Positions 1 through 64,000 of a stretch of DNA of 64,000 nucleotides are shown here, piece by piece. The translations under genes were made by a program, and so were the position numbers. The DNA lies in contig JBJXGE010000003.1 of assembly GCA_046154185.1 (NCBI GenBank), positions 21,144 to 85,143 on the forward strand, in the 5' to 3' direction. This DNA comes from Planctomycetota bacterium. Its GTDB lineage: Bacteria > Planctomycetota > UBA8108 > UBA1146 > JAJFFE01. The stretch's first letter is position 1, and the number at the start of each line of letters is the position of its first letter. The notes below the pieces were generated by a model. That model saw only the letters and a program-made list of their open reading frames with translations, had not been told where the DNA came from and ran no database searches.

Positions 1-567
1 GACTTGATACTCGGGCAGCTCGCCACCGATCGCGACTACTTGCGCGATGCCGGGCACGGCGAGCAAGCGATTCCGCAACTCGAACTCCGCGTAGGAACGC
101 AGCGCTAGAGGGTCGTTCTTGCCCTCGGGCGACGACAGAGCGAGCAGCATGATCTCGCCGGTGATCGACGTGACGGGGGTGATCTCCGCGTGTGCGTTCT
201 CCGGCAACACATCGCGGATCGCCGCCAATCGCTCCGCCACCAGTTGGCGGGCGCGATAGATCTCCGTGCCCCAATCGAATTCCACCCACACGAGTGAGAG
301 TCCGATCGCGCTCGCACTCCGCACGCGTCTCACACCCGTGAGACCGTTGACGGCGGTTTCGATCGGGAAAGAAATGTTCTGCTCGACTTCGTCCGCCGCA
401 AAGCCGCCGGCTTCGCTCAGTATCACGACTGTCGGCGCGTTCAATTCCGGGAATACATCCACCGGCATGCGTGGAAGCTGGTACACAGCGAAGGCAAGCA
501 ACAATGCGGCGACCATCAGCACCAAAGCCGAGTAGCGCAGCGAGAACGCGATGAGTTGACTGAGCAT
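1..567 (-). CDS. Heavy-metal efflux RND pump, CzcA/CusA family; N-terminal about 189 aa, with the rest of the gene beyond the window start
   Basis: Minus-strand translation from ATG at 567 gives MLSQLIAFSLRYSALVLMVAALLLAFAVYQLPRMPVDVFPELNAPTVVILTEA, typical of the first TM helix and periplasmic loop of CzcA/CusA. It lies 2 nt downstream of the adaptor stop (570-572), giving the operon order OMF-MFP-RND. It is absent from the ORF track because it runs off the window edge. Confidence 0.8.
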   Translation of the reverse strand, partial: MLSQLIAFSLRYSALVLMVAALLLAFAVYQLPRMPVDVFPELNAPTVVILSEAGGFAADEVEQNISFPIETAVNGLTGVRRVRSASAIGLSLVWVEFDWGTEIYRARQLVAERLAAIRDVLPENAHAEITPVTSITGEIMLLALSSPEGKNDPLALRSYAEFELRNRLLAVPGIAQVVAIGGELPEYQV

Positions 568-569
568 CG

Positions 570-1985
570 CTACTCTTCCTCTTCGCCAGCGTGAAAGGTC
601 CCGTCGGAGTGAAAGTGCCCGCCTTTGCGATTCGTGCCGGAACTCGCGAGCATCAGTTGATAGATGCCGTCGAGCACGACCTCATCGCCTTCTTTCACGC
701 CGCTTTCGATGGCGATCCAACGTCCGTCATCGATGCCGGCATCCGCCTCCATGCGAATCACGAAGTTCGGGTCTTTCGGATCGCGCCGAAACAGGACCAG
801 CGAAAGACCATCGTGAATGACCGCGGTGAGCGGCACGGCGAGCTGCGGGGCGGAATCGCCTTCGACCGTGACTTCGAGATGCGCCGCGACGCCAGCGCGC
901 GCCCAGCTCGCAAGGCGCGTCGGCGTCACAAGCAGGTCGATCGTGCGGTCGTGAGGATTTGCGGAAAGTCCCAACTTGAGGACGCCGGGCAGCGAATCCG
1001 CGAGCGCGATCGAGCCGCCCTGCGGCGGGACAATAAGCGCCGGCAACCCGTCGCGCAGTCGACCGAGATCGCTTTGCAGGCCGCGCGCGCTGAAACGCAG
1101 TTGATCGGGTGCGACGGTTGCGAGTACCAACTCCGACGAGTCTGCCCAGCCGCCGTTGGTAACGCCAACCGACTCGACAATTCCGGCCGCGAGAGCCCGC
1201 ACCTCGATGATTGGTATGCAGCGCCAGTGCGAGTGCTCGCCCAGTTCGTTGTGGAGAGTTTCCAAGAGTGTTGTACGCGAGACTCCGAGCATTACCGCTG
1301 CGCTATTCAAGAGCAGCTCGAGTCGCAAGCGCGAAGCGGATAGCAACGACTCGGCGTCGGCGCGCGCGTACTCTAGTTCGAGATCCTTCTCGAGCAATTC
1401 TGACAATTCGGCTCGACTTGCCAAAAGCGATGCTCTTGCCCGTGAGAGTTCCTCGCCACGGCCGCCGCCAGCCAGGTGAATCTCGTCGAGTTTCGCAATG
1501 CGGCCAGTCCACAATTCGACGCTTTCTCGCAGGTTTCGCTCGTGTTCCTCATGCGCGGTGAGTAGCGCCATGGTTTGCGAAACTCGCGAGTTCGCTTGCA
1601 CGATGGCGAGCTCCGTGTCGTTGAGCTGTTGCTGCAACGCCCGCCACTCGGGCGCATCGAGTCTATAAAGCGGAGCCTCCGGCTGAACGACGTCATATTG
1701 GTTGACGAGTAGTTCCACGCGACCCGCCGCGAGTGCGTGATACTCGCGGCGCGCTTGCGGCAGTTCCTCGAAACGGCCGGGCATGCGGAGCGTGCGAGTC
1801 ACCGCGCGCTTTTCGACGCGAGCGAAAGTGATGCCAAGGTTTTCACGCACGCTCGCCGGAATGGCGACGCGATTCGTGGGGGCGGTTGGCTCTTCTTTTG
1901 AGGCGTGCCGTGTCGGCGCGGCGACGTGATCGCACGCGCCGAAAGCGAACGACAGCACGCAGATTGCGAGTAAGCGGCAGTTCAT
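570..1985 (-). CDS. Efflux RND periplasmic adaptor subunit (membrane fusion protein, HlyD/CzcB family), lipoprotein
   Basis: 471 aa. Lipoprotein-type N-terminus (LAICVLSFAFGAC), a long coiled-coil and beta-barrel/MP domains typical of MFPs. ATGA start/stop overlap with the upstream OMF gene at 1982-1985. Confidence 0.8.
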   Translation of the reverse strand: MNCRLLAICVLSFAFGACDHVAAPTRHASKEEPTAPTNRVAIPASVRENLGITFARVEKRAVTRTLRMPGRFEELPQARREYHALAAGRVELLVNQYDVVQPEAPLYRLDAPEWRALQQQLNDTELAIVQANSRVSQTMALLTAHEEHERNLRESVELWTGRIAKLDEIHLAGGGRGEELSRARASLLASRAELSELLEKDLELEYARADAESLLSASRLRLELLLNSAAVMLGVSRTTLLETLHNELGEHSHWRCIPIIEVRALAAGIVESVGVTNGGWADSSELVLATVAPDQLRFSARGLQSDLGRLRDGLPALIVPPQGGSIALADSLPGVLKLGLSANPHDRTIDLLVTPTRLASWARAGVAAHLEVTVEGDSAPQLAVPLTAVIHDGLSLVLFRRDPKDPNFVIRMEADAGIDDGRWIAIESGVKEGDEVVLDGIYQLMLASSGTNRKGGHFHSDGTFHAGEEEE

Positions 1986-3364
1986 GGCTGTCGCCTTTCT
2001 TTGTCCGATTCTCTTGGAGTGGGCGTTGGACCGAGTAGCTCGAGAACTCTGCGCGCCGCGAGCGACTCGTCGAGTCGAACGGCGACGAGCGCTTGCTTAG
2101 CTTCGCGCCCGCGCAGGAGCGATTCGAGCGTCAGCACGGCGTCGAGTTCGCCAAGTTCGGCGATGCGCCGAATTTCGGCGTATTGCTCATCGACGAGCGG
2201 CACGAGTTCGCTCAGCAGGTTCGTGCGGCGTGCGCGTGCACTCGCTAGACGCAGTTCGGCAATCTCCAACTCGCTGAGGAGGCGCTCCATTTGCGCGGTA
2301 AATTCCGCGTGAGTTGCCGCGCGCTCCGCGCGCGCGCGCGCGATGCCGGCGCGATTTTGATTCCAAATCGGCAATCCGAGACCAAAGCGAAAGAGCGCGC
2401 GCGGATCGGCCTCATCCTCGCCATAGCCCGGACCTAGCGTGACGTCCGGGTATTGCTTCCGTACTTCTAGCCGCAGCGCGGCCTCGCTGGCGTCGTAGGC
2501 GGCGCGCATGACTTGTAAGTCGGCATTGCGCGCGAGCAGTGCCGCACGAGCTTCATCACGCGTCGCGGCTCTACATTCGGGCGGCGTGAGATCGGCGACG
2601 AGTTCGATGGGCGCTTCGGGCACGAGACCGATGAGCGCTTTGAGAGCGAGCCGCTGTTCGGCCTCATCCGCTTCCAGTCGGGATAGTTCGTCGGCGCGAG
2701 TAATCCGCTCGATTCTGAGCAGCCGTGCTTCCGAGCGACTGACTTCGCCCGTTTCCGCAAGGCGCGCGACGATGCTCTCGAGCGGTTCGAGCCGCTCAAG
2801 GAGCTCTCGAGTGACAGCGCAGCGCATCGATTGCGCGGACCACCGGAGCCACGACTCCCGCAAGCGATGGAGGAGTCGCCACTCGAGCGCCGCGAGCGCG
2901 GCGAGCGACTCGTCCGAGAGCGCTTCCGCGTGCGTACGTTCGAGATGCTTTCGACCGAATATAGGAATGGTGAGCTCCAGGACGCCGCCGACGACCCACG
3001 GATGATCGACACTGCGGAGGATTCGTTCGGCGTCGATCGAAAGCGTGGGGTCTTCCCAAAGCCCAGCGTAGCGCGCGCTCACCGCGACGACGCCGGCGCG
3101 CAGACGTGCGGCGCGCAGCTCCGGATTAAAGAACAGCGCGACGCACTCGGCCTCCGGCAAGGTGTAACCGTCGGACGGTTCGAAGATCGCGGAGTCCGAG
3201 TGGGTGAGCAATCGTTCGCTGAACGCGCGCAGCTCGTCGCACTCGGGATCACGCGCGACCGCTTTGCGCAACTCGACGGCCGGGTCGAGCGCAAGCGGAC
3301 GGTAACTCTGGCAACCGCTAACGGTCGCAAGCAGAATGCCTGCAATCACGGAGCATGGCCGCAA
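1982..3364 (-). CDS. TolC-family outer membrane efflux protein (CzcC-like), lipoprotein; TTG start
   Basis: 460 aa. N-terminus MRPCSVIAGILLATVSGC has a lipobox. Two repeated alpha-helical coiled-coil/beta-barrel OEP halves. The start codon at 3364 is TTG, with GGGAG six nt upstream. Overlaps the adaptor gene by 4 nt. Confidence 0.75.
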   Translation of the reverse strand: MRPCSVIAGILLATVSGCQSYRPLALDPAVELRKAVARDPECDELRAFSERLLTHSDSAIFEPSDGYTLPEAECVALFFNPELRAARLRAGVVAVSARYAGLWEDPTLSIDAERILRSVDHPWVVGGVLELTIPIFGRKHLERTHAEALSDESLAALAALEWRLLHRLRESWLRWSAQSMRCAVTRELLERLEPLESIVARLAETGEVSRSEARLLRIERITRADELSRLEADEAEQRLALKALIGLVPEAPIELVADLTPPECRAATRDEARAALLARNADLQVMRAAYDASEAALRLEVRKQYPDVTLGPGYGEDEADPRALFRFGLGLPIWNQNRAGIARARAERAATHAEFTAQMERLLSELEIAELRLASARARRTNLLSELVPLVDEQYAEIRRIAELGELDAVLTLESLLRGREAKQALVAVRLDESLAARRVLELLGPTPTPRESDKERRQP

Positions 3365-3496
3365 GGGCGACTCCCATTCTCAACAGGAATAGACTCACTT
3401 TGCCGCGAAACTTGCTCGACGCCGCTTCAGCACGTGGGGAAGCAAGGCGCGACACGAGTCGCAACGTTGTGGAACGAGTTGAAAAGTTGGATCCGT

Positions 3497-4018
3497 CTAG
3501 AGGCGCAGGAATACGCTGCGAAGGATCTCGAGACGCTGCGACGCAATATGAGCGCCGCGTTCTGCTGAGTCGTATCGGCCCGCCGATGAAGACCCGCGCG
3601 CCAAGTCCGCGGCGATCGTCGGAGTTGTCGCTCTTTGCAGCACCGCCGAGAGCAGCAACTTGAGTTTCGATCCGCTCAGCGCAACGGTCAAATCGAGGAG
3701 CGGCAAATCCGTGCACTCGCACTCGCCGGCACCAGCGAGCGTATCTTGCGAGTGCGCGCAGCAGTCGCTCGGCGCTTCGCAGTCGTGCCGCGCATCGTCA
3801 TCGTGAGCGTCTTGATCACATTGATGCTCGGACTCCGCGTGCTGTGGTTCGATCGCCAAATGACCGTCTTCGCTCCAGCACAGAACAAACCCGCCCTGCG
3901 GCGCCAGCGCCAGCACGCCGAAGGTGATAAGCAGCAACCAGGTGCCGGCCCGGCGTACTCCCGTGACGGGTCCGGACGTCTTGCGCTGGTGTGTCTGCTT
4001 CTGAGCCATGCGATGCAT
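3497..4018 (-). CDS. Small membrane-anchored His/Cys/Asp-rich protein, putative metal-binding, lead gene of the efflux operon
   Basis: ATG at 4018 preceded by AAGGA 5 nt upstream. One TM segment (GTWLLLITFGVLALAP) followed by EPQHAESEHQCDQDAHDDDARHDCEAPSDCCAHSQD. No family recognised. The true C-terminus is uncertain. Confidence 0.4.
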   Translation of the reverse strand: MHRMAQKQTHQRKTSGPVTGVRRAGTWLLLITFGVLALAPQGGFVLCWSEDGHLAIEPQHAESEHQCDQDAHDDDARHDCEAPSDCCAHSQDTLAGAGECECTDLPLLDLTVALSGSKLKLLLSAVLQRATTPTIAADLARGSSSAGRYDSAERGAHIASQRLEILRSVFLRL

Positions 4019-4072
4019 AATAGTCCTTCGGTTAGGAACCAGACAAGAAGTGAGATTATTTTGCGCGGACCC

Positions 4073-5284
4073 TTAGCCGCTTGCCATCCGGCGTAGTTCG
4101 CTGGCGAGGAACCGGTATTGCTCGGCGCTGTTGTAAAGCTGCGCCGAAACTCGCACGAGGCGGCGCGGCGGGCTTGGCCAGTTGATGATCGGCACTTCGA
4201 TGCGCGATTCCGCGAAAAGTCTATTTTGCAGCGGATCGAAGCCGTTGACGGGTGTTGCGTCGCTTGCGCACGCCGGTGTCGGCAGCGGCACCGCCGCGAG
4301 TGAGCCGATCATCTCGTCGGGCGCCGGTGTGGCGACGTCGAACTCGGCGCACAGCATGGCACGCGCGGCGAGCGCCAGCGCGCGGTTTTGTTTCATGAGC
4401 GCCGGCCAACCGCCTTTCACCATCGCGCCGAGCGTTTCGATTGCCGCCGGAACGCAGAGCGCGGCGCTCGGGTCATACGTCCCCGTCCAATCGAATTCGA
4501 CTCGGAAGCGCGAGCTCGCGCCGAGCGGTTGATTCGCTCCATGACTAATCGTGAGCGGTCGCACGAGCGCCTGGCGATCACGCCGCACATGGAGGAGCGC
4601 GGCGCCTTTTGGCGCGCACAGCCATTTGTGGCAATTGCCGGTGTAGTACGCGGCGCCAAGCGCGCGCAAATCGAGCGGCACCATGCCGGGCGCGTGCGCG
4701 CCGTCGACGAGCGTGTCGACGCCGCGCGCCGCGAACTCTTTGACAATGCGCGCCACCGGAAACACGAGACCGGTTTGACTCGTCACGTGATCGACGAGAA
4801 CGAGTCGCGTGCGCGCCGACGCGCGCGACACGATCGCATCCACGACCTCGTCGGCCGACGCGAGCGGAAACGGCACTGGCACGACAACCACGCGCGCGCC
4901 GCTCAATTCGGCGACATGGTTGAGCGCATTTCGGCACGCATTGTATTCCTGGTCGGTCACGAGCAGCTCGTCGCTCGGCTGAAAGCGCAGCGAACGCAAG
5001 ATCGTGTTCACGCCGCTCGTGGCATTCGCAACGAACGCGAGATCGTCGGGATCGGCGCCAACGAAGTTCGCAAGCGTGTCGCGCGCGTGCGCTAGCAGCT
5101 CCGGCAGCTCGCGCATCATGAACCGCACCGGCTCGCTTTCGAGCTGGTCGCGAAACGCGCGCTGGCGCTCGAGCACCGCGCACGGGCAAGCGCCGAAGGA
5201 GCCGTGATTGAGAAACACGACGCTGCGGTCGAGTCCCCAATGTCGAACGGGCTCAGCGAACTGCGGTTGCGGACGCGCGGTCAT
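4073..5284 (-). CDS. Aminotransferase class V-fold PLP-dependent enzyme (isopenicillin-N epimerase / cysteine desulfurase-like)
   Basis: Motifs for Gly-rich PLP binding and the SxHK lysine (YYTGNCHKWLCAPKGAALLHV). Start re-assigned to the internal ATG at 5284 (MTARPQPQFAEP...). The 92 codons upstream in the track ORF are an Arg/His-rich, non-protein-like extension. Confidence 0.8.
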   Translation of the reverse strand: MTARPQPQFAEPVRHWGLDRSVVFLNHGSFGACPCAVLERQRAFRDQLESEPVRFMMRELPELLAHARDTLANFVGADPDDLAFVANATSGVNTILRSLRFQPSDELLVTDQEYNACRNALNHVAELSGARVVVVPVPFPLASADEVVDAIVSRASARTRLVLVDHVTSQTGLVFPVARIVKEFAARGVDTLVDGAHAPGMVPLDLRALGAAYYTGNCHKWLCAPKGAALLHVRRDRQALVRPLTISHGANQPLGASSRFRVEFDWTGTYDPSAALCVPAAIETLGAMVKGGWPALMKQNRALALAARAMLCAEFDVATPAPDEMIGSLAAVPLPTPACASDATPVNGFDPLQNRLFAESRIEVPIINWPSPPRRLVRVSAQLYNSAEQYRFLASELRRMASG

Positions 5285-5334
5285 CGACAAGCGCCTCGAT
5301 TCTAAATCTGCAGTATGCAACGGAAGCGAACGAG

Positions 5335-5982
5335 CTACGGTTTCTTCATCACAAGCGGCAACACATCGGTGACGCCACCCACGATAATCTGCACCGCCAC
5401 GGCGGCGAGGATGAGTCCCATGAGTCGATTGAGAATGTTGAGGCCGGTGCGCTTGAGGCTGCGCTCGAGCATCGTCGCACCGCGCAGCATCACGTACGTC
5501 AACGCACCGGTGAGTAGAATCGCACCCACGACGACGCCGATGTGCATGACGTCCGGCCACGCTTGACTCATGAGCACTGTCACGGTGGCGATTGCGCCCG
5601 GGCCCGCGAGCATCGGGATGCCGATGGGGATGACCGCGACGTCCTCTTTTTCGATACCTTCGCTTTCCTCTTCGGGGCTCGTGCGTGTGCGCGATTTTTG
5701 CGCTCGCATCATGTCGAGCGCCATCTGGAAGAGCAGAATTCCGCCGGCGATCTTGAACGCGCCAATCGTGATACCGAAGAGTTTGAAAATGAGCCCGCCA
5801 GCGGCGGCGAACACCAGCAGCGTGAAAGTCGCCACGATGGCGGCGCGCAAGGCGGTGCGTTTTTTTTGTTCCAGCGTCTCGGCGCGCGTCATCGTGACGA
5901 ACAGCGGAATCGCCGCGATGGGATCGACGACGAAAAATATCGCGGAGAATGTCACCAGACTAAAGGACACCAGCTCGTACAT
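5335..5982 (-). CDS. MarC family (UPF0056) integral membrane protein
   Basis: 215 aa with six predicted TM helices. N-terminal FSLVTFSAIFFVVDPIAAIPLFVTMT and a central charged loop, as in the MarC family. Confidence 0.8.
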   Translation of the reverse strand: MYELVSFSLVTFSAIFFVVDPIAAIPLFVTMTRAETLEQKKRTALRAAIVATFTLLVFAAAGGLIFKLFGITIGAFKIAGGILLFQMALDMMRAQKSRTRTSPEEESEGIEKEDVAVIPIGIPMLAGPGAIATVTVLMSQAWPDVMHIGVVVGAILLTGALTYVMLRGATMLERSLKRTGLNILNRLMGLILAAVAVQIIVGGVTDVLPLVMKKP

Positions 5983-6578
5983 GGCGCGCGATTGTAGCGA
6001 CGGACAAAATTCGATCCATGCGGGTCAACCGTCGAACGCGACGGAACGTTTAAGTAACGCGCCGCTTTGGGTGTTTCACGCGTGCGCCGCGACTTTGTTT
6101 GCCGATCTTTCCAGGCCGACGTGCCTGTGCGGGCACTCAATTGTGCCGCCGGAGTTGCTCGTGTATCACGGGATCGCAGTGGGACTCGCATGGCTGGCGT
6201 TCATTTGCCACCCAAGCCCAAGATATTGGTGGCGCTTGGCGCTCGCGGCGCCAGTAATACTGTCGACGTACGTTTGGTGCTGCGATTGGCTCATCGCTCT
6301 CTTTGGCGAAGAGCACTGAGTCTCTCTCCAAGTTGACGAAGCGGTCTCTCCCGTGGATAGAACCGCCGCCAATCGCCGTTGGTGTCGGCTTTGGCGTCAC
6401 ATTGCGCGCTTGGCGTCGTCGGCGCCCCGGATCGCGTCCGTGCCCTCGGCTAAACACAAGCGCTGTAGTAACGTATCACTACGGCCATGGAATTTGACTG
6501 CGGAACCTCGGTCTCGAACTGAGCGTTCTTGGCACTCAGGCACTGGCTCGTTCTAGATTTTGACTTCGTGGCGGAAGA

Positions 6579-6601
6579 CAGACGATCACGGTGATCGTCT
6601 G
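6579..6601. promoter_or_regulatory. Perfect 11-1-11 palindrome CAGACGATCAC-G-GTGATCGTCTG, 33 nt upstream of the redoxin start; putative operator
   Basis: Read directly from the sequence. A TTGACT hexamer lies at 6560-6565 just upstream. Confidence 0.35.
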
Positions 6602-6633
6602 CTCAATCCAAGAGATCAACAGAAAGGATCTCC

Positions 6634-7209
6634 ATGCGAAATCGCTTTGCGATGTTTGCCGGCGCGTTGCTGGTGAGCATCTTGAGCCTCGGTTACGCCG
6701 GGGCGGATGACATGAAGAAAGACCCGCCGAAACCGAGCGACAAACCGCTCGACTTCGCGCTCAAGGATACGGATGGCAAAGACGTCAAACTTGCCGATCT
6801 GAAGGACAAGGTCGTTGTGCTGGAGTGGACCGAGGATGGCTGCCCTGCCATCGAAGGGTGTCTCAAGCAAGGCACAATGGCGAAGCTGGTGAAAGACTAC
6901 GGCTCGAAAGTCGTTTTCATCGGCGTGTGCACCGGTACGAAGAGTTCGCTCGAGGTCATGAAGAAATTCAAGGAGACGAACAAGATCGCGTACCCGATCG
7001 CCATGGACCCGACCGGCGAGGTCGGCAAGATGTTCGGCGCGAAGACCACGCCGCACATGTTCATCGTGAAGAACGGCAAGAAACTCTACGACGGCGCCAT
7101 CGACGACGCCAAGACCGAGCAAAAGGGCGTCAACTACGTCGCCAAGGCGCTCGACGAAATCTTGGCCGGCAAACCGGTCACGACCGCGTCGACCACGCCC
7201 TACGGCTGA
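6634..7209 (+). CDS. Thioredoxin-fold redoxin (TlpA/AhpC-TSA-like), secreted, with an atypical active-site motif
   Basis: AAAGGA SD 7 nt upstream. Signal peptide. Pattern VVVLEW..(C)..C...YG..VVFIGV....YP...D..G.....G....P..F of TlpA-like redoxins, but WTEDGCPAIEGC replaces the canonical WCxxC. Confidence 0.75.
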   Translation: MRNRFAMFAGALLVSILSLGYAGADDMKKDPPKPSDKPLDFALKDTDGKDVKLADLKDKVVVLEWTEDGCPAIEGCLKQGTMAKLVKDYGSKVVFIGVCTGTKSSLEVMKKFKETNKIAYPIAMDPTGEVGKMFGAKTTPHMFIVKNGKKLYDGAIDDAKTEQKGVNYVAKALDEILAGKPVTTASTTPYG

Positions 7210-7278
7210 CGCGTCAAATACCCGAAACCCAGCCCGTGAGGCTTGGGTTCCATTCAGCGTAGGTACCGCAGATAGCCG

Positions 7279-7333
7279 AGGGTCTGAAAGACCCGCAGGA
7301 TTAAAGCCCAGGGTTGGCCGGTCCGCCGGCCTA
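7279..7333 (+). terminator. Two stem-loops downstream of the redoxin gene: GGGTCT-gaa-AGACCC, and CCCAGGGTTGGCCGG-tcc-GCCGGCCTACCCTGGG with one mismatch
   Basis: Inverted repeats read from the sequence, 70-120 nt after the stop at 7209. Only a short TT follows. Confidence 0.4.
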
Positions 7334-7347
7334 CCCTGGGTTCATCG

Positions 7348-7470
7348 CATGCCCGAAACCGTCATCCCGCCCGCATCGCATGCCCGAAACCGTCATCCCG
7401 TCCGCATCGCATCCGCGAAACCATCAACCCGCCCGCACCGCATGCCCGAAACTTCAACCCTGAGTCATCG
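7348..7470. repeat. 31-bp direct tandem repeat, 4 copies (CATGCCCGAAACCGTCATCCCGCCCGCATCG consensus)
   Basis: Units at 7348-7378, 7379-7409 (1 mismatch), 7410-7440 (degenerate) and 7441-7470. The unit length is not a multiple of 3. The array is intergenic between convergent genes. Confidence 0.8.
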
Positions 7471-8589
7471 CGACGCGAGCAGTGCGAGCCGCGACGCATG
7501 CGGCAACCCCGCGCATCGCTCCAGCAATTGCCGCGCGAGGTCGCGGCCGCGAAGTTTTTCTAGGCGTGTCTTGCCGGCGCACAGCGCTTCGATCTCGGCG
7601 AGTTGTGCATCGATCTGTGTGGTGAGCGCTGCGCGCAGGCGATCTATGTCTCGCACGAACGCAGTATCAAACTTCGCGCAGCGCGCCAGCGCCCGATCGA
7701 GCAGTTGCAACGCATCCGCGTACCGCGTCCCGCTGGCGACAGTCGGCAACTGCATCAGCGTAGCGACGACGGCCTCGAAGTCCGCTCGCGGGAGCGGCGC
7801 GTGTGCGCCGCTCGAACGCGCCGCCTCGCATCGCGCTCGCCACTCGGCAACCAGTGCGTCGAGCGCCGCGCCATTAACCATTTCGCTGGCGACTGCGGTG
7901 GCGCAATCTGCGCGCGTGATGCGCATCGCGGGGAGCCGATAAGGAATTTCATCGACCGGGAGTTTGTCGAGCACCCAGGTCGGGGGCTCGGACTCGATCG
8001 TGCCGCGCAGCAACACGAACTCGCGCAGCTTCACTTGTTGCTCGGCGCTCTGCGTGACCTGCTCCATGCCGGTGCAGCGCGGGCACCAGGGGTTCGTGTA
8101 TTCCTCGAGCACAGGTCGGCCCGTGTAGAGCGCGAGCGCTTCGGCTTCCGCTTTCGAAGACAACCATCGATCTTCGGCGTACGCGGTCGGAAACGCCGGT
8201 AACTCAATTGAGAGTGGCGCGAGTGCGAGTCGCTCATGTTCCGCGAGTCGCTTCGAAGAGAGCAGACTCCACGAACCATAGGCCGCAAGCGTGAGGCCGA
8301 CGACCCACAGCGCGGCGCGCATCGCAGCGACGCGTCGCGTTCCGACGTGGGCCGGCACGGCGGTCGCGTTGGGACCAAACAACTTTGCGAGCAGTTTGGC
8401 GCAATCGGCCGGCGCAAGCTCGGGCGTCTCGCGGAGACCCGGCAAGCGCGAAATTTCCTGCACGCGCGCGAGCAACCGCGCGCAGTTTGGGCAGATGGCC
8501 AGATGCTGCTCGAACTCAACGACGTCGCGCGCCGCGAGTCGACCCGCGACGTATTCGGCGATCCCGAGCTCAGCATGCTTGCAATTCAA
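7465..8589 (-). CDS. Anti-sigma factor, zf-HC2 type, single-pass membrane protein; TTG start
   Basis: N-terminus LNCKHAELGIAEYVAGRLAARDVVEFEQHLAICPNCARLL (H-x3-C-x2-C zf-HC2). TM segment ALWVVGLTLAAYGSWSLL. TTG at 8589 overlaps the sigma stop as TTGA. The track ORF start at 8859 would overlap the sigma gene by 270 nt and is rejected. Confidence 0.7.
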   Translation of the reverse strand: MNCKHAELGIAEYVAGRLAARDVVEFEQHLAICPNCARLLARVQEISRLPGLRETPELAPADCAKLLAKLFGPNATAVPAHVGTRRVAAMRAALWVVGLTLAAYGSWSLLSSKRLAEHERLALAPLSIELPAFPTAYAEDRWLSSKAEAEALALYTGRPVLEEYTNPWCPRCTGMEQVTQSAEQQVKLREFVLLRGTIESEPPTWVLDKLPVDEIPYRLPAMRITRADCATAVASEMVNGAALDALVAEWRARCEAARSSGAHAPLPRADFEAVVATLMQLPTVASGTRYADALQLLDRALARCAKFDTAFVRDIDRLRAALTTQIDAQLAEIEALCAGKTRLEKLRGRDLARQLLERCAGLPHASRLALLASR

Positions 8590-9116
8590 CTGCGTCCCTC
8601 CGGCCGGCGCAGGTCGCCAGTAACTTTCATGAGCGCCAGGCGCAAACGAGATTCTACGGTCTTCACCGACTCCGTGGTGATGTCCGCGATTTCGCGACAG
8701 CTCAATTCCTCGATGCGATGCAACACAAACACGATGCGCTGCGCCGACGGCAACTTGTCGATCGCCCTCCACACGCGCTGGCGATCTTCCGCGCGATCGA
8801 TCGCTGGCGCGTCTTCGGGCGCCGTAACGCAGCGGTGGTCTGAACTCACTCGCAGCCAACGCTCGAGAAGCCGCCGCGCTCGACCCGCGCGCGTGCCGAA
8901 TTCACGCCACTGATTGAGCGCCACCTGGTAAACGTAAGTTCGACCGTTGCCAGTGCCCTGGTAGTTGCGCCGGTACTTCCAAAGTTTCAAAAACGTGCTC
9001 TGCAACAAGTCGTCCGCGGTGGCACGACAACCGCAAAGCCGCACGAAGAACCGCAGCAACGCCGCGTGGTGCTGCGCAAAAAGTTCTTCCATGGCGCTCT
9101 CGTCCGCGCGCGCCAC
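8586..9116 (-). CDS. ECF (sigma-70 family) RNA polymerase sigma factor
   Basis: Region 2 (LLRFFVRLCGC..DDLLQSTFLKLW) and region 4 (LPSAQRIVFVLHRIEELSCREIADITTESVKTVESRLRLAL). Exact start uncertain: GTG at 9116, or further upstream. The track start at 9461 adds a low-complexity extension. Confidence 0.75.
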   Translation of the reverse strand: MARADESAMEELFAQHHAALLRFFVRLCGCRATADDLLQSTFLKLWKYRRNYQGTGNGRTYVYQVALNQWREFGTRAGRARRLLERWLRVSSDHRCVTAPEDAPAIDRAEDRQRVWRAIDKLPSAQRIVFVLHRIEELSCREIADITTESVKTVESRLRLALMKVTGDLRRPEGRS

Positions 9117-9289
9117 CCGCAGGAGCAGTGAGCGAAACCCATCGTCCGGACCATCCGTCGCTGGCGTTGCGCTTGCGCTGATGGAACTTCGCGAACCGGG
9201 TCGCTCCTCAAATATCTTTGCGGAATCTGGTTGTTGTTGCAAAGGGGGCCGGCGGCGCGGCGTTGCGATCAGACAATCGTGGTCGATTC

Positions 9290-9316
9290 GAGTCGAGCCG
9301 AGTCGAGTCGAGTCGA
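9290..9316. repeat. Pentanucleotide microsatellite (GAGTC)n, 5 copies, in the sigma-factor upstream region
   Basis: GAGTCGAGCCGAGTCGAGTCGAGTCGA read from the sequence. Confidence 0.5.
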
Positions 9317-9523
9317 TACAGTCGTCGATCGCGGCGCTGTCGTCGTTCGAAGAGTTGCGAGGGATCGGAATCCTAACGCGAGACCGCGACCAGTGCGACG
9401 GCACGCACATTTTTTTGAGGGAGTCCGGGCGGTCGCGTGTCTCAACTATCACGGAGCGCATCCGTAATTCTCCCCAACGGGACTCTGAATCCCTCTAGGG
9501 TCCACAATACGGAAAGGACGTGA

Positions 9524-9727
9524 ATGCGTAAGTTTCTGGCGATCGCGCTCGTTGCTGTCGCGCTGCTCGTGCCCTGGTTCGCCGGGGTCGGCGCCGCGGG
9601 TGAGACGAAGAGCACGCGCTGTAATCAGCACGGCTGTCCGCTCGCTCAATCAGCATCGACGGATGGCTACCAAGCCATCGCGCAACTTCAGATCGGCACC
9701 GTCTCGGTCGCTGAGCTGGAAAAGTAG
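9524..9727 (+). CDS. Small secreted Cys-containing protein (67 aa), hypothetical
   Basis: AAGGA SD 5 nt upstream of ATG. Signal peptide MRKFLAIALVAVALLVPWFAGVGAAG. Mature part has CNQHGC. Confidence 0.4.
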   Translation: MRKFLAIALVAVALLVPWFAGVGAAGETKSTRCNQHGCPLAQSASTDGYQAIAQLQIGTVSVAELEK

Positions 9728-9865
9728 TGGCCACGGGGGCTGTGCACTGCTCGATGGGTCGGGTGTAGGCTCGTCTGGCTGGGCTGGCCCCTTTTCAATT
9801 TTCACGTTCGACCGCAATGTCGTCGGGCACCGCGCCCCGCTGCGAGAGTAAGAAGGAATCGCTTC

Positions 9866-10750
9866 ATGCAAAGTTCTCAGAAATCGAAGGGTCGGCCGCC
9901 GCGGCGGGCGAGACGTCTGCTGCGGGCACTCGGCGTCGCGCTGGTCGTGACGTTGTCGATGCTCGCGAGCGACGCGCTCGCGACGCGCGCGCCGACGGAC
10001 AATTCGCCTGCGTTCAAAGAGGCGTGGGATCTCTATCAAGCGGGCAAGCCGGCGCTCGCGAAGTTCGAGCAAATCGTCGCCGACGAGAAGGCGCCGAAAA
10101 AGGAGCGTTTCAACTCCGCATATGTGCTCGCCGTACTCGAACTCGCGCGCGAAAACGCCGACGCCGCGCTGAAGCATCTCGATCGCGCCGACGATCTCGT
10201 GGCGAGTCGACCCCAGGTCGCGACGCGACGAGGTGAGGCATTGATCTTGAAGAAAGACCTCAAGGGCGCGGCAAAAGTTTTGAAGGCGGCGGCCGCCGGC
10301 GTCAAGAGTGCGAAGAGCGCGGAGCTCAGCTTCACGCACGGCCTTGCGCTCACCCGACTCGAGATCGCGGCTGGCGAGAACGACGCTGCTCGCCAGCGAC
10401 TCGAGGCGCTCGCCCGCCAGCGACTCGAGCGCTGGGAGAGCTACTTCCAGATCGCGCTCCTGTACGAAAAACTCGACGATCCGAAGCCGGCGATCAGCAA
10501 CTACGCCGAAGTCCTGAAGCGCGACCCAGGAAAAGATCCCTTCGCGGGCATCTACGCCTACCAGCGGCACGCCGCGCTCAGTGTGGCATCCGACCCGGGC
10601 TCTTATGGCAAGAAACAGTTATTGACGGAGGCCAAGAAGAACTACGAGATCTTTTTGAAGCGCGCCGAAGCGAATGGGGTCGCCAGCAACTTGGTGGCGG
10701 TGACGACCAATGCAGTCGAGGGCATCAAGATGTTTCTCGGTGGTGGTTAG
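9866..10750 (+). CDS. Secreted TPR-like repeat protein, hypothetical
   Basis: AAGGA SD. Signal peptide. Helical repeat-rich sequence (AxxLxxAG motifs) consistent with TPR/Sel1-like repeats. Confidence 0.55.
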   Translation: MQSSQKSKGRPPRRARRLLRALGVALVVTLSMLASDALATRAPTDNSPAFKEAWDLYQAGKPALAKFEQIVADEKAPKKERFNSAYVLAVLELARENADAALKHLDRADDLVASRPQVATRRGEALILKKDLKGAAKVLKAAAAGVKSAKSAELSFTHGLALTRLEIAAGENDAARQRLEALARQRLERWESYFQIALLYEKLDDPKPAISNYAEVLKRDPGKDPFAGIYAYQRHAALSVASDPGSYGKKQLLTEAKKNYEIFLKRAEANGVASNLVAVTTNAVEGIKMFLGGG

Positions 10751-10915
10751 CCGGCGCGAATTTCGCCAGGGCGCGCTCGACGCGGCGGTGGACTTCCACC
10801 GCCGCCGGGCACGCCATTTGACGCTCGCTCGATTCCCCAGGTATCATCCATCGAGAGGTAGCGAGTGTTCGGTGCGGTGAACCGCCGAGCCGCTTGCTAG
10901 AGGGGGGATTGCCAG

Positions 10916-11158
10916 GTGCCAACCAAAATTCGGCCAACCTTCTGGTATGACGTCACGCGGGAAATGCGACAGCTCGTCCTGAAGGGCAAGCTGACCGCGG
11001 CGTTTCCCACGCGGGCGAGTGGTTTCGAACGGGCGCTGCTCGAAGGCGGGCGCATTGTTTACTCGCCAGACGAAGACGACTACTACCAAGAAATCGAAAT
11101 GGATCAGCTCTTCCAGGATCCGCAGACCGGAAGGACTTGCGGCGTTCGGAAAATCTGA
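10916..11158 (+). CDS. Hypothetical protein (80 aa), GTG start, immediately upstream of rpoN
   Basis: GAGGGGGG SD upstream of GTG. No recognisable family. Confidence 0.3.
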   Translation: MPTKIRPTFWYDVTREMRQLVLKGKLTAAFPTRASGFERALLEGGRIVYSPDEDDYYQEIEMDQLFQDPQTGRTCGVRKI

Positions 11159-11361
11159 GCTGTTCGACTTCGTAAATATACGAAACGGCTCGGCGCGCAA
11201 CCCGCGCTAAAGTCGGGCTGAGAAAAAGAGAGGGCGACGCGCGGCGGCGGCCAAGCGCGCCTCACACCACACCACGTCTCTCGATTCCACCGCCAGTAGC
11301 GCGCGTCGTTGCGCGACCGCAAGGTCGTTGCGACTCGGCGTGCGCACCGAGAGGGGAACCC

Positions 11362-12756
11362 GTGAGACTGCATCTGTCCGCGCGCATGGAGCAGCAACAA
11401 GTGCTCGCTCCGCAGATGATCCTGTCGATGGACATCTTGCTGCTCAATTCGCTCGATCTTGAGAATCGAATTGAGAAAGAGTTCATGGAGAATCCGGCGC
11501 TGGAACTCGCCGAGAACGAAGAGAGTAGCGAGCCGCGCGACGAAACGAGCGAACGTGACAAAGAGATCGCCGAGATTATGGATGTGCTCGGCGAGTACGA
11601 GCGCCGCTTCGGCGGCAACGATGTCCCGATGCGGCGCGGTTCAGACGGGGGCGGCGACGAGTCGAAGCAAGAGGCGCTCCTCAACCATGCGGATCGGCCG
11701 CCGACCTTGGTCGAACACTTGCGCGCGCAACTGCCATTCGCCGGTCTCGATCCGCGATTGCAGTATTTGACGCAAGAGCTCGCAGGGAATATCGACCACC
11801 GCGGCTATTTCATCGGCGAGCTCGAGGAGTTCGCGTCGGCATTGTGCGTGCCGCTCGAGCGCGCCGAGGCCGCGCTCAAATGCGTGCATGGTCTCGATCC
11901 GCGCGGCGTCGGCGCACGCGACCTACGAGAATGTCTACTGCTGCAACTCGGCGACGCGCCATCCGTGGAGCGCTCGATCGTCGCGGATCACCTCGACGAC
12001 TTGCTCGAAAATAGACTGCCGCGCATCGCCGAGCAATTACGAATCAGCATCGACGATGTGCAGGAGGCGCGCGAATTCATCGCGAAACTCGATCCGTGTC
12101 CGGGCGCGGGCTTCGATAGCAGCCGCGACGGCGTTGCGATTCCGGAGATGTTCGTCGACGAGATCGACGGCGTGTTCAAGGTGCGCATGGAGGAGACGCT
12201 CCTGCCGAACCTGCGGATCTCGCCGGCTTGCACGACGATGTTGCGCCAGGACGGTCACAATCCGCAGGTGCGCGAGTTCATCCGCCGCAAGCTAGAAGCT
12301 GCGCGCTGGCTGATTCACGCGATCGAACAGCGCCGTCGCACGCTTCTCGATATTGCGCAGGCGATCGTGGATGTGCAGAACAGCTTTTTCGTGCACGGTC
12401 CCGGCCACTTGAGCGCGTTGACGATGCAGGCGATCGCCGACCAGGTCGGGGTTCATATCTCGACGGTCAGCCGCGCGACGAACGGCAAGTACATCGAAAC
12501 GCCCTACGGCGTGTTCGAGCTGCGTCGCTTCTTCACCGGCGGCGTCGAACGCGAAGGCGGCGGCATCGAGAGCCGCGACAACGTGTGCCAACTCATCGAG
12601 GAGATTGTGCGCGGCGAAGATGCCCACCACCCGCTCAGCGACTCGCAACTCGCCGCGGCGCTCAAAGGCCGCGGCATCGAGATCGCGCGCCGCACCGTCA
12701 CGAAGTACCGCGAACGCGCTGGGATCCCGGCGTTGAAGTTAAGAAAAAAATACTAG
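11362..12756 (+). CDS. rpoN: RNA polymerase sigma-54 factor
   Basis: N-terminal Gln/Leu-rich activator-interacting region (MRLHLSARMEQQQVLAPQMILSMDILLLNSLDL), core-binding domain, DNA-binding HTH and RpoN box ARRTVTKYRE near the C-terminus. GTG start with GAGGGG SD. Confidence 0.95.
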   Translation: MRLHLSARMEQQQVLAPQMILSMDILLLNSLDLENRIEKEFMENPALELAENEESSEPRDETSERDKEIAEIMDVLGEYERRFGGNDVPMRRGSDGGGDESKQEALLNHADRPPTLVEHLRAQLPFAGLDPRLQYLTQELAGNIDHRGYFIGELEEFASALCVPLERAEAALKCVHGLDPRGVGARDLRECLLLQLGDAPSVERSIVADHLDDLLENRLPRIAEQLRISIDDVQEAREFIAKLDPCPGAGFDSSRDGVAIPEMFVDEIDGVFKVRMEETLLPNLRISPACTTMLRQDGHNPQVREFIRRKLEAARWLIHAIEQRRRTLLDIAQAIVDVQNSFFVHGPGHLSALTMQAIADQVGVHISTVSRATNGKYIETPYGVFELRRFFTGGVEREGGGIESRDNVCQLIEEIVRGEDAHHPLSDSQLAAALKGRGIEIARRTVTKYRERAGIPALKLRKKY

Positions 12757-13066
12757 GTCGGAGGAGGATATCTCTCGGCCTATCAGCGCGCGCGCAATGG
12801 CGGGACAATCTCCGTACTCGGACTCGTACGCGCGCGTTCGAATCTCAACACCGCTCGGGCGCTGCGAGAAAACTTCGCAAGCGCCCAGGCCGCAACTGGC
12901 GCGAGCAGCTCACGTGCACGCGCCGCTATCCACGCAATCGAAGCTATCGCGTGTCTTCGGTTCGGCGCCGCAGTCGGGATTCGGGCCGAACGGCGTCGTC
13001 CGGGGCAATACCTGAGACGACGAATTCGCCACTCGGCGCAAGAATGAGTCGTGCGACCAATCGCGG

Positions 13067-13480
13067 TCACTCCGTTCGCGTTCGTCCCTTGCGCCCGGGT
13101 CGACGCGGCGCGCCAAACACAAACGTCGCGACCACGAGCGCCCCGAATACCGAGTAGCCGAGTGTGAAGACCCACGGCTCGGCGCGAAAGAACATCGCAC
13201 TCTCCATCCAGTGCGCGACAAAGTCCCCTTGATAACTTGCGCCTCCCGCCTTGATTCGGAGCTCGTGTTCCCATGTTGTCAGCGGACACGTGATGCCGGC
13301 CCAGGATTCGCCGACCACGATGGCAATTGCCGTTAAGTGCGCCGCACGGAACCAAAAATTCCGCACCCATTGCCAGCGACAAAGCAGGCCGACGACGATC
13401 AACATCAATCCGACAACCACGAACGCGACGTAACTGAAATGGACGAGCAGCACGAGATCCGCGAGTATGCGATAGAGCAT
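13067..13480 (-). CDS. DUF2784 family membrane protein
   Basis: MLYRILADLVLLVHFSYVAFVVVGL... with the conserved CPLT motif (GITCPLTTWEHELR). Start re-assigned to ATG at 13480. Confidence 0.7.
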   Translation of the reverse strand: MLYRILADLVLLVHFSYVAFVVVGLMLIVVGLLCRWQWVRNFWFRAAHLTAIAIVVGESWAGITCPLTTWEHELRIKAGGASYQGDFVAHWMESAMFFRAEPWVFTLGYSVFGALVVATFVFGAPRRPGRKGRTRTE

Positions 13481-14061
13481 CTCAGCATCTTTCTGCTTTG
13501 AGGCCGGCGCGCTCGAGCGGGCTGACACTACCACGAAACTGCGCGAGCGCGAGCCACCAGCGTCACGTCCTCGCAAAGCGAACCCCGGCCGACACCGAAT
13601 CTTGACGGTCCTGTTTTGCGAAGTAGAAGAAGCTCGTCGCTTTCGATCGGAATTCTCCTCGGCAGCGGCGGCACGGCCTCCGGCCGGCTCGCCGATTCCG
13701 CAGGCAGGTAGCTAGGAATGTCGCTAGGAATGTAGCTCTCGGGCGGCCCCAGCCGACCGACAGCCGCCAAACACTGATCGCTCAAACTCAGTACCTGTAG
13801 TGCCAGCGAAGCACGATGGGCTCCACTTCCTTTGCAAAACTGAACGCGGCCACCGCCATGCACAAATTTCGTCCGGGGCTTGGCACGCCCGGGAACGGCG
13901 TCGAGTGCGACGGCGAGTGACGAGCGCGAGATCGGTGCGAGGTGCGGCGAAAGGATGTGCGTTGCGCGGGTCGAGCGCGCTCTCAGCTCGGCGCGCATTT
14001 CGCCAACGGAAAACGGGCTTGCGCCCGTTCCCGAATGGAAACTCTGGAAAGGACACAGCTC

Positions 14062-15045
14062 ATGCGCAGAATCGCGTTACTCCTGCTTTCTATTGCCGGC
14101 CTGATGACCGTTGGACTGTTCACGCGTGAGGCCGCTGCTCAGCTCGCGTACCCGAGTGGCGTCGAGGACTTCGAGTCACTCGTCGTCGGTGACAGTGTCG
14201 TCTCCATCGGTTGGATCGTCGTGAGCACGAGCCCGATGCCGAGCGACTTCGCTGTGATCGGCGCAACTCCTGGTTTCGCTTCCGCCACAGCAGTGCGCGT
14301 CGTCGACGTCGATTCCGGCGATGTGCAGAATCGTTTCTACAGTCCCGGCCTCCAGGCGCCCGTCGAATCAAATTACTCGTGGAGTTGGTATGTGAACTTT
14401 GAAACGCCGCCGCCGGGTGGTACTGCGGTCAAACCGCGGCTGACGATCCAGCACTTTGGAGTTGGATTCGTGAATTCCTGGGGGGTCGAGTTCGCGGACG
14501 ATGGCATGCGGTTGGTCGTCACCGGCAACGGCGGCCCGGCGGGTAGCGTGTTGCTGAACGGGCCGCCGGTCCTCGGGACCTGGCATCTGGTTGAGTTGTC
14601 GGTGGACTTCGATGCGGACACCGTGACCGCCGCGATCGATGGCGGCGTGCCCGCTTCGCTACCGATTGCGCTCACAGGTGATCCGACGCTCTTCCGCTTC
14701 TGTTATCGCGGTGAAGGCGTCGGCAACGTTGCGACTTTTCTCGTCGACCGGGTTTCGGTGGTCATCGATGAGGCGCCGAATTTCGTGCGCGGCGACTGCA
14801 ACAACGATGGCGGGAACGACATCGCGGATGCGGTGTTCGGTCTGAGCTTTCTGTTCAGCGCCGGTGCGGCCCCGGACTGCTCCGACGCGTGTGACGGAAA
14901 CGATGACGGCTCGCTCGACGTCGGGGACATGATTTCGATTCTTAGCGCGCTCTTCGGTGGCGGCCCACCGCTTCCCGCACCGAACTCATGTGGCCCGGAT
15001 CTAACTTCCGATTCTCTGACTTGCGATGCATTCAGTGGCTGTTAG
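14062..15045 (+). CDS. Secreted LamG/ConA-like jelly-roll protein with a C-terminal dockerin-like Cys-tail module
   Basis: AAGGA SD. Signal peptide MRRIALLLLSIAGLMTVGLFTREAAAQ. C-terminal FVRGDCNNDGGNDIADAVFGLSFLF...DGNDDGSLDVGDMISILSALFGGGPPLPAPNSCGPDLTSDSLTCDAFSGC, ending in a stop codon. Confidence 0.75.
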   Translation: MRRIALLLLSIAGLMTVGLFTREAAAQLAYPSGVEDFESLVVGDSVVSIGWIVVSTSPMPSDFAVIGATPGFASATAVRVVDVDSGDVQNRFYSPGLQAPVESNYSWSWYVNFETPPPGGTAVKPRLTIQHFGVGFVNSWGVEFADDGMRLVVTGNGGPAGSVLLNGPPVLGTWHLVELSVDFDADTVTAAIDGGVPASLPIALTGDPTLFRFCYRGEGVGNVATFLVDRVSVVIDEAPNFVRGDCNNDGGNDIADAVFGLSFLFSAGAAPDCSDACDGNDDGSLDVGDMISILSALFGGGPPLPAPNSCGPDLTSDSLTCDAFSGC

Positions 15046-15222
15046 CCCGTAGGACTCGCTCGGCAACTCGAAACCGGGGTGGGCCCACGAACTGCCCGCC
15101 CCGGTTCGCATGCCAGGGACCTGTGGACGTCCGTGTGAGGGAGTCGGGAGCAAATCGAGCCACCCGTTCCGTCCCGCAAGCGGGTGGCTCGATCGCAACC
15201 GTCAGAAGTCGTCGGCCGGTTG

Positions 15223-18200
15223 TTAGGGAACGATCGTCACCGTCCCGCAGTACTTGTCCGTGGGAATCGCAGTGCCGGATGTCCCCGTCACCACTGTCGC
15301 GACCGGACCGGCGCCGCCTCCGCCGATCGTGTCACAGAAGCACACGTCGGTTGTCGATCCTGCAACTCCGAGAATCGAGTAGTGCGCACGCAGAATCCAG
15401 TAGCCGGCGCCGGGCGGAAGCGAGTCGACGCCGATGAAATCGACAACGACTCCCATCGTGACGCCGTCACCCGGAATGACATCGACCACCGTCAGGTCGG
15501 CTGGCATACCGCCCGAGAGTACGCCGGCCAGCGAAATCGCCTCCGCCGTCGTGATCTCGATCACCGCTGAATCGTGGCAGACGCCGAAAGACCAACCCCC
15601 TAACGCCGTGTCCGTGTCGAGCACGATGTCGATCGAGACCGCCGAACCCTGCGATCCCGTCGCGTCGGTCAGCAGCACCGCTGGTCCAGCGCCCATATTG
15701 ATGATCCCGACGTCCGTGTAGCCACCGACGACTGGCGAAGAAACCTCGACCAATGCCTGCAGAGTCTCGCTCCCGCTCACAAGGCTACAGAGCAGCTCGA
15801 GTGTCGTACCTGTAAGCTCGACATCGACGATTTGGAATTGACCAGACGCCGCGGAAACGGCGCTGAATGCGGTCCCGACTACACTGATGGAGGCGCCGGG
15901 AAGCGGCGCACCGCTCGAAAGCATCGTGAACCCGACGATCGTGGTGCGCGGAATCGCCGGAATGATGCGAACAACGATCGACGCCAACGCGCCGTTGTTG
16001 GTGCCGCTAATCAGCACGAAGCCGGGATTGAGGCCGGCTACCAAGCCGGTTGGCGACACCGTCGCGATGGCGGAATTGGAAATGCGATAGGTCGTGCACG
16101 GATCGCTCGAGAAATCCGCCAGACTGCCGTCCGCAAGTTCTCCCAAGAGTTCGAGCTGCGCCGTATCCCCGACTTCGATGATGCCGTAGGACGGAGTTCC
16201 CGGCAGCCGCGAAAACTTGAGCGACTCGGGGATGGGCGGCGGATCGGTCGAGACCGTCATCCCTTGGACATCGATGGTCTGGCCTTGCGCGATCCGGAAT
16301 GGGCTGCTTGTCGCGTAGTAGCTAACACCGCCCACCGTCTTGGTCGCAATGGCCCGCACGCAGTCGTCGCTGACGAAATCGGGCGGCGACCCGGGTCCGC
16401 TGGGACCAAATTGGTCGGGCGCGGAAACGTTGCGGACCTTGTACGTGCCATGTGTTCCGATCTGCGCGCTCTGGCCGTTGACGACAACTTGCCAGGTTTC
16501 GTCGAGCACGACGCGCGGCGGTGGCTGTGTCGCCCAAAGCTCGATGCCATCCGTGGTGCCGTCGTCGTCCGAGTCTTCGTCGAACGGCAGCGTGCCGAAC
16601 AGCCGCTCCTGAATGTTGTTCAAGGAGTCGCCATCTTGATCGAGCATCGCGTCGGCCGAATCGGTGGGGTCGAGTCCAACCTCTATTTCCCAGTCGTCCG
16701 GCAGGATGTCTTCGTCGGCATCCGGGTACATCGGCGGCGGCGGTCCACCGCCCGAGCCGAGCGCGAGCCCGCCGCATTCTTCGCATCGACACGCTTCGTC
16801 TTGCGCCGACGAGAAAGCTCCAAAGCCGCCGACAGCGACGGCGGCGGCATAGATCGCCGCTTGAATCGAGCACACTTCGAAGGGCGGCAGGCCAGGTGTG
16901 AATTGGCCGGCGCAGATTCCCAAGAGATCCAACAAGAAAATCCCGTCGCAAGCAAACTTGGCAGTGAGCGCGCCGCACGCGCAAGTGCCGTAACAAATAT
17001 CGTGCGTGTCGCAGGCGGGCGTGAAGCACACCTGCCACACGAATACGTACGGGCACTCGGGCACCAGGCCTGCCGCCCATGGCGGATCGGCCGGACCGCA
17101 GCCGTTCGGCTCCGGCTCGTACTTGCAGCACTCGCCGGTCGCCGCATACGGCGGGCAATTGCAACCCCAGCCCGCGATGGTGAGGCCGGCGCCCGGATCG
17201 CTATTGATGAAGGCGCCCTCGGCATCGACGGTGCCGGCGCTGACGATCTCGAATCGATTGTTGATCGGGTTATAGCTCAAGAAATACGCGATCGAACCCG
17301 GTGCGAGTCCGGAGAAGTTCGGGTAGCGGATCGAGAGCGGCGGATCAAAGTGCGCACCCGCTGGCTGCAGCGTCCAAGCAAACGGCGGCGCCGCGCCATC
17401 GGGAATCGGCATTGGGACGTTGTCGTGGTGCACAGCGTTGAGCGACAGCGGCACGCTATTTCCGGAACCGGTCGCCACGATGGTTCCGTTCGGCAAAGTA
17501 ATTTCTGTTTCTGCGGCGACCAAGACTTCCAATCCATCAATGCCGTTTACCGTGAGTACGACATCTTGGCTGCCATCGAACTGTTGCACGTTCAGCGGAT
17601 TTAGCCGCGGCAACAATATCGGCTGCGGGAGCGTGTTTTCGGCGTTCGGCACCAGCACGACCAGATACCCGATCGAGGGGAACGTGCCGATCGCGACACT
17701 TTGGCTGCCGGCCGTGGTCGCGGTGGCGCCGTCGATGAAGAGCTGCCCGGAGCCCGCGCTCGGAACTTCGCTGAACTCGAATTGGCCGTCCGGACTGGTG
17801 GTCGTGAGTAACGTCGATGCTCCGACAGTCAAGCTGCAGGTCGCACCGCCAATCGGCTGCTGCGCGTTGTCGAGTACTGCGCCGTGAAAACTCGTCGGAC
17901 GATCAAAGTCGCGAGCAATTCCGTAGATGGTGAAAGTCGCGACCTTCGACATATCGCCGCTGAGGCGCACATCGACGACGTTGACTCCCGGCTGTGCGCC
18001 GGCCACAAGAACCGCTTCCGCGTGGCCGCTCGACATGGTGAGAAACGGAAAACTTGAAAGTCCATTGATCGTGCCGCCGCCTTCGACGACTTGGTAGACG
18101 ACCGCATAGTCGCTGACTCCGTTGACCCCATCTGACACCCATACGCGCAGCGGCAGCGGCACCGGTGCGCCGGCTTCGACAAACTGGTTATTACCATCGC

Positions 18201-19485
18201 CGATATTTATCTGCGTCGCGGTGAGTGCGACGCCGCTCGCGCAAAAAACCGCGGCGCCGAGCACATCGGCCGACGTCGCGATCACGCGATTGATGGCCTG
18301 GCCGGCGGTCGAACCGATACCCCAGCGCGCGCTGGCGAAGCCCGCCGCGTCGGTGAAAACGGTGAACGTTTGCGCGCCAGTGGCCGCACCATCCGCATTC
18401 AGCCAGCCGTTATTGCGGTCGATACGAAACTCGACCAGTTTGCCGACGAACGGCGAGCCATCGGACTCCAATAGCCGCACGGTGATCGGCGCCGGCAGCA
18501 TCGACCGCACCGGTCCGGACTGCGCGTCGCCGGAGAACAGCGTGAGTGTGGGCACGCCGGGCGGCGGAATCACACGCGTGACGGTGCGCGACACGGTCAC
18601 GGAGTTGCCAAGCGCATCGGCGCCAACGATCTGCAAAAGCGTCGGTGTGCCGAGCGCGAGTGGCACGCTCGCGGCGAGGAAACTTCCGGTCGTGCCGAGG
18701 CCTTCGTACACAGTCGCGACCACGCCGTTGACCGTGACTGTCATAGGCAGCACGCCGCTCAAGAGATCGCTGATGGTCCCCATAACCGCGATGGTTTCGG
18801 TGAGGACTTGCTCGTCAGCGAACGGGTATTGGACCGACACGACCGGTGGCTGAGTATCCTGAATGATCATGATCTGCGCCGGTGCGCTCGCGAGTCCATT
18901 TGCATCGAGCGCCGTGACGTAGATGTTATTCACAGAGTTTTCAAGCAGCGGAATGCCCACGGCGTTGAAGCTCCCGCCGACAACCGGCGCCGTGATCACG
19001 CCAGCAGGCGAACTCGCGGCAACCGTCACAGCGCCGGCCGCTGCTCCGGAAACGGTGATGGTGAATTCGTCGGTGAACTGAAACAGCGGATTGAGCGTCG
19101 GCGCCGGCGGCGGCACGGGATCATCGGGACACGCTGAACCAGGGCCCACGCAATCGAGCGCATCGGCCGTGAGATCGATCCCGCACGAACCGAAAGGCGG
19201 AGGTGGCTGCGGCCCCGCCGAGAAGAGATAGCTGAGCAAGTAAATGGCATCGGCGATATCGAGCGCGCCGCTGTCGTTGGAATCGAGCGCATCGCGGCAG
19301 GTGAGTGGTCCGGCGCTGAACAAGTAACTCAGACCATGGATGGCGTCCGCGACGTTCAAACTTCCGTCGAGATTGGCATCGCCTCGCTTGAAGGTCCAGT
19401 CCCCGCGCGCCGCAGTTGGCAGCGCCGCGCACAGTAGCACAGCAATCAAAAGAGCAGCGAAAAGCGCACGCGTCGAGTGTCGCAT
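15223..19485 (-). CDS. Giant secreted protein (1420 aa) with an N-terminal dockerin-like Cys-tail module, multiple Ig-like/Big_2 domains and a Cys-rich region
   Basis: ATG at 19485 with AGGAGG SD 8 nt upstream. Signal peptide. The module directly follows (FKRGDANLDGSLNVADAIHGLSYLF...DSNDSGALDIADAIYLLSYLFSAGPQPPPPFGSCGIDLTADALDC). Big_2-like segment near the C-terminus. Confidence 0.8.
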   Translation of the reverse strand: MRHSTRALFAALLIAVLLCAALPTAARGDWTFKRGDANLDGSLNVADAIHGLSYLFSAGPLTCRDALDSNDSGALDIADAIYLLSYLFSAGPQPPPPFGSCGIDLTADALDCVGPGSACPDDPVPPPAPTLNPLFQFTDEFTITVSGAAAGAVTVAASSPAGVITAPVVGGSFNAVGIPLLENSVNNIYVTALDANGLASAPAQIMIIQDTQPPVVSVQYPFADEQVLTETIAVMGTISDLLSGVLPMTVTVNGVVATVYEGLGTTGSFLAASVPLALGTPTLLQIVGADALGNSVTVSRTVTRVIPPPGVPTLTLFSGDAQSGPVRSMLPAPITVRLLESDGSPFVGKLVEFRIDRNNGWLNADGAATGAQTFTVFTDAAGFASARWGIGSTAGQAINRVIATSADVLGAAVFCASGVALTATQINIGDGNNQFVEAGAPVPLPLRVWVSDGVNGVSDYAVVYQVVEGGGTINGLSSFPFLTMSSGHAEAVLVAGAQPGVNVVDVRLSGDMSKVATFTIYGIARDFDRPTSFHGAVLDNAQQPIGGATCSLTVGASTLLTTTSPDGQFEFSEVPSAGSGQLFIDGATATTAGSQSVAIGTFPSIGYLVVLVPNAENTLPQPILLPRLNPLNVQQFDGSQDVVLTVNGIDGLEVLVAAETEITLPNGTIVATGSGNSVPLSLNAVHHDNVPMPIPDGAAPPFAWTLQPAGAHFDPPLSIRYPNFSGLAPGSIAYFLSYNPINNRFEIVSAGTVDAEGAFINSDPGAGLTIAGWGCNCPPYAATGECCKYEPEPNGCGPADPPWAAGLVPECPYVFVWQVCFTPACDTHDICYGTCACGALTAKFACDGIFLLDLLGICAGQFTPGLPPFEVCSIQAAIYAAAVAVGGFGAFSSAQDEACRCEECGGLALGSGGGPPPPMYPDADEDILPDDWEIEVGLDPTDSADAMLDQDGDSLNNIQERLFGTLPFDEDSDDDGTTDGIELWATQPPPRVVLDETWQVVVNGQSAQIGTHGTYKVRNVSAPDQFGPSGPGSPPDFVSDDCVRAIATKTVGGVSYYATSSPFRIAQGQTIDVQGMTVSTDPPPIPESLKFSRLPGTPSYGIIEVGDTAQLELLGELADGSLADFSSDPCTTYRISNSAIATVSPTGLVAGLNPGFVLISGTNNGALASIVVRIIPAIPRTTIVGFTMLSSGAPLPGASISVVGTAFSAVSAASGQFQIVDVELTGTTLELLCSLVSGSETLQALVEVSSPVVGGYTDVGIINMGAGPAVLLTDATGSQGSAVSIDIVLDTDTALGGWSFGVCHDSAVIEITTAEAISLAGVLSGGMPADLTVVDVIPGDGVTMGVVVDFIGVDSLPPGAGYWILRAHYSILGVAGSTTDVCFCDTIGGGGAGPVATVVTGTSGTAIPTDKYCGTVTIVP

Positions 19486-19746
19486 CACAGGCCTCCTCCT
19501 TTTCGCAAAATCCATCGTCGCCCAATACACGCCATGCAGGCCTGCGAATCGTAGTCAGCGCAGCAAAAACCTACAAGTCAGCGGTCAAAAGCCCGCGGCA
19601 ACTGAGCCCCAATTAGCTCGGTCAATCCACGCAAGATCTTGCTGCCACTGGCCGCCAAGACGGCGTATTGCTGCCGCGCCGTCCGCCGTCGCACGCGAGG
19701 CGCCGCGGGCGGCGCGAGTTAAGGAGTCAGTGTCTTCGGCGTGATC

Positions 19747-19780
19747 CCGACCCAGGGCCGCCGTCATCGGCTGCCCTGGG
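19747..19780 (-). terminator. Stem-loop GACCCAGGGC-(14 nt)-GCCCTGGGTC downstream of the beta-propeller gene
   Basis: 10-bp perfect inverted repeat. No U-tract. Shares the CCCAGGG/CCCTGGG core with the hairpin at 7299-7333. Confidence 0.35.
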
Positions 19781-19820
19781 TCGTTGCGAAAGACGAGTAT
19801 TGCTCGAGAGCGTCAAGCTC

Positions 19821-21686
19821 TCACTGCATGCATCCCGGCGTACTCACGCCGGGGTCGAGGCCGGGATTCGGGAAGGGTGGGGGCGGCGGCGCCATGGATT
19901 GAAACAGGTACGCGAGCAAATAAGTCGCGTCGGAGAGGTCGATCGCGTCGTCGTCGTTGGCGTCGATTGCGTCGAAGCACATCGACGGCGTGCCCGTGTA
20001 GAGGACGCGCAGTTGCTCGATGGCGTCCGAGATGTCTATCACGCCATTGCGATTCGCGTCGCCGCGCACGAACGGAGCCAAGTATCGGTAGGCGGCGAAC
20101 GCGGTCGCAGCGGCGCTCGCTTGCGACACCGTCACGTCGACGGCGCCGACGACATGCGCAGGTGCGGTCGCTGTGATCGACGACGCGGTCTGCATCGTCA
20201 CCACCGCGGACGCACCCCCAAAGACGACGGCGAGTGGCTGCGCGGCATCCCAACCGCCGCCGACAATTGTCACGCTGTTGCCGCCTGCTACGGCGCCGAA
20301 ACCGGGAGCGACGCTCTCGATGGCAAGAACCGGCACGGTGCTCAAGTAGGTGTACGCGGCAACCAAGGTACTGGCGCCGCTCGGCGCCTCGACGAGGACG
20401 TCGACGACGCTCGCGGTCGCCGCGGTCGGCGCAATCGCCGCAATATGCGAGTTGTCGACGATGCTAAAACTCGCCGCGTTCAATCCAAAGCGAACGGTGG
20501 AGGCCGCGCCGAGATCGCTTCCGAAGATGTCGACAACGTTGCCGCCCGCGACGGGTCCGCTGGTCGGCGCCACCGAAGTGATGACGGGCGGCTGCGTCAT
20601 TGGCCCGCCGGCGACGAACGCGATCGCCGACGGCGTCGACAACAACGCGCCCGCGTCGTCGAAGTACGGCCGTAGCTCGCCGAGGTCGAGCGCGTCGCCA
20701 TCCGCGTTCAAGTCTTCCGCGATGTAGAGTCGATCGAGTGTGCCATCCGCGAGCAGCAGACGGCCCGGCGCTATGAGCACCGCATCGTTCGGATCGTGAA
20801 CAATGGAACCGGCGGCGGCGCCGTCGAGAAACACTCTCGCCTCGCCAGGGTCGAGCGCATCTCCATCGCCGTTAGAGTTCAGCAAGTACAACACGGTGCC
20901 CGTGTCCTCGTCGATGACATAGACACCGCCCGCGGCATCGACCTGGAGCGCGTCGATGTCCGTCACCGGCACGCCGCCGGCGATCGAGTAGAAGATCGTG
21001 GCCTCGAGCGCATCCATCGCATCGCCGTCGCCGTTCAAGTCGGCGAGTCGAAACACAATGCCGAACGTGCTGTCGCCGACGTAGACGAATCCCGTCGTGC
21101 TATCGATCGCGATGGACTCCGGATCCGTGATCGGCTCGGCGGGCGAAAGCGCCGCTGAGTCGTAGAAGACGCTGAACTCGCCATCGTCGTTCGCATCGCC
21201 ATCGGCGTTGTTGTCGCGCATGCGCAAAATGGCGCGCACGGTTGTGCTGTCGTCACAGACGTAGAGCGCGCCATCGCTGCCGAACGCCATGCCGCCCGGC
21301 GTGCCGAGGTCGAGACCGAGCGAACTGTCATCGAAGAACACGGTAATCTCGCCCGCGTCGTTCGCATCGCCGTCCGCGTTGAGATCCTCGAGCGCGAACA
21401 CCGCGTCGAGCGTGCCGCCATCCAGCAGCAAGAGACGATTGCCGTTGTGGAGCAAGTGATTGGCGCTCGACAAGTCGGGACCGCTCGAAGTGTCATCGTA
21501 GTAAACCGACACTTCCGTCAAGGGTTCGATGCTGCCATCGCCATTCAAGTCGACGAGACGATAGACCACATCGTCCGTCGAGTCGGCGACGAACGTCACA
21601 TCCTGCGCGCGCGTTGGGCCCACGGCCGCGAGCAGGAAACTGAGCACGACGAGCGTGAGCGCTCTTTGAGAGCTGGCAAGAAACAT
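19821..21686 (-). CDS. Secreted FG-GAP-like Ca-binding beta-propeller protein with two IPT/TIG domains and a C-terminal dockerin-like Cys-tail module
   Basis: Signal peptide MFLASSQRALTLVVLSFLLAAVGPTRAQD. Repeated DLNGDGxxD / EDLNADGDANDxGE loops. IPT motifs (PVITSVAPTSGPVAGGNVVDIFGSDLG, twice). C-terminal FVRGDANRNGVIDISDAIEQL...DANDDDAIDLSDATYLLAYLF...PPPPPF. Confidence 0.75.
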   Translation of the reverse strand: MFLASSQRALTLVVLSFLLAAVGPTRAQDVTFVADSTDDVVYRLVDLNGDGSIEPLTEVSVYYDDTSSGPDLSSANHLLHNGNRLLLLDGGTLDAVFALEDLNADGDANDAGEITVFFDDSSLGLDLGTPGGMAFGSDGALYVCDDSTTVRAILRMRDNNADGDANDDGEFSVFYDSAALSPAEPITDPESIAIDSTTGFVYVGDSTFGIVFRLADLNGDGDAMDALEATIFYSIAGGVPVTDIDALQVDAAGGVYVIDEDTGTVLYLLNSNGDGDALDPGEARVFLDGAAAGSIVHDPNDAVLIAPGRLLLADGTLDRLYIAEDLNADGDALDLGELRPYFDDAGALLSTPSAIAFVAGGPMTQPPVITSVAPTSGPVAGGNVVDIFGSDLGAASTVRFGLNAASFSIVDNSHIAAIAPTAATASVVDVLVEAPSGASTLVAAYTYLSTVPVLAIESVAPGFGAVAGGNSVTIVGGGWDAAQPLAVVFGGASAVVTMQTASSITATAPAHVVGAVDVTVSQASAAATAFAAYRYLAPFVRGDANRNGVIDISDAIEQLRVLYTGTPSMCFDAIDANDDDAIDLSDATYLLAYLFQSMAPPPPPFPNPGLDPGVSTPGCMQ

Positions 21687-21976
21687 GGAGCGAGCTGCCT
21701 TCCGGTAGATCGTTGGTGAGTGCGGGGGGTAGCCGCAGCGGGGTGCGCATGCCGAGGGGAGCAATTTGAGCGCCAGCTGGCCCACGCGATGCGCGCCGCG
21801 CAAGTGTCGATGACGAAGCAACTAGCCGGACGCCGCCGCTACGCTGTGGCGACCGCATCCGATCGCCCGGGCGTGGAACGACCGGAGCCGGGCGTTCATA
21901 TGAATAGGGCGGGCCCACGAAGCGTTAGGAGTACGAATTCGTCGATCTTGAGCCCGAGTCGAAGCGGTGAGGAGGA

Positions 21977-22399
21977 ATGACAATGAAGCTGCGCTCGACC
22001 TCCGTTGCGCTGGTGTTGACCGGCGCGTTGATCCTGGCTGCCACCGGCTGTCACCATCGGAGTCACCGACATCATCATCACAACCCGGCGCCGGTCGTGA
22101 ATCCCGGCACTGTGTTCACCTGGGATGCGACGGTGCTCGGCTACTCAAACGACGAATCGTACTTTTGGAAGACGCCGTTCGACGACGCCATCGTCGAGTT
22201 CGAAGCGTTTGATTTCGAGGGCGCGTTCACGATCGAGATCTACGATCATTTAGACGAACTCGTGTACTTCGAGACCTTCTACGGTGACGGCGGCGACTAT
22301 TTCAGTAGCGCGATCACCGATCTCGGCGTCGATGGAGATTGGCTGATTTATCTGACGAGCGACAACGTCGACGGCGAACTGCACGTGTGGATCGAATAG
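21977..22399 (+). CDS. Lipoprotein with His-rich N-terminal tract, hypothetical
   Basis: GAGGAGG SD. Signal plus lipobox (ILAATGC) followed by HHRSHRHHHHN. Confidence 0.6.
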   Translation: MTMKLRSTSVALVLTGALILAATGCHHRSHRHHHHNPAPVVNPGTVFTWDATVLGYSNDESYFWKTPFDDAIVEFEAFDFEGAFTIEIYDHLDELVYFETFYGDGGDYFSSAITDLGVDGDWLIYLTSDNVDGELHVWIE

Positions 22400-22417
22400 C
22401 AGCCCGCGGCGTGCAGC

Positions 22418-23503
22418 TCACCGTGTGCGAGGGCGATCATCGCGTTGCGGCCGCGCCGGACGATTCGAGGTCGTTGGTCGCGGACGAGCCGGCGGCGCGG
22501 GCCGACTCGGACTTCCGGCCGACGCGGGTCGCGGACTCGAGGTTCGCGGATTCGGCGAGCGTTGACTTGACGGCCGCGGCATCGACGGTCGCTCCGCGGG
22601 CGTCCGACTCGGCGCACCACTTCGCCGATCCCGCGCGTCCGGCGTTCGCGTTCGGCGCTCACCGCCGCGCGGGTTGAAAGTGGGACGCGTTCCGGCTCGC
22701 GGAGCGCCGCGCGGGCGCGGCGCGACCAGTGGGGGTTCGATGCGATCGCGACGCGACGCGCGATCGTCGACTCGACCGACGAGTCCCGCGATTTCTGTTT
22801 CCGTGAGTTCGCGCCATTTGCCGCGCTCGAGATCGCCGAGTCGCAACTTCCCGATCGCGATTCGCTCCAGGTGCAACACTTTGATGTCCACGGTCGCAAA
22901 CATGAGCCGCACTTGCCGCTTCATGCCTTCGCGCAGAACAATGTGCGCAATGCACTTGCCGTTTGGTTGTGTCTCGACGAGCGTAACACGCGCCGACTGC
23001 GTCTCGCGCCCGACCTCCTCGAGAAACACGCCGCGTTCGAGTTGACGGACCTCGGTGGGTGACGGCGTTCGATTCAGGAGTGCACGATACTCCTTCTCGC
23101 CGCCGTAGCGCTTATGACTGACGCGATGCAATAGTTCGCCATCATTCGTCAATAAGATCAGACCTTCAGTTTCAAGGTCGAGTCGCCCGGCCGGCAGCAC
23201 GCCCGCCTCGACAATGGATCGCGGCAACAAGTCGAGCACCGTTGGTCGCTGGTGCGTGTCGTGCGTGCTGGTGATGAAACCCGCCGACTTGTTGAGCATG
23301 ATCGTCAACGTCTTCTTCCGCGCGATCTCCTCGCCATGAATCGTCACGCGGTCCGTGCCCGGCGTCACTTTCCAGCCTTGATCCTTGACCGGCTCGCCAT
23401 TGACGTGAACGAGCCCGTGATCGATGAGGAGCTCCGCCTTGCGTCGCGAGCAGTAGCCACAGTTGGCGATGTACTTTTGCAGTCGGACGCGTTCACTCTT
23501 CAA
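22418..23503 (-). CDS. rluB: 23S rRNA pseudouridine synthase, RluB/RsuA family, with Arg/Pro/Ser-rich C-terminal tail; TTG start
   Basis: S4 domain (LQKYIANCGYCSRRKAELLIDHGLVHVNGEPV) and pseudouridine synthase core (HRLDLETEGLILLTND). TTG at 23503 overlaps the NRDE stop as TTGA. Confidence 0.85.
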   Translation of the reverse strand: MKSERVRLQKYIANCGYCSRRKAELLIDHGLVHVNGEPVKDQGWKVTPGTDRVTIHGEEIARKKTLTIMLNKSAGFITSTHDTHQRPTVLDLLPRSIVEAGVLPAGRLDLETEGLILLTNDGELLHRVSHKRYGGEKEYRALLNRTPSPTEVRQLERGVFLEEVGRETQSARVTLVETQPNGKCIAHIVLREGMKRQVRLMFATVDIKVLHLERIAIGKLRLGDLERGKWRELTETEIAGLVGRVDDRASRRDRIEPPLVAPRPRGAPRAGTRPTFNPRGGERRTRTPDARDRRSGAPSRTPAERPSMPRPSSQRSPNPRTSSPRPASAGSPSRPAPPARPRPTTSNRPARPQRDDRPRTR

Positions 23504-24267
23504 ATGGCAGCTCCCCTTCGATCTCCCGCGAAACCGGCGTCGAGCGCGATGGCGACGAACGGCTGGCGATTCGGCGGCCCGTCCGAGTATTCATAGCGGA
23601 TCGCGCCACTCCGATGCACTCCGACGAGACTCCCGGACACAGTACCGCGCTCCACGCGCGTTTGCTTCAAAAGTGGCGGCAAATCGCCGTCCGGTTTGTC
23701 CTGCGCGAGGAGCCGCGCGCCGAGCCGCCAAAAATCTACTCCGGCAGCGATGCCGGCGCGCCATTCTCGGTGCGCGCGTGCGACCTCACCGAGCGCTCGG
23801 TCGTCGGCGGCACCTTTGTCCGTCACGACAATCGTGCCGGGACCGAACTCGCGCTGAGTGACTCGGTCACCGGCGGGTCGCTCGATCACGACGATACTGC
23901 TCGCGTCGCCGAACACCAAGTTGTACGGCGCGCACGGCGTGCGCGCCCAGTCTTCATGGACCGCCAGCGCGGCCGCGCCATCGCCCGCTTCGAGACACTC
24001 TCGCACGAGCTGACCGCGCGATCGCGCGCCTGGCAGCGGCGCTGCGGCGCTATCCGTGCGATTCGTGATCACGGCAAAAAAACCACGTTCATTGATTCCG
24101 ATCCAAGTGCCGCCGGCGAGCTCATCGCGCGGCGCGAGATAGCGCGTTCGCCCGCCCGGCTCAATGCGCGGCGGCGTGCTCGGCCGCGCGTAAAACTCAT
24201 CGCGATTCGCGGCCAGAAAGAGCGGCCATTCGAGATCGTTGCAATAGTCGATGAGAACAAAACACAT
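23500..24267 (-). CDS. NRDE family protein (TANGO2/DUF833-like)
   Basis: Begins MCFVLIDYC and contains the eponymous LFLAANRDEFYARP motif. Confidence 0.8.
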   Translation of the reverse strand: MCFVLIDYCNDLEWPLFLAANRDEFYARPSTPPRIEPGGRTRYLAPRDELAGGTWIGINERGFFAVITNRTDSAAAPLPGARSRGQLVRECLEAGDGAAALAVHEDWARTPCAPYNLVFGDASSIVVIERPAGDRVTQREFGPGTIVVTDKGAADDRALGEVARAHREWRAGIAAGVDFWRLGARLLAQDKPDGDLPPLLKQTRVERGTVSGSLVGVHRSGAIRYEYSDGPPNRQPFVAIALDAGFAGDRRGAAI

Positions 24268-24318
24268 GAACGGATGCTCGGTTTCGGCGACACAATCTTC
24301 AGTGTCGAAGTGCGGTGG

Positions 24319-25242
24319 TTACTGCTCGGCTTTTTTGCGGAACTCGGGTCCGCACTGCGCTTGGATGTCCGCGAGCAGGCTCGCCATCTCGTCACTCTTG
24401 CCGGCACCCTTTGCCGTCATATAACGCTTGAAGAGATCATCGTAGGCGGTCGCAAGCGCGTCTTTGAGATCGGTGCGGGCTTCCTCGAGCACTTTGAGGA
24501 CGCTTTCTGGCGCGCGTTGCGCGACGAGTTCCGCGAGCTTGCTCTCGAGAAAAGTGAGCGCGTCGTAGGGACCGTTATCTTTCTGCTTGCCATACGCGTC
24601 CGTGCGGAATCCCGCCGCCTTTGCCTTCAAGATTTTCAGTTCTTCTCCAGTGAGCTCGCGGGGTGGCGGCTCTTTTTCGGGCAGCGCTTTCTTCTTGAAC
24701 TCTTCTCCAGCCTTCGCCGCATCTTCTTTTCGTTCTTGCTCGGCGCGTTTTTTCGCCGCGGCCGACGGGCCCGACGCAATGGGCGTTTCGGCTTTGTTCA
24801 ACTCCATGAAGATAAAAATGAATACCCCGATGAGCGCCAAACCACCGAGGCAAATCATCACTATTTGCTTGGGGTCCGTCGGCGCGACTGGCGGCGGCTT
24901 ATGGTGATGGTGCGAATGCGCGTGCGCGTGTCCGCCGCCGCCGCCACCATGATGATGATGGCCATGCGCGGCGTGTTGCCGTTTGGTGCCGCGTGGTCCA
25001 GCCGCCGCGCGCCGCGGCGCCGCATCCACGACATGACCGGCCGCTCGATGCTCGATGGCTTCGGCGATGCGCGCGCACGCGTCCTTCTCGATGTAACCCT
25101 CGCGCAAGAGAAACGCGTCGATGCGCTCGGCTGGCTTCGCCGCTTCGCGGTAATACTTGAGCAGCTTGACGCCGTCTTCTTGACTGTAGAAGCCAAGTTG
25201 CACCGCCAAACCTAAGAACACTTCATCGCGTGAGGCTGTCAT
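24319..25242 (-). CDS. Single-pass membrane protein with poly-His/Gly tract and Lys/Glu-rich coiled-coil, hypothetical (possible metal-binding)
   Basis: AHGHHHHGGGGGGHAHAHSHHHHKPPP followed by a TM segment (IVMICLGGLALIGVFIFIFM). Divergent from selB. Confidence 0.5.
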   Translation of the reverse strand: MTASRDEVFLGLAVQLGFYSQEDGVKLLKYYREAAKPAERIDAFLLREGYIEKDACARIAEAIEHRAAGHVVDAAPRRAAAGPRGTKRQHAAHGHHHHGGGGGGHAHAHSHHHHKPPPVAPTDPKQIVMICLGGLALIGVFIFIFMELNKAETPIASGPSAAAKKRAEQERKEDAAKAGEEFKKKALPEKEPPPRELTGEELKILKAKAAGFRTDAYGKQKDNGPYDALTFLESKLAELVAQRAPESVLKVLEEARTDLKDALATAYDDLFKRYMTAKGAGKSDEMASLLADIQAQCGPEFRKKAEQ

Positions 25243-25398
25243 GACCGCAGATCCTAGGGCGCGCCCAGAGCATGGTCAAGCACCGACGCAAAGAGCCGTC
25301 GTTCCGCGGCAAGGAACCTTGAGCTTTGCACTCGCATGGGTTGCAATCGCGACTCGGTTTCAACCGGATCGATTTGCAAAGTGCCCGGAGGTGACGAG

Positions 25399-27333
25399 GT
25401 GACCGCGGATGCCATCTATAATGTCGTGCTCGGCACCGCCGGACACATCGACCACGGCAAGTCTTCGCTCGTTCGACAACTGACTGGCATCGATCCTGAT
25501 CGACTGCCGGAGGAGCAGGCGCGCGGTCTCACCATTGATCTCGGTTTTGCGCCGTTCGTCCTGAGCACCGGCGAGCGCGTCGGGATTATCGATGTGCCGG
25601 GGCACGAGCGCTTCGTCAAAAACATGGTAGCCGGCGCGACCGGCATCGACATAGTGGCGCTGGTCGTCGCCGCGGATGACTCCGTCATGCCGCAGACGCG
25701 CGAGCATATCGACATCATGACGTTGATCGGTGTGCGGCGCGGAGTGATTGTGATTAACAAGATCGACCTCGTCGAACCGGCGATGGTCGAGCTCGTCGAA
25801 GACGAAATTCGCGAGGCCGTGAAAGGTACTTTTCTCGACGGCGCGCCGGCGTATTACGTGTCGGCAACGACCGGAGCCGGAATACCGGAGCTGCGCGCCG
25901 CGCTCGAAACGCACTTGCGCGGTTTGCCGCCGCGCTCGACCGATGGCATTTTTCGGATGCCGATTCAACGGGTGTTTTCTGCGCACGGTCACGGCACTGT
26001 CGTGACGGGAATTCCGGTCAGTGGTCGCGTCGAGTTGCAGGATCGACTCGAAATTTTGCCGCTCGGTGTGACCGGTCGCGTGCGCGGACTGCAAGCGTAC
26101 AAGCAAACTGTGACGCAAGCGCGCGCCGGGCATTCGACAGCTATCAACTTGAGCGATGTGGATTTTCACGCGGTGCATCGCGGCATGGTGGCCGCCGTGC
26201 CAGGGTATTTCCAAGCGACCACGATGATCGAAGCGCGCGTGCGCGTGCTGGCGCATCTCGATCAGCCGGTGCGGCACCAAACGCCGATTCGCTTTCACAC
26301 GGGCACGGCCGAGGCGGCCGGCAAGATTTATTTGCTCGAAGACAAAGTCGTCGAGCCCGGCGCGGAGACCTATGCGCAGTTTCGGCTCACGGAGCCGATC
26401 GTCGTGGCGCCCGGCGATCGCTATGTGTTTCGACTCGAGTCGCCGATGATCACGCTCGGCGGTGGCGAGATCCTCGATCGCTCGGCGTGGCGGCTCAAAA
26501 CCGGGAAGGCGTACGTCGTCGAGCAACTGCGTCGCAAGGAGCAGGCGCTCGGCTCCGATTTGGAGTTCCTCGCGTCGCTCGTGGCCGAGACACCGCTCAA
26601 GATGATCGACGGCGCCGAGCTCGCGCGGCGCGCCGGCATGGCGGAAACCGAGGCGGCGAAGCATCTCGCGACCCTCGCGGAGCGCGGCGACCTGGTGCCC
26701 GTCAAGGGTGTGCAGCAATACTTGTCGCGCACAGGGCTCGAGCTCGCCGGAAAGCGCATCGAAGGTGCGCTCGACGAGTGCTATCGCAAATCGCCGTATC
26801 GTATTCACGTGCCGAAAGTCGAAGTGCTCGATGCTTGCCGACTCGACGCGGAATTTTGCGAGCATTGCCTCGCGAACCTAGCGAGCCGCGGCGTCGTGCG
26901 ACTCGAACGCGGCGGTCGGTTGTCATTGCCCGGTCGCGCGCTCAAGTTGAGTGGGGCGGAGCAAGAGGTCTACGATCTCATCGAGTCGACGTTTCGCAAG
27001 GACCTCCTCAATCCGCCGCGCCTCGACGAACTTGCTCAGCGCTCCGGTAAGCCGCTCAAGCTGCTCGAGAAGATGCAAGCGCTGCTCGTCGATCAAGAGC
27101 TGCTCGTGCGCCTCGCGCCCGATGTCGTGTTGTTGAGCGACGCGATCGACGGCGCCGCCGAAACGCTGAGAAAGTTGTTTCGCGATGAAGGCGCCTTCAC
27201 CGCATCGCGCGCCAAAGACGTCCTCGGCACCTCGCGCAAGTTCGCGATTCCACTCCTTGAATACTTCGACCGCCTGAAGATTACTCGCCGCCTCGGCGAC
27301 ACCCGCGAACTCGGCAGCGCGGGGGGTGGGTAG
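25399..27333 (+). CDS. selB: Selenocysteine-specific translation elongation factor
   Basis: GTP-binding domain ([32 protein letters not shown]), EF-Tu-like domains II/III and C-terminal winged-helix repeats. GTG at 25399 with GGAGG SD 7 nt upstream. Track start at 25336 also possible. Confidence 0.9.
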
Positions 27334-27495
27334 CCCGACCTAATTGTTCGATGACGATGCGGGCTCGTAGTCGCGCTCCGAACTCTATGGGACTATTGCG
27401 CTTGACCAACTCGAAAGAATCCGGACAACGATTCGAGGCGCTTGCGCGTGATGTATGTGAGCGGAGTGTTTCTCGTCGCGTCTAGGAGACGTTGA

Positions 27496-28041
27496 GTGGC
27501 TTGCGCAGACAGCAACAGAGATGAGAGCGATCGCCGCGCCGTCGCGGCGGCGCTCGATCACTGGCCGCGACTGCACGGTTTCGCCGCCGCGATTACCAAG
27601 GACTCGACGCGTGCGGATGATCTCTGTCAGACCGCCTACTTGCGGCTACTCGAACGCGCGAACACGATCGATTTCGACCGCCCGGTGCTGCCGCTGCTAC
27701 TAACCATCGTGCAGCGCGAAGCGGCGAGCGAGGCGCGGCGCGCGCGACCGCAGCCGCTCCCGGCTGACGACGGCGAGCGCGGGACGGCGCTTGTTGCCGA
27801 CAGCGGCGGCGAACCGTCCGAGTTGGCGGAGATCGCCGAGCGCCGAGTCGACATCCGCACGGCGCTCGAGACGCTGCCCGACAGTTGGCGAGCCGCGCTC
27901 TATCTCAAGGATGGGCTCGGCTGTTCCTATCGCGAGATCGGCGAAGTCATCGACGCGAGCTCCGACACTGTGAGGACCATGCTGCATCGCGCGCGTCGGC
28001 GCCTGCGAGCTCTTTGGACGGAGAGGACGGCGAGACAGTGA
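27496..28041 (+). CDS. ECF RNA polymerase sigma factor
   Basis: GTG start with AGGAG SD. Region 2 (DDLCQTAYLRLLERA) and region 4 (LPDSWRAALYLKDGLGCSYREIGEVIDASSDTVRTMLHRARRRL). Confidence 0.85.
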   Translation: MACADSNRDESDRRAVAAALDHWPRLHGFAAAITKDSTRADDLCQTAYLRLLERANTIDFDRPVLPLLLTIVQREAASEARRARPQPLPADDGERGTALVADSGGEPSELAEIAERRVDIRTALETLPDSWRAALYLKDGLGCSYREIGEVIDASSDTVRTMLHRARRRLRALWTERTARQ

Positions 28042-29165
28042 TGATCTGCGAGACCGTTGCCGAGCGACTGAGCGCGTATTTGGACCGCGAGCTCGATGCG
28101 CGCGAGCGCCTCGAACTCGATAGGCACCTCGACACCTGCGACGTTTGCCGGGCGGAGCACGAGGCCTTAGTTGCGCTGCGACATGCGACCGAGCAGCACT
28201 TTGCGCGACTCATCTCGTCGGCGTCGCGCGTCAGCGAGCCGGTTGCAACTCGTTGGTGTGAGCGGCGCGCGCGGAGCCCACGGCGCGCGCTCCGGTTCTT
28301 GAGCGGAATCGGCGCCGTCGCCGCCGCTGCCGCGATCGTCGTCATCACGCTCTACCCCGACTCACGGCTCGAGGGCAGCCCAGCGGAGCTGCTGCGCCGG
28401 GCAAGCGCGCGCTATCTCGCGCTCGCCGACGCGGAAGTGCGCCTCGTCGCCGAATCCGAAGCCCTGGAGGTATTGGGGAAATTGTTGGAGCGGAAACCGG
28501 CGAGCGAAGTCGGCGAGACCTCACCGGCCAGAGCCGGGGGTGACGACACGCCGAAAGCATTTCGAGTCATTCTCGGTGCGCCCAATCGTTTCTTGATCGA
28601 GCCGCTGGTCACGGGAGGCGTCGCGCTTCGCAGCGCCGATCTTTCGGGTTTTGATGGCCAAACGCTTTGGGAGTATCAACCGCAGCAGAATACCGTCGTC
28701 GTGCGCGGCGGTACCGAGCTACAAGCCGGCGGCTCGTTTGATCTCGGCTCCGCGGATTTCTTCGAGTTCCTCTCGTGGGGTTTCGTGCGCGAGATCAACA
28801 GTGCCGGCGACGATCTCGAAGTGATCGATGTCACGGGACCCTACGACCTGCGCGTCGGACGCCGCGTGTTTGAACTCGATCTTCGGCGCGGCGCCGCCGA
28901 GCGCGCGGCGGCGCCCGGTGCAGCGCCCGGCTGGCTCGCGATGCGGGTGCGAGTGTTTGTCGATCCGCGCGCGGACTTGATCGAGAAAGCCGTCTTCGAC
29001 GTCAACTTCGGCGGACTGAGTCTCGTGACGCTGCGCGCAGAACTGGTGTCGCTCGATTCAGGACTCGATCCGGCGGTATTCGATTTTCGGAGCCACGTGG
29101 GATCCGGAGTGCGAGTGGTGAGAGCCGACGACAAATCGGGCGCTCCGGCGCCCAAGCGCGAGTAA
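28041..29165 (+). CDS. Anti-sigma factor, zf-HC2 type, with periplasmic LolA-like/DUF4367-like domain
   Basis: ATG at 28041 overlaps the sigma stop (TGATG). N-terminus MICETVAERLSAYLDRELDARERLELDRHLDTCDVCRAEHEAL. TM segment FLSGIGAVAAAAAIVVITLY. Confidence 0.7.
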   Translation: MICETVAERLSAYLDRELDARERLELDRHLDTCDVCRAEHEALVALRHATEQHFARLISSASRVSEPVATRWCERRARSPRRALRFLSGIGAVAAAAAIVVITLYPDSRLEGSPAELLRRASARYLALADAEVRLVAESEALEVLGKLLERKPASEVGETSPARAGGDDTPKAFRVILGAPNRFLIEPLVTGGVALRSADLSGFDGQTLWEYQPQQNTVVVRGGTELQAGGSFDLGSADFFEFLSWGFVREINSAGDDLEVIDVTGPYDLRVGRRVFELDLRRGAAERAAAPGAAPGWLAMRVRVFVDPRADLIEKAVFDVNFGGLSLVTLRAELVSLDSGLDPAVFDFRSHVGSGVRVVRADDKSGAPAPKRE

Positions 29166-29191
29166 TACGGAAGGCTGACGAGGAGCAATCG

Positions 29192-30229
29192 ATGAGAACG
29201 CGGCGCATCAAGGTCTACATGTGGGGAATCACGGGGACATTTCTTGTCAGCCTGTTGACGGCGCGAACCGCCGGCGGGGACGAGTTCGCTCGTCTCGGGT
29301 CGGCGGAGCTCACGCAGATTCCGGTGGAGTTGCCGGTCGCAGGCGGTGTGCTCCACGGTGTCATCGATATGCCGAGCGGCAAGGGTCCATTCCCAATGGC
29401 GATCATCATCGCCGGCTCAGGCCCAACCGATCGCGACGGGAACCAGCCGAATCTCACGAACGACTGCCTCAAGCTGCTGGGGAGCGGCTTGGCGAAAAAG
29501 GGCATCGCGAGTCTCCGCTACGACAAGCGCGGCGTCGGCCTCAGCGCGGCGGCGGCGACTGCCGAGGAAGCCCTGCGCTTCGAGACGCTGGTCGCCGATG
29601 CTGCCGGCTGGCTGACGCTGTTGCGACAAGACCGCCGCTTCACACGCATCGCAGTCATCGGTCACAGCGAGGGATCGCTCATCGGCATGATGGCGGCAAG
29701 AGAGGCGCGGGCGCAGGCGTTTGTGTCGCTCGCCGGAGCGGGGCGTGGCGCGTCGGCGATTCTGCGCGAACAGCTCGAGCGCAATCTTGCGGGAGTTCCC
29801 GAGCTGCGCGCCGAGAGCGCGCGCATACTCGATGAACTCTGTGCGCGCCGGCGCGTCGCCAACGTGCCGCCGGAACTCGCCGCCGTGTTTCGGCCGAGTG
29901 TGCAGCCGTACTTGATCTCGTGGTTTCATTACGAGCCGACCGCCGAGCTTGCCAAACTGTCGACGCCGGTACTCATCGTGCAAGGGACAACCGATGCACA
30001 GGTGACCATTGACGACGCCGCACGCCTCGCCGCCGCTCGCAAGGGATCGCAACAGTTGGTGCTCGCGAACATGAACCACGTGTTGAAGCGCGCCGTCACA
30101 CCGGCGGAACAGAACGACTCCTACTCGAACCCGCGGCTTCCGGTCGACCCGCGACTCGTCGATGGGCTCGCGACCTTTCTGCTAAAGCACCTCGACGGCG
30201 GCCGCCGCGGCGTCGCACGCGCGGAATAG
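29192..30229 (+). CDS. Alpha/beta hydrolase fold protein (secreted esterase/lipase-like)
   Basis: GAGGAG SD. Signal/TM N-terminus. Nucleophile elbow GHSEGS. Downstream Asp/His-containing blocks. Confidence 0.75.
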   Translation: MRTRRIKVYMWGITGTFLVSLLTARTAGGDEFARLGSAELTQIPVELPVAGGVLHGVIDMPSGKGPFPMAIIIAGSGPTDRDGNQPNLTNDCLKLLGSGLAKKGIASLRYDKRGVGLSAAAATAEEALRFETLVADAAGWLTLLRQDRRFTRIAVIGHSEGSLIGMMAAREARAQAFVSLAGAGRGASAILREQLERNLAGVPELRAESARILDELCARRRVANVPPELAAVFRPSVQPYLISWFHYEPTAELAKLSTPVLIVQGTTDAQVTIDDAARLAAARKGSQQLVLANMNHVLKRAVTPAEQNDSYSNPRLPVDPRLVDGLATFLLKHLDGGRRGVARAE

Positions 30230-30341
30230 CAGCACTCGGGAAGTGGCGCGATCGCAGCGATTTCGTTCCATTTGCGATTCGCGCGAACGCGCGCCACTGC
30301 GTGCTCGATCGGAGACAACACACACCTCGGCCATTGGGGAG

Positions 30342-33300
30342 TTAAGGGGCCGGAGCTCCCGCTCCGTTGCGCTTCCACTTCCACTCCTCGACCGCGCAGA
30401 ACACGCACGGCACGATGAACAGGGTGATCAGGCTCACGGCCATCCCACCGACCGACGGGATCGCCATCGGCTGCATCACATCCGATCCGCGGCCAGTGGC
30501 CCAGAAGATGGGCATGAGACCGAAGACCGTGGTCGCGCTGGTCATGAGGCAGGGACGAATGCGTTTCAGACCCGCGTCGATAGTTGCCGCGCGGATCTCG
30601 GCGATGGATGCAAAGCGCCGATCCTTAAACGTTCCTTCCAAGTAGGTGGCGATGACGACACCGTCGTCGTCGACGACGCCGAAGAGAACCAGGAAGCCGA
30701 CCCACACAGCGACCGAGAGGTTCGCGCCCCACAATGCGAGCAAGACGAATCCGCCCGACGCCGAGACCAGCACGCCGAAGAAGATCACGGGGGCGATCCA
30801 CCAGCGCGTGAAGCCCAGATAGAGCATCACGAACATGATGGAGAGCGTGATCGGTACGAGAATCCGCATCCGCGCCGTCGCCCGGACCTGGTTCTCGAAC
30901 TGACCCGACCACTCCCAGTAGTAGCCCGCGGGGAGCTTCAGGCGTCCGTCCTCCACCGCCTGCTGGAGCAACGCTTCGGCGTCGTTGACGACCGATACCT
31001 CGTCACGGTCGCGGGTGTTCATGGTGACGTAGCCGACCAAAAGGCCGCGCTCGCCCTTGATCTCCTGGGGTCCCAAGACGGTGGTGATGGTGGCGAGCTG
31101 GGCGAGGGGCACTTGCGCACTCGTAGAGGTCGGCACGCTGATCCGCTGAATGGCTTCGGTGTCCTCGCGGAAATCGCGGGCAAGACGGATGCGGATCGGA
31201 TAGCGCTCCCGACCCTCGACCGACTCCATCAGGTTCATGCCGCCGAGCGCCATCTCGATGACATTTTGCACGTCGCGGATGTTGACGCCGTAGCGGCCGA
31301 TGCGGTCGCGGTCGATGTCGATCTGGATGTAAGGTTTGCCGACGATGCGGTCGGCGACGATGTCCGTCGCGCCAGGCACCTCGCGCAGGAGTTGCTCGAT
31401 CTGGAGGCCGATGCGCTCGATTTCGCGCAGGTCGGAGCCGAAGATCTTGACTCCCATCATCGCGCGGAAACCGGTCTGGAGCATGACCAGCCTCGTCTGG
31501 ATGGGCTGCAAGAAGGTCGGCAGCACTCCGGGGATGGCGGTTTTCTCCTGGAGCTCCGCGAGGATCTCGCCCTTGGTGATGCGACGTTCCTCGGACCAGA
31601 CCCAGGAGAGCGGCGTGCGGAGGAAGACGGGCCAGTCGGAGAAGAAGCGCTCGACCCTCGTTGTGCGCCATTCGTTTTCGGGCTTCAAGATGACGATGCT
31701 CTCCATCATTCCGATGGGTGCCGGGTCGAGAGCCGACTCGGCACGGCCGATCTTGCCCACGACCGACTCGACCTCGGGAACACTGGCGATGGCGAGATCC
31801 TGAGTGCTGTTCACCTGAATCGCCTGCGAGAGCGAGCCCTGCGGCAAGAGCGAGGGCATGTAGAGGAACGAGCCTTCGTCCAGCGGAGGCATGAACTCGC
31901 GGCCGATGCCGGGCAGGATGCGTCCTTCGCGGACGACGGTCGTGCCGGACGCGATCTCGGTGTCGCGCTCCTTCGGATCGGGTCGACGCCACGCGATGCG
32001 GAAGCGTTCATCGCCGTCTTTCTCACGCAAGCGTTCCCAGCGGAGTTGGTCGAACTCGACGAGTGGACGCTTGACGTCTTCGTCCGGCCGGGCGTGCATG
32101 AGGCGCTTCAGTTCGGCCGATGCTGGTGCGTGAGCAAAGAGGTTGATAGTGGCCTCGATCGGATACAGGGTCTTGCCCACACCGAGCCAGACGCTCAGGC
32201 CGATGAAGAGGATTGTCACGGGAGCAATCAGGAAGGCCTTCTTGTGCCCCAAGATCCACGAGAGCGTTGGGACGTAGGCTCTTGCGACCAGACGCGAAAC
32301 GCGATTCTCTTCGAGTGGCAGGAAGCGTTCGCGAGTCATCCGGACGACACACAGCGCGACTCCCACACCGACGGCCGCTGAGATCAGCCAGCCCTCGTCA
32401 TGTCCTTTGGCGAGGCCCCACATGAAGGCTGCATGGGTCGCGAGCATGGCGAGGACGCCGATGCCGATCGCCATTAAGGCCGTTACTTGCGCGCGCCACT
32501 TCACGGGCCGGAACAGCAAGTAGCACAAAAACGGGACCACGGTGATCGCGAGGACCACCGAGGAGCCGATGGCGAACGTCTTCGTGAACGCCAGCGGCTG
32601 GAACATCTTCCCTTCCTGGTCGGTGAGGAAGAAGACCGGGATGAAAGACACGATCGTGTTCGAGACGGCGGTGATGATGGCACCCCCGACCTCGGTCGCG
32701 CCTTCGTAGACGATTCCGAAGTGGCCCTTCTCTCGCTTCTCCTGCTCGGTGGCCGAGGCGATGCGGCGGTAGATATTCTCCGACATGATGATGCCCATGT
32801 CGGCCACGTCGCCGATCGCGATGGCCAGGCCCGCCAGTGACATGATGTTGCTGTCGACGCCGAACTGGTGCATCAAGATGAAGGTGAGGGCCACGGTCAG
32901 CGGAAGCGTGGCGAGAACTGTCACCGTCGTGCGCAGATGCAACAGGAAGAACAGGATCACGAGGCTCGCAAGCAGCGCCTCCTCGCCCAGGGCTTCCTTC
33001 AGCGTGTCGATCGTCTCGTCGACGATGGTCGTACGGTCGTAGAAGGGGACGATTCGGACCCGCGACTCGCGACCGTCGGCGAGGGTCTTGCTCGGCAGGC
33101 CGAGCTCGAGCTGCGTGATCTTGCTCTTGACCCGCTCCATCACCGCGCGCGGGTTCTCGCCGTAGCGCATGAGCACCACGCCGCCGACGGCCTCAACGCC
33201 GGCCTTGTCCAGAGCACCGCGCCGGAAGTCAGGGCCCAGTTGCACCGTCGCGACGTTGCGCAACGTGAGCGGCGTGCCACCCTGCTCGCGGATCACGACG

Positions 33301-34028
33301 CGCTCGAGGTCTTCGAGCGTCTTGATGAACCCGACGCCGCGGATGAAGAACTCGACACCGTTGTTTTCGACGACCTTGGCCCCGACGTCGATGTTGCTCT
33401 TGCTCACGGCCTCGTACACGTCCATGAGCGTGACGCGATGTGCGCGAAGCCTGTCGGGATGGATGTCGATCTGATACTGCTTGACGAAGCCGCCGATGCT
33501 AGCCACCTCGCTCACGCCCTCGACGGAATTAAGCTGGTAGCGCACGTACCAGTCCTGGATCGAGCGCAGCTCGGCGAGGTCGAAGCCCTCACCCTCCACC
33601 GTGTACCAGTAGATCTGGCCTAGCGCGGTCGCATCTGGCCCGAGCACCGGCATGACGCCCATCGGGAGTCGCTGCTGGGCGACGTTCATCCGCTCCAGGA
33701 CCCGCGAGCGGGCCCAGTAGTAGTCGACGTCGTCCTTGAAGATGACGAAAACCATCGAGAAGCCGAAGCCCGACATCGAGCGGATGGCCTTCACGCCAGG
33801 CGTGCCCGTCAGGCTCGTCGTGAGCGGGAATGTGACCTGGTCGTCGACGTCCTGCGGACTGCGTCCAGGCCAGTCGGCGTAGACGATGACCTGCTTTTCA
33901 CCGATGTCGGGGATTGCATCCACCGGCGAGCGCACGATGGCGAAGTAGCCTCCCCCGCACAGCCCGGCCACGATGAGCGCCATCAAGAAGGGGTTCTTGA
34001 GGCACCAGCGGATGACGGCGTTGACCAT
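30342..34028 (-). CDS. Heavy-metal efflux RND pump, CusA/CzcA family (1228 aa, longer than usual)
   Basis: ATG at 34028 with GAGGGA SD. Starts MVNAVIRWCLKNPFLMALIVAGLCGGGYFAIVRSPVDAIPDIGEKQVIVYADWPG. 12 TM helices. MPPLDEGSFLYMPS-type motif. Confidence 0.9.
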   Translation of the reverse strand: MVNAVIRWCLKNPFLMALIVAGLCGGGYFAIVRSPVDAIPDIGEKQVIVYADWPGRSPQDVDDQVTFPLTTSLTGTPGVKAIRSMSGFGFSMVFVIFKDDVDYYWARSRVLERMNVAQQRLPMGVMPVLGPDATALGQIYWYTVEGEGFDLAELRSIQDWYVRYQLNSVEGVSEVASIGGFVKQYQIDIHPDRLRAHRVTLMDVYEAVSKSNIDVGAKVVENNGVEFFIRGVGFIKTLEDLERVVIREQGGTPLTLRNVATVQLGPDFRRGALDKAGVEAVGGVVLMRYGENPRAVMERVKSKITQLELGLPSKTLADGRESRVRIVPFYDRTTIVDETIDTLKEALGEEALLASLVILFFLLHLRTTVTVLATLPLTVALTFILMHQFGVDSNIMSLAGLAIAIGDVADMGIIMSENIYRRIASATEQEKREKGHFGIVYEGATEVGGAIITAVSNTIVSFIPVFFLTDQEGKMFQPLAFTKTFAIGSSVVLAITVVPFLCYLLFRPVKWRAQVTALMAIGIGVLAMLATHAAFMWGLAKGHDEGWLISAAVGVGVALCVVRMTRERFLPLEENRVSRLVARAYVPTLSWILGHKKAFLIAPVTILFIGLSVWLGVGKTLYPIEATINLFAHAPASAELKRLMHARPDEDVKRPLVEFDQLRWERLREKDGDERFRIAWRRPDPKERDTEIASGTTVVREGRILPGIGREFMPPLDEGSFLYMPSLLPQGSLSQAIQVNSTQDLAIASVPEVESVVGKIGRAESALDPAPIGMMESIVILKPENEWRTTRVERFFSDWPVFLRTPLSWVWSEERRITKGEILAELQEKTAIPGVLPTFLQPIQTRLVMLQTGFRAMMGVKIFGSDLREIERIGLQIEQLLREVPGATDIVADRIVGKPYIQIDIDRDRIGRYGVNIRDVQNVIEMALGGMNLMESVEGRERYPIRIRLARDFREDTEAIQRISVPTSTSAQVPLAQLATITTVLGPQEIKGERGLLVGYVTMNTRDRDEVSVVNDAEALLQQAVEDGRLKLPAGYYWEWSGQFENQVRATARMRILVPITLSIMFVMLYLGFTRWWIAPVIFFGVLVSASGGFVLLALWGANLSVAVWVGFLVLFGVVDDDGVVIATYLEGTFKDRRFASIAEIRAATIDAGLKRIRPCLMTSATTVFGLMPIFWATGRGSDVMQPMAIPSVGGMAVSLITLFIVPCVFCAVEEWKWKRNGAGAPAP

Positions 34029-34044
34029 TGTGAATCCCTCGCCC

Positions 34045-35649
34045 TCAGTGCTTGTGTTGACTGGCGCCGCTGGGAGGCGTCGTGGGACTCTTCGATGGCT
34101 CCTTGGAAGCGGGCGAGGTCGACCCATCGTGCTGATGGCCAGTCGAGCCGCCCATGAGCCCGCCGGGGTAGAACAGGCTCGGATGCCCGGTGATCTGGAA
34201 CTGGCTGTCGATCAGGAATCCGCCACGAGTCACCACGTGCTCGCCGTCATCGAGCCCGTCGAGCACTGGAAAGAACGCTCCTGTGCGTGGTCCCAGAATG
34301 ACCTCCCGCGGTTCGAACAACCCGCGAGACTTCTCGACGTAGACGAGTCTCCGCGTTCCGCTGTCGAGCACCGCGGTCGCCGGTACGGAGAGCAGCCCGG
34401 GACCGGCAGGGGTCGGCGGCGCCACGAGCTCGAGCTTCATGTTGCAGACCGGGCAGTTTCCTGGTGCGGCAGAGGTCTTCGCGTTCTCGCACTTCATCGG
34501 GCACGCATATTCCGCAACGGCTGGAGGGGCCGGTTCCAGCCCTGGGATTTGCTCGAGCCGCATTTCGCAGATCGGGCACTCGCCCACCTTGTCACGCAGC
34601 ACTTGTGGGTGCATCGGGCAAGAGAACTTGCCTTCGACGCCCGTTGGCGCGGCGCGCCCATCACTTGCCAGGGCTGAGCGGACCACTGCGCTCACGAACA
34701 TGCCCGGCTTCAGCGTGTGGTCCTTGTTTTCCACGTGGACCGGCACTCGGATGGTGCGCGTCTCTTCCGTCACGATTGGCTGCACGAAGGTGACGAGCCC
34801 CTCGAATACGCGCCCCGGGAGGGCTTCCGCGACCAGGTCGACGCGCTGCCCATAGCGGACCCACGCCAGGTCGTATTCGTAGATGTCGAGGTACACCCAC
34901 ACGGTGTCGAGGTTGGCGATGCGATACAGCACGTCGCCGGTCATGAACGCGCTGTTCTCGAAGATCGACTTCTCGATGACCGTACCCTGGATGGGCGAGT
35001 ACAGCGTGACTCGGTCGGCGATTTGCTTCTTCTCGACCAACGCGGCGATCTGTTCCTCGGTGAGGCCCCAGCGCCGCAGCTTGAGTTTGGCCGTCTTCAC
35101 CAGCGGCTCGTTCTCGGCGTCCGCGCCGCCCTGGAGGGCGATCAAGAGCTCCTGCTGGGCGACGATCAGATCGGGGCTGTAGACCTCCGCCAGGTGATCG
35201 CCGGACTTGATCTCGACGCCAGTGAAGGTCACGAACAAGCGTTCAGCGTAGCCATCGACTCGCGCTGTGACTGTCGCGAGCGAGGACTCGTTGTATTCGA
35301 TTTTGCCGACCGCTCGTAGCTCCCGGGAGAGTTCCCGCCGGGTCACCGGCGTCGTTTCCACGGATGCCATCGCGAGAGCGTGGTCGGAGAGTTGGAGCAT
35401 CGGCTCTCCGCTCGACCCCGTCTCCGCAGCACTCGCGGGGATGAGGGGCATCTCGCAGATAGGGCACTTCCCGGGGCGGTCCAAGCGGACCTGCGGATGC
35501 ATCGAGCACGTGTAGACCTGTTGCGCTGCGGACGGAGCAGCTGCATCGGTCGAGGCGGACTCAGGCCGGTGAGTCGAGCGGCCGAGCATGAAACCGCCGG
35601 CGGCGGCGGCCACGACGACCAGCGCGATGAAGATGCAATTCCGGTTCAT
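34045..35649 (-). CDS. Efflux RND adaptor subunit, CusB-like, with three N-terminal C-x-MHPQV/CPMK metal-binding motifs
   Basis: ATG at 35649 with GAGGAG SD. Motifs YTCSMHPQVRLDRPGKCPICEMPL, FSCPMHPQVLRDKVGECPICEMRL, YACPMKCENAK..NCPVCNMKL. ATGA overlap with the upstream OMF. The track ORF start at 36237 is an artefactual extension. Confidence 0.85.
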   Translation of the reverse strand: MNRNCIFIALVVVAAAAGGFMLGRSTHRPESASTDAAAPSAAQQVYTCSMHPQVRLDRPGKCPICEMPLIPASAAETGSSGEPMLQLSDHALAMASVETTPVTRRELSRELRAVGKIEYNESSLATVTARVDGYAERLFVTFTGVEIKSGDHLAEVYSPDLIVAQQELLIALQGGADAENEPLVKTAKLKLRRWGLTEEQIAALVEKKQIADRVTLYSPIQGTVIEKSIFENSAFMTGDVLYRIANLDTVWVYLDIYEYDLAWVRYGQRVDLVAEALPGRVFEGLVTFVQPIVTEETRTIRVPVHVENKDHTLKPGMFVSAVVRSALASDGRAAPTGVEGKFSCPMHPQVLRDKVGECPICEMRLEQIPGLEPAPPAVAEYACPMKCENAKTSAAPGNCPVCNMKLELVAPPTPAGPGLLSVPATAVLDSGTRRLVYVEKSRGLFEPREVILGPRTGAFFPVLDGLDDGEHVVTRGGFLIDSQFQITGHPSLFYPGGLMGGSTGHQHDGSTSPASKEPSKSPTTPPSGASQHKH

Positions 35650-37064
35650 GGAAGCGTCTCCTCGGGACGGCTCGCGCCCCCTTCGAGGGTTGGTGCACCG
35701 GCGGGCGGAACGCCGGCGATGGCCAGCGACAGGGATGCGAGCGCCAGCTCGCGCTGCGTGCGAGCCTCGATGCCCGCAAGCTCGAACTCCAGTAGAGTAC
35801 GCTGGGCGTCGATGACGTCGAGGAAGCCGGCGCGGCCGTGCACGTAGCCCGCGCGCGCGGCATCGAGCGACTGCTTGGCCTTGGGCACGAGCTTGTCCCG
35901 CAGCAGGGCGTCGTTGCGGACGGACTCGCGGTACATGAAGAGCATGGAGGCGAGCTCGGCCGCGACTTGCACCTGTTCTGCGTTGAGGCGGGCTTGCGCG
36001 GCACGCTTGCCAGCCTGCGCGCCCGCGATCTGCGCGGCAATCTTGTCGCGCCAGATGGGTAGGCTCATTCCGGCCGAAGGTCTGAACATGGTTGGATCCG
36101 CCTTGACGTCTACCTCGAGGCCGAGGGAGAAGTCGGGAACGCCTGACTTGCGTGCGAGCCGCAGCGACGCCTCGGCTCGCTGCACGTCCTCTTTCATTCC
36201 CCGAAGGCTCGGGTTCCGGTTGAGGGCAGTGGACCACAAGTCCTCGGGCCGAGGATCTCCAGTGGAAGGCTCGAATGTCGAGGGGAGCGGCGGATCCGCG
36301 TCATCCGGGCCGAGGCCGAGCGCCGCCTTCATCTCCGCGACGAGCGCGCTTCGAGAGTCCTCCAGGTTCGTGATCTGGGTCTCGACTTGGTCGCGGGCGA
36401 TCTGCGCGCGGAGGACATCCTGCAGCGTCACCCTCCCCGCGGCGTTCTGCTGTTGCGCGAGCTGTTCGAGATCCGTGAGGAGCCCGAGCGTCTCGCTCTC
36501 AACTCGGATCGTCTCCTCGAGGAAGTGCAGCCTGTAGTAGGCCGTCTTGACGGCCAACGCGGTTCGGAGGATTTCACGCTCGAAGCCGTAGTAGGCGACG
36601 CGGCTCTCGGCCGCCATCACAGCGCCCGCCGCACGGAGCTTTCCGGGACCGGGCAGATCGACCATGAGCCCTGGCATGAGCGACATGACCGTGTCGGTGA
36701 TGTCGCTCTCGAAGGTGAGCCTCGGGTCGGGCAACGAGCGGGCGGACGTGATGCCTTCGACTGCCGCCACCCAGTCGTAGTACGCTGCTTCCACGCGTGG
36801 GCTGTTCAGCAGCGCAAGCCGCAGGTAGTCGGCCAGGGGCGATGCGGCGTTAAGTTCCGGGAGCTCGGGCCTCGCATCCTCGGGGCGGTAGCGCTTCGAG
36901 ACATCGTCCACGTCGGAACGGGCCGCTCGCTCCGAGGGCGTGGAAGTCCCAACGCAACCGACGGCCCCGATCCATGCCGCGAAGCCAACGAGTGCATAGG
37001 AGAGCGACACTCGACACGAATGGGGGAGGCGTCGAGGGCGGTGATGGCGACGGAGTGAAAACAC
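35646..37064 (-). CDS. TolC-family outer membrane efflux protein, lipoprotein
   Basis: OEP repeats. Lipobox AWIGAVGC. Start uncertain: GTG at 37064 gives VFSLRRHHRPRRLPHSCRVSLSYALVGFAAWIGAVGC. Track start 37172. Confidence 0.75.
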   Translation of the reverse strand: MFSLRRHHRPRRLPHSCRVSLSYALVGFAAWIGAVGCVGTSTPSERAARSDVDDVSKRYRPEDARPELPELNAASPLADYLRLALLNSPRVEAAYYDWVAAVEGITSARSLPDPRLTFESDITDTVMSLMPGLMVDLPGPGKLRAAGAVMAAESRVAYYGFEREILRTALAVKTAYYRLHFLEETIRVESETLGLLTDLEQLAQQQNAAGRVTLQDVLRAQIARDQVETQITNLEDSRSALVAEMKAALGLGPDDADPPLPSTFEPSTGDPRPEDLWSTALNRNPSLRGMKEDVQRAEASLRLARKSGVPDFSLGLEVDVKADPTMFRPSAGMSLPIWRDKIAAQIAGAQAGKRAAQARLNAEQVQVAAELASMLFMYRESVRNDALLRDKLVPKAKQSLDAARAGYVHGRAGFLDVIDAQRTLLEFELAGIEARTQRELALASLSLAIAGVPPAGAPTLEGGASRPEETLP

Positions 37065-37560
37065 GTCGACCTTGTCGTGGTTCGATTCCTGATCCTGACA
37101 CCGCGGCGCTTTTTGCAACTTGCCTGAGCCCAGCCGAGCCGCCCTCAGCTGGCGTGATCGCCGAGCGTACACTCAGCCATGTCGCGAGCTACCGTCTAAC
37201 GCCGAGTGCCAACCGAAAGTGCCCGCGCGCGGGAATCTAAGAATAACCGATTCGCCTCGCCTTCCGCTGGCGATCCATGGCGTAAGAAAAAATCGGGTAC
37301 GCCAGCGCCATTCAGCTCGCCGATTTGACAGCAATTGACCGGATAAAAGGAACCGCAAACTAATCCAGCGGCAATCGGCGAAACAAGCCTGCCGATTGGT
37401 CTTCGTTCCCGTTCATTCCTAGTCCGACTGCTAGGCCGCATTCAAGTCCATTGTGACGGGTCACTGATGTGACTATGCTTTCGCTCGTCAAGTATTCCGT
37501 TGCTTCTTGCCGTTCAGAACGAAATGGGTCGGCATGCTGCAAATCGCTGGAGCAGATACG

Positions 37561-39999
37561 ATGCGCGTTCGCGTGCGAGGTCGCGGCTTTCGAGCGTGGA
37601 TCGCCCTCTTCGCCTTTTCGGCGACGCTTGCCGGTGCATGCGTTTTGACGCCCGCCGCAGCGCAAGCGCCGATTCGCTACGACGGGCACGCGGTGGTGCG
37701 GGTCGCGATCGCGAACGAAGCGGAACTCGCACAACTGCTCGCGCTCAATCTCGACATTTGGACCGATGCGATTGGCATTGGCCCGCTCGACGTGCGCGTC
37801 GCTCCGGACGAATGGCCGAGCCTTTGGACGAGCGGGCTTCCTTTCGAGCCGCGTATCGTCGATGTGCAAGCGCTCATCGATGCCGCGACGGCGAGCAGCG
37901 CCGCCGCCGGCGCGCCGATTGGCGGCGGTCCCTTCGGTGGCGCACCGCTTGGCGGCGTCTCGTGGTTCGCGGACTACAAGACCTACGACGAGGTGCTCGC
38001 GCAGCTCGTCGAACTCGCGGCGGCGCGACCGGATCTCGTGACGCTCATCGATGTCGGGGTGAGCGTCGAGGGCCGGTTGATTCGCGCGGTGCGCGTGACC
38101 GGCACGGCCGGCTCAAACAAACCCGGCTTCTATATCGAAGGTTGTCAGCACGCGCGCGAGTGGGTCGCGGTGATGGCGCCGGTCTATGCCGCCTGGGCGC
38201 TCGTCGAGTTCTACGACCTCGACCCCGAAATCCACGCGTTGATGGACAGCGTCGAGTTTTTTATCGTGCCGATCGTGAATCCGGACGGCTACGTTTATTC
38301 GCACGCAGTCGATCGACTGTGGCGAAAGAACCGGCGGGTTAACGGCGACGGAACAATCGGCGTCGACTTGAACCGCAACTGGTCCTACGAGTGGGGTGGC
38401 CCAGGGTCGAGCCCCGCGACTTCGAGTCCGGTCTATCACGGCACCGGACCGTTTTCGGAGCCGGAGTCGAGCGCGGCGCGCGACTTCGTTCTGGCGCGAC
38501 CGCAAATCGCTGCGTTCCTCGATGTGCACAGCTACTCGCAGTTATTGTTGCAACCGTTCGGATACACGGTCGCGCTGCCGCCCGATCAAGATTTTTATCA
38601 CCCGCTTGGCGCGGAGATCACGGCGGCGATCGGCAGCGTCCACGGCGCGACCTACTTGCATGGGCCGGGCGGCCTCATTCTGTACGTCGCGAGCGGCACG
38701 GCGCAGGACTGGGGTTACGGCGTCGCCAGCGCGGTCGCGATGACGATCGAATTGCGCGACACCGGCCAATTCGGATTTCTGCTGCCGGCCGATCAGATCT
38801 TGCCGACGTGCGAGGAAGTGTTCGCGGGCTTGCGCGTGTTGGGGGACACCATCTCTCGCCCGTTCGCCTTCAATTTTCCACAGGGTCTGCCGGCGCGCGC
38901 GGCGCCTGGGGCCACGACGATGTTCCCGGTCGACGTGCACGCGATCGGCGGCGCCACGCTTGCGGCTGGGTCGCCGCGCATCCATACGCGCAGCACCGGC
39001 GGCGGCGCGTTCGTCGAATCGCCGCTCGAGTTCACGGGCGGTACGTTGTACACGGCGACGCTGCCGGCCGCGCCGTGTGGAAGTTCGATCGAGTTTTACT
39101 TCACGGCGGCGAGCGCGACGGGCGGCAGCGCAAGCGGTCCGATCGATGCGCCCGGCGAGGTGTATGCGACGCCGGTCGAGCTCGAGCTTGTTGCCTTCAG
39201 CGATGACGGCGAGTCCGAGCTTGGCTACGTCGTGTCGGGCGACGCGATCGCGGGAGTGTGGAATCGCGGCGTGCCGGCTGGCGGCGGCGATCGCGGCGAT
39301 CCGCCGTTCGACGCCGATGGCAGTGGGCAGTGTTATCTCACCGACTTAGCGGATGGCGACACCGACGTGGACGGCGGCAGCACGATTCTCACGTCGCCGC
39401 TTTTCGACGCGACGGGCGGCAACGCGACGCTCAGCTATTACCGGTGGTACTCGAATGTCGCCGGCGGCACGCCGGAGCAAGACGTGTTCGTCGTGGAAAT
39501 CTCGAATGACGGCGGGGGAAGTTGGGTCGTGCTCGAGGTCGTCGGACCCGCCGGGGCCGAGGTCCAAGGCGGTTGGATTGCGCGCAGCTTCGCAATCGCA
39601 GACACGCTAGCGCCCACCGCGGCGATGCGCGTGCGATTCACCGCGTCAGACGTGGCGCCCGGTTCGGTCGTGGAGGCTGGGGTCGACGGAATCGTAGTTG
39701 GTGTTTACGGCTGCCTCGCTGTGCCTCCGAGTTTCATACGCGGAGACGCGAACGCCGACTCGCATTTCAACATCGCCGACGCCGTGTTCACGCTCGTGTA
39801 TGTGTTCGGGGGCAACGCGAGTTCGTGCCAGCTCGCGCTCGATGCAAACGATGACGAAGCCGTAAACATCGCCGATCCAATCTTCTTGCTCACCCAACTC
39901 TTCGCGGGCGGCGCACCGCCGCCCGGCCCGTACCCGGGCTGCGGCATTGACCCGACGCCCGGATCGCTCACCTGTGATGCGTACGCGCCGTGCCCGTGA
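37561..39999 (+). CDS. Secreted zinc carboxypeptidase (peptidase M14) with C-terminal dockerin-like Cys-tail module
   Basis: M14 signatures: HAREW (Zn His/Glu), NPDGY, DLNRNW, HSYSQ. Signal peptide MRVRVRGRGFRAWIALFAFSATLAGACVLTPAAAQA. C-terminal FIRGDANADSHFNIADAVFTLVYVF...DANDDEAVNIADPIFLLTQLFAGGAPPPGPYPGCGIDPTPGSLTCDAYAPCP, ending in a stop codon. Confidence 0.85.
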   Translation: MRVRVRGRGFRAWIALFAFSATLAGACVLTPAAAQAPIRYDGHAVVRVAIANEAELAQLLALNLDIWTDAIGIGPLDVRVAPDEWPSLWTSGLPFEPRIVDVQALIDAATASSAAAGAPIGGGPFGGAPLGGVSWFADYKTYDEVLAQLVELAAARPDLVTLIDVGVSVEGRLIRAVRVTGTAGSNKPGFYIEGCQHAREWVAVMAPVYAAWALVEFYDLDPEIHALMDSVEFFIVPIVNPDGYVYSHAVDRLWRKNRRVNGDGTIGVDLNRNWSYEWGGPGSSPATSSPVYHGTGPFSEPESSAARDFVLARPQIAAFLDVHSYSQLLLQPFGYTVALPPDQDFYHPLGAEITAAIGSVHGATYLHGPGGLILYVASGTAQDWGYGVASAVAMTIELRDTGQFGFLLPADQILPTCEEVFAGLRVLGDTISRPFAFNFPQGLPARAAPGATTMFPVDVHAIGGATLAAGSPRIHTRSTGGGAFVESPLEFTGGTLYTATLPAAPCGSSIEFYFTAASATGGSASGPIDAPGEVYATPVELELVAFSDDGESELGYVVSGDAIAGVWNRGVPAGGGDRGDPPFDADGSGQCYLTDLADGDTDVDGGSTILTSPLFDATGGNATLSYYRWYSNVAGGTPEQDVFVVEISNDGGGSWVVLEVVGPAGAEVQGGWIARSFAIADTLAPTAAMRVRFTASDVAPGSVVEAGVDGIVVGVYGCLAVPPSFIRGDANADSHFNIADAVFTLVYVFGGNASSCQLALDANDDEAVNIADPIFLLTQLFAGGAPPPGPYPGCGIDPTPGSLTCDAYAPCP

Positions 40000-40218
40000 C
40001 CCGAGTCGCGAAGCCAACTCCGCGAGATCGGCCGACGGAGCATCTTCCGGCGACACAACGCCCTGCTGTCCTCAGGACATTCCGCGCTTTTTGCGCGAGT
40101 TCTCGCCACTTGTGGGCCGCGAACGACGCTCGTCGCCGGATCGGCAGTTCGGGCGGTGCAACTCAGGTTTGTGAGGCGAGGGCTGAGCGACGATGGTGAG
40201 CACGCTCGGCCGCGCCGG

Positions 40219-41892
40219 TCACGGGCATACCGAGCTTGTGCAGGCGAGCGTATCCGGTGTCGGATCGGCGCCGCAGTCCGTGGGTGGTGGCAGCGGCCCC
40301 CGCAGGGCGAATAAGGCCGTGAGTTGCGCGATAGCGTCGGAGATGTCGAGCGCGCCGTCATCGTTGCCATCGCAGCTATCTGAACAATCGAGTAGCGGCA
40401 ACGCGCCGAACAGGTACGCGAGCAGCGTGATCGGATCCGCGATGTTGATGCCGTCATCGCCATTACAGTCGCCGCGCTGGAATGGGAGCGACGACTCGCA
40501 CTCATCGGGAATGCCATTCAGATTGATGTCGGGGCTCGCGCCACTGAGGATGTCCTGGGCGTCGCCCGTGCCATTCTGATTGCAATCGGTGTCGCCGATC
40601 CGCAAGTAGTAGACATCTTGCTCGCCATTGAAGGTCGCCGCGTAGGCGACGTCGACGCCGACGAGGTCCGAGACCATATCGTAGTAGTCGCCGAGCTTCT
40701 GCTGCTGCGGCCAACCGAGATGCGGATCGAAGGCGATGCTCAGCGCTTGATTCGGCGACCAGCTCAGCCCGGCATCGAGCGACGAGCTATAGTAAAGCTG
40801 CGACCAGAACCCGCCCGGATTGGCGCGCGTGTCGTTCCAAATAACATCGAGTCGACCGTTGGGCGCCACCGCGAGCGTGCCGAACCACTGCCAATCGTTG
40901 CTCCCGAGCGGATCATCGTTTATGCGCACCGGTGGCTCGAAGGAGACGCCGCCATTGGTGCTGCGCACCAGATGCACGTCGAGCGGGTCGCTGCCAGGCG
41001 GATTGACCGAGCAGAGCACGTACACATAGCCACGCGTCGGGCCGGAGCTGTGGTCGACATCAATCCAAACCTGCCCGAGCAGTCCTCCGGGGTTGGGCCC
41101 GCCACCGTATACGAGCGCGCCGCCAAGATCGACCACCGTCGCGAAGTCGAAGGCGAGCGCCGCTCCGGGATCTGCGATGGTCGTCGACTTCGCCACCACG
41201 AACTCGTCGTACACCGGCGAACGTCGCCCGGCGATGTAGACTTCGCCATCCGGGCCAACGGCGACGACACCCCACACCGGCTGCTCAGGGATCGGCACCG
41301 GAGGCTCAAATGTCGCGCCGCCGTCGGTCGAGCGATTGAACCAGTTGTCGCCGCAGCAGCCAGCATAGTCCCACGCCGCGTAGATGTTGCCGTGCCCGGG
41401 ACCGCCGGTGCGATCGATGGCGATCCAAGCTTTGTCGCCTCCGTAGGCGTCAACACCTGTGTCCCACGTCGCACCGCCATCGAACGAGCGGAAAAGGTCG
41501 CACGAATAGCCGCCGCCGGCGGTGGTCAGGCTGTGGTAGTAGATGACGCCGTTGGCATCCGCCTCGAGCACAGGATCGGAGCGAAACACGCCCGGCTCGA
41601 TCACGCCGGGAAAAGTCCACGCAAGTCCGCCATCTATCGAGTAACCCCAACCTGCTTGGCGGAAATTGCTGGCGACCGTGTCGAATTGGCGCCAGCCGAT
41701 CGCGACTCGTAGCGGATTGGTCGGATCGACGGCGATCGACGGCTCGTTCGCGGCATCGCCGATCGTATTCATGCCGGCAGCATCGACGTTTACTTGCACG
41801 CTCACGAAACCGCCGAAGATCGATTGCGCATTCAGACGCATCGAGACTGCCAACAATAGCAGAACGAGTAGCGAGATCGGAGTGTTTCGCAT
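40219..41892 (-). CDS. Secreted BNR-repeat (sialidase/glycosidase-like) beta-propeller protein with C-terminal dockerin-like Cys-tail module
   Basis: Signal peptide MRNTPISLLVLLLLAVSMRLNAQS. BNR motifs SIDGGLAW, SFDGGATW, STDGGATF, STNGGVSF, LDAGLSW. C-terminal FQRGDCNGDDGINIADPITLLAYLF...DGNDDGALDISDAIAQLTALF...PLPPPTDCGADPTPDTLACTSSVCP, ending in a stop codon. Confidence 0.8.
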   Translation of the reverse strand: MRNTPISLLVLLLLAVSMRLNAQSIFGGFVSVQVNVDAAGMNTIGDAANEPSIAVDPTNPLRVAIGWRQFDTVASNFRQAGWGYSIDGGLAWTFPGVIEPGVFRSDPVLEADANGVIYYHSLTTAGGGYSCDLFRSFDGGATWDTGVDAYGGDKAWIAIDRTGGPGHGNIYAAWDYAGCCGDNWFNRSTDGGATFEPPVPIPEQPVWGVVAVGPDGEVYIAGRRSPVYDEFVVAKSTTIADPGAALAFDFATVVDLGGALVYGGGPNPGGLLGQVWIDVDHSSGPTRGYVYVLCSVNPPGSDPLDVHLVRSTNGGVSFEPPVRINDDPLGSNDWQWFGTLAVAPNGRLDVIWNDTRANPGGFWSQLYYSSSLDAGLSWSPNQALSIAFDPHLGWPQQQKLGDYYDMVSDLVGVDVAYAATFNGEQDVYYLRIGDTDCNQNGTGDAQDILSGASPDINLNGIPDECESSLPFQRGDCNGDDGINIADPITLLAYLFGALPLLDCSDSCDGNDDGALDISDAIAQLTALFALRGPLPPPTDCGADPTPDTLACTSSVCP

Positions 41893-42397
41893 CGGTTGCC
41901 CGGGGCAAAGCGTCCTGCTAATCGAGGCGATTGTCAAGCAGCAGGCGGCGGCGACGAGGGACACAGGGCCAGCTCGATCATGATTCTCGGTACTTCCAAT
42001 CTGTCGAGGCTCCCTCGCCAAAAAGGGCGCCCGCCTGATCGGGGTCCATATTTTCTCGTCCTGGATCGAGAAGGCGGCAACGCGGGGGTTGCCAGTGAGG
42101 TGCGGAGACACTACCTTTACCTTTAATAAATTGCCGGAGGGCTCGGCGAACACGGGAATAAGTCAGGGATAGCGAGTCAGCCGCTTGAGGTGTCCCGGTG
42201 ACGATTTGATCGCGTGGGATCGGCTTGCCCCAGGCATAGAGAGCAGAAAAACATGCGCCATCCAGTCATTCTTTCCGGCAATCGCTTCACCTGAGTTACG
42301 GGGCCGAACCGTTCGGTCCCGCCTTATTGCTGAGCACTCGAGGGGGAAGAAGGAGTAGAAGAATCCGATAATTCACTGACGAGGAAAGTGGGAAACC

Positions 42398-44716
42398 ATG
42401 CGTGCACTCGTACGGAGATGCTGTGTTGGCTCGGCGGTTGTATTGCTGCACTCGCTTGTGATCGTCATCGCTGTGCTGTCGACCACATTGGCGAGCGGCC
42501 AATACGCAACGACTTTCGACGCGCTCTTGGGAGATGCTGACGGCGAAACTCTGGTAGGTCAGGACTCCTACTATAATCCTGTCCCAGCGACCAGCGTCCC
42601 AGCGCTCGTCTATACCTATGCCGGCAACGTTCTCGGCGTGCCGGTGAACCCCACTGGCGGCGACAAATTCGCGGCTGGTGTCGGACCAGGTGGAAGCGTA
42701 TTCATGCGCACACAGCGCGACCTGGCATTTGGCGCCGGCACCGGCATTTGGTCGATCTCCTACGATGTCTCGGTGTCATTCATTGGTACCTTGCCGACGG
42801 CTCAAAATGCCGGCAGCGTTTCCACGCAAACGTTCCCGGGCGACAAAACTTTTATCGCCCTCAGCACCTGGACTGATATCACTACGGCCGCGGCCTGGAA
42901 CGCAGACTACGTTTGGTTCAACGCGACGGGCACGCAGCTACAGGAAATCGTGCCAGACCCGGCTTTCCAAAACCTCGTCGCGAACCAGTGGTATCGTCGA
43001 ACAACAATATTTAGTCTCGACACTTACCAGATACTCGAGGTCAGAATCACCGATCTCACGACCGCCATCACGACGAGCTACTCGCCGCCGGATCGCTACC
43101 TGTTCGGCGGCACGGCCTTCGCGCCGCCGTGCGATGGTTACCGCATTTTTGCCGGTGCCGCAACTGTCGCGGGCAATGTCGTCGCGTATGACAATGTCGT
43201 GATCGAGCAGATCATTCCGCTCTGCGCACCCATTGCGAGCTTAGTCTGCAGCGTAGACTGCGGTGCCGGCACCGTCGCGTTGAGCTGGCCCGGTGGGGCC
43301 TACACTGCGATCGAGGTTGAACGCGACACCATCTTGATTTCCACGCTCCCCGGAGGCGCCACCGGATTCGTCGACAATCCTGGTGTTTCCGGTAGCTATT
43401 CGTATCTGGTGCGCGGCATCTGTGCAGGCGGACCGGCGCTTTCAGGTCCGGTTTGCAATGCAGAAATCGCGATCGGCGGCGTCCAAGAAAACATCATCTG
43501 GGCGGGCGAGTCGGCCGCTCAAATCGATAGCGTGGCAGCGCTTGATGCGGCGATGACTGCGGCCGGCCTCGCGCACACGGTAGTGGCCGATTTGGGCAAC
43601 CTACCGTGTGGCGCAACGCTCACGCCATCAAACCGCGTGTGGGGCGCCATGGGTAGCTTCCCCAGCAATCACCCGATTTCGGTGGCCGAAGGCATGTTGC
43701 TGCGAGACCACGTTTTGGCGGGTGGCCACGTTTACATGGAGGGTGGCGATATTTGGGGTTTCGATCCGGCCACCGCCTTCAATACGGTCGATGGGATCGC
43801 CTCTCCGGCGGTCGACGGCGGCGATGACTTCACCGCCATGGTCGGATCGAGCTACGATGACGCCCAGTTCGCGGGATTGAATGCTGCATACAACCAGGAC
43901 CAAGCGGGCAACGACTGGACCGATCAGATCGCCGCCACCGCGACTGACATGGCGGGACCGAACGCCGGCGTGGTTTGGAATCGTGACGTGGGCGGCGGAG
44001 TCGCGGGTTACGGCACGGGCGTTTTCCACGCCAGCGACCAGCCTTTTGGTCGGGTGCTCAACCAGTCGTGGGAGTTCGGCGGCTACGGCGGCGACCAAAA
44101 CGCGCTGATACTCGCGTATGACGATGCGCTCCGCCGAGTGGGATCGCCGAGCGACCTTACTTGTTCGCAAGTGGGGACCACGGGTTCGGTGGATCTCGCC
44201 TGGACCAACCCGCAGAACTACGACAGCGTCAACGTCTACGTCGACGGTCCGCTCTACACCACGCTTGGCCCGCAGGCGGCGGGTTCGGCGTCCGCAACAA
44301 TTTCCGGTCTGTCAGTCCCCGGAGCTCACACCATTTGCATCCAAGGTGTGGTCGCGGGCGAATTGTCGCGACAAGTCTGCTGCATGGTCACTTTGGTCGC
44401 CCCGCCGGTCGACCTGATCAAGGTCGCCGACATCAATGGCGACGGCGCCGTCAACGTCGCAGACCCGATTAACATCCTCTCCGAGTTGTTCCCACCCATG
44501 CCTGGCCCGTCAGGCGGGTTCATAACTCTGGCCGGATGCCCAGCGGGCTTCGACTGCAATGGCGACAACATGGTCAACATCGCCGACCCGATTTTCTTGC
44601 TCAGTTGGCTGTTCTCGATGGGGCCGCCGCCGCCGGCCTGGCTCGGCACCGTGCCAGCTTGCAACCCAGCGAGCCCGATCCTCGGCTGCTTGTTCCCGCC
44701 GACTTCCTGCGATTGA
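42398..44716 (+). CDS. Secreted large protein with FN3-like Cys-containing repeats and C-terminal dockerin-like Cys-tail module, hypothetical
   Basis: Signal/TM N-terminus. Two FN3-like segments. C-terminal INGDGAVNVADPINILSELF...DCNGDNMVNIADPIFLLSWLFSMGPPPPAWLGTVPACNPASPILGCLFPPTSCD, ending in a stop codon. This is the most divergent copy of the module. Confidence 0.7.
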   Translation: MRALVRRCCVGSAVVLLHSLVIVIAVLSTTLASGQYATTFDALLGDADGETLVGQDSYYNPVPATSVPALVYTYAGNVLGVPVNPTGGDKFAAGVGPGGSVFMRTQRDLAFGAGTGIWSISYDVSVSFIGTLPTAQNAGSVSTQTFPGDKTFIALSTWTDITTAAAWNADYVWFNATGTQLQEIVPDPAFQNLVANQWYRRTTIFSLDTYQILEVRITDLTTAITTSYSPPDRYLFGGTAFAPPCDGYRIFAGAATVAGNVVAYDNVVIEQIIPLCAPIASLVCSVDCGAGTVALSWPGGAYTAIEVERDTILISTLPGGATGFVDNPGVSGSYSYLVRGICAGGPALSGPVCNAEIAIGGVQENIIWAGESAAQIDSVAALDAAMTAAGLAHTVVADLGNLPCGATLTPSNRVWGAMGSFPSNHPISVAEGMLLRDHVLAGGHVYMEGGDIWGFDPATAFNTVDGIASPAVDGGDDFTAMVGSSYDDAQFAGLNAAYNQDQAGNDWTDQIAATATDMAGPNAGVVWNRDVGGGVAGYGTGVFHASDQPFGRVLNQSWEFGGYGGDQNALILAYDDALRRVGSPSDLTCSQVGTTGSVDLAWTNPQNYDSVNVYVDGPLYTTLGPQAAGSASATISGLSVPGAHTICIQGVVAGELSRQVCCMVTLVAPPVDLIKVADINGDGAVNVADPINILSELFPPMPGPSGGFITLAGCPAGFDCNGDNMVNIADPIFLLSWLFSMGPPPPAWLGTVPACNPASPILGCLFPPTSCD

Positions 44717-44732
44717 TGGGCGTCGACAAGTC

Positions 44733-44766
44733 GGGGCGGCTCCGTGCGGGAGCCGCCCCGTTTGCT
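44733..44766 (+). terminator. Rho-independent terminator: GGGGCGGCTCC-gtgcg-GGAGCCGCCCC followed by GTTTGCTTG
   Basis: Perfect 11-bp stem 17 nt after the stop at 44716, followed by a T-run. Confidence 0.6.
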
Positions 44767-45109
44767 TGACGCTTGCCGTGTTGTCCGTCACGAAGCCTCG
44801 AGTTGTGGTAGGTAGCAGCGCCTGGTTCACACATTCTGGCGATTCAATTGGCCCAGAATCCTGAGGATCGAGTCGGGCGGTGAGAAAATTCGTACCTCTC
44901 CAGAATCGTGAACGGCCATTTAGTTGTGACCACGGCGGAGGGCAAGCGCCCGATGGGGTTGGGAAGTTCGAAAGGGTCTAGGATCGGACCGTGGGGTTGC
45001 TTGATCGGAGAGCTGGAAACGATCATGGCGCACGCGCGCAGGTAGTCAGCCCCTCCGACTCCGTGCACGACGCGATGAAGCTCATGAACGGGGGACACAT
45101 CCAATCGCC

Positions 45110-46249
45110 ATGAAAATGAGAACGACCGGAATCACGATGGCGATCGCCGCCATTTCAGTGGCGGCCTGGGTGGCTGGGGTCGAGTCTTCGAGCCTCCGGC
45201 CGGATGAGAGTCCGCCCGCAAACGAGACTGAGGATTCGAAGAATCGACCCCAGCCACCCGACGGAGGCGAATCGAAGGCTCGACCCCAACCGCCCGCGCG
45301 ACTGCCGGAAGGTCGGCGCGGAATCGCAGTCAAATATCCCGGTGACCGCGCGATCGAAAAGGACCCGCGCGTGATTTTTGTTGAGCGGTTCGATGCGGAT
45401 TCCATCGATGCGATTGCCAAACACTGGGACACGGCGTCGGCGACCGAGATCATGTCGTCGTCGCCGGACGTGCCTGCCGGGAGCGGCGATAACAAATCGT
45501 TGTTGATGTCGTATGTAGGCGGCGAGGGGACGGGCGGGCAATTCTATCGGCGGCTATTGCCGACGGCGAAGGATCCGACGAATCGGGTCACTACCTCGGG
45601 ATACGATCGGGTTTTCGCGCGGTTCTATGTGAAGTTCGATCCCGAGTGCGTACCGATACATCACTTCGGAACGCACCTCGGTGGATTCAATCCGGCGACG
45701 GCGTGGCCCCAAGGTGGCGCGGGCGAGCTGCCAGACGGCACTAAGCGATTTACCACCGGCGTCGAACCGTACGGCAAGGATTGGGAGTGGGATTTCTACT
45801 CGTACTGGCAGGGCATGCACGTGCACGGCGACGGCAATTACTGGGGCACGCCGTTTCTCGCCGGAGCGGCGAAGCCAAAGGTCGAACGCGGTCGTTGGAT
45901 TTGCGTCGAGATGATGGTGAAAGTGAACGATCCCCCGACCGAATCGAATGGTGAGCAAGCATTTTGGATCGACGGCAAACTGTGGCGCACCGGCGGCCAG
46001 ATCGCGAGCCACTTCGGCCCGGGCTTTCCGAACGGCCGCTGGACCGGCGGCTGGTGGAGCCCCGACCCCAAAGCGACCGAATCATTCGAAGGCCTCCGCT
46101 GGCGCGCGACGAAAGACCTCGCGGTGAATTACGTTTGGGCCTATCTCTACATCACGAAGTCCCCGCCCAAACACGTCAGCAAAGTCTGGTTCGATAACAT
46201 CGTCGTGGCGCAGGAATACATCGGGCCGATCGAGCCGATCGCTCGTTGA
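45110..46249 (+). CDS. Secreted hypothetical protein (possible ConA-like glycan-binding/lyase-like fold)
   Basis: Signal peptide MKMRTTGITMAIAAISVAAWVAG. Trp/Tyr/Gly-rich beta-rich sequence. No catalytic signature recognised. Start among ATG 45110, 45116, 45137 is uncertain. Confidence 0.5.
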   Translation: MKMRTTGITMAIAAISVAAWVAGVESSSLRPDESPPANETEDSKNRPQPPDGGESKARPQPPARLPEGRRGIAVKYPGDRAIEKDPRVIFVERFDADSIDAIAKHWDTASATEIMSSSPDVPAGSGDNKSLLMSYVGGEGTGGQFYRRLLPTAKDPTNRVTTSGYDRVFARFYVKFDPECVPIHHFGTHLGGFNPATAWPQGGAGELPDGTKRFTTGVEPYGKDWEWDFYSYWQGMHVHGDGNYWGTPFLAGAAKPKVERGRWICVEMMVKVNDPPTESNGEQAFWIDGKLWRTGGQIASHFGPGFPNGRWTGGWWSPDPKATESFEGLRWRATKDLAVNYVWAYLYITKSPPKHVSKVWFDNIVVAQEYIGPIEPIAR

Positions 46250-46998
46250 ACATGCCGTCGAGCCTTCGCTTTTCCCATATATCCCGATCAGAGCACCATC
46301 ACTTCGCGGTGAGCCGGCGAAGCGCGACCTTGCGCAACCGATAGCGTTCGCTGTCGTGATAGTCGAGTGCGGGTGTGGGTTATTGCCGCAACGTCACCCG
46401 AGAGCGGAACCGTGCCCGGCACACGCACGGGGTAATTCCAATAGGAAGCATCGGCCAGATAGCGCGTGGCGCGACTACGCCCGTTCAACCAGTTCTTGCC
46501 GACCTGCAGGCAGCACAGCTTCATCCAAAGTCCGGCATAGGCTTCCAACACGGCTTGCAGCTAGAAAAAGAATACTCTGTCGGGGTACGAGCCATTTCCG
46601 CGGATGACAAGCGATCAGTGGACACGGCGACTCGCTCTGCGGAAAGGGATGGTCACGATTGAAGGCGTCCGGCAGCAAGTAACAACGCGTGTTCGAGCCG
46701 GCGGCAGAAACCTGAAACGCGTGCAGTCGAGTGGATCGCTATTGATCGCGTGCATGACGTCGCTCCCGACGTCGCGCATTAGGTAATTCGCACACGGAAA
46801 GTAGGCTTCATTTGGACGGAACAGAATCTCTGGGACTCATTTCAGCTTGGCTGTTCACCTCGGAGAGCCGCGCGGATGCATCTTCAAACGTCACGCAAAG
46901 GGGAACAGTGACTCCGGCGTCTGGCTGGAGCTTTGACGCCGGAGACTTCACACGCGACGATCTCACCGATGTTGTCTCTCTCCGCGGAGGTAGGTGAC

Positions 46999-47868
46999 AT
47001 GGCGACCGCCCTGGTTCTCGCCGCGAATTTGCACGCGGCTTTGCAGTATTACCGGGACTTTCCCCAGGAGCCCATCAAGGCGTCGGGCCAGTTCGTGCAA
47101 GTGCGTCGTGCCTTGCCGACGGCCAACGACCAATTGGCAACGCTGTTGCGCGATATCGCCCGGAGCGAGAAGCACGGCGGAGACGTGGTCATCGTCTGCC
47201 ATGGAACCGATCTCGCCCTTCAGGTCAAAGCCGGCCCCGCCGGTCTGGGTGTCGACGTGATGCGCCTGATGATCTACGCAATGGACGGCAGGATCACAGA
47301 TGCGGACCTTGCGAGGCGTCTGGGCTTCGCCAGGCCGACCGAATGGCTCGACCTCAGGAAGCTGATCGAGGCCGTGTGGAAGCTGAACCTGAAGCGAGTT
47401 GACCTGCGCGCCTGTGAGGTGGGCAAGAACAATGCGACGATGTATTTCCTGCAGAGATTGTTCAACTGCAACGTCTGCTGCGCGCCAAAGGGATTTGATG
47501 TTTTCGGGACGATCCAGATGGGCACGCGGACGGTCAACGAGCGGGCGTGGACCGAATGGCAGCGACAGCATCCTTCAGCGTTGATCCTGGGCACCGGTGT
47601 CGATAGGTTCGCCCTGCAGTATCAAATCGGGGTCGCGGTTCAGATCGATGCGATGGCTGCGAGCGATCAGGCAGCGCGGAATTGGGTCGCACGTTATCTG
47701 CCACCAGGGAACTACAGGAACGGTCCGATCCACTACCATGCGTTGACGCCGGACAAGCGCACGCTCATCTTTGCTGGCGAGGCGCGCTATCGCGACATCC
47801 TCGTCGAGTCACATGCGGGCGCAGCCGAACCGAAGCTTGACCTCAACTCACCGCTAATCGCGCATTGA
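46999..47868 (+). CDS. Hypothetical protein with caspase/CHAT-like His (VVIVCHGTD) and Cys (VDLRACEVG) motifs, in a lower-GC islet
   Basis: ATG at 46999 with GGAGG SD 8 nt upstream. The His-Gly and Ala-Cys-Glu motifs are about 60 aa apart, as in the C14/CHAT catalytic dyad. Family assignment is inferential. Confidence 0.45.
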   Translation: MATALVLAANLHAALQYYRDFPQEPIKASGQFVQVRRALPTANDQLATLLRDIARSEKHGGDVVIVCHGTDLALQVKAGPAGLGVDVMRLMIYAMDGRITDADLARRLGFARPTEWLDLRKLIEAVWKLNLKRVDLRACEVGKNNATMYFLQRLFNCNVCCAPKGFDVFGTIQMGTRTVNERAWTEWQRQHPSALILGTGVDRFALQYQIGVAVQIDAMAASDQAARNWVARYLPPGNYRNGPIHYHALTPDKRTLIFAGEARYRDILVESHAGAAEPKLDLNSPLIAH

Positions 47869-48038
47869 CCGCGCTGTCCTACGTGCGATTAGGGATACAA
47901 GGGTCAGGGTTGTCGGGAGTGGCGATTAGAACGCGTAGAGTCGGGCATCGAGCGCGGTTTGGCATCGCGTACGAGTCAGACGTGGTCAAGAGGCCCGCGC
48001 TTCACCGCCCCGCGCAACGTGATGGATAAGCGACGTGT

Positions 48039-48320
48039 ATGTCAAAACCCGTAAGCTCCGAGCCGTTCCATGCCTTGGCCGCTTCGTTAAAGGAAAGCGG
48101 CTTTACCACTCACAGTGGTCGCCTGGAGACGATTCTCAATGGTACATGGACCACCTCATCAGAACTCATTGGTGAGCTTGGGCAGGCAGTGGTCGCCGTT
48201 CGCAAAGAGTGCAAGGCGCTCGACCCCGCTCAAAGGGCCCTGCTCAAGGACTGTCTGCGACAGGTCCGCAATGTGTGGCCTGGCTTTGGCCTATTCAGCT
48301 GGTTCCCTTTTCGCAGGTAA
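48039..48320 (+). CDS. Small hypothetical protein (93 aa) in the lower-GC islet
   Basis: ORF only. No SD. No recognised family. Confidence 0.3.
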   Translation: MSKPVSSEPFHALAASLKESGFTTHSGRLETILNGTWTTSSELIGELGQAVVAVRKECKALDPAQRALLKDCLRQVRNVWPGFGLFSWFPFRR

Positions 48321-48514
48321 TTCTTGAATGGTCGTGGTGGTAGATCAGCGCCTGCGCTTGCGTCCAACCGGCCGCAATCGAGACACGAGGATAGGCGAAA
48401 GAAGCTGGCTGAATTGAAAGTGAAACCGTTGAGAACGATGGCTCCCACAATCGCGTCGAGCGCAATGCGCGCGAAGAACGCATCGGCTCGCGCTCGGCTC
48501 GGCGCCTCGCTCCG

Positions 48515-49195
48515 CTAATCGATAGTCACCAGCGCATCCACGAGTTCGTTGGCATCGCTCCGCTCGCGCGGCATGACGAGCGCCAGTTGCTCACCGGCCG
48601 TCTCGATCGTGGCGCACAACGCTTCGGTGGGAGAGAGAGTCGCCAGCGACGTCGTCAGCTGCGTGCAGAGCGACTGTATTGCGTCTTCACCGAAATTCTT
48701 TACCACGGTTTGATCGCCGAGTACGGTAGCGACTCGCTCGAAGAGCGACACGTAGATGAGGAGCCCGCTCGCGCCGGCCGTGTGGTGCACACGTTTGTCA
48801 AAAAACACCGACCGGGCGCGAACGGCAACCTCATCGTGAAGCTGTGCGCGCGGCGTGCACAGTCGGCGCAGGGCCGGAATGCGGCCTGCGATCAGCGACC
48901 CGAGCACAAAACCGCCGATCACGGCGCCGATCATTGCCACGAGCTGCAAGCTCGCCGAGCTCTCGCTCCAACTGTCGCGGTCCGGCGCGCCCGGCGTGGG
49001 AAAGCCGAACCAGACGCCAGCCAAACACAACAGTCCTAGCCACAGACCGAAGATATCCTCGGCACGGTCGTATCGACCCGAGTCCGTGGCTACGACAGCC
49101 AAGATTTCAGCACTCGTCTTCGACTCGGCGGAGACAATCGCCCGATTTATTCGCGCGCGGTCTTCCGCTGTGAACATTTCGCTCGCTCGGCGCAT
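48515..49195 (-). CDS. TPM domain-containing protein (second gene of a TPM pair)
   Basis: MRRASEMFTAEDRARINRAIVSAESKTSAEILAVVATDSG... followed by TM segments. GAGGG SD. 12-nt gap after the upstream TPM gene. Confidence 0.65.
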   Translation of the reverse strand: MRRASEMFTAEDRARINRAIVSAESKTSAEILAVVATDSGRYDRAEDIFGLWLGLLCLAGVWFGFPTPGAPDRDSWSESSASLQLVAMIGAVIGGFVLGSLIAGRIPALRRLCTPRAQLHDEVAVRARSVFFDKRVHHTAGASGLLIYVSLFERVATVLGDQTVVKNFGEDAIQSLCTQLTTSLATLSPTEALCATIETAGEQLALVMPRERSDANELVDALVTID

Positions 49196-49207
49196 CGATT
49201 CGCCCTC

Positions 49208-50020
49208 TCACCAAGAGCCGGTGGCGCCGCCGCCGCCGGAAAATCCGCCGCCAAAACTGCCGCCGGAAAACGAACCTCTGCCGCGACGCGACTGGCTGAG
49301 CACTTGATAGAGAATCACGCCGAGAGCGGAAAACACCACGCCCCAAAAGACCCACGCCCAGCCGCGGCCACCACGACGCACAAGCGACACGATCGTAAAA
49401 ACCCCCATCGCGACCGCTCCAGCGATGAGCAGATAGTGCCAAGCTGGACGCGGCGGAACAACCGGCCCGGGAAGCGGCTTGCCCCGCGCCATCTGCGCTA
49501 GCGCCTCAACTCCCGCCACGATGCCCCGCGAAAACTCGTGTTGTTTGAATCGAGCAACAATCTGCTCATCCATGATGCGCTGCGCGAGATGATCTTGGTC
49601 GCGGCGCCAACCCGCACCGAGTTCGATGCGCGCCTTGCGGTCGCCGTCAGAGACCAGTAGCAGAATACCGGTGTTCCACAACTGCTGGTTGATCTTCTCA
49701 TGACCGATCTCCCACTCGTCGAATAGCAGCCGCGCAAACGTCTCGATGCGCAGGTCCGCGCCGCCGTGCCGAGACATGGACTCGATCGTAACGACGATAA
49801 TAGGCGTGCCAGTTTCGGTGAGCAGCTTGCCGCACAGCTCTCGAATCACCGATTCATCCGCGTCGCTGACCATCTCCGCGAGGTCACGCACGAACTCGCG
49901 ATCGGCAGGCCGCGCTAAATCGATGCGCTGCGCACCCGCCTGCTCGGCCAGCGCGCCACACATGGCCGACACCACCGCAACCAGAATTACTGGGCGCGAA
50001 ACTACTCGCTCGAAGATCAT
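49208..50020 (-). CDS. TPM domain-containing protein, YgcG-like, with C-terminal TM helix and Gly-rich tail
   Basis: Signal peptide. TPM core (IIVVTIESMSRHGGADLRIETFARLLFDEWEIGHEKINQQLWNTGILLLVSDGDRKARIELGAGW). C-terminal TM plus GSFSGGSFGGGFSGGGGATGSW. Confidence 0.75.
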   Translation of the reverse strand: MIFERVVSRPVILVAVVSAMCGALAEQAGAQRIDLARPADREFVRDLAEMVSDADESVIRELCGKLLTETGTPIIVVTIESMSRHGGADLRIETFARLLFDEWEIGHEKINQQLWNTGILLLVSDGDRKARIELGAGWRRDQDHLAQRIMDEQIVARFKQHEFSRGIVAGVEALAQMARGKPLPGPVVPPRPAWHYLLIAGAVAMGVFTIVSLVRRGGRGWAWVFWGVVFSALGVILYQVLSQSRRGRGSFSGGSFGGGFSGGGGATGSW

Positions 50021-50413
50021 GCGCTGAAGATAGCCGCGCGCAGAGGTAGTAGCAATTATGGACCGCGGTACATGCCAAACTGATGCGGGGCCGGAGCTGC
50101 CATGGTGCGAAGCTCAGACTCGCTTCTGACCAAGAAAAATAGCTGGCGAGAATCTGCGAAATGCCGAGCGCGATATGGCGCATGCACGTTCGGTCCGGTG
50201 ACTCGCGCGCGCAAATACTTCCCGCGCGCGTGAGCGATGTCTTCGCTCATGCCTCTGCATTGCTTTCCGCCGCTCGCGACACGGTGTCGCTGGTTCTGAC
50301 GTCTGATCGACGCCGCTGCCGTGCGCCGACCGGCGCGCCCACGGCCGCGGAGTCTCGATCAAAAATGTAACGACGTCGATGGTCTGCAGCTGCCCCGCGT
50401 CAGCCGGTGCGTC

Positions 50414-52033
50414 TCACGATCCCGAGTGCGTGGTGGCGCTGCGACCTCCATCCTGCACAGCACTCTCGGCAGCAGCCGGCTGCATCGAGGTCGAAGGATC
50501 CGGAACCGAGAGTTCGAGCCAACGGCTACCGTCGAAACACTCGATCGTGTGCCGCCCGTCGGCGCCGCGCGCGACGCGCTCCGGGATGGCGAGCGACTTC
50601 AGCAGCAGCCGAACGACCTGGCGCAGCGATTCGCGTGGCGGAAGCTGCAGGCGTGGTAGTGAAGAATCCGGCTCGAACTCTTCTACACGCGCGAGCACAG
50701 TCATGCCGCCGTCCGCGACCCCATCGCGCGGCCACGGGACGCGTTCCGCTTTGCCGGCGAACGCGTGGGTGTGCAGTCGTTCCGCGACCGCGACCTCGAC
50801 GAGTCGCTCGAGAGATGGCCGGCCATCCCGGGGATCGCGCGCGGCGTCGGCGAAGACGCGTAGGCGCTCGATTTCGCACGGTTCCAGCGGGCCGCAGGGA
50901 TCGGCGAAATCGACGAGAGCGCGAAGCGATTCGAAAGAGAGTTCCGCCAAGCGAAGCGACGAGAGCGATTGCAGCCAATGGATAACGACGCCCCATTGCG
51001 GATCGGGAATGGTGCCGATCTCGAGGGCCAGTGCCGCGGCAAGTCGCGCCGGTTGCGGATTCCAGACACGAACAATTTGCTCGAGCCGCGCGGCCGTCTC
51101 TGATGCGGCGATGCCTGCGTCGGGCGGCGTCGCGTCGATCGCCGCGGCCACACGCGCGGCGGTCATCGGCAATTCTGGAAATTCACGGTGCAAGAGTTCG
51201 CGCTCAAACTTCTGCAATGAGTGGCACGTGAGTCCGATGTCGACATGGCCAAGACCAGGATAAGACGAAAACAGGCCTCCGCTGCGTTCGACGACCGCGC
51301 GCAGTTGCTGCTGCTCAGCCGCAGGAAGAAACGCATCATTCGTCGCCGTGATCGCAAGGACCTGGCAGCGCGCGCGCCCAATCGAATCCAGCAAATCGAT
51401 GTCGGTCGGCCGACGCAGCCACGGCTTGATCAACCAGGGTAGCGGCCAAGAGTAGTGCCCATCGATATAGTGACCGACCGCCGTTTCCGCGCGGACCGGC
51501 GCGAGCAAAAAGATGGCGCGCGGTGCGGCGCCGTCGTCGATCAACGAGGCCGCCGGTAACGCGCCGATGGACAGCGAACGCACCACCACACGCGTCGCAT
51601 CGCCGCCAGCTCGACGCAGCGCCTCCCGCCACATCAACTCGGCATCTTCGCGCAGGTTCACGGGCGATAGAACACCCGTGGAAACACCGTTGCCGCGGTA
51701 GTCGAGCAACAGCGAAGCGAAACCGCACGCGCGCAAGTCGCATAGCACCTGATACGAGGGAAAACCGTGCGTGCCCTTGGCGACCGAGCCGCCCGACTCG
51801 AGAAAGTGCAACACGATCGGCGCGCCTGGATCGCCGGGTACGAACACACCGCGCAATTTGCTTCCATCAGGAACGGGCACTTCGACGGTTTCGGCGCCGT
51901 GCGGGAACTCGCCAAGCCAAATTCGATTCTCGACGGCGCGCCGAAGGAGGGGCGGTGTGATGCATCCCGCATTCGAAAGCAGCAGCGCAAAACCCGCTGC
52001 GACGATGAGCACGCGTGGCGCGGGCTTCCGCAC
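50414..52033 (-). CDS. Alpha/beta hydrolase (S9/peptidase-esterase-like) lipoprotein
   Basis: GTG at 52033 preceded by AGGAG (6-nt spacer). N-terminus VRKPAPRVLIVAAGFALLLSNAGC. Hydrolase core with SxSxG elbow (VVRSLSIGA). Track start 52177. Confidence 0.65.
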   Translation of the reverse strand: MRKPAPRVLIVAAGFALLLSNAGCITPPLLRRAVENRIWLGEFPHGAETVEVPVPDGSKLRGVFVPGDPGAPIVLHFLESGGSVAKGTHGFPSYQVLCDLRACGFASLLLDYRGNGVSTGVLSPVNLREDAELMWREALRRAGGDATRVVVRSLSIGALPAASLIDDGAAPRAIFLLAPVRAETAVGHYIDGHYSWPLPWLIKPWLRRPTDIDLLDSIGRARCQVLAITATNDAFLPAAEQQQLRAVVERSGGLFSSYPGLGHVDIGLTCHSLQKFERELLHREFPELPMTAARVAAAIDATPPDAGIAASETAARLEQIVRVWNPQPARLAAALALEIGTIPDPQWGVVIHWLQSLSSLRLAELSFESLRALVDFADPCGPLEPCEIERLRVFADAARDPRDGRPSLERLVEVAVAERLHTHAFAGKAERVPWPRDGVADGGMTVLARVEEFEPDSSLPRLQLPPRESLRQVVRLLLKSLAIPERVARGADGRHTIECFDGSRWLELSVPDPSTSMQPAAAESAVQDGGRSATTHSGS

Positions 52034-52173
52034 TTGCGACTCCTTGCAACTTACTGCGCGACGGGTACGCATACGAGCGCGATCAACGCGAACGCGGTGC
52101 CGTAGGCGGTGTGGTAATCGTTGAGCGGGTGAGCATCGTGCGAACCTGGGTTTCCAGTAGGCGACCGTCAGCT

Positions 52174-52521
52174 TCATCGGCTGGTCAGGCGACCGCGCGG
52201 GGCCGCCTCCTTCCGAATCACCGCACTCTTCGAGATGGCCCCACGGTCAGCGTCCTCCTGCAACCGGCGAACTTCATCGATAATCCGTATGAAGCGACGG
52301 CCGAAGGGCGTGAGCACGTACTCGACTTCGACGGGCGGCTTGTCGCCGAACACGGTGCGACTCACGATACCGAAGCGAAGCATCTTGCGCAGGCGCTCGT
52401 TCATTACCTTTGCGGACAGACCCTTGTGGGCCCGGAGGATGGCGCTGGGCCGACTACATCCTTCAGCGAGAAGCCGGAGCAGTCCTACGGACCATTTGCA
52501 TCCGATGATGCTCTCGACCAT
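52174..52521 (-). CDS. HxlR family winged-helix transcriptional regulator
   Basis: MVESIIGCKWSVGLLRLLAEGCSRPSAILRAHKGLSAKVMNERLRKMLRFGIVSRTVFGDKPPVEVEYVLTPFGRRF matches the HxlR pattern. Start re-assigned to ATG at 52521. Confidence 0.8.
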   Translation of the reverse strand: MVESIIGCKWSVGLLRLLAEGCSRPSAILRAHKGLSAKVMNERLRKMLRFGIVSRTVFGDKPPVEVEYVLTPFGRRFIRIIDEVRRLQEDADRGAISKSAVIRKEAAPRGRLTSR

Positions 52522-52708
52522 CGAGGCGACGGGAATGGCCTCGGCGTCGGCGCCCGCGATAACTGGATGAGCTGAGGGATCGTCTTGGACCATCGTGTAC
52601 CTACCTTACCAAAAGGTGCGTTCTTGGCTGGACCGCGCGCGCAGCGCATCCTCTCGTGTGGGTGGCGCGAGGCCACCACAAACCGTTCGAAAACAAAGGA
52701 GCAGAATC

Positions 52709-52945
52709 ATGAAGAAGAAGGCCGTCTTCTACCACGCCGGATGCCCCGTTTGCGTCAGCGCCGAACAGTCGGTGCTCGCAGCACTCGACAGGAACCGCTT
52801 CGATGTCGAGGTCGTGCATCTCGGGACGACCAAGAAACGCGTCTCGGAGGCGGAAAAGCTCGGCATCAAGTCCGTTCCCGCACTCGCGCTGGATGGCCAG
52901 GTCTTTCACATCAACTTCGGCGCCAACCTGTCCGCCCTCAAGTGA
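52709..52945 (+). CDS. Glutaredoxin/thioredoxin-like small protein (CPVC active site)
   Basis: AAGGAG SD 8 nt upstream. MKKKAVFYHAGCPVCVSAEQ... 78 aa. Divergent from the HxlR regulator, a common redox-gene arrangement. Confidence 0.7.
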   Translation: MKKKAVFYHAGCPVCVSAEQSVLAALDRNRFDVEVVHLGTTKKRVSEAEKLGIKSVPALALDGQVFHINFGANLSALK

Positions 52946-53365
52946 CCGCTCGGCCTAGCGCATGCTCTTGGAGGGGCGAAGCGGAAGCGCCCCTCCAGGC
53001 GCTTTGAACCCGGAGTCGAATCAAGCTGAGTCATCGGTCACTTCTCGGGTCGCCTAGCGGTTTGCCGTTAAGCTGCGGGCGGCCGTCTGCGGCCGACCGA
53101 CAGCATCAACGGCTTGTTAGCCAGTGCTGCTATTGTTCCAGAGTAATCTCCGATCCGAGAAACTTCGAGAACCCGCGTGCCGCCGTCCTGACGGCCGTGT
53201 CGCGTGACGCCGTAGATGACATCGTCCCGGATTGTGGATACAGCTCACCGAAGCGAGTTAGAAGTTCTGGCAGGCAGTGCGCAATCTGCCCGAGTACCCT
53301 TCGAAGAAAGTCGCCGTCTCCTTCTCGGGCATTCGTTTCGACGACAGACGCGCACGAGTGCGGAA

Positions 53366-53719
53366 TCAAGAGCCTCCCGGAGCTGCCAATGTGCGACCGA
53401 CAAAGACCTCGATTTCCGCAATCTGCTCGCCACGAAAGCGAATGTACTCCGCCATTCTCATCGGAGGCCGCGCCACCCCAGGCGCGGTCTCGTGCTCGTA
53501 TACGACGACGAACTCGGGACCATGCCCGAACACGCGCAGATTCGTTGCCCAGGCTTGGCCGACGGCGGGCAAAATCGCGTCGAGCATGGGGTCACGTTGT
53601 CGATACTCGCCGAAGCTGCTGACGAAGTGAAAGTCGGGAGTAAGCAGCGAACGAAGGCATGCGAGGTCGCGATCTCGGAACGCCCGATAGTAGCTCTGAA
53701 TCGCACCGTGGTAATCCAT
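53366..53719 (-). CDS. SnoaL-like / NTF2-like family protein
   Basis: 117 aa. MDYHGAIQSYYRAFRDRDLACLRSLLTPDFHFVSSFG... typical of ketosteroid-isomerase-like small proteins. Confidence 0.55.
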   Translation of the reverse strand: MDYHGAIQSYYRAFRDRDLACLRSLLTPDFHFVSSFGEYRQRDPMLDAILPAVGQAWATNLRVFGHGPEFVVVYEHETAPGVARPPMRMAEYIRFRGEQIAEIEVFVGRTLAAPGGS

Positions 53720-53893
53720 CTCGAATGCTCCTGTGCGCGGCGTTGTGGATGTGGTCTCAGTCCGGCGCTCTCGGCCGGCGTATCTCTTTAATCAAACTCT
53801 AGGGTGATCTGTGTCGAGCCCTGTATCAAGTCGAGAGGTTTCCGCGACTATTGGCGGTTTTTTGGTAATCACCAAATAGGCCCCGGTCTTTCA

Positions 53894-54793
53894 ATGCCCG
53901 TGTCGAAGTCGACATACTCGGCGTCCCAATCGGCGGTCGAACCGGGATCGATCGAAAACCTCACTATGCGCGCGAGCGAGCTAGCCGGATTCGTTGTCGA
54001 TGCCACGAGCAACGACGGCATCGGCGACGCCGAGATTTTCGCGAGCTGGTCGCCATTTCCGCGCGTGCCGGTGCCCAAGCCGGCAGATGGCGAGCCCACA
54101 GGATACGCACGATCGGCCGGTGACGGCAGTTTCGCACTCGCTCTACCGGATGAAGTCTCGTCGGTGCTGGTTCGCGCGTCTGGATACGTGGCCGCGAGAG
54201 TGCCGCTGCCTCTAGCGCTAGAAGCGGAGCTGCTGGAAATCGAGCTCGAGCCCGAGTCCATAATCCGCGGCCGGGTAGTCGATGCCGCGCACGTGCCGGT
54301 TGCCGGCGCGGCGCTGCGGCTAGTCGCGCGCGACGTCGAGCACGACTCGGCGTTTGCAATTACCTGTTCCACCGCCACAGATGGCAGTTTCGAGCTGCGC
54401 GGCGTCGCACGCGGGCGACACGCGCTTGCGGTCGATCAACGCGATTACGCCGAGCGAGTCGTTGATCTGGAAATCTCTGGCGATCACGACATCGGCGTAG
54501 TCATGCTCGCGCCCGCCATCCTGCTCGTCGGCGAGGTCCGTGCATCGAGCACCAGGACCTCAGGCACAATCACATTGCGCGGCGGCCCACGAGTGCTTCG
54601 AGCATATGTCGACGACAGCGGCCATTTCGAGTTTCCGCGGCTAGGTTTCGGCGACTATGTGCTCGATTACCACCGCGGGCGCTCGCAGGTGCCTATCGAG
54701 CGCAACCTCGTCGTAACCGCCGGCCCGATCCAGAGAATCGAGCTGGCCGTCGATTACCCGGATCTCGGCGTCGAAGTTCGGGTTGTTCGATAG
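53894..54793 (+). CDS. Carboxypeptidase-regulatory-like (CarboxypepD_reg) repeat protein, hypothetical
   Basis: Three repeats of the IRGRVVD..G.PV.GA.L.......T..DGSF.L pattern. No signal peptide recognised. Start uncertain (ATG 53894; track 53804). Confidence 0.5.
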   Translation: MPVSKSTYSASQSAVEPGSIENLTMRASELAGFVVDATSNDGIGDAEIFASWSPFPRVPVPKPADGEPTGYARSAGDGSFALALPDEVSSVLVRASGYVAARVPLPLALEAELLEIELEPESIIRGRVVDAAHVPVAGAALRLVARDVEHDSAFAITCSTATDGSFELRGVARGRHALAVDQRDYAERVVDLEISGDHDIGVVMLAPAILLVGEVRASSTRTSGTITLRGGPRVLRAYVDDSGHFEFPRLGFGDYVLDYHRGRSQVPIERNLVVTAGPIQRIELAVDYPDLGVEVRVVR

Positions 54794-54826
54794 CCGGGTT
54801 GAAGAGCGACGATCGGAGCGTGCGCA

Positions 54827-55320
54827 ATGACAAACTCACCGATCGACAAGGAACCGCCACGAGCCGGTGAGACAGGACCTGATCGTGCGAAGGACCGGGA
54901 GGGCCAGCACGACGAGGTCGATACGACGCGAACTGCGCCCAAACCCTCCGGCCCGCCATTCATGCCCGCCATTCCGACTCAAATCGGTCCGTATCGCATT
55001 CTCGAGAAAATCGGCGAAGGCGGAATGGGAGTCGTCTATTTGGCGGAGGAGCGCGGTGAAATCCGGCGACGCGTTGCCCTGAAGGTCATGCTTCCTGGAA
55101 TGTCGAACCGAAAAGTCATGGCGCGGTTCGCGAGCGAGCGTCAGACGCTCGCCATGATGAGTCATCCCAATGTTGCGAGAGTCTTCAACGCCGGATCGAC
55201 CGATGAAGGCCTTCCCTACTTCGTCATGGAGTATGTGGGTGGGCTCGCGCTCACGGCATATTGCAGCCTGAACCGACTTGACACCCGCGAACGACTCGCG
55301 CTCGTGAGCGATCACGATTC
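54827..55320 (+). pseudogene. 3'-truncated Ser/Thr protein kinase (N-lobe only, about 160 aa)
   Basis: Intact ATG with GGAG SD. Gly-loop and Lys ([20 protein letters not shown]...VALKV), hinge ([12 protein letters not shown]). Homology stops before the catalytic HRDLKPxN loop, exactly at the inverted repeat at 55305. The track ORF reads through into the opposite-strand gene. Confidence 0.7.
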
Positions 55321-55345
55321 TGCATGGCAGAATCGTGATCGCTCA
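55305..55345. terminator. Perfect 19-bp inverted repeat TGAGCGATCACGATTCTGC-atg-GCAGAATCGTGATCGCTCA followed by TTT; bidirectional terminator-like hairpin at the kinase breakpoint
   Basis: Read from the sequence. Lies 5 nt from the stop (55351-55353) of the convergent minus-strand gene. Confidence 0.7.
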
Positions 55346-55350
55346 TTTGG

Positions 55351-56454
55351 TCACGGGCACGGCGGAAAGGCGTCGCAGGTCAGCGCGCCGCTGGTGGGGT
55401 CCGCGCCGCACGCGCTCGGAGGCGGCGGCAGCGGCGCCCCGGCGACGAACAGCGCCGACAGCACCGAGACGGCATCCGCAATGTTGACACTCTCGTCGTC
55501 GTTGGCGTCGGCAGCTTGGGCGCATGGTAGGAATCCCATGCTGAACAGCCCGCTCAAGATGCTGATCGCATCGGCGATGTTGAATGTGCCGTCCGCGTTG
55601 GCGTCCCCGCGGCGGAACTCGTCTTGTACCGGGCCGGCTGTGAATGCGCCGCCCCAGACGAACAGCCCGCAATCGTAGTTGTCATCTGTGCTGTCTGCGA
55701 CTGCAAACTTAAGCGTGTTTGCGCCGGGCACGACTTGAGCCGTTGCGCTGAGATATCCCATGACGCCGAAGTAGTCCGGTGCGAGCGGATAGGCGTCGAG
55801 AACGAAATCCGGCGGCACGAAGGTGAAATCGCTCGACATCGCAATCACCGGGTTGCCATCAATCTTGAAGAGTCGTTGTTCGCCGTTGGCGAACACTGCG
55901 GCCACGTCGGGATAGGGCGACATGCCAAAACCGTACTCCTGGCTGCCATAGGCGGCGAGCAGCGAAATCTCTCCGGCGCTTGCCGAGTTGAACTCGATCA
56001 CCAGGCTCGAGGCATCGCCGGTGCTGGTGCTGAATCCAAACTCGCTGAGTAGCGCATCGAGATCGGCGTCGCCGGGTAGACCGAGCGAGCGGCCTGGAAA
56101 CGGGAAGTAACCGGGGAGCGTCGGCTGGATGTCGACGGCTCCGCCTGAGGTCAGCAACAAACCGGGCGGCTCGCCGGCGAAATATGTATCTCCCGGTGTA
56201 TACACTCCCGCACCGATCAGTGCGCCGGTGTACGTCACCGAAGTAATACTTATTCCGGGCGCGCTCACGAAGGCGAGTGTGAGCGCGAGATCGGTCGGCG
56301 TTGCTGTGGGAAGCGTCGTTACTGAAACGACGGGTTGCGCAGGCGCTGTGGAGACGAGTACGAGTCCCATTGCAAGCGCGAGCCCAAGACTTATAAGCCC
56401 CCGCCAACCGGCTGTGCGGCGTGCGCAGCACTCGAACTTTGTGAAGGCAAACAT
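55351..56454 (-). CDS. Secreted beta-rich protein with C-terminal dockerin-like Cys-tail module
   Basis: Signal peptide [42 protein letters not shown]-terminal [25 protein letters not shown]...[52 protein letters not shown], ending in a stop codon. Confidence 0.75.
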
Positions 56455-57193
56455 GGTTTCACCCCTTTCACGTCACTCCTAGGAATTTAGGCGGCAAGTC
56501 TACACCGAGTCACGCTCGTCGACGCCGGCTAAGTCGCCGCGCCGCCCCAATGGCGCGTCACGGCTCGGCTCGCTGTTCTCCGGTCAACGCCAACCCTCAC
56601 GTTGACTTCGATTTGTGCGTGTCTAGAGAGATTCTCTGTCAGAACGTCGTGCGTCGCTGCCTAGGATTGATCGGGACTCTCGGCGCATCTCGAGAGGGAG
56701 GCGATCATGATTCGACGCCTTCCATGAGTAGGCTCCGCCGCCAAGGCCAACGTGCTGGCCGGCAGAACAACGATGTCGTCACGTTGGTCGACTTGGTTGC
56801 AACGATACGATTCGCTGCTTGAGTTTTTTTGCCGTGAAGCAGGAACTCGCGATACCGTCAACCTGGAAACCGTTGGAGATCGGCGACTTTCTGGAGGCCG
56901 CCTGGAAACGCTTCACTCCGCCAACCGTTCAGGCTCCAGTGCATCCCTTCCTCAATGACAACGACGCTCGCATCTTTTTTTCCTTCGCTGCGGATCTGGA
57001 ACAGCGTTACTGCGTAGAGAAATGGTTGAGCGCCTGACGAAGTGCAGAGCCTTTGATTGTCATCCGGTCGCGTCGGCAACTTTCGCCGCTTTGATGTCAT
57101 TCCCGCGGCGCGATGTATTTATGTTGACTCAGTGCATCGGCACATCGAGACTTCGAATTCTCTGGGCTCGCAATGGGAATCGAGGGGAAATTC

Positions 57194-60100
57194 ATGCGCC
57201 GTATGCCATCACGGTTCGGGCTCTTGTCGGTCATTTTGATCGCGCTGAATGTGGTGGGATTATTTTGGATTCGCGATGCGCTATTGCATGCGCACCGGCC
57301 TCGCTTTCGCGTCTTGGCAGCTTCACCCGCGCGACAAGTCGATGACGCAGATCGATTCGAATTGCGCTTCGACGCGCCGGTCGCGCGACCGTCGGAGATC
57401 GGCGAGCGTCCTGCGCGCGCGCTGTTCGAGATCGAGCCGGAGCCGGCCGGCCACTGGCGGTGGGCGGAAGCCGATCGGCTCGAGTACCTGCTCGAGAATC
57501 GCCTCCCGCTTGGGCGCGAGTATGTCATTCGGCCAGCCGCGCATCTCGAAGCGGAAACAGGCCGCATTCTTGTTGGCACCTCCGAGTTTCGTTTCCGCAC
57601 GAGCGCGCTCGAGTTGCGGTCGTGCGAAGTGCGGTCGTCGGATCACGTGTACGTGCGACTGGAGCTGCGATTCAACCAGCTCGTCGATCCAGTGGCGCTC
57701 CTACGCCACCTCGAGGTCTACGACGGCGGTGACATATCGGGCGCGAACGTGCGCCATCATAAAGGCAAGATCGAAATCCACTCCCTCACACAAGCGCCGG
57801 CGCTCGACATCGTCGTACGCGTGAACCGTCCGCAATCGCATCGCCTCGTCGTGAAAGTGCTCCGCGACCTAACCGGCCATGGCGCACACCTCGGACTCGT
57901 CGAGACCAGCGTGCAAACTCTCGATGTGCTGCGCGATTTCAGGTTGGAAAACGCCTACGTGCCGACGCCCGGTGCCGACGATGCGGTGGAGGTGAGACTC
58001 CAATTTTCGGCGTTCTTCAGCGAAAAAGTCGACCCGCCCACTGTTGAAGTGCGTCCTCAAGTCGCCGATCTCCGCGTGCGCCGAAGCGGATCCGAACTCT
58101 GTCTCACGGGCGCATTCCAGTGCGGCGCGCGTTACACCGCAATCGTTGATCGCAACGCCGTGTCGGCGGACGGCCGACCGCTCGGTCGAGAACAGACCAT
58201 TGCGTTCAACATTCCTGACCGGGCACCCACGGTGGATCTCGCGGTGCGGCACGGCATCTTGATGCCGACCGGCAATCTCTCGCTCGATCTGCGACTCGTC
58301 AATGTCGCCGCGCTCGGGCTCGAGGCCTGGCGTCTCTACGAGAACAATCTCGTCGCGCATCTGCAAGGCAACGCGCGCGACGAGACTTCGCGGCAGGTCA
58401 TGCATCGAACGATTGCGCTCGGTCTCCAACGCAATGTGCCAAGCACGGTCGCGATCGACTTGCGTCAGTTGCTCGGCGAAGTGCCGACCGGAGTGTATGC
58501 ACTGACGGCGCGCGCGAGGAATCGCCATTGGGCGAGGGACGATGCGGTCGTCGCCGTGACGGACATCGCGCTGACGACGAAGCGCGAACGCGACGGCTAC
58601 TTGGTCTGGGCCACATCGCTCGCGACCGCCGCGCCGATCGCGAACGCGACGATCTCCGCACTCACCTATACCAACCAAGTGATCGCGACTGCGACGACGG
58701 CCGCCGACGGCGTCGCTCGGCTGCGCGTGCCAAAGAACTCCGCGGACGACCACGTGTGGTTGATCGCGGCGCGTCTCGCGGAGGATCTCAGCTTCATTCA
58801 ACCGGACCGCCGGCCCTGGGTTTCCGACGCGGTCGAGCAGTCCGGTCGTTCCTCGCCGACGGCTTACGATGTTGCGCTCTTCACGGAACGCGGCGTTTAC
58901 CGCCCGGGCGATGTCATCCATCTCAGTGGGATCGTCCGCGAACCCGACGGCGCGCTGCCGCCCGCGCTGCCGTTGACGATCCGCGTGTTGCGTCCGGACG
59001 GCAAGGCCGCGCACGAATTGCCAGTCGATGCCAGGCCCGACCAACAAGGGTTTTTCACGATCGCCATTCCGACGACGACCGACTCGCGCACCGGACCCTA
59101 CCGTTTCGTTGCGAGTGTGCGCGGCGCCGAGGCGGCGCTCGGCGAAACTTCGGCGCTCGTCGAGGCCTTTGTGACAGTGCGCATCGAACTCGACGCCGCG
59201 ATGTCGCAAGAAAAATACTGCTACGGCGAAGGCCCGCCGACGCTCGCGGTCGCTGGTCGCTACTTATTTGGTCAACCGGCTGCCGATCTCCAGCTCGCCG
59301 TGCCTGGCACCTACGCGTGGCGAAGGTATGAATCGCGGCGTTTCCCCGAGTATCAGTTCGACGATGCGACGCGTTGCGCGCACGGCCAATTGACAACGAT
59401 CGAGACGCGCCTCGACAAGGATGGCGCTGCCACCGTCGCGTTGTCGCTGCCGCCGCAACTCGCGGCCGGCGTGTGGCAAGCTTCGCTCACTGCAACGGTG
59501 ACGGAGGCCGGCGGGCGCTCGGTGTCACGCCATTGCGTGACGACGATCGATACCGCCGAATATCACATCGGCCTGCGCATTCCCAAACACACGTTCGCGC
59601 CCGTTGGCTTGCCGATCGACATTCCTTGGGTCGTTGTGACTTCAAACGATGCGCCCGCCGAGTCGACGAAGTTGGCTTTCGAGTTGACGCGCGTCGAGTT
59701 CGAGTCTGTGCTCGAGGAAGTACAACGCAAACTGAAATGGAAATCGGTCGAGCGATTGGTGCCGATCCAAGAGTTTGAGTTCGCTCAATCCGCGTCGGGA
59801 TCGATCTCCATCGCCTGTCCGTCCGCTGGTTACTATCGCCTCACAGCGGTCGAACAGCGCACGGGTCAACGCGCGCGCGTCGAGTTTTATGCTGCGAGTC
59901 AAAGTCACGACATACAGAGCTTTTCGCTGGCAGAACCGGAACGGCTCGAGATCTTGTGCGATCAAGAGCGATATCGTCCGGGCGAGCTGGCGAACATCGT
60001 CGTGCGGGCGCCGAGTGCGGGGACGATGCTGTTGACGATCGAGTCCGATCACGTCGTCGAGCATCGCGTAGTCACGATGACAACGAACACGGCGACCGTT

Positions 60101-62599
60101 TGCATGCCGGTGGACACGGCTCTTCGCGGCAGCGCGTTCATCAGTGCGACGGTCGTCCGAGCCGTCGATCCCAAGCAAGGAAGTTGGCTACCGCATCGAA
60201 GTCGCGGAATGGCGCGATTGCGAATCGATCACAGCGACGCGCGGCCGGAGCTGGTGATTCGTGCGCCGAGCCGCGTCGAACCCGGCGCGCGCATTCGGGT
60301 GGAAGTCGAGGCTCCGGCGGCCAAATCATCGACGCGCGCGGCGGTTGTGCAGCTGTGGGCGGTCGACGAAGGAATCCTGCTGACGACAGACTATCGCACG
60401 CCGGATCCTGGCGCGCATTTCTTTGCGCCGCGCAAATCCGAGATCGCGTCGGCCGACCTGTTCAGTGAATTGCTACCGGATCATCTTCGGCCCGAGAGCA
60501 TGGCGCGAATCGGTGCGGATCGCGGGGCTGCGGAGACGTTGCGGCGCGGTACCGGCAACGACCGCCAACGCCGCGAGTCTGCCGTGATTTGGTGTGAGCT
60601 CGCGACTCTCGACGCCGAGGGCTGCGCCGCCTTCGATCTCGAGTTGCCGAACATGACTGGCCGCCTGCGCGTCATGGCCGTGTTCGTCGATCAGGACACG
60701 TACGCATCCGCCGAGCACGACGTCACGCTGAGCGCGCCACTCCTTGTCGAAGCGAGTTGGCCGCGCTATCTGGTGACCGGAGATTCCTTTCAAGCGCCGG
60801 TGAAGCTTTTCAATTCGACGGACTCCGTGCTCGAAGCTGAACTAGAGTTCGACTTCACAGGTCCGCTCGAGATCAAGGTACCGACATCGGCTCGACGGGT
60901 CCGCGTCGCACCCAACGAGCCGGCCGTTGTTTGGCTCGACGCGCGGGCCGTCGGCATTGGACCCGCGACCGTGCGAGTTCGGGCGGTCGCGGAAGCAAAC
61001 GCAACGCATCCCGAGTTTGTCGCCGTCGCCGAGACGGACTTGCCGGTGCGAAGCGCTGCAGTCTTGCATAGCGAAGTTGAGTTGCTGCGACTCCGCGCCG
61101 GCGAGTCGCGGCGATTTGCGGCTTCGAGCGCGTTTCTACCCGCGGGTTCAGGGCGCGTGACGCTTTCCATCAGCACGGAGCCACAAGTCGAACTGTTGCC
61201 GGCGATCACGCAGCTGCTCGACTACCCGTATGGCTGTCTCGAGCAGACGACGAGCCGCTTGCTTGCGATTTTGCACGCGCCGAAGCTGCTCGATCGCGCT
61301 TTGCCAGGCGATGCCCGTGTTGATTCGGCCGGGAAAAAGATCGAGTCGGGGATTGATCGGCTGTGGTCTATGCAAACGCGAGACGGTGGGCTCGGCTATT
61401 GGCCCGGCGATAACAATTCGCATCTGTGGGGGACGGCGTATGCGGCGGAGTTTCTCGCGCGCGCGAGCCACGAGCAGTTCACGATCGAGCCGCGCTTTCT
61501 CGACGACTTGCTCAAATACCTGAAGCTCGAACTCGACAGACGCAATGACAACGACGCCGACGTCGTCGATGCGAACCTGCGTGCGCATCTGTGCTACGTC
61601 CTCGCCGCATTCGACATGCCGCCCGTCGCGTGGCTGGAACGGCTCGCCGAGCAGGTGGCCGAACTCGATATCGCCGGGCGCGCACACCTTGCGGGCGCAT
61701 TCGCGGCGAGCGGCCGCGCCGATCGCGCCATCGCGATTTTGCCAACTGGGACGATCAACACGGTCGTCGGAACGACAACGAGCGGCCGCATTACTTCGCA
61801 AGTGCAACAAGAGGCGGCGTTGCTGCACGTGTTGCTCGACATCGATGTTCAGCATGTCTGGATCCCGCGACTCGTCGAACGGCTCTATGCGGCGCGCAAG
61901 AACGGCTGGTGGGGGACGACACTCGCGACTGCGACGGCGATGGCGGCGCTCGCGCGTTACCAGTTGTCTACTCCACGCATTGCGAGCGAGTTTACCGGCG
62001 AAGTTGTGGCGCGCGGCGGACGCACCGAGCGCTTTGATCATCGCGCGGCGGCGCACTTGGGCTTCGACTTCAACGACTTGCCACTTGAACTCAAGTCGGC
62101 GGGAAGTGGCACGCTTTACGTCGTCGCAGCTATTGAAGGGGATGGGACCCCGGAGCTCGCGGCGCCGTTCGACCGCAACTTTGCGGTGCGCCGGCATTGG
62201 CGCGCGCGCAATGGCGCAGTCATCGATCCCGGGAAACTCCGCATTGGCGACCTCGTTGACGTCGAGATTGAAGTCAAGGCGACGGCCCGACCGGATCTTC
62301 GCGGCGTCGACAACATCGCAATTGTCGATCTACTGCCGGCCGGGCTCGAAGTCGTGAACCCGCGTCTAGCGAGTTCCGGGATGGCCACGCACTCGGTAGC
62401 GCGCGCTGATTGCGTCGAGTTCCTCGAAGATCGTGTGGTCATCTTCGCTTCCGAGGTCGGCGCGAGTTCGACGTTTCGCTATGCGTTACGCGCCACCGCG
62501 GTGGGCTCGTTCGCAGTGCCGCTAGTGACGGCTTCGTGCATGTACGATCCGGTCATCGCGTCGGCGCACGGCGCCGGTCGCGTGGAGGTTGCACCATGA
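57194..62599 (+). CDS. yfhM: Bacterial alpha-2-macroglobulin family protein (YfhM/ECAM-like), membrane-anchored
   Basis: About 1800 aa. MG domains. Thioester motif LDYPYGCLEQTTSRLLAI (CLEQ). Start at ATG 57194 with GAGGGGA SD (track 57173). Stop overlaps the pbpC start as ATGA. Confidence 0.9.
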   Translation: MRRMPSRFGLLSVILIALNVVGLFWIRDALLHAHRPRFRVLAASPARQVDDADRFELRFDAPVARPSEIGERPARALFEIEPEPAGHWRWAEADRLEYLLENRLPLGREYVIRPAAHLEAETGRILVGTSEFRFRTSALELRSCEVRSSDHVYVRLELRFNQLVDPVALLRHLEVYDGGDISGANVRHHKGKIEIHSLTQAPALDIVVRVNRPQSHRLVVKVLRDLTGHGAHLGLVETSVQTLDVLRDFRLENAYVPTPGADDAVEVRLQFSAFFSEKVDPPTVEVRPQVADLRVRRSGSELCLTGAFQCGARYTAIVDRNAVSADGRPLGREQTIAFNIPDRAPTVDLAVRHGILMPTGNLSLDLRLVNVAALGLEAWRLYENNLVAHLQGNARDETSRQVMHRTIALGLQRNVPSTVAIDLRQLLGEVPTGVYALTARARNRHWARDDAVVAVTDIALTTKRERDGYLVWATSLATAAPIANATISALTYTNQVIATATTAADGVARLRVPKNSADDHVWLIAARLAEDLSFIQPDRRPWVSDAVEQSGRSSPTAYDVALFTERGVYRPGDVIHLSGIVREPDGALPPALPLTIRVLRPDGKAAHELPVDARPDQQGFFTIAIPTTTDSRTGPYRFVASVRGAEAALGETSALVEAFVTVRIELDAAMSQEKYCYGEGPPTLAVAGRYLFGQPAADLQLAVPGTYAWRRYESRRFPEYQFDDATRCAHGQLTTIETRLDKDGAATVALSLPPQLAAGVWQASLTATVTEAGGRSVSRHCVTTIDTAEYHIGLRIPKHTFAPVGLPIDIPWVVVTSNDAPAESTKLAFELTRVEFESVLEEVQRKLKWKSVERLVPIQEFEFAQSASGSISIACPSAGYYRLTAVEQRTGQRARVEFYAASQSHDIQSFSLAEPERLEILCDQERYRPGELANIVVRAPSAGTMLLTIESDHVVEHRVVTMTTNTATVCMPVDTALRGSAFISATVVRAVDPKQGSWLPHRSRGMARLRIDHSDARPELVIRAPSRVEPGARIRVEVEAPAAKSSTRAAVVQLWAVDEGILLTTDYRTPDPGAHFFAPRKSEIASADLFSELLPDHLRPESMARIGADRGAAETLRRGTGNDRQRRESAVIWCELATLDAEGCAAFDLELPNMTGRLRVMAVFVDQDTYASAEHDVTLSAPLLVEASWPRYLVTGDSFQAPVKLFNSTDSVLEAELEFDFTGPLEIKVPTSARRVRVAPNEPAVVWLDARAVGIGPATVRVRAVAEANATHPEFVAVAETDLPVRSAAVLHSEVELLRLRAGESRRFAASSAFLPAGSGRVTLSISTEPQVELLPAITQLLDYPYGCLEQTTSRLLAILHAPKLLDRALPGDARVDSAGKKIESGIDRLWSMQTRDGGLGYWPGDNNSHLWGTAYAAEFLARASHEQFTIEPRFLDDLLKYLKLELDRRNDNDADVVDANLRAHLCYVLAAFDMPPVAWLERLAEQVAELDIAGRAHLAGAFAASGRADRAIAILPTGTINTVVGTTTSGRITSQVQQEAALLHVLLDIDVQHVWIPRLVERLYAARKNGWWGTTLATATAMAALARYQLSTPRIASEFTGEVVARGGRTERFDHRAAAHLGFDFNDLPLELKSAGSGTLYVVAAIEGDGTPELAAPFDRNFAVRRHWRARNGAVIDPGKLRIGDLVDVEIEVKATARPDLRGVDNIAIVDLLPAGLEVVNPRLASSGMATHSVARADCVEFLEDRVVIFASEVGASSTFRYALRATAVGSFAVPLVTASCMYDPVIASAHGAGRVEVAP

Positions 62600-64000
62600 A
62601 GCGCAGATTGCTACGGCGGTTGTTTTGGCGCTGGCGCTATCGACTCGGTCTCGCGGTGTTGGCGTTCGTTACGATTTGCTGCGGAATCTTCGCCTTGGCG
62701 TGGTTTCTGTTGCCGTTTCCGTATAGCACGCTTGAGAACTGGCCGACGAGTCCGTTGGTCACCGATCGCCATTCGACACCGCTTCTCGAGCGGGTCGGGA
62801 CTGACGATCAATGGCGCATTCCAGTTGCGCTTTCGCAGATGTCGCCCTGGCTCATCCAAGCGACGGTGGCCGTCGAAGACGAGCGGTTTTTCTCGCACTG
62901 CGGCGTCGATCCGTTCGCGGTCGTTCGTGCGATGGGGCAGAACTTGCGTAGGCTTCGTGTTGTGTCGGGCGCGAGCACCCTCACCATGCAAGTGGCGCGT
63001 ATGCTCGGTGGGCGTCCGCGCACGCTGCGCGCGAAAGTTTTCGAGTCGTTCCGCGCGCTCCAGTTGGAGTCCGGACGCGATAAGGAGACCATCATTGAGG
63101 CGTATCTGAATCTCGCGCCTTACGGTGGAAACCTGCGTGGCGTCGAGGCGGCGTCGCTCGCGTATTTTGGTCAGCATGCGGCAAACCTATCGCTGGCAGA
63201 AGCGGCGCTCATCGCAGGATTGCCGCAGTCGCCGGCGCGCTTGCGACCCGACCGCCACCCGCAGGCGGCGCGCGCACGCCGCGCGACCGTGCTGCGACGC
63301 ATGTGTGAGCTCGGCTATATCACGTCCGAAGCGCGCGCGCGCGCCGCGGCGGAACCGATCGCACTCGTGCGGCGACTCAATCTCAGCAGCACGGCGTCTC
63401 ACGTCGCGAGCATGGCGATGGAACGACGGCCGGCGGGTGGAGTGACAACGATCGACCTGCCACTCCAGAACTGCGTCTTGCGCGAGATCGAGACGCACGC
63501 CGCAAACTGGCCGCCCGAGAGCGATGCGGCGGTCGTTGTTATCGACATCGAGCGCAGCGAACTCGTTGTCGTCATCGGTTCCATCGATCATCTCGATGCG
63601 CGCGACGGGCAAGTGAATGGCGCGACCGCGCGGCGCAGCCCCGGCTCGACACTCAAGCCGTTCGTCTACGCCGCGGCATTCGAGAGCGGTCGGCTGAACG
63701 CGGAATCACACGTCTATGATGTCCCGATCGAGCGCGCCGGTTGGTCGCCGCAGAACTTCGATCGCAGTTTCGCCGGTGTCGTCACTGTCACGGAGGCGCT
63801 CGAGCGATCGATGAACGTGCCGGCGATTCTTTGCGCGGAACAAGTTGGACTTGCGCGCTGCTTGGGCGTGATCGAGGCGGTTGGCATCCGCTTGCGCGCC
63901 GACGCCGAGACGCGCGCCGGCCTCGCGGCGATCGTCGGCGCCACAGAAGTGTCGCTCGTCGATCTCACGAACGGCTACGCGACGCTCGGCCGTGGCGGCG
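62596..64000 (+). CDS. pbpC: Penicillin-binding protein 1C (transglycosylase/transpeptidase), 5' portion (continues beyond window)
   Basis: My own translation from ATG at 62596: TM anchor, glycosyltransferase motifs (EDERFFSHCGVDP, RVVSGASTLTMQ), transpeptidase SxxK (RSPGSTLKPF) and SxN (SMNVPA). Not in the ORF track because it is open-ended. Confidence 0.9.
   Translation, partial: MKRRLLRRLFWRWRYRLGLAVLAFVTICCGIFALAWFLLPFPYSTLENWPTSPLVTDRHSTPLLERVGTDDQWRIPVALSQMSPWLIQATVAVEDERFFSHCGVDPFAVVRAMGQNLRRLRVVSGASTLTMQVARMLGGRPRTLRAKVFESFRALQLESGRDKETIIEAYLNLAPYGGNLRGVEAASLAYFGQHAANLSLAEAALIAGLPQSPARLRPDRHPQAARARRATVLRRMCELGYITSEARARAAAEPIALVRRLNLSSTASHVASMAMERRPAGGVTTIDLPLQNCVLREIETHAANWPPESDAAVVVIDIERSELVVVIGSIDHLDARDGQVNGATARRSPGSTLKPFVYAAAFESGRLNAESHVYDVPIERAGWSPQNFDRSFAGVVTVTEALERSMNVPAILCAEQVGLARCLGVIEAVGIRLRADAETRAGLAAIVGATEVSLVDLTNGYATLGRGG

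Follow-up and report, generated by a model that had tools for sequence, protein, structure and literature searches.

A 31-nt tandem repeat between convergent redoxin and anti-sigma factor genes of a planctomycete, probably a lineage-specific minisatellite

A 31-nt unit arranged in tandem, in about four copies, was identified by TRF and by frame-by-frame matching at positions 7343–7470 of a 64-kb stretch of planctomycete DNA, which is referred to here as the window. The array, with a total length of about 125 bp, lies between two convergent genes that encode a secreted redoxin and an anti-sigma factor. We consider it probable that the array is a lineage-specific, non-coding minisatellite located in the likely 3' untranslated region (3' UTR) of a sigma/anti-sigma transcript, remodelled by slippage or unequal recombination and without detectable constraint. 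The features of the locus, given as positions in the window, are the following.

6634–7209, + strand: secreted redoxin of the AhpC-TSA family, 191 aa, the upstream convergent gene (NCBI protein at 100% identity and coverage)
7226–7249: hairpin 1, which begins 17 nt past the redoxin stop codon, with −12 to −16 kcal/mol and with 24 of 24 positions shared with the relative described below
7281–7295: hairpin 2, small, with a 5-bp stem and one loop difference in the relative
7307–7340: hairpin 3, −29.6 kcal/mol on either strand, a 14-bp GC-rich stem interrupted by one internal mismatch and closed by a 4-nt loop, with 34 of 34 positions shared with the relative
7343–7347: partial unit CATCG, equal to the last 5 nt of the unit, which is the start of the TRF array and opens it 2 nt past hairpin 3
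7348–7378: unit 1, CATGCCCGAAACCGTCATCCCGCCCGCATCG, the reference for the unit comparisons
7379–7409: unit 2, 30/31 against unit 1, with C to T at 7401
7410–7440: unit 3, 26/31 against unit 1, the closest to the unit of the relative (26/31)
7441–7470: unit 4, 30 nt with a 1-nt deletion, 23/31 against unit 1 with a 1-nt gap
7465–8589, − strand: zf-HC2 anti-sigma factor, 374 aa, the downstream convergent gene (NCBI protein at 100% identity and coverage)
8586–9461, − strand: ECF sigma factor, whose stop codon overlaps the anti-sigma start

TRF reported a single array over 7343–7452 (period 31, 3.5 copies, 88% matches, no indels) with a score of 178, by far the highest of the 44 rows obtained for the window, the runner-up scoring 77. 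When frames of 31 nt were read from 7348 and compared with unit 1, those starting at 7348, 7379 and 7410 matched at 31, 30 and 26 of 31 positions, respectively, and the flanking frames on both sides showed the background level of 4–12 of 31 (window-wide mean 8.4, sd 2.5). None of 100 dinucleotide shuffles of the window gave a match to the unit at three or fewer mismatches. The original prediction of a tandem 31-bp repeat of four units was therefore confirmed by both approaches, with identities to unit 1 of 31, 30, 26 and 23 of 31. On recount, the sequence of the unit, its boundaries and its degeneracy were all as predicted; copies 1 and 2 differ by a single nucleotide (the C/T at 7401), copies 3 and 4 are degenerate, and the period is not a multiple of 3. 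The predicted periodicity is strict in units 1–3, and the fourth copy is off-period through its deletion. The proposed extent, 7348–7470, has to be enlarged by 5 nt, since the array begins with the partial unit. The array had also been described as intergenic; it does fill the spacer up to the anti-sigma stop codon, and yet it is not purely intergenic, because its last 6 nt (7465–7470) are the TGA stop and the last Arg codon of the anti-sigma coding sequence.

Both flanking genes have the boundaries of their NCBI protein records, in agreement with the convergent arrangement described earlier. Since the stop codon of the sigma gene overlaps the start of the anti-sigma gene, the two constitute an ECF sigma/anti-sigma operon. 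The annotated anti-sigma start has a good GGAGG site, and a search of 5.8 billion protein clusters returned no homologue of the anti-sigma factor beyond its own NCBI record. The spacer between the redoxin and the anti-sigma gene comprises 255 nt and contains three hairpins followed by the array, which occupies the whole gap between hairpin 3 and the anti-sigma stop codon. The source contig has 92,132 bp and belongs to a short-read MAG designated 'Planctomycetota bacterium', with the array placed mid-contig. Near neighbours include MarC, the redoxin, the ECF sigma/anti-sigma pair, a TPR protein and RpoN, and the wider neighbourhood is that of an ordinary chromosome (aminotransferase, MarC, RpoN, SelB, RND efflux components and alpha-2-macroglobulin).

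Additional observations were made on the genes of the window. The C-terminal part of the anti-sigma factor has a weak, sub-threshold match to Thioredoxin_7 (E = 1.2e-4), and its gene converges on that of a secreted redoxin; this anti-sigma/ECF pair beside the redoxin may represent a redox-sensing ECF module. A second zf-HC2 anti-sigma-like protein is encoded at 27885–29165 (+), consistent with the many ECF sigma/anti-sigma pairs carried by planctomycetes. The selenocysteine-specific elongation factor SelB was located at 25336–27333 (+), and ARAGORN detected no tRNA, tRNA-Sec included, in the 64-kb window. The match of another ORF, at 54827–55678 (+), to the protein kinase domain is confined to the first 90 of 263 domain positions, and a 367-aa ORF overlaps it on the opposite strand (55351–56454, −); truncation or a frameshift of a kinase gene may account for this.

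The spacer comparison was made possible by one relative, a 774-bp ENA metagenome contig with the SPAdes-type name NODE_164129 (L002), whose redoxin is 88% identical in amino acids. It is the only close relative of this redoxin, all other matches being at most 53% identical. The contig runs 175 nt past the redoxin stop codon and aligns without gaps to positions 7210–7384 of the window. It contains all three hairpins, followed by CATGCGAGAGACTATCAATCCGCCCGCACCG and then by CATGCC at the contig end. The relative thus carries a complete 31-nt unit and the beginning of the next, and in it CACCGCATGC is repeated exactly 31 nt apart. Given the same spacer and the same 31-nt periodicity, the array is seen in an independent assembly and predates the split of the two organisms.

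The two parts of the spacer have diverged differently. In the redoxin coding sequence, the relative and the window share 89% of nucleotides, 82% of third codon positions and 82.5% (66/80) of 4-fold degenerate sites. No difference was seen over the 58 positions of hairpins 1 and 3 (58 of 58; P about 1.4e-5 at the neutral rate), and on this evidence they are clearly the constrained part of the spacer, under selection. The unit of the relative agrees with unit 1 of the window at 23/31 positions (P = 0.16 under neutral drift) and with unit 3 at 26/31 (P = 0.65 under neutral drift). These values, which come from one comparator, one full unit and 31 positions, are compatible with divergence of the repeat unit at about the neutral rate, and suggest that the selection seen on the hairpins does not extend to the repeat.

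The comparison of units also bears on how the array may have arisen. The first unit of the relative is nearer to unit 3 of the window than to unit 1, its positional counterpart; for this reason, unit 3 is probably the nearest to the ancestral form. The near-identity of units 1 and 2 points to a recent duplication. Taken together, these two patterns are as expected from, and would indicate, a turnover of units by gain, loss and homogenisation, through slippage or unequal exchange. Arrays with turnover by duplication typically show such graded unit identities, here 30, 26 and 23 of 31. On the other side, the half-unit CCGCCCGCAyCGCATGC is better conserved than the other half in the five known units. 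In the minisatellite reading, a 31-nt segment beside the anti-sigma stop codon would have been duplicated in tandem, and slipped-strand mispairing or unequal recombination would then have remodelled the array, such that the left-hand two units go back to a recent duplication and the right-hand ones are older and have decayed. Transcription of the array would be passive, with the repeat forming a G-rich 3' untranslated part of the sigma/anti-sigma mRNA that is without structure. The analysis shows the repeat pattern, its uniqueness in the scans described below, its occurrence at the same locus in one relative, its divergence at the neutral rate and the lack of RNA structure; slippage, transcription within a 3' UTR and the absence of function are in this account what we infer. 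As a counterpoint, the array has been kept at this locus since a split corresponding to 17.5% divergence at 4-fold degenerate sites, and it is therefore no very young accident.

Each of the two convergent transcription units probably has its terminator in one of the hairpins 7226–7249 and 7307–7340. Past hairpin 3, the − strand continues with CTTTAATCC. The tail of this hairpin, CUUUAAUCC, has 4 U in the first 8 nt; because the consensus terminator scan uses a threshold of 5, hairpin 3 was not listed by it. The + strand tails are poor in U (CCATTCAG after hairpin 1 and TTCATCG after hairpin 3). A textbook hairpin of similar strength was observed at 44733–44770 (+), with a 12-bp GC stem and −30 kcal/mol, after a + strand ORF ending at 44716; with its tail GTTTGCTTG / GUUUGCUUG, it displays the intrinsic terminator style of the genome. 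The region downstream of it, at about 44953, is the most G-rich, C-poor 78-nt stretch of the + strand. The − strand tail of hairpin 3, considered together with the comparable hairpin at the end of the 44716 ORF, suggests hairpin 3 as the probable terminator for the ECF sigma/anti-sigma operon, in which case the array would be the 3' untranslated region of this operon.

A possible lone, degenerate copy of the unit (CGCGTCAAATACCCGAAACCCAGCCCG) was noted at 7210–7236, directly after the redoxin stop codon and about 110 nt upstream of the array, where it overlaps the left arm of hairpin 1. The evidence for this copy is weak: of 791 background segments, 0.8% reach its local alignment score of 22, in a test of four segments. 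Were this copy genuine, the hairpin block would be sandwiched between repeat copies. Degenerate copies reaching into the anti-sigma coding region were also considered and rejected as not significant (score 18, with 4.7% of background segments as high).

Further copies of the unit, whose search had been suggested with the original prediction, were found neither in the 64-kb window nor in the pattern scans of genomes and metagenomes. At three or fewer mismatches, the unit occurs in the window only at 7348 and 7379, and ungapped scoring of every window position on both strands placed only the array above background, the best match elsewhere being 21/31. Hairpin 3 occurs once in the window. A degenerate 25-mer of the unit had no match in 185,579 GTDB species-representative genomes, among which the source MAG is not included, and none in the JGI metagenomes, where a pattern spanning two units and based on the half with better conservation also had no match. 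A 19-mer of hairpin 3 gave no match in viral contigs. The conserved spacer 21-mer just upstream of hairpin 2, GCAGATAGCCGAGGGTCTGAA, had one exact match among the GTDB genomes, at positions 4733–4753 of DKBI01000273.1 (L003; Betaproteobacteria UBA6904); it was dismissed as chance, as it falls in a sulfatase-like coding region with unrelated flanks. Searches with blastn against 72,556 plasmids returned nothing relevant, only a 49-bit chance match in a Pantoea amidase gene. Accordingly, no second locus that would place the array in a dispersed family was observed in the 64-kb window, and the genome, metagenome and viral scans yielded nothing or a chance match in coding sequence. A much weaker tandem repeat, with a period of 12–15, about 3 copies and the unit GCCGCCGGAAAACT, is present in a C-rich stretch at 49230–49271.

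Several analyses for function were applied to the locus. With Rfam, no family passed the gathering scores, and relaxing the limit to E = 10 added only chance-level hairpin noise (E = 0.5–8). ARAGORN identified no tRNA or tmRNA genes. No sigma-70-like promoter was found in 6400–9700 and no DnaA-box-like site in 5000–10000, and the neighbours of the array include no replication initiator or partition genes. The RNA of the array is less stable than shuffled sequence (z = +1.5 for the + strand and +2.8 for the − strand), which argues against a structured RNA. Three ORFs overlap the array (7314–7463, +; 7349–7942, +; 7362–7499, −). They were rejected as genes, given that the 31-nt period rotates the frame and that the long ORF is antisense to a real gene; spurious ORFs are common in high-GC sequence. 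An ECF-promoter reading of GAAAC...CGTC in the unit was discarded by eye, its spacing being off the 16–17 nt.

The C-rich, G-poor and unstructured character of the + strand could reflect selection instead of chance, and the most attractive functional reading of the array is Rho loading, even if we regard it as unlikely. The repeats would in that case build a rut-like Rho-loading site, at which redoxin read-through is stopped before running far antisense into the anti-sigma gene. No other stretch of the 64 kb has a + strand as C-rich and G-poor as that of the array, at either the 78-nt or the 120-nt scale; the best 78-nt window, from 7383, contains 38 C and 12 G (C/G 3.17), and the array is the sole + strand region where a 78-nt window reaches a C/G of at least 3. 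There are 24 YC dimers, compared with a background of 10.7 ± 3.1, together with a chain of C residues spaced 11–13 nt, and the + strand RNA is unstructured (z = +1.5, as above). Rut sites are not known to consist of tandem repeats, and in this the array differs from them; it resembles them in having at least 78 nt with C far above G, regular C spacing, many YC dimers, little structure and a position past a stop codon. RhoTermPredict describes RUT sites by C/G > 1 over 78 nt and by C residues every 11–13 nt, a composition that the array shows in the top C/G class, although these criteria are very permissive, with 23,930 predictions in E. coli (PMC6407284). Read-through would expose about 120 nt of C-rich RNA, hairpins 1 and 3 being without good U-tails on the + strand, and according to a review, Rho acts generally to suppress antisense transcription and terminates most genes in high-GC mycobacteria (PMC12360218). 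Against this reading, a repeated unit amplifies any chance base skew, the unit of the relative is far less skewed (12 C, 7 G), and the unit sequence drifts at the neutral rate. No rho gene was found among the window ORFs scanned. A further form of the same idea, quite unlikely in our estimation, is a modular Rho-loading site in which a copy number set by slippage would tune where redoxin read-through stops, so that the minisatellite would serve as a tunable insulator between convergent genes. On the opposite strand, the array might be a 3'-UTR regulatory RNA or a 3'-UTR-derived sRNA, acting as a CsrA/Rsm-type sponge or through RNA G-quadruplexes, which seems improbable. In the − strand RNA of the array, GGA occurs four times over about 50 nt, twice in agreement with the core of the CsrA consensus (GGGAUGA vs RGGAUG), and of the three relaxed G4 motifs present on the − strand of the window, the array contains two. 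Its position, past a stop codon and ahead of a probable terminator, is also one from which 3'-UTR sRNAs arise. However, GGA is common in sequence of 62–65% GC, the motifs are outside hairpin loops in an RNA that is less structured than shuffles (z = +2.8), and neither their position and number nor those of the relaxed G4 motifs are conserved in the unit of the relative. Furthermore, no canonical G4 motif with loops of 1–7 nt is present in the array, the unit of the relative loses one G-tract (CTCGCATG in place of CGGGCATG), and no 3'-UTR RNA element was matched in Rfam. The earlier suggestion of a small-RNA locus was not supported, as the array has no Rfam match and no promoter-like site and folds worse than shuffles on both strands; a small-RNA gene would be characterised by a promoter and terminator of its own, a stable or conserved structure or a curated family.

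Iteron-like DNA binding sites, also suggested with the original prediction, were not supported by the context, which is that of an ordinary chromosome with no replication gene, DnaA box or promoter nearby. In this reading, which we judge distinctly improbable, the units would be bound on the same helix face by a replication, partition or regulation protein. The direct repeats have a period near 3 × 10.5 bp, about three helical turns, and the better-conserved half-unit includes the palindrome GCATGC; this hexamer, however, has an unremarkable 21 occurrences in the window. No initiator or partition gene accompanies the array, and its position between convergent 3' ends leaves no promoter to regulate, none having been predicted there. 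The plasmid search gave no relevant match, and the units diverge at the neutral rate. Iterons usually have 17–22 bp, are located at an origin by a rep gene and are conserved as binding sites; the array shares with them direct repeats spaced near whole helical turns, and it differs in its 31-bp unit, in the lack of an origin or rep gene nearby and in showing no conservation as a binding site. That the array, or its copy number, is a duplication made by the assembler is very improbable. The 31-nt period is a common k-mer size, the array comes from a short-read MAG, and two independent contigs break near it: the Logan contig L001 of SRR28962013, 100% identical to window positions 5259–7268, ends at 7268, 75 nt before the array, and L002 ends inside its second unit. 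These contig ends could be explained by low coverage, or by a sequence repeated in the genome that starts near 7269. An artefact would nevertheless give exact copies, and the four units differ in a graded way; the array is also in the middle of a 92-kb contig, and the independent assembly NODE_164129 has the identical 31-nt periodicity with a diverged unit.

Compared with known repeat systems, the array shares single traits with several of them. MIRUs of Mycobacterium are a dispersed family of about 40 loci, found within operons between co-directional genes and made of 40–100 bp units. With a MIRU-type VNTR, the array has in common the high-GC genome, a tandem repetition measured in tens of bp, the contact with a stop codon and a copy number that is likely variable through slippage; unlike MIRUs, it occupies one locus, where the flanking genes converge, and no family members were detected. 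BOX of Streptococcus pneumoniae and BIME/REP of enterobacteria are high-copy dispersed families that combine a hairpin module with a tandem module at gene 3' ends. The locus is like them in having a hairpin-forming block adjoining a tandem module at gene 3' ends, whereas no second occurrence of the hairpin block or of the unit was seen in the 64-kb window or the scanned collections. With CRISPR arrays it has in common a repeat of about 30 nt; the exclusion of CRISPR in the original prediction is upheld, since the copies are contiguous at 31 nt from start to start, with no spacers, the unit is non-palindromic and no cas gene was found among the ORFs scanned.

The closest resemblance is to prokaryotic satellites, defined by Subirana and Messeguer (2019) as at least four tandem repeats of 10–200 nt, many of which are unique within their genome and 29 of which were reported in the planctomycete Rhodopirellula baltica (PMC6749651). 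Like these, the array is head-to-tail, has a unit within 10–200 nt and about four copies, is non-coding and is apparently unique (PMC6749651). Its unit length is well inside the range, with the period of 31, 88% matches and no indels over the TRF interval. The copy number just reaches the limit, with four units and a 5-nt partial one by hand, 3.5 copies by TRF and the fourth unit degenerate; in this, and in its very short length of about 125 bp, the array is unlike typical prokaryotic satellites. A replication-slippage satellite, the remaining option of the original prediction, agrees with the near-identical neighbouring units, the degenerate outer units, the neutral-rate divergence and the absence of other copies in the scans. 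The array is also a candidate VNTR, for which the copy number comes from one short-read assembly.

As a neutral minisatellite, the array would be at most a strain-typing marker for this uncultured planctomycete lineage, and the locus warns that short-read assemblies break here. If the modular Rho-loading reading were true, copy-number-variable repeats could tune termination between convergent genes. The comparison with the relative is more useful for the hairpins, which would mark the transcript ends of both the redoxin and the anti-sigma genes.

Follow-up and report, generated by a model that had tools for sequence, protein, structure and literature searches.

A divergent dockerin module with a cysteine tail and a predicted cohesin-fold domain suggest a non-cellulosomal assembly system in a planctomycete

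The window, by which we mean the whole 64,000-nucleotide stretch of planctomycete DNA analysed here, encodes seven proteins that share a module of 83-99 amino acids (DocCys). An earlier note had reported these seven genes and their modules. We find all seven open reading frames, with identical starts and stops, and exactly seven copies of the module at the same places. Each protein begins, by inspection, with a Sec-type signal peptide. Module positions are numbered throughout by the copy at 39733-39996 in the M14 gene 37561-39999. The genes and their main features are as follows.

14062-15045, plus strand: secreted cargo protein, 327 aa, with a signal peptide, a passenger and a C-terminal DocCys module (14782-15042) that has the extra C6/C36 pair.
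15223-19485, minus strand: adaptor-type protein, 1420 aa (MFN0056971.1, ACKVX7_00810; "hypothetical protein" at NCBI), with a signal peptide, DocCys, middle domains and a cohesin.
19126-19392, minus strand: the adaptor's N-terminal DocCys (89 aa; aa 32-120), immediately downstream of the signal peptide, with a DDPVPPPAP linker after it.
15226-15696, minus strand: predicted cohesin-fold domain (AF2 and Foldseek), formed by the adaptor's final 157 aa and the sole cohesin in the window.
19821-21686, minus strand: secreted cargo protein, 621 aa, with a propeller-like region of Asp-rich repeats, two IPT/TIG domains and, at the C-terminus, DocCys (19824-20072) of a short-tail subtype without C70 and C87, the first and third tail cysteines.
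37561-39999, plus strand: secreted M14 zinc carboxypeptidase, 812 aa (Pfam Peptidase_M14, 2.1e-79), with additional beta domains and with DocCys at the C-terminus (39733-39996).
40219-41892, minus strand: secreted BNR/Asp-box (sialidase-like propeller) protein, 557 aa (Pfam BNR, 1.6e-7), with a C-terminal DocCys (40222-40482) that also has the extra C6/C36 pair.
42398-44716, plus strand: secreted protein, 772 aa, with an unassigned passenger and a divergent C-terminal DocCys (44417-44713; leave-one-out E=4.6e-15) that has an 8-11-residue insertion between its two loops.
55351-56454, minus strand: secreted choice-of-anchor L domain protein, 367 aa (MFN0056996.1; NCBIfam NF038133, 1.3e-15), with a C-terminal DocCys (55354-55617).

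An HMM built from the seven modules matched precisely those seven in a six-frame translation of the window (next match E=0.65). Leave-one-out HMMs regained each left-out copy at E=1.7e-32 to 4.6e-15 and found no further copies among 1146 segments. The copies align significantly with one another, as had been proposed. Identity between them is 28-58% for amino acids and 46-58% for nucleotides; they are old paralogues, and neither a recent duplication nor an assembly artefact. The consensus in the earlier note is essentially right, with corrections for individual copies. Its terminal stop, for example, is wrong for 15223-19485, where the module is N-terminal and 1300 more residues lie downstream. 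In the other six cases the protein ends 0-1 residues from the last cysteine.

The claim that the module sits on unrelated passengers held up in Pfam and NCBIfam searches, which found M14 carboxypeptidase, BNR, TIG/IPT, Big_2/CarboxypepD_reg and choice-of-anchor L domains. LamG-like and FN3 domains, assigned in the same note, had no support in Pfam or PDB sequence searches, and the passenger of 14062-15045 had no Pfam, NCBIfam or PDB sequence match. One cargo in the window (55351-56454) has a choice-of-anchor domain; what defines such domains is that they are paired with anchoring signals that can be interchanged.

On its predicted structure, the module is a divergent type-I dockerin, in agreement with the duplicated F-hand architecture suggested earlier. 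The Ca-loop pattern D-x-N-x-D-G-x-x-[DN]-[IV]-[AS]-D occurs twice with a helix after each (residues 14-26 and 47-58 of the model), giving the two tandem segments of a 12-residue Ca loop (D1, N/D3, D5, N/D9, D12) and a helix that are found in dockerins (PF00404). The loop residues (D5-N7-D9-[DN]13-D16 in loop 1 and D37-N39-D41-[DN]45-D48 in loop 2) are 90-100% conserved in 127 sequences. A profile of the seven modules matched type-I dockerins of known structure over positions 3-58 (2y3n_B at E=1.2e-5). The AF2 model made with the 127 sequences is confident (pLDDT 96.6, pTM 0.87; 95 and 93 for the tail blocks) and has the dockerin fold: its 30 best Foldseek matches in the PDB are all dockerins (prob ~1, target TM 0.51-0.80, 54-72 of 88 columns aligned). 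The window copies do not reach the Dockerin_1 gathering score of 22.9 bits (best 15.8, 15.4 and 14.7 bits), and relatives above it exist (P0275 at 29.8 bits, P0307 at 38.3 bits). A Ser-Thr pair at loop positions 10-11 is the canonical cohesin-recognition pair of dockerins. This pair, or a polar equivalent, is absent from the module, in which these positions (14-15 and 46-47) are I/V/L and A/S/G.

The dockerin core leads into a Pro-rich turn, G-x-P-P-P-x-P-[FY]-P, and then a tail, C-G-x-D-P-T-x-D-x-L-x-C-x-x-[FY]-x-x-C-P, that ends in a strongly conserved C-P. Neither the turn nor the tail is covered by any Pfam or NCBIfam model or PDB structure among those searched. C32 and C81 are both present in 126 of 127 sequences. 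In the same set, C70 and C87 are both present in 106, both absent in 17 and discordant in 4, and C6 and C36 are both present in 18, both absent in 105 and discordant in 4. Across 243 homologous modules, which are not independent sequences, covariation gives Fisher p=4e-46 for C6/C36 and p=9e-20 for C70/C87, and C32 and C81 are invariant. In the model, a beta-bridge at residues 31/81 adjoins C32 and C81. Because the cysteines occur in pairs across the 243 modules, we infer that disulfides join C32 in the linker to C81 in the tail, C70 to C87 inside the tail and, in a subset of copies, C6 in loop 1 to C36 in loop 2. The tail would fold back onto the dockerin core and be pinned there, a covalent clasp that may stabilise a small Ca-dependent domain outside the cytoplasm.

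The adaptor encoded at 15223-19485 is built, in order, of the signal peptide, DocCys, Ig-like, Cys-rich PLA2-like, acidic TSP3-like repeat, Big_2 and CarboxypepD_reg regions, and the predicted cohesin-fold domain. The AF2 model of this last domain (pLDDT 93.8, pTM 0.88) is all-beta, with the nine-stranded beta-sandwich (jelly-roll) fold of cohesins (PF00963). Cohesins of types I, II and III make up all of its top 50 Foldseek matches in the PDB (TM 0.72-0.79; best match 2vn5_C, E=1.3e-8, TM 0.72/0.76). The domain had no Pfam match even at E<=10 and did not reach the Cohesin gathering score (24.1 bits), and an HMM of its family matched only this copy in the window. It had been stated that no cohesin-like partner is recognisable here; this domain, whose family nearly always co-occurs with the module, overturns that statement.

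A phmmer search of 1.84e9 representatives identified 546 relatives of the adaptor cohesin, and 138 of the best 151 (~91%) also carry the module. Among these 151, the architectures include Coh-Coh-Doc (65), Coh-Doc (46), Coh3-Doc (15), Coh4-Doc (3) and Doc-...-Coh (2). The layout of signal peptide, one to four cohesins and dockerin thus accounts for 129 of the 151. One of these, the Coh-Coh-Doc scaffoldin P0180 (ACKVX7_13320), is encoded elsewhere in the same MAG. Pfam Cohesin matched 6 of 39 relatives (best E=1e-5) and Dockerin_1 matched 16 of the 39 at E<=0.1. An unrelated contig (L009) encodes within 11 kb two Coh-Doc proteins, a metallophosphatase with the module, and a third ORF, which has a cohesin at its start and continues beyond the end of the locus. 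Some Coh-Doc linkers are very short (~6 aa in P0121), and cohesin and dockerin may bind in cis within Coh-Doc proteins. No column discriminates scaffoldin from cargo dockerins (maximum JSD 0.20), and the hierarchy and specificity are therefore unclear. As the two are indistinguishable in type, daisy-chaining is possible in principle.

We consider it likely that DocCys modules plug Sec-exported proteins into cohesin-fold sockets, which would create a multi-enzyme complex of the non-cellulosomal "planctosome" type. We infer cohesin-dockerin binding, and a complex sited at the cell surface or in the periplasm; no membrane or cell-wall anchor for it was identified. The cargo from the window would include the M14 carboxypeptidase, the BNR propeller, the choice-of-anchor L protein and the TIG/propeller proteins. 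One socket would be the C-terminus of the adaptor and others would be carried by SP-Coh(1-4)-Doc scaffoldins such as ACKVX7_13320, and adaptor, scaffoldins and cargo would together build the assembly. If this reading is true, an uncultured planctomycete has a cellulosome-style assembly kit for non-cellulose enzymes.

The tail cysteines might instead form a Zn or Fe site that makes the module a metal-dependent switch, and four conserved cysteines within ~55 residues would suit such a site. We regard this as very improbable. The carriers all have signal peptides (by eye) and are therefore exported to an oxidising compartment, and the 17 natural variants that lack exactly C70 and C87 and keep C32 and C81 would have destroyed a four-Cys site. 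Loss of that pair alone is the pattern expected of two independent disulfides, and the third pair, C6/C36, comes and goes independently. The position of most window copies at the extreme protein end, the conserved final C-P, and the presence of the module on a choice-of-anchor L protein, where sorting signals usually sit, could indicate a C-terminal secretion or sorting signal that an export or anchoring machine would recognise and might cleave, with the Cys tail as the processing or attachment site (compare T9SS CTDs, PEP-CTERM/exosortase, MYXO-CTERM and LPXTG). This also has very little probability in our estimation. The module matched no curated NCBIfam sorting-signal model, has no transmembrane helix and no basic or hydrophobic tail, and is not obligately C-terminal: the adaptor has it at the N-terminus, and in P0147, P0003, P0004 and P0119 it occurs as N-terminal, internal or tandem copies. 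It is also a confidently predicted, folded dockerin domain, and cysteines gained and lost in pairs are expected of disulfides, not of a single attachment site.

A rather unlikely reading, but one that we take more seriously, is that the module is an orphan dockerin-like Ca2+-binding domain and not a ligand of cohesin. Its role would be to stabilise the passenger or to attach to something else, such as a glycan at the cell surface, an S-layer-like coat or a component of the outer membrane. The cohesin fold would then be a beta-sandwich that serves some separate function; in a variant, cohesin and dockerin in cis form one structural unit. It is well established that many non-cellulosomal dockerins have no demonstrated partner (PMC6461901). 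The missing Ser-Thr pair and the lack of a split between scaffoldin and cargo dockerins fit such a reading, and the very short linkers fit it and the in-cis variant. Against it stand the co-occurrence of the module with the cohesin family and the tandem cohesin arrays, which are typical of scaffoldins. In addition, dockerins far outnumber cohesins (7 to 1 in the window), the two predicted folds correspond to those of the partners that bind each other in solved complexes, and cargo and scaffoldin genes are clustered on the independent contig L009.

The proposed plug-and-socket system can be compared with several known ones. Like the type I dockerins (PF00404) of clostridial and ruminococcal cellulosomes (e.g., 2y3n_B, 4uyp_B, 4dh2, 6kgf), the module has a duplicated 22-residue segment of a 12-residue EF-hand-like Ca loop and a helix, its repeats are near-symmetric, it is attached to unrelated secreted enzymes, and its predicted fold superposes on theirs (rmsd ~2 A). 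It differs from them in ~30 extra C-terminal residues with two or three putative disulfides, found in no solved dockerin searched, in [IV]-[AS] in place of Ser-Thr, and in window copies that score under the Pfam threshold. The host, a planctomycete of Gram-negative type, and the non-cellulolytic cargo also set the system apart from cellulosomes. Some cellulosomal dockerins have an intramolecular clasp, a non-covalent stacking of the N- and C-termini. The DocCys tail, likewise a terminal extension, is predicted to stabilise the dockerin by folding back on it, but its clasp would be covalent and much longer. The SP-Coh(n)-Doc layout resembles ScaA of Ruminococcus flavefaciens and of Acetivibrio cellulolyticus (tandem cohesins and a C-terminal dockerin). 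In contrast to these adaptor scaffoldins, the family described here lacks an X-module as well as a sortase- or SLH-anchored base scaffoldin, and its scaffoldin dockerin cannot be told apart in type from the cargo dockerins.

The earlier note had left the purpose of the system open, which overstates its novelty, as an in-silico, purely genomic planctosome model for Nemodlikiaceae (Phycisphaerae) has been available since 2019 (Andrei et al., 2019, ISME J; PMC6461901). It comprises an SP-dockerin-X-cohesin adaptor with an HYR middle, an M14 carboxypeptidase with a dockerin, an LTD/P-domain/TSP3/cohesin anchoring protein, and an M12B reprolysin with a dockerin. Neither of the last two is in the window, where there is one cohesin and none of the seven dockerin genes encodes an M12B or LTD protein. 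The published model is silent on the Cys tail, on SP-Coh(1-4)-Doc scaffoldins and on the breadth of cargo, and our likening is by description, not by dockerin sequence. The two systems share a planctomycete host, non-cellulolytic cargo and inference from genomes alone. The 15223-19485 protein has the order of the planctosome adaptor (signal peptide, dockerin, middle domain, cohesin), with an Ig-like, PLA2-like and TSP3-like middle instead of HYR, and 37561-39999 encodes an M14-dockerin protein. By analogy, the system in the window appears to match the planctosome type in its adaptor and M14 peptidase.

The DocCys module, a divergent dockerin of 83-99 residues with a Cys tail, occurs seven times in the window. 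The seven open reading frames to which the earlier note assigned it are all present with the ends it gave. A profile built from their modules matches the six-frame translation at exactly seven sites (the next match has E=0.65). When each copy was omitted in turn from the profile it was recovered (E=1.7e-32 to 4.6e-15), with zero additional matches among 1146 segments. Three of the window proteins are identical to NCBI entries (MFN0056971.1, MFN0056968.1 and MFN0056996.1; locus tags ACKVX7_*, 92,132-bp contig of a Planctomycetota MAG), and G+C across the window is 61-65%. Judged by inspection, a Sec-type signal peptide is present at the start of each of the seven proteins. The genes fall into three clusters (14062-21686, 37561-44716 and 55351-56454):

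14062-15045, module gene; copy with the optional C6/C36 pair
15223-19485 (-), adaptor gene, 1420 aa; module at 19126-19392, predicted cohesin at 15226-15696
19821-21686, module gene; truncated tail, without two of the three tail cysteines
37561-39999, M14 carboxypeptidase gene; module at 39733-39996
40219-41892, module gene; copy with the optional C6/C36 pair
42398-44716, module gene; divergent, with extra residues inserted between the loops
55351-56454, module gene

The truncated tail of 19821-21686 and the insertion in 42398-44716 correct the earlier description. So does the adaptor, where the module, described as C-terminal and followed by a stop, comes directly behind the signal peptide and has 1300 residues downstream. 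Pairwise identity between copies is 28-58% for protein and 46-58% for DNA, so the modules are old paralogues; with nucleotide identity this low, an origin of the repeats by recent duplication or gene conversion is rejected. Interspersed with the dockerin gene clusters are housekeeping and regulatory genes, for sigma-54 (11362-12756, +), the selenocysteine elongation factor SelB (25336-27333, +) and a zf-HC2 anti-sigma factor (27885-29165, +).

Scans of the seven proteins gave no above-threshold Pfam model and no NCBIfam model for the module; the best Pfam Dockerin_1 score is 15.8 bits versus a gathering score of 22.9. In a PDB search, the seven-module profile aligns with type-I dockerins of known structure at positions 3-58 (2y3n_B, E=1.2e-5), and positions 60-89 have no counterpart there. 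The AlphaFold2 model (127 aligned sequences; pLDDT 96.6, pTM 0.87) has helices at residues 14-26 and 47-58, a beta-bridge at residues 31/81 and a confidently ordered tail (block means 95 and 93). Dockerins fill ranks 1-30 of a Foldseek comparison of this model with the PDB, which together with the profile match bears out the identification as a dockerin-type module. These matches span 54-72 of the 88 columns (target TM 0.51-0.80, query TM at most 0.63), indicating that the dockerin core is matched and the tail is not. In both calcium loops the ligands follow the canonical 1-3-5-9-12 spacing. Where clostridial dockerins have a Ser-Thr recognition pair, the DocCys module has [IV]-[AS].

On sequence and structural models, the proposal that the module is an assembly tag appears to be right. 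The module is very unlikely to be a terminal sorting signal: it is N-terminal in the adaptor, no sorting-signal model matched when the seven proteins were scanned against Pfam and NCBIfam, and in four homologues (P0003, P0004, P0119, P0147) the module is N-terminal, internal or tandem.

A profile search of 5.8e9 proteins (8000 candidates scored) returned at least 439 module matches, nearly all in proteins annotated as 'hypothetical' or 'dockerin type I' from Planctomycetota MAGs. Three homologues (P0019, P0338, P0360) come from MAGs labelled 'Candidatus Poseidoniia archaeon' or 'Bacillota bacterium'. These labels look like binning errors, given that the Planctomycetota labels are otherwise uniform; horizontal transfer is the alternative. 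Two homologues (P0001, P0002) have three F-hand repeats ahead of the Cys tail, versus the usual two. Others are minimal, with nothing besides the module and its signal peptide (P0099, 115 aa; P0055, 124 aa), and proteins of this type could be cohesin caps or competitors.

The cysteines of the module (numbered as in the 88-residue copy of the M14 carboxypeptidase) follow a paired pattern. C32 and C81 hardly vary: 126 of 127 modules have both. In the same set, C70 and C87 occur together in 106 modules, are both missing from 17 and are discordant in 4, and the corresponding counts for C6 and C36 are 18, 105 and 4. Across 243 modules the associations have Fisher p=4e-46 (C6/C36) and 9e-20 (C70/C87), values inflated by shared ancestry. 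Because cysteines are gained and lost in pairs on exported proteins, we infer three disulfides. The 32-81 bond would tie the tail to the inter-repeat linker, the 70-87 bond would lie within the tail, and the 6-36 bond would staple loop 1 to loop 2. Neither a four-Cys metal site nor a single attachment site on a tail Cys predicts such paired gain and loss. Literature searches for a disulfide-bearing bacterial dockerin found nothing relevant.

The earlier note recognized no cohesin partner in the window. The last 157 residues of the adaptor (15226-15696) are nevertheless predicted to have a cohesin fold, and their family co-occurs with the module. This domain has no significant Pfam or PDB sequence match (only an insignificant one to a scaffoldin X-module) and is undetectable by sequence alone, so structure prediction was needed. 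The AlphaFold2 model (39 relatives aligned) is all-beta, with pLDDT 93.8 and pTM 0.88, and cohesins make up all of its top 50 PDB matches (the first is 2vn5_C, E=1.3e-8, TM 0.72/0.76). The Pfam Cohesin model is reached by 6 of the 39 relatives (best E=1e-5). A word-index homologue search with the domain found one match (P0121); exhaustive HMMER searching of 1.84e9 cluster representatives found 546 relatives at E<=1e-3.

We parsed the domains of the best 151 of these 546 relatives, and 138 of the 151 contain a DocCys module. The arrangements are SP-Coh-Coh-Doc (65 proteins), SP-Coh-Doc (46), Coh3-Doc (15), Coh4-Doc (3), Doc-...-Coh (2, the window adaptor and P0124) and a few mixed arrays (SP, signal peptide; Coh, cohesin; Doc, dockerin). 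As read from the sequences, this domain order is a scaffoldin architecture. One Coh-Coh-Doc protein (P0180, ACKVX7_13320) is encoded on another contig of the same MAG as the window, which itself has one cohesin versus seven dockerins. On an independent contig (L009), 11 kb hold two Coh-Doc genes, a metallophosphatase gene with a C-terminal module and a third open reading frame, with a cohesin at its start, that is cut off by the locus end. In the aligned cohesin family, W35, C40, H41 and D42 (GWSFGVCHD) and C121 (CFCD) are near-invariant, which points to a disulfide or functional site that is conserved in this family and atypical of clostridial cohesins. A very recent Pfam entry may already cover one of the cohesin or module domains, since the Coh-Coh-Doc homologue P0275 has a precomputed match to PF27529.1.

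Two regions lie in the middle of the adaptor:

16744-17199 (-), residues ~763-914, Cys-rich; contains 'ACDTHDICYGTC', a phospholipase-A2-like H-D-x-C-Y motif
16531-16743 (-), residues ~915-985, acidic Asp-rich thrombospondin-type-3-like calcium-binding repeats

The Cys-rich region has sub-threshold Pfam matches to PLA2G12 (E=0.0086) and prokaryotic Phospholip_A2_3 (E=0.088); if the resemblance is real, the adaptor would itself be an enzyme. The Asp-rich stretch alone matches loci in Heimdallarchaeota, Lentisphaeraceae, Kiritimatiellales and Poseidoniaceae MAGs (L005-L008). When contigs were scanned with the adaptor, large proteins sharing 37-43% identity with its middle region (residues ~2-1264) turned up in Verrucomicrobiota/Limisphaerales MAGs (L001, L003, L004) and in Phycisphaerales (L002). 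The module was not found in these four relatives, and of cohesin there was one weak, cohesin-like fragment. Thus, the passenger part of the adaptor exists without docking modules in related phyla.

The best-supported reading of the modules and cohesins, and in our judgment a likely one from sequence and predicted folds, is a system that assembles proteins through cohesins and dockerins. In it, secreted enzymes and binding proteins would bear the disulfide-clasped dockerin and plug into cohesins of the SP-Doc-...-Coh adaptor and of small multi-cohesin scaffoldins. Cargo in the window comprises the M14 carboxypeptidase, a BNR propeller, a choice-of-anchor L protein, a TIG/propeller protein and two unassigned passengers; at L009 it is a phosphatase. 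The choice-of-anchor domain belongs to a class defined by its association with interchangeable anchoring signals, which is consistent with a role in anchoring. The LamG-like and FN3 domains proposed for 14062-15045 and 42398-44716 found no support in Pfam and PDB sequence searches. No column separates scaffoldin-borne from cargo-borne dockerins (maximum JSD 0.20), which offers nothing in favour of a type I/type II-like hierarchy and makes daisy-chaining or in-cis Coh-Doc binding possible. Dockerin-less SP-beta-Big_2-CarboxypepD_reg-Coh proteins (P0123, P0131, P0142) are anchor candidates. Adjoining the choice-of-anchor L gene is a protease inhibitor gene, here beside an exported-hydrolase cluster:

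57173-62599 (+), bacterial alpha-2-macroglobulin, 1808 aa (MG2, bMG3, bMG5, bait region, TED, bMG10)

A broader reading is rather unlikely as a whole: that the DocCys/cohesin pair is a widespread, unrecognized, general-purpose assembly system of uncultured aquatic Planctomycetota. Daisy-chaining could occur because scaffoldins and cargo have the same dockerin type; Coh1-4-Doc scaffoldins would then build branched, self-assembling enzyme networks at the cell surface or in an enlarged periplasm. The disulfide clasp would adapt a cellulosome-type connector to oxic, low-calcium waters. If true, the pair would amount to a cellulosome counterpart of aerobic, Gram-negative type, put to use on peptides, phosphoesters and glycans.

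Knowledge of cohesin-dockerin assemblies comes almost entirely from anaerobic cellulolytic Firmicutes. Elsewhere these domains are mostly orphan annotations, and non-cellulosomal cohesins and dockerins are already known. What appears new here, from sequence and models, is a disulfide-clasped dockerin subtype and a large, essentially unannotated family of cohesin scaffoldins in Planctomycetota (546 cohesin cluster representatives, at least 439 module matches, 243 full-length modules aligned), most members being 'hypothetical protein' in public records. The stapled extension of the dockerin, with its inferred disulfides, is previously undescribed. As an HMM, the module signature could serve to annotate secreted or displayed proteomes of uncultured Planctomycetota, and the covalently clasped connector, possibly more robust, may be of use in protein engineering.

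The novelty first claimed for the system was overstated, as a planctomycete 'planctosome', a purely in-silico model, was proposed in 2019 (Andrei et al., 2019; PMC6461901); the term appears in just six papers. It comprises an SP-dockerin-HYR-cohesin adaptor, an LTD/P-domain/TSP3/cohesin anchor and dockerin-bearing M12B and M14 peptidases; cysteines and disulfides are unmentioned in that paper. The anchor and M12B peptidase are absent from the window, whereas the adaptor and M14 enzyme are found there. Both cohesin and dockerin partners are identifiable here, providing the hypothetical planctosome with a concrete putative pair: the module at 39733-39996 or 19126-19392 and the cohesins of 15226-15696 and P0180.

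Follow-up and report, generated by a model that had tools for sequence, protein, structure and literature searches.

A giant planctomycete protein with an N-terminal dockerin and a C-terminal cohesin-fold domain, a probable enzyme-bearing adaptor

Cohesin-dockerin assembly is best understood in the cellulosomes of Gram-positive bacteria; elsewhere the modules are mostly unexplained annotations. In the 64,000-nucleotide stretch of planctomycete DNA analysed here (the window), six open reading frames (ORFs) end in one and the same module, and a seventh copy lies at the other end of a giant 1420-aa protein (Table 1). This raises the question of what kind of module can occupy both ends of secreted proteins, and what the giant protein does with it. 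A preliminary description of the locus had proposed an autonomous interaction unit, comparable to dockerins, and a scaffold-like role for the giant.

The giant ORF can be read from GTG 19530, the longest start given by the ORF finder, or from ATG 19485, the NCBI start (P0001), and we prefer the latter because of the Shine-Dalgarno sequence GGAGGAGG ahead of it. The leader that follows, MRHSTRALFAALLIAVLLCAALPTAARG, combines a basic n-region with a 16-residue hydrophobic core (maximum Kyte-Doolittle 3.2 over 10 aa), and the -3/-1 rule predicts cleavage after A26 or G28. The scan found no candidate site between G28 and the conserved Phe32 of the module; the predicted cleavage site thus does not fall within the module, an outcome that the preliminary description had named as one that would count against its reading. 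The equivalent junction in the orthologues reads AxA|DWTF. A lipoprotein leader was also considered and was rejected, as Leu precedes Cys19 and there is no lipobox. In a diderm, a Sec leader alone delivers a protein only as far as the periplasm; we infer the extracellular location of the giant.

The minus-strand translation of 19140-19407 is RGDWTFKRGDANLDGSLNVADAIHGLSYLFSAGPLTCRDALDSNDSGALDIADAIYLLSYLFSAGPQPPPPFGSCGIDLTADALDCVGP, identical to the module sequence that had been quoted, and a typical Sec leader directly precedes the module, as had been claimed. The location therefore stands, but the limits shift: that interval takes in two residues of the leader's c-region (R27 and G28) and misses the last conserved Cys-Pro, and the complete module comprises aa 29-120 (19126-19401). 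It aligns over its full length with the C-terminal modules of the six other ORFs (43-52% identity, 13 invariant columns), and a hidden Markov model (HMM) trained on all seven modules gives the copy of the giant E=2e-40; therefore, the match is not due to chance. The low identity and the conservation of the arrangement across MAGs led us to reject an origin by recent duplication from a neighbour. It is exceedingly improbable that the N-terminal copy is an artefact, either of mis-assembly or of a frameshift that joined the giant ORF to the 3' end of a gene lying upstream. Chimeric contigs may occur in MAGs, and the longest possible start differs from the annotated one; however, the module is preceded by a signal peptide and, ahead of that, by a strong Shine-Dalgarno sequence, the reading frame is closed no more than 23 codons upstream, and four independent assemblies share the signal peptide-dockerin (SP-Doc) junction DWTFxRGD.

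Dockerins consist of two tandem segments of about 22 residues, each with a 12-residue Ca-binding loop (D/N at positions 1, 3, and 5; D/E at position 12) followed by a helix. The copy of the giant has this type I-like (PF00404) arrangement. Loop 1 is D36-A-N-L-D-G-S-L-N-V-A-D47 (D36-N38-D40-...-D47) and loop 2 is D68-S-N-D-S-G-A-L-D-I-A-D79 (D68-N70-S72-...-D76-D79), the latter with Ser instead of Asp at position 5; the loss of Ca-loop residues in the N-terminal copy, which had been named as a further ground for doubt, is not observed, as both loops are kept. The family profile (A1) matches solved dockerins at E 8.7e-6 to 6e-5, including 2y3n_B (E 8.7e-6), 1daq_A (E 5.9e-5), 2mte_A, 4dh2_B, 4fl4_A, and 6kg9_A. 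The predicted structure, in which residues 20-32 and 52-64 of the model are helical, has the three-dimensional fold of dockerins and finds fold matches among dockerins only. Pfam Dockerin_1 (PF00404) is matched by 8 of 16 dockerin-family members (best E 5.6e-5) and, under the cut-off, by sister copies in the window (E 0.0028-0.016), while the copy of the giant has no match at E<=0.1, in the whole protein or as an isolated segment, and does not reach the gathering threshold. Scans of the whole giant against Pfam and NCBIfam likewise found neither dockerin nor cohesin, and because these direct scans were negative, both domains were identified through family profiles and predicted structures. The tail of the module is kept in every window copy and across the family, with the consensus PPPPPxxxCGxDPTxxxLxCxxxxxCP; it has no match among PDB sequences and may staple the module through disulfides. 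Overall, aa 29-120 is a genuine dockerin with a lineage-specific, Pro-rich and Cys-containing tail, placed at the start of the mature, secreted protein, and the dockerin-like character first read from the letters is borne out by profile homology and predicted fold.

Table 1. Features of the giant ORF and the dockerin modules elsewhere in the window (window positions).
Feature	Position	Strand	Basis or remark
Giant ORF, 1420 aa	15223-19485	minus	planctomycete protein; NCBI start = P0001
Shine-Dalgarno sequence of giant ORF	19492-19499	minus	6 nt upstream of ATG 19485; strong
Sec-type signal peptide, aa 1-28	19402-19485	minus	rule-based
Dockerin core, aa 29-91	19213-19401	minus	two Ca-loop/helix repeats; Cys63 in the linker between them
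Lineage-specific module tail, aa 92-120	19126-19212	minus	PQPPPPF, then C101-G-x-D-x-T-x-D-x-L-x-C112 ... C119-P
Ig-like domain (Glucodextran_B-like), aa 214-304	18574-18846	minus	Pfam PF09136, E 1.6e-6
Strongly conserved region, family unassigned, aa ~608-780	17146-17664	minus	ends in GWGCNCPPY; no Pfam match
Putative secreted-type phospholipase A2 domain, aa ~805-895	16801-17073	minus	profile A6 vs 1faz_A, E 5.6e-9
Acidic thrombospondin-type-3-like Ca-binding repeats, tentative, aa 922-982	16540-16722	minus	NCBIfam throspo3_MtsD, E 0.086, weak
Big_2 Ig-like and CarboxypepD_reg-like beta-sandwich, aa ~1101-1224	15814-16185	minus	PF02368, E 3.5e-6; PF13620, E 6.9e-11
Cohesin-fold domain, aa 1255-1420	15226-15723	minus	signature GWSFGVCHD; previously unannotated
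Dockerin module, end of ORF 13942-15045	14770-15042	plus	HMM E 6e-37; Cys-pair subtype GDCN...CDGN
Dockerin module, end of ORF 19821-21821	19824-20084	minus	HMM E 2e-37
Dockerin module, end of M14 zinc carboxypeptidase ORF 37507-39999	39721-39996	plus	HMM E 8e-41
Dockerin module, end of BNR/Asp-box ORF 40219-42153	40222-40494	minus	HMM E 2e-36; Cys-pair subtype
Dockerin module, end of ORF 42398-44716	44405-44713	plus	HMM E 4e-34; divergent first repeat, long insert
Dockerin module, end of choice-of-anchor L ORF 55351-56454	55354-55629	minus	HMM E 6e-41

The other dockerin bearers in the window are diverse: an M14 zinc carboxypeptidase (Pfam PF00246, E 2.1e-79), a BNR protein, a protein with a Ca-repeat propeller-like region and two TIG domains (ORF 19821-21821), a choice-of-anchor L protein (NF038133, E 1.3e-15; Dockerin_1, E 0.0028), and two of unassigned type. 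Two sequence subtypes of the dockerin exist, GDAN...DANDD and GDCN...CDxN; this hints that the giant's own dockerin and cohesin might differ in specificity, so that the giant would bridge two partners and not bind itself. All six of these modules are at the extreme C-terminus with a conserved Cys-Pro end, and a choice-of-anchor L protein is among their bearers, which would suit a C-terminal sorting or secretion signal of the kind represented by PEP-CTERM, the T9SS CTD, or LPXTG, the copy of the giant then being a non-functional product of shuffling. We consider this very unlikely, and the positional data largely refute it already. Such a signal would occur once per protein and necessarily at the extreme C-terminus, whereas the dockerin family does neither. 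The family profile recovered 38,911 clusters at 50% identity, and the 150 best-scoring proteins carry 123 N-terminal, 148 internal, and 137 C-terminal copies, often 2-12 per protein, in agreement with the earlier view that the module is not strictly C-terminal. Of 122 proteins with a first copy starting at aa 12-70, 117 have a hydrophobic leader in front of it, so placement directly behind a signal peptide is common and the SP-Doc arrangement recurrent. The N-terminal copy is also intact, and the four orthologues P0002-P0005 have kept it; the module is predicted to fold as a dockerin and has neither a hydrophobic nor a basic tail.

At the opposite end of the giant, the predicted structure of aa 1255-1420 is a nine-stranded beta-sandwich jelly-roll, as in cohesins (about 140-150 aa); the model is of moderate confidence (pLDDT 73.7) and was built on a 7-sequence alignment. 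The domain itself has no Pfam or PDB-sequence match at E<=10, and comparison with PDB chains, whether of the single sequence or of a profile from four sequences, returned noise only. Among 18 cohesin-family relatives, however, six match Pfam Cohesin (PF00963; best E 7.6e-5), and other families obtain at most one match each. A search of the window at maximum sensitivity (phmmer and two HMMs) found no second cohesin. The cohesin-like receptor modules that had been sought in the giant are thus present as a single C-terminal domain, and not as a repeated array within the Ig-like region; therefore, "adaptor" fits the giant better than "scaffold", although the reading of the giant as a possible partner is supported by this receptor-type domain.

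What lies between the two modules had been described as about 1300 aa of Ig-like domains. Ig-like domains are indeed present, with the Glucodextran_B-like domain belonging to an Ig-like stalk (aa ~125-600), but the region is not exclusively Ig-like, as it also contains a putative phospholipase A2 (PLA2) and, tentatively, thrombospondin-type-3-like Ca repeats. The conserved region that ends in GWGCNCPPY is common to P0004, P0005, and P0007-P0009, and the homologues diverge beyond this motif. In the domain that follows, C-D-T-H-D-I-C-Y (aa 825-832) aligns with C-A-R-H-D-F-G-Y of the Streptomyces PLA2 1faz_A, so that profile comparison places the His-Asp dyad in the C-x-x-H-D motif of secreted PLA2; the profile also matches 7ygk_A, 4aup_A, and 8k1w_A, and there is a weak Pfam PLA2G12 match. 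The giant is therefore predicted to carry a phospholipase A2 catalytic domain. Nearer the cohesin, aa 1101-1185 match 7quz_AAA in the PDB.

Three orthologues (P0002, P0003, and P0004), found in further MAGs of Planctomycetota or in metagenomes, have the SP-Doc...Coh layout in full, P0004 with a VanY-like peptidase in the place of the PLA2, while the fourth, P0005, has SP-Doc only. Many of the best dockerin-family matches have a cohesin-like domain between dockerin copies. P0047, P0048, and P0200 are SP-Coh-Doc proteins, of which P0200 (ACKVX7_15435) is encoded by the MAG of the window itself. With a back-translated DNA pattern for GWSFG[VL]CHD, for which we estimate about four chance matches, we found 39 cohesin-signature loci, and 49 of the 50 complete cohesin ORFs there also carry a dockerin, in the layouts Coh-Coh-Doc, Coh-Doc, Doc-Coh-Doc, and Doc-Coh-Doc-Coh-Doc. 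Genes for the first three of these form tandem clusters, and the MAG of P0002 has Coh-Coh-Doc and Doc-Coh-Doc proteins as well. A match in Paraprevotella (L008) has no cohesin ORF and probably arose by chance; by contrast, one locus labelled Proteobacteria (L006) and two labelled Bacillota (L002 and L033) encode Coh-Coh-Doc proteins and so appear mislabelled or mis-binned. Genes with C-terminal dockerins neighbour the giant gene in the window and at both orthologous loci, which may reflect a dense dockerin background instead of linkage.

Because an N-terminal dockerin and a C-terminal cohesin flank an Ig-like stalk, a predicted PLA2, and beta-sandwich domains, the giant is probably an adaptor that bears an enzyme and belongs to a cohesin-dockerin network of planctomycetes distinct from cellulosomes. 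A signal peptide, a dockerin, and a cohesin on one polypeptide are what an adaptor scaffoldin has, and possible partners are encoded in the same genome, namely the six dockerin ORFs and ACKVX7_15435. The N-terminal dockerin would plug, in a Ca-dependent manner, into the cohesin of another protein, for which ACKVX7_15435 is a candidate, and the C-terminal cohesin would offer one socket to a dockerin-tagged protein such as the six of the window. A cohesin binds a dockerin through its 8-3-6-5 strand face. For the giant, the pairing, its binding, and its Ca dependence are inferred; the identity of its cohesin to Coh1 and Coh2 of Coh-Coh-Doc proteins (mean 31% vs 27%) is too weak for partner assignment. 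The reading of the module as an autonomous interaction unit is supported.

Alternatively, the module might be a Ca domain for cell-surface anchoring or ligand binding that needs no cohesin, for example to an envelope glycan or an S-layer component, with the N-terminal copy tethering the giant to the cell and the cohesin-fold domain serving another role. Non-cellulosomal dockerins without known partners are common. Dockerins are also far more numerous than cohesins: the cohesin signature occurs rarely, in only some Planctomycetota MAGs, and the ratio within the window is 7:1, so many dockerin bearers may lack a cohesin partner. Choice-of-anchor L proteins are moreover a class defined by interchangeable anchoring tails, and among the cohesin proteins seen we found none with a recognisable, conventional cell anchor. 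Against this, nearly every complete cohesin ORF bears a dockerin, the two alternate in Doc-Coh-Doc layouts, and the SP-Doc...Coh layout is conserved; without an interaction between the two folds, so close an association would be hard to account for. We therefore regard anchoring without cohesins as unlikely, both for the module and for the tethering of the giant. Likewise improbable is a reading in which cohesins and dockerins assemble by themselves into a closed lattice or daisy chain, where giants would polymerise head-to-tail or be woven in and display swappable lytic cassettes. It is suggested by the near-universal dockerin on cohesin proteins, the tandem gene clusters, and the lack of an anchored cohesin among those seen. 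The PLA2 of the giant and the VanY-like cassette of P0004 might then, together with dockerin-tagged peptidases, make up an "attack/digestion" organelle on the surface of a diderm bacterium, organised unlike the hierarchical, anchored cellulosome.

The locus is a concrete case of cohesin-dockerin modules in a diderm marine planctomycete. It offers a dockerin subfamily with a distinctive Cys tail, a cohesin family missed by standard domain models, and a probable adaptor that also carries a predicted phospholipase; hypothetical-protein annotations here conceal two recognisable interaction domains and one predicted catalytic domain. If the pairs bind as predicted, the 2019 "planctosome" hypothesis would be strengthened, the abundance of secreted proteins ending in the module in these genomes would be explained, and new orthogonal Coh-Doc pairs would become available for protein-assembly engineering.

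Compared with type I cellulosomal dockerins (2Y3N_B; the C. thermocellum CelS dockerin 1DAQ/2MTE; PF00404), the module of the giant has the same two tandem D-x-N-x-D-G-...-D Ca loop and helix repeats, likewise near-symmetric, as in dockerins with a dual binding mode. It differs in its tail of about 30 aa (PPPP and CGxDPTxDxLxC...CP) and a conserved Cys in the linker between repeats, and the copy of the giant is under the Pfam threshold and begins the mature protein. The module is hosted by a marine lineage of Planctomycetota, with a cargo of peptidase, BNR, TIG, and PLA2 proteins instead of cellulases. No glycoside hydrolase or CBM match was obtained among the dockerin bearers of the window, so that the plant-cell-wall hydrolase cargo and CBM-bearing scaffoldin that define a cellulosome are not seen. 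The putative PLA2 aligns over about 85 residues with the secreted enzymes of Streptomyces violaceoruber (1FAZ) and Tuber borchii (4AUP), with C-x-x-H-D kept; unlike these, it has more cysteines and is embedded in a multidomain protein.

Like the adaptor scaffoldins of cellulosomes, the giant is one secreted polypeptide with a dockerin and a cohesin, and could thus dock onto one partner while accepting another. For the N-terminal position of its dockerin there is a precedent in the clostridial scaffoldin of Lachnoclostridium sp. MSJ-17, which carries two cohesins and has its Doc1 at the N-terminus (PMC11557425). The giant differs in having only one cohesin and about 1100 aa of Ig-like and PLA2 sequence between the modules, which would make it enzyme and adaptor in one; nothing ties it to cellulose, and no anchoring scaffoldin was identified. 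A likeness in layout is also seen with the adaptor of the "planctosome", a hypothetical system described by bioinformatics only in freshwater Nemodlikiaceae, in which an SP(26 aa)-Doc-HYR-Coh protein was proposed to bind dockerin-tagged M14/M12B peptidases (Andrei et al., 2019; PMC6461901). Judged by the published description, the giant has the same module order (signal peptide, dockerin, middle domain, and C-terminal cohesin), and the window encodes a dockerin-tagged M14 carboxypeptidase, as in the planctosome cargo, although the lineage is a different one and Ig/PLA2 domains replace the HYR domain. The giant would thus be a variant of the SP-Doc-X-Coh planctosome adaptor type proposed in 2019.

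The window derives from a Planctomycetota MAG, and its 1420-aa giant ORF is identical to NCBI ACKVX7_00810 (P0001), annotated as a 'hypothetical protein'. By motif scanning in all six frames, a two-loop module was identified in seven ORFs of the window, forming the extreme C-terminus in six and being N-terminal in the giant only. Translation of 19140-19407, the interval assigned to the N-terminal copy in the preliminary description, gives RGDWTFKRGDANLDG...ALDCVGP, matching the sequence quoted there, and the location of the module after the signal peptide is confirmed by the motif scan, by alignment and by an HMM built from the seven window copies (E=2e-40 for the giant's copy). The complete module extends slightly beyond that interval at its C-terminal end, because the final conserved Cys119-Pro120 belongs to it; in the C-terminal copies, this Cys-Pro pair forms the last two residues of the protein. 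Across an alignment of ~92 positions, the other copies share 43-52% identity with that of the giant, and 13 columns, among them the Ca-loop Asp/Asn and two Cys, are invariant in all seven. Loss of Ca-loop residues from the N-terminal copy, which the preliminary description had named as grounds for refutation, was not observed, as both loops are intact (loop 1: D36, N38, D40, D47; loop 2: D68, N70, S72, D76, D79). The module at 44405-44713 (+), in ORF 42398-44716, is atypical, as its first repeat has KVADINGDG and lacks the F-x-R-G-D lead-in, and its inter-repeat insert exceeds that of the other window copies by ~8 residues.

The start of the giant gene is marked by a Shine-Dalgarno sequence (GGAGGAGG) 6 nt 5' of the ATG at 19485, with at most 23 codons of additional open frame upstream. 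The first 28 residues (MRHSTRALFAALLIAVLLCAALPTAARG) comprise a basic n-region and a hydrophobic core of 16 residues. A rule-based check (-3/-1 rule) permits cleavage after A26 or G28 and finds no candidate site between G28 and Phe32, the first conserved module residue; cleavage within the module, the other objection that had been anticipated, is thus not predicted. The equivalent leader/module junctions in orthologues are AYS|DWTF, AVA|DWTF, AEG|QWTF, and IHA|DSMF.

In a Pfam scan, the giant's copy had no Dockerin_1 match and two sister copies had sub-threshold matches only. The best PDB matches of the seven-copy profile are solved type I dockerins (2y3n_B, 8.7e-6; 1daq_A, 5.9e-5), followed by further dockerins (2mte_A, 4dh2_B, 4fl4_A, 6kg9_A), and these matches span profile positions 7-61, i.e., the two loop-helix repeats. 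Scanned singly, 8 of 16 family members matched Dockerin_1 (best E 5.6e-5). Together, the profile and Pfam matches support the earlier interpretation of the module as a dockerin-like interaction unit. Its last ~30 residues (PPPP, then CGxDPTxDxLxC...CP) have no PDB match with the seven-copy profile and are kept throughout the family. The module contains four cysteines, counting the linker Cys, and it is plausible that two disulfides staple the tail.

Searched in full with HMMER, a set of 1.84 billion representative proteins yielded 38,911 dockerin-family clusters at E<=1e-3, of which 23,173 also passed E<=1e-10. Near-full-length copies among the best 150 matches, which are skewed to multi-copy proteins, were N-terminal (123), internal (148), and C-terminal (137). 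The first copy begins at aa 12-70 (median 27.5) in 122 fetched family proteins and is preceded by a hydrophobic leader in 117 of them; therefore, a signal peptide followed by a dockerin is standard in the family and no peculiarity of the giant gene. This arrangement, along with the N-terminal and internal copies, excludes a strictly C-terminal sorting signal, which the preliminary description had already disfavored.

The last 166 aa of the giant are cohesin-like by eye, with no Pfam or PDB sequence matches. This domain is kept in orthologues P0002-P0004, and a profile search with it found P0047 and P0048, two small proteins consisting of a signal peptide, a cohesin-like domain and a dockerin. 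Foldseek agreed independently, as the top 50 structural matches were all cohesins (best E 9.4e-8). Pfam Cohesin was matched by 6 of 18 members of the broader family alignment (best E 7.6e-5), and no other Pfam family was matched by more than one member in that scan. The family signature, GWSFG(V/L)CHD, sits at what we take to be the position of G-[FY]-Q-F-x-L-x-Y-D in classical cohesins. A check for repeated receptor modules in the giant thus yielded this one C-terminal cohesin-fold domain, but no second copy in the window.

Cohesins and dockerins are consistently linked in this lineage. P0002, P0003, and P0004, from other Planctomycetota MAGs and marine metagenomes, share 51-59% identity with the giant and all have the signal peptide-dockerin...cohesin arrangement; P0005 keeps the signal peptide and dockerin and differs in its C-terminal half. 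Scanning the back-translated cohesin signature across 185,579 species genomes gave 39 loci, labeled nearly all as Planctomycetota or Planctomycetia MAGs, with matches on more than one contig in several genomes. ORF and HMM analysis of these loci identified 66 cohesin ORFs; among the 50 that are complete, 49 also contain a dockerin: 35 are Coh-Coh-Doc, 10 Coh-Doc, two Coh-Coh-Coh-Doc, and one each Doc-Coh-Doc and Doc-Coh-Doc-Coh-Doc, leaving one with cohesin only. In these loci from marine Planctomycetota MAGs, cohesin genes are often clustered in tandem, three to five per cluster (five ORFs in L036; four in L033 and L002; three in L011, L017, L024, and L026), and none of the cohesin proteins seen had an obvious cell anchor. 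A cohesin-like domain also lies between the dockerin copies of many top dockerin-family matches. Another signal peptide-Coh-Doc protein, ACKVX7_15435 (P0200), is encoded by the MAG from which the window comes, and Coh-Coh-Doc and Doc-Coh-Doc proteins are likewise present in the MAG of P0002 (JAJFFE01). The giant gene is flanked by C-terminal-dockerin genes in the window and in both fetched orthologous loci, which is weak evidence because such genes are dense here.

Two sequence subtypes of dockerin can be distinguished. GDAN...DANDD includes the giant's copy, most enzyme copies, and most copies overall. GDCN...CDxN, with an extra Cys pair, predominates in Coh-(Coh)-Doc dockerins and also includes those of P0200 and two window ORFs, 13942-15045 and 40219-42153. 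Speculatively, the subtypes may represent two specificities, as type I and type II dockerins do.

The ~1300 aa of Ig-like domains described previously proved partly correct: Pfam identifies Glucodextran_B-like, Big_2, and CarboxypepD_reg beta-sandwiches, but a phospholipase A2 (PLA2) domain and TSP3-like repeats are also present. The cysteine-rich segment after GWGCNCPPY is, by profile, a homologue of secreted prokaryotic/fungal PLA2 (1faz_A, E 5.6e-9; also 7ygk_A, 4aup_A, and 8k1w_A), and the catalytic motif C-x-x-H-D aligns with C-D-T-H-D at aa 825-829. The acidic repeats that follow (aa 922-982) are weakly TSP3-like. The region at aa ~608-780 (17146-17664, -; …HHDNVPMPIPDGAAPPFAWTLQPAGAHFDPP…GWGCNCPPY) has no Pfam match and is near-identical in P0002-P0005 and the further homologues P0007-P0009. 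P0004, P0005, and P0007-P0009 are common up to GWGCNCPPY and divergent beyond, resembling a polymorphic-toxin junction. In P0004, which keeps both terminal modules, the place of PLA2 is taken by a VanY/M15-like segment (sub-threshold Pfam match, E 1e-4). The tail of P0008 is a PLA2-like domain, and those of P0005, P0007, and P0009 are of other kinds.

Features of the giant gene and dockerin-module copies (window coordinates)
Feature	Position	Strand	Remarks
Giant gene	15223-19485	-	1420 aa
Complete N-terminal module	19126-19401	-	aa 29-120
GWGCNCPPY motif	17146-17172	-	aa 772
Secreted-type PLA2 domain	16801-17073	-	aa ~805-895; profile match to Streptomyces PLA2 1faz_A
C-terminal module copy	ORF 13942-15045		six-frame motif scan
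C-terminal module copy	ORF 19821-21821	-	six-frame motif scan
C-terminal module copy	ORF 37507-39999		six-frame motif scan
C-terminal module copy	ORF 40219-42153		six-frame motif scan
C-terminal module copy	ORF 42398-44716		six-frame motif scan
C-terminal module copy	ORF 55351-56454		six-frame motif scan
GDCN...CDGN dockerin copy	14770-15042	+	
GDCN...CDGN dockerin copy	40222-40494	-	

Other genes in the window were also annotated. The 666-aa product of 19821-21821 has about eight D-L-N-(A/G)-D-G-D Ca-loop-like repeats (weak NHL and EF-hand matches), then two IPT/TIG domains (NCBIfam label, choice-of-anchor Z repeat), then the dockerin. A 1808-aa bacterial alpha-2-macroglobulin, a protease-trapping protein (57173-62599, +; MG2, bMG3, bMG5, bMG6, bait region, TED, bMG10), shares its neighborhood with secreted peptidases. 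SelB, the selenocysteine-specific elongation factor (25336-27333, +; GTP_EFTU, SelB beta-barrel, and winged-helix domains), is encoded, so selenoprotein synthesis by this organism is probable. The gene for an AcrB/CusA-like RND efflux pump of 1261 aa adjoins that for a membrane-fusion protein of the CusB/HlyD type, which carries three heavy-metal-binding domains; the two probably form a metal efflux operon (30342-36237, -). Two zf-HC2 anti-sigma-like proteins and one complete sigma-54 (RpoN) gene occupy 7465-8859 (-), 27885-29165 (+), and 11362-12756 (+).

The giant thus carries a dockerin behind its signal peptide, a PLA2 domain and a C-terminal cohesin. We infer that it would be exported by Sec, leaving the dockerin as the mature N-terminus, which would bind, Ca-dependently, a cohesin on another protein, while the cohesin at the C-terminus would receive a single dockerin-tagged protein and the long stalk of Ig-like domains would act as a spacer for the catalytic domain. 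The giant would then be cargo and socket at once, an enzyme-bearing adaptor. Its main interest is the testable, unusually 'closed' cohesin-dockerin network that it indicates.

Non-cellulosomal cohesin and dockerin modules have long been known (Peer et al., as cited in PMC6461901). From sequence analysis only, Andrei et al. (2019; PMC6461901) proposed a 'planctosome' in freshwater Nemodlikiaceae, in which an adaptor with a 26-aa signal peptide, dockerin, HYR domain, and cohesin would partner dockerin-tagged M14 and M12B peptidases. The module order of that adaptor is identical to that of the giant, and 18 kb from the giant gene lies a gene for an M14 carboxypeptidase that ends in a dockerin, as in 'planctosome' cargo. 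N-terminal dockerins also occur in cohesin-bearing scaffoldins of Bacillota. Therefore, this kind of system is already known; what is new is a dockerin subfamily with a cysteine-containing tail, cohesins of a family that standard models miss, an adaptor with PLA2 as built-in cargo, and a fusion of cohesin to dockerin that is near-universal in this lineage.

Follow-up and report, generated by a model that had tools for sequence, protein, structure and literature searches.

The window analyzed here, a 64-kb stretch of DNA from an uncultured Planctomycetota bacterium, harbors a gene for a secreted M14 carboxypeptidase (ORF 37507..39999 on the + strand, with the probable start at 37561), the C-terminal module of which is found in the window in seven copies (Table 1). 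The protein is 100% identical to P0272, titled 'M14 family metallopeptidase [Planctomycetota bacterium]'; its N-terminus, MRVRVRGRGFRAWIALFAFSATLAGACVLTPAAAQ, resembles a signal peptide, and its C-terminus ends in ...FIRGDANADSHFNIADAVFTLVYVFGGNASSCQLALDANDDEAVNIADPIFLLTQLFAGGAPPPGPYPGCGIDPTPGSLTCDAYAPCP followed by TGA. The final 88 residues constitute a Cys-tailed dockerin module, which we named DocCys. The span 39733-39999 highlighted in an earlier note on this DNA corresponds exactly to this module plus the stop codon. In this module, two calcium loops of the dockerin type are followed by a Pro-rich turn and the ending CGxDPTxxxLxCxxxxxCP-stop. Both 12-residue loops, DANADSHFNIAD and DANDDEAVNIAD, are followed by a helix and retain the canonical ligands D1, N3, D5, N9 and D12, with positions 1, 3, 5, 9, and 12 intact. 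The tail of this copy contains neither a hydrophobic helix or transmembrane segment nor a basic stretch after the motif.

Table 1. Coordinates of the DocCys modules, the M14 carboxypeptidase and the cohesin module in the 64-kb window
Feature	Position	Strand	Description
DocCys, six-Cys variant	14782-15042	+	C-terminus of ORF 13942..15045 (probable start 14062); ends at last Cys
Cohesin module	15226-15711	-	Signature GWSFGVCHD; C-terminus of 1420-aa protein 15223..19485
DocCys, N-terminal copy	19126-19392	-	Directly after signal peptide of 1420-aa adaptor-like protein 15223..19485
Two-Cys variant	19830-20072	-	C-terminus of TIG/NHL/choice-of-anchor Z protein 19821..21686; without CG Cys and terminal Cys
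Secreted M14 carboxypeptidase with C-terminal DocCys	37561..39999	+	Pfam Peptidase_M14, E 2e-79
DocCys	39733-39996	+	Final 88 residues of the M14 carboxypeptidase
Tail extension AGGAPPPGPYPGCGIDPTPGSLTCDAYAPCP	39904..39996	+	Pro-rich turn and three Cys; pLDDT 92-94 in the last two 10-residue blocks
DocCys, six-Cys variant	40222-40482	-	C-terminus of BNR/Asp-box protein, ORF 40219..42153 (probable start 41892)
Divergent module, five Cys	about 44420-44713	+	C-terminus of ORF 42398..44716; long insertion between loops
DocCys	55354-55617	-	C-terminus of choice-of-anchor L protein, ORF 55351..56454 (NF038133, E 1.3e-15)

Six of the seven copies stop 0-2 residues past the last Cys, as had been noticed before (endings CP-stop, CP-stop, CP-stop, C-stop, CD-stop, and CMQ-stop). 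The seventh is no degenerate exception; it is an intact module located at the N-terminus, the complete tail of which continues into PDDPVPPP.... The cargo of the modules is diverse and includes peptidases, adhesin-like proteins, and other proteins, some of them unknown. Since SelB is encoded in the window and TGA is the stop codon of five of the six copies located at C-termini, we considered whether the TGA after ...CP might be read through as selenocysteine. This was ruled out: one copy uses TAG, N-terminal copies run on into Pro-rich linkers, and the in-frame downstream translations are not protein-like and have nothing in common.

Dockerin fold and conservation of the cysteines

The suggestion of the earlier note that the repeats are dockerin-like was supported by both profile and fold comparisons. 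The family profile matches type I dockerins in the PDB (E 8e-6). The AF2 model of the module (pLDDT 96, pTM 0.87) contains the tandem ~22-residue loop and helix segments typical of dockerins, with helices at residues 20-32 and 53-64, and dockerins make up all of its top 29 Foldseek matches (target-normalised TM 0.51-0.81). With the Pfam model PF00404 (Dockerin_1), the window copies scored 9.6-20.4 bits, under the gathering score of 22.9 bits; an E-value of 1e-5 or better was reached by 13 of 75 family members (best 3.9e-14). In the model, the tail extension, which falls outside the coverage of every solved dockerin, is ordered and belongs to the domain (Table 1). DSSP assigned isolated bridges at F7, C38, G77, and C87. 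The model, with its two long helices, one short helix and isolated bridges, differs from the T9SS C-terminal domain, a beta-sandwich of ~80-100 residues, and the window sequences gave no match to T9SS families of NCBIfam or Pfam.

A profile built from the seven window copies matched at least 990 proteins among a maximum of 8000 candidates scored, and the best 120 of these matches were used for the statistics on Cys spacing and presence. Judging from these sequences, the occurrence of the conserved tail is far beyond chance. Of the 99 pattern-matched tails, 85 have a spacing of 11 residues between the CG Cys and the LxC Cys, and 81 have a spacing of 6 residues between the latter and the final Cys. 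In 110 of the 120 best matches the chain terminates 0-3 residues past the last Cys, although up to 70 residues may follow it. P70, P72, G77, D79, and C87 are almost invariant, and the segment CGxDPTxDxLxC equals the calcium loops in conservation. The three Cys of the tail do not stand alone: a fourth conserved Cys, located in the linker between the loops and present in 120 of 120 matches, had been missed; the conserved total is four per module, and six in the copies at 14782 and 40222.

The Cys of the module tend to be kept or lost in pairs. The linker Cys and the LxC Cys (the latter in 119 of the 120 best matches) are nearly universal, whereas the CG Cys and the last Cys are either both present (105) or both absent (12), with 3 discordant cases (Fisher p 1e-13 for sequences that are not independent). 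Across 132 classified modules, the tail contains either three Cys or one in 126; ~10% of modules are devoid of two of the three tail Cys. For 14 of 30 two-Cys variants the nearest neighbour is a four-Cys module, which indicates that the joint loss occurred repeatedly. An additional pair, GDC and xC-DxNDD, occurs together in 12, singly in 4 and not at all in 104 of the best 120 matches. Such retention or loss in pairs points to two intradomain disulfides. Parity was determined on untrimmed modules, since alignment trimming undercounts the final Cys. Two observations count against the two-disulfide reading: the Cys total from the first loop onward is odd in 19 of the 120 best matches, and the window copy of ORF 42398..44716 has five Cys.

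The module is not bound to one end of the protein. Among the 136 complete modules with a known ORF end, 120 (88%) are C-terminal, 4 lie near the C-terminus, and 12 (~9%) are N-terminal, the last of these following signal peptides and having an intact tail with hundreds of residues downstream. This C-terminal bias, together with the choice-of-anchor domains of two cargo proteins, is also compatible with a sorting role of the module as a whole.

A comparison of Cys spacing across homologues, proposed earlier as a check, gave a divided result: the pattern is strongly conserved within the module family, but the M14 orthologues in related genomes (other Phycisphaerae) mostly carry other dockerin types without the Cys tail. 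The tail is therefore a property of the dockerin subtype and not of the cargo.

Cohesin module and adaptor protein

The C-terminus of the 1420-aa protein that starts with DocCys has a cohesin fold. The AF2 model of this module is all-beta (pLDDT 92.6), and cohesins account for each of its top 50 Foldseek matches in the PDB (best E 1.7e-8, TM up to 0.81), consistent with the beta-sandwich (jelly-roll) fold of this family. Pfam and NCBIfam gave no match for the window cohesin, and the fold comparison was decisive. An exhaustive search revealed 546 relatives (cluster representatives), where a word-index search gave one protein. Related proteins include DocCys-cohesin-DocCys arrangements and sub-threshold matches to Pfam Cohesin. 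Conserved Cys of the cohesin family are found in GVCHD, FC, and CG, and the window cohesin has four Cys. DocCys was also present in 138 of the 151 cohesin relatives examined (150 listed and P0121) out of the 546.

The presence of DocCys at the start and of the cohesin at the end of the same protein represents an adaptor architecture. Because a protein with an N-terminal DocCys ends in a cohesin fold, and because the two modules co-occur in the relatives examined, they probably constitute a cohesin-dockerin system of the non-cellulosomal kind that the published "planctosome" hypothesis envisages. The cohesins of this family are candidate binding partners of DocCys.

Possible roles of the tail

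Based on the results of our analysis, DocCys is probably a distinct calcium-binding dockerin subtype, the tail of which is clasped to the core by disulfides and which docks secreted cargo on cohesin scaffolds. The C-terminal extension of ~27 residues, PPPxPxxxCGxDPTxDxLxCxxxxxC, would fold back onto the dockerin core. One disulfide would most likely connect the linker Cys between the calcium loops with the LxC Cys, and the other the CG Cys with the last Cys, a pairing suggested by covariation, parity and bridge positions. The stapled tail would then correspond, in covalent form, to the 'intramolecular clasp' of cellulosomal dockerins and may stabilise the module. The possibility of a disulfide-knot cap, raised second in the earlier note, is the reading favored by our evidence. 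Export of the cargo proteins relies on N-terminal signal peptides; once outside the cytoplasm, the module would dock non-covalently on cohesin modules, such as that at the end of 15223..19485, and peptidases, adhesin-like proteins and other cargo would thereby be assembled on cell-surface scaffold proteins. No membrane or wall anchor was identified for the scaffold, which counts against this explanation.

A somewhat different role, which we consider possible but rather unlikely, is that the tail serves chiefly as a recognition surface that extends or reshapes the cohesin-binding face and creates a new specificity type, by which DocCys cargo would be kept separate from the cargo of other planctomycete dockerin types. 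Disulfides would in this case merely shape that surface, so that the proposal is compatible with a disulfide-clasped tail. It would account for a CGxDPTxDxLxC segment as conserved as the calcium loops, and for the fact that the partner cohesins, marked by GWSxGVCHD, form a family of their own that is missed by Pfam and NCBIfam and accompanies DocCys in most of the proteins examined. The other dockerin types of the orthologous M14 enzymes in other Phycisphaerae would also be expected if the types were not interchangeable. However, two-Cys variants, in which one half of the staple is missing, are maintained within the same genomes and proteins, and the classical binding-helix residues IADAI..L..LF are highly conserved in both halves, so the dockerin core could suffice for binding. 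In its boldest form, which remains speculative and on balance doubtful, this line of thought would make DocCys and the GWSxGVCHD cohesins a separate uncatalogued type that replaces classical sorting signals as the main display route for tens of secreted proteins per genome in a large uncultured Planctomycetota lineage, with the stapled tail as a specificity-determining and possibly redox-sensitive interface instead of a passive cap.

Four conserved Cys at fixed spacing might also form a metal site (Zn- or Fe-type Cys4), or the terminal Cys might be disulfide-locked to one of the conserved Cys (GVCHD, FC, CG) of the partner cohesin. Both variants seem highly improbable to us, since the proteins are exported, and paired Cys of exported proteins usually end up in disulfides. 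A pattern in which precisely two Cys disappear and the remaining two are invariant fits two independent disulfides and not one Cys4 site, and the six-Cys variants gain yet another pair. The window cohesin has an even number of Cys, as do most DocCys copies (two, four, or six; the five-Cys module of 42398..44716 is the exception), so that a free thiol available for cross-linking is not apparent.

The headline of the earlier note, a C-terminal sorting or covalent-anchor signal, presupposes a dedicated enzyme that reads PxPPP...C..C and cleaves the protein or attaches it covalently to the envelope. We regard this as very unlikely. The extreme C-terminal location of most modules and the close distance between the last Cys and the chain end, which seem to fit such a signal, follow from the fact that the last Cys marks a domain boundary and that the domain mostly occupies the C-terminus. 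The choice-of-anchor L and Z domains of two cargo proteins, families that by name occur with alternative C-terminal anchors, also fit it; on the other side are the N-terminal modules, in which a complete tail is followed by a long polypeptide (12 of 136, one of them in the window), the chains that continue well past the last Cys and the modules lacking two of the three tail Cys. The tail was modelled as ordered and packed, unlike extended or transmembrane sorting signals. A Pfam scan of the 26 larger ORFs of the window revealed no sortase, exosortase or rhombosortase, and no curated NCBIfam anchor family matched the window tails, even at E <= 10. The tail is followed by neither a hydrophobic nor a basic segment and also occurs in N-terminal copies; in this it differs from the tripartite signals (LPXTG, PEP-CTERM, MYXO-CTERM, GlyGly-CTERM), and the earlier note was right to set it apart from PEP-CTERM and LPXTG variants. 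The conserved 'CP-stop' ending is best regarded as a domain boundary and not as a new sorting signal, which removes a false lead.

Significance and relation to known systems

Cohesin-dockerin pairs are best known from the cellulosomes of anaerobic Firmicutes and are widely used as connectors in protein engineering. To our knowledge, these cellulosomal pairs are free of disulfides. Uncultured, mostly aquatic Planctomycetota possess a large family, with at least 990 dockerins and 546 cohesin cluster representatives, in which the dockerins are apparently reinforced by two disulfides. If our explanation is correct, a single 64-kb window provides a testable dockerin, cohesin and adaptor for the so far purely hypothetical 'planctosome', as well as an account of the organization of the exoproteome in these Planctomycetota and a connector pair that is stabilised by natural disulfides and could serve under oxidising conditions.

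DocCys resembles the type I dockerins (PF00404; Cel48S of C. thermocellum and group 1 of R. flavefaciens) in the duplicated calcium loop and helix, in the usual location at the C-terminus of secreted enzymes and at the N-terminus of adaptor scaffoldins, and in the association with cohesins. It differs from them by ~27 additional C-terminal residues with three Cys, by the Cys in the inter-repeat linker, by the sub-threshold Pfam scores of the window copies, by its host and by its cargo, which consists of peptidases, adhesin-like and unknown proteins and not of cellulases. Slutzki et al. (2013, PMC3821032) suggested that dockerins in general possess an intramolecular clasp, a contact that holds the chain end to the module body and makes the calcium-bound fold more stable. 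That clasp is non-covalent, e.g., Trp-Pro stacking between N- and C-terminal residues, whereas DocCys would be clasped covalently by two disulfides, with participation of the inter-repeat linker and of a long additional tail.

The curated families of NCBIfam include a dockerin variant that is regarded as a domain for anchoring, the GC-type dockerin (NF041540, 'GC-type dockerin domain-anchored protein'); no use of this term was found in the literature searched. Six window tails did not match NF041540 at E <= 10. The end modules of the M14 orthologues from other Phycisphaerae match it weakly (17-18 bits vs. a cut-off of 29) and have Cys at both ends, CPxD...WGxCP-stop, which suggests that a disulfide clasp occurs here again, together with a 'CP-stop' ending. 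The Cys of DocCys are placed in the linker and the added tail, and those of the orthologue modules at the two termini; the helices also differ (LF..G in DocCys vs. WG).

Another close counterpart is the 'planctosome' hypothesized for the Nemodlikiaceae (CL500-3 clade of Phycisphaerae), a non-cellulosomal cohesin-dockerin system that includes M14 subfamily A carboxypeptidases with dockerins and an adaptor composed of a signal peptide, a dockerin, middle domains and a cohesin (Andrei et al., 2019, PMC6461901). The window contains just such an enzyme and such an adaptor. In comparison to the passages of that paper examined, in which no Cys tail or disulfides are described, the window lacks a visible LTD-anchored scaffoldin, its cohesin family escapes detection by Pfam, and its cargo extends well beyond peptidases. 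Overall, the cohesin-dockerin system is of a known kind, and what is new here is a dockerin subtype with a tail best read as a covalent clasp.

Identity and occurrence of the Cys-tailed dockerin

According to our analysis, the feature is a dockerin subtype with a conserved Cys-bearing extension, which is putatively stapled and would contribute to either stability or specificity. It constitutes the C-terminal 88 residues (FIRGDANADSHFNIADAVFTLVYVFGGNASSCQLALDANDDEAVNIADPIFLLTQLFAGGAPPPGPYPGCGIDPTPGSLTCDAYAPCP, then TGA) of a secreted Peptidase_M14 protein (Pfam E 2e-79), which shares 100% identity with an NCBI protein from a "Planctomycetota bacterium" MAG. A six-frame scan of the 64-kb window revealed seven copies of the module. 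Six are located at the very C-terminal end of ORFs whose N-termini look like signal peptides; they close with CP (three copies), C, CD and CMQ before the stop codon, so that the earlier note's description of these endings is accurate. Two elements had been overlooked there: a further conserved Cys, the fourth, located in the linker that connects the calcium loops (..SSC-QLALDAND..), and the seventh copy, an intact N-terminal module that a 1420-aa protein has right after its signal peptide, followed by ...GSACPDDPVPPPAP... and another 1300 residues.

The module is a dockerin, because a profile of 127 family members gave matches to type I dockerins of known structure at E 8e-6, the AlphaFold2 model from the 127-member alignment was very confident (pLDDT 96, pTM 0.87), the 29 PDB structures that Foldseek ranked highest against it were dockerins without exception, and the calcium-ligand positions are canonical in both 12-residue loops. 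The window copies score 9.6–20.4 bits against Pfam Dockerin_1, below the cut-off of 22.9; among family members of other genomes, 13 of 75 matched it at E <= 1e-5 (best 3.9e-14). In the profile and structural comparisons, the last ~27 residues were covered by none of the solved dockerins: sequence matches end at profile position 96 of 126, and structural alignments cover 54–72 of 94 residues.

In a search limited to 8000 scored candidates, the profile built from the seven window copies retrieved at least 990 proteins, and the named matches are nearly all "hypothetical protein" of uncultured Planctomycetota MAGs. Scanning one genome per species for the single peptide pattern DAADANDD gave 480 confirmed matches, concentrated in Planctomycetota MAGs (single genomes give 14–15 loci among the best 79), with a few in Hydrothermota, Omnitrophota and Eisenbacteria bins.

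Coordinates of the dockerin-related features and other genes in the window
Feature	Position	Strand	Remarks
M14 ORF	37507..39999	+	probable start 37561, at the onset of the signal-peptide-like N-terminus
Cys-tailed dockerin of the M14 protein	39733-39996	+	
Copies with an extra Cys pair	14782; 40222		
ORF with divergent module	42398-44716	+	module at about 44420-44713
Adaptor	15223..19485	-	1420 aa
GWSFGVCHD domain of the adaptor	15226-15711	-	
Cys-rich stretch in the adaptor ORF	16768-17172	-	
SelB, selenocysteine-specific elongation factor	25336-27333	+	Pfam GTP_EFTU, SelB-wing_3
Heavy-metal or RND efflux operon	30342-37172	-	directly upstream of the M14 gene
AcrB/CusA-like pump	30342..34127	-	efflux operon
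Membrane-fusion protein	34045..36237	-	efflux operon; three repeated CPMHP...CPxCxM motifs
Outer-membrane-factor-like protein	35646..37172	-	efflux operon; assigned from translation alone
Bacterial alpha-2-macroglobulin, 1808 aa	57173-62599	+	MG2, bMG3, bMG5, bait region, TED, bMG10; protease-trapping protein adjoining a locus rich in secreted peptidase-type cargo
zf-HC2 anti-sigma-type protein	7465-8859	-	thioredoxin-like domain
zf-HC2 anti-sigma-type protein	27885-29165	+	
Sigma-54	11362-12756		

Probable cysteine pairing and role of the tail

The model shows an ordered tail (pLDDT 97, 94 and 92 in its three final blocks), with isolated beta-bridges at F7, C38, G77 and C87; as modelled, it belongs to the fold and is not a disordered signal. 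Among the 120 best matches, the linker Cys is found in 120 and the second tail Cys (LxC) in 119. The first (CG) and final tail Cys are both present in 105 and both absent in 12, with 3 discordant cases, in two of which (the homologues P0032 and P0119) a late terminal Cys is still there, aligned elsewhere. Both Cys of an extra pair (that of a GDC in loop 1 and one immediately preceding loop 2) are present in 12 of these matches, a single one in 4 and neither in 104. Fisher tests on Cys co-occurrence gave p ~1e-13, a value that overstates independence, the sequences being related. Of the 132 modules classified in the 79 retrieved loci and the window, 108 have three Cys after the last helix, 18 have one and 6 have other numbers; when the linker Cys is counted as well, the sum is almost always even. 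For 14 of 30 two-Cys variants, the closest relative in the dockerin core is a four-Cys module, and thus the CG and last Cys were lost together repeatedly. Spacing in the 99 pattern-matched tails is tight, mostly 11 residues from the CG to the LxC Cys (85 tails) and 6 from there to the last Cys (81).

The simplest reading of this behaviour across homologues is two intradomain disulfides, linker Cys to LxC Cys and CG Cys to last Cys; in six-Cys variants, the extra pair would be a third. The disulfide cap, which the earlier note had offered as its alternative, receives indirect but consistent support from Cys covariation, from which we infer the bonds themselves. A single Cys4 metal site fits less well, since exactly one Cys pair is cleanly lost. 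One divergent window copy, with an insertion of ~8–14 residues between the calcium loops and a Cys within loop 2, has five Cys, an odd count that does not fit the simple two-disulfide scheme.

The headline proposal of the earlier note, a C-terminal sorting or anchor signal, is not supported. Although 120 of 136 complete modules with a known ORF end lie at most 10 residues from the stop codon and 4 within 40, the remaining 12 are N-terminal; these come after a signal peptide, have a complete tail and run into Pro-rich linkers (...CAAYAHC-LPDPPPS..., ...CVSYEHC-PQEPPEP...), and some proteins have one module at each end. Up to 70 residues can lie beyond the last Cys, no hydrophobic or basic stretch follows the motif, and the tail is ordered in the model. 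A Pfam scan of the 26 larger window ORFs revealed no sortase, exosortase or rhombosortase-like families. The last Cys lies near the stop codon because it marks the end of a domain that is usually C-terminal.

Selenocysteine read-through of the TGA of the dockerin genes, considered because the window encodes SelB and most copies stop at TGA, was checked and rejected; given SelB, the organism probably makes selenoproteins.

The cohesin-bearing adaptor and its putative cargo

The C-terminal 160 residues of the protein with the N-terminal module, here called the adaptor, form an all-beta domain that carries the GWSFGVCHD signature and is recognized by neither Pfam nor NCBIfam. For its AlphaFold2 model (pLDDT 92.6), all 50 best PDB matches were cohesins (E down to 1.7e-8, TM up to 0.81). 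An exhaustive search yielded 546 cluster representatives of this GWSxGVCHD cohesin family, with typical lengths of ~270, 440, 600 and 760 residues corresponding to one to four matched stretches; often, 1–4 tandem copies precede a Cys-tailed dockerin, which was found in 138 of 151 proteins examined (127 module occurrences C-terminal). Related loci encode proteins consisting of a signal peptide, the dockerin, cohesin(s) with sub-threshold Pfam Cohesin matches, and a second dockerin. A cohesin and a dockerin on one small protein could allow chain formation.

Based on the dockerins and cohesin-fold matches, the window contains one cohesin-bearing adaptor and six dockerin-bearing cargo proteins: the M14 carboxypeptidase, a BNR/Asp-box protein, a choice-of-anchor L protein, a TIG/NHL/choice-of-anchor Z protein and two of unknown type. 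Cargo outside the window is just as diverse and includes, among others, Laminin_G_3, FG-GAP, PKD, beta-helix, subtilases, di-haem peroxidase, CotH and LTD.

Within the adaptor ORF, a Cys-rich stretch (...CCKYEPEPNGCG...ACDTHDICYGTC...) is similar to CCxxHDxCY, the motif at the active site of secreted phospholipase A2, with sub-threshold Pfam matches (PLA2G12, E 0.008; prokaryotic Phospholip_A2_3, E 0.094).

Relation to known cohesin–dockerin systems

Overall, the Cys-tailed dockerin belongs to a non-cellulosomal cohesin–dockerin system, hypothesised but never characterised, in which dockerin and cohesin would bind and the scaffold would be held on the cell. Such a "planctosome" was proposed for the Phycisphaerae family Nemodlikiaceae (Andrei et al., PMC6461901); as its passages on the model describe it, M14 subfamily A carboxypeptidases and M12B peptidases attach via dockerins to an adaptor composed of a signal peptide, dockerin, hyalin repeat and cohesin. 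The window reproduces this architecture; a Cys tail is not mentioned in those passages.

The tail goes with the dockerin subtype and not with the enzyme, since the M14 orthologues, mostly from Phycisphaerae or Phycisphaerales MAGs, mostly have other dockerin-like endings: the CG..C..C tail occurs in only 2 of 120, and other dockerin-like double loops in at least 60. Of these double-loop orthologues, 45 (among homologues P0274–P0391) close with [WF]GxC(P)-stop, and a Cys-Pro frequently comes immediately ahead of their first loop, suggesting an alternative disulfide clasp and a second source of "CP-stop" endings, as well as swapping of dockerin types on one enzyme family. The NCBIfam model NF041540 ("GC-type dockerin domain-anchored protein") weakly matches C-termini of M14 orthologues from other Phycisphaerae, but not the window module. 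In cellulosomal dockerins, a non-covalent "intramolecular clasp" joining the two ends has a stabilising effect (Slutzki et al., PMC3821032); the tail, with its putative disulfides, looks like a covalent extension of this principle, and planctomycete dockerins may generally have disulfide clasps.
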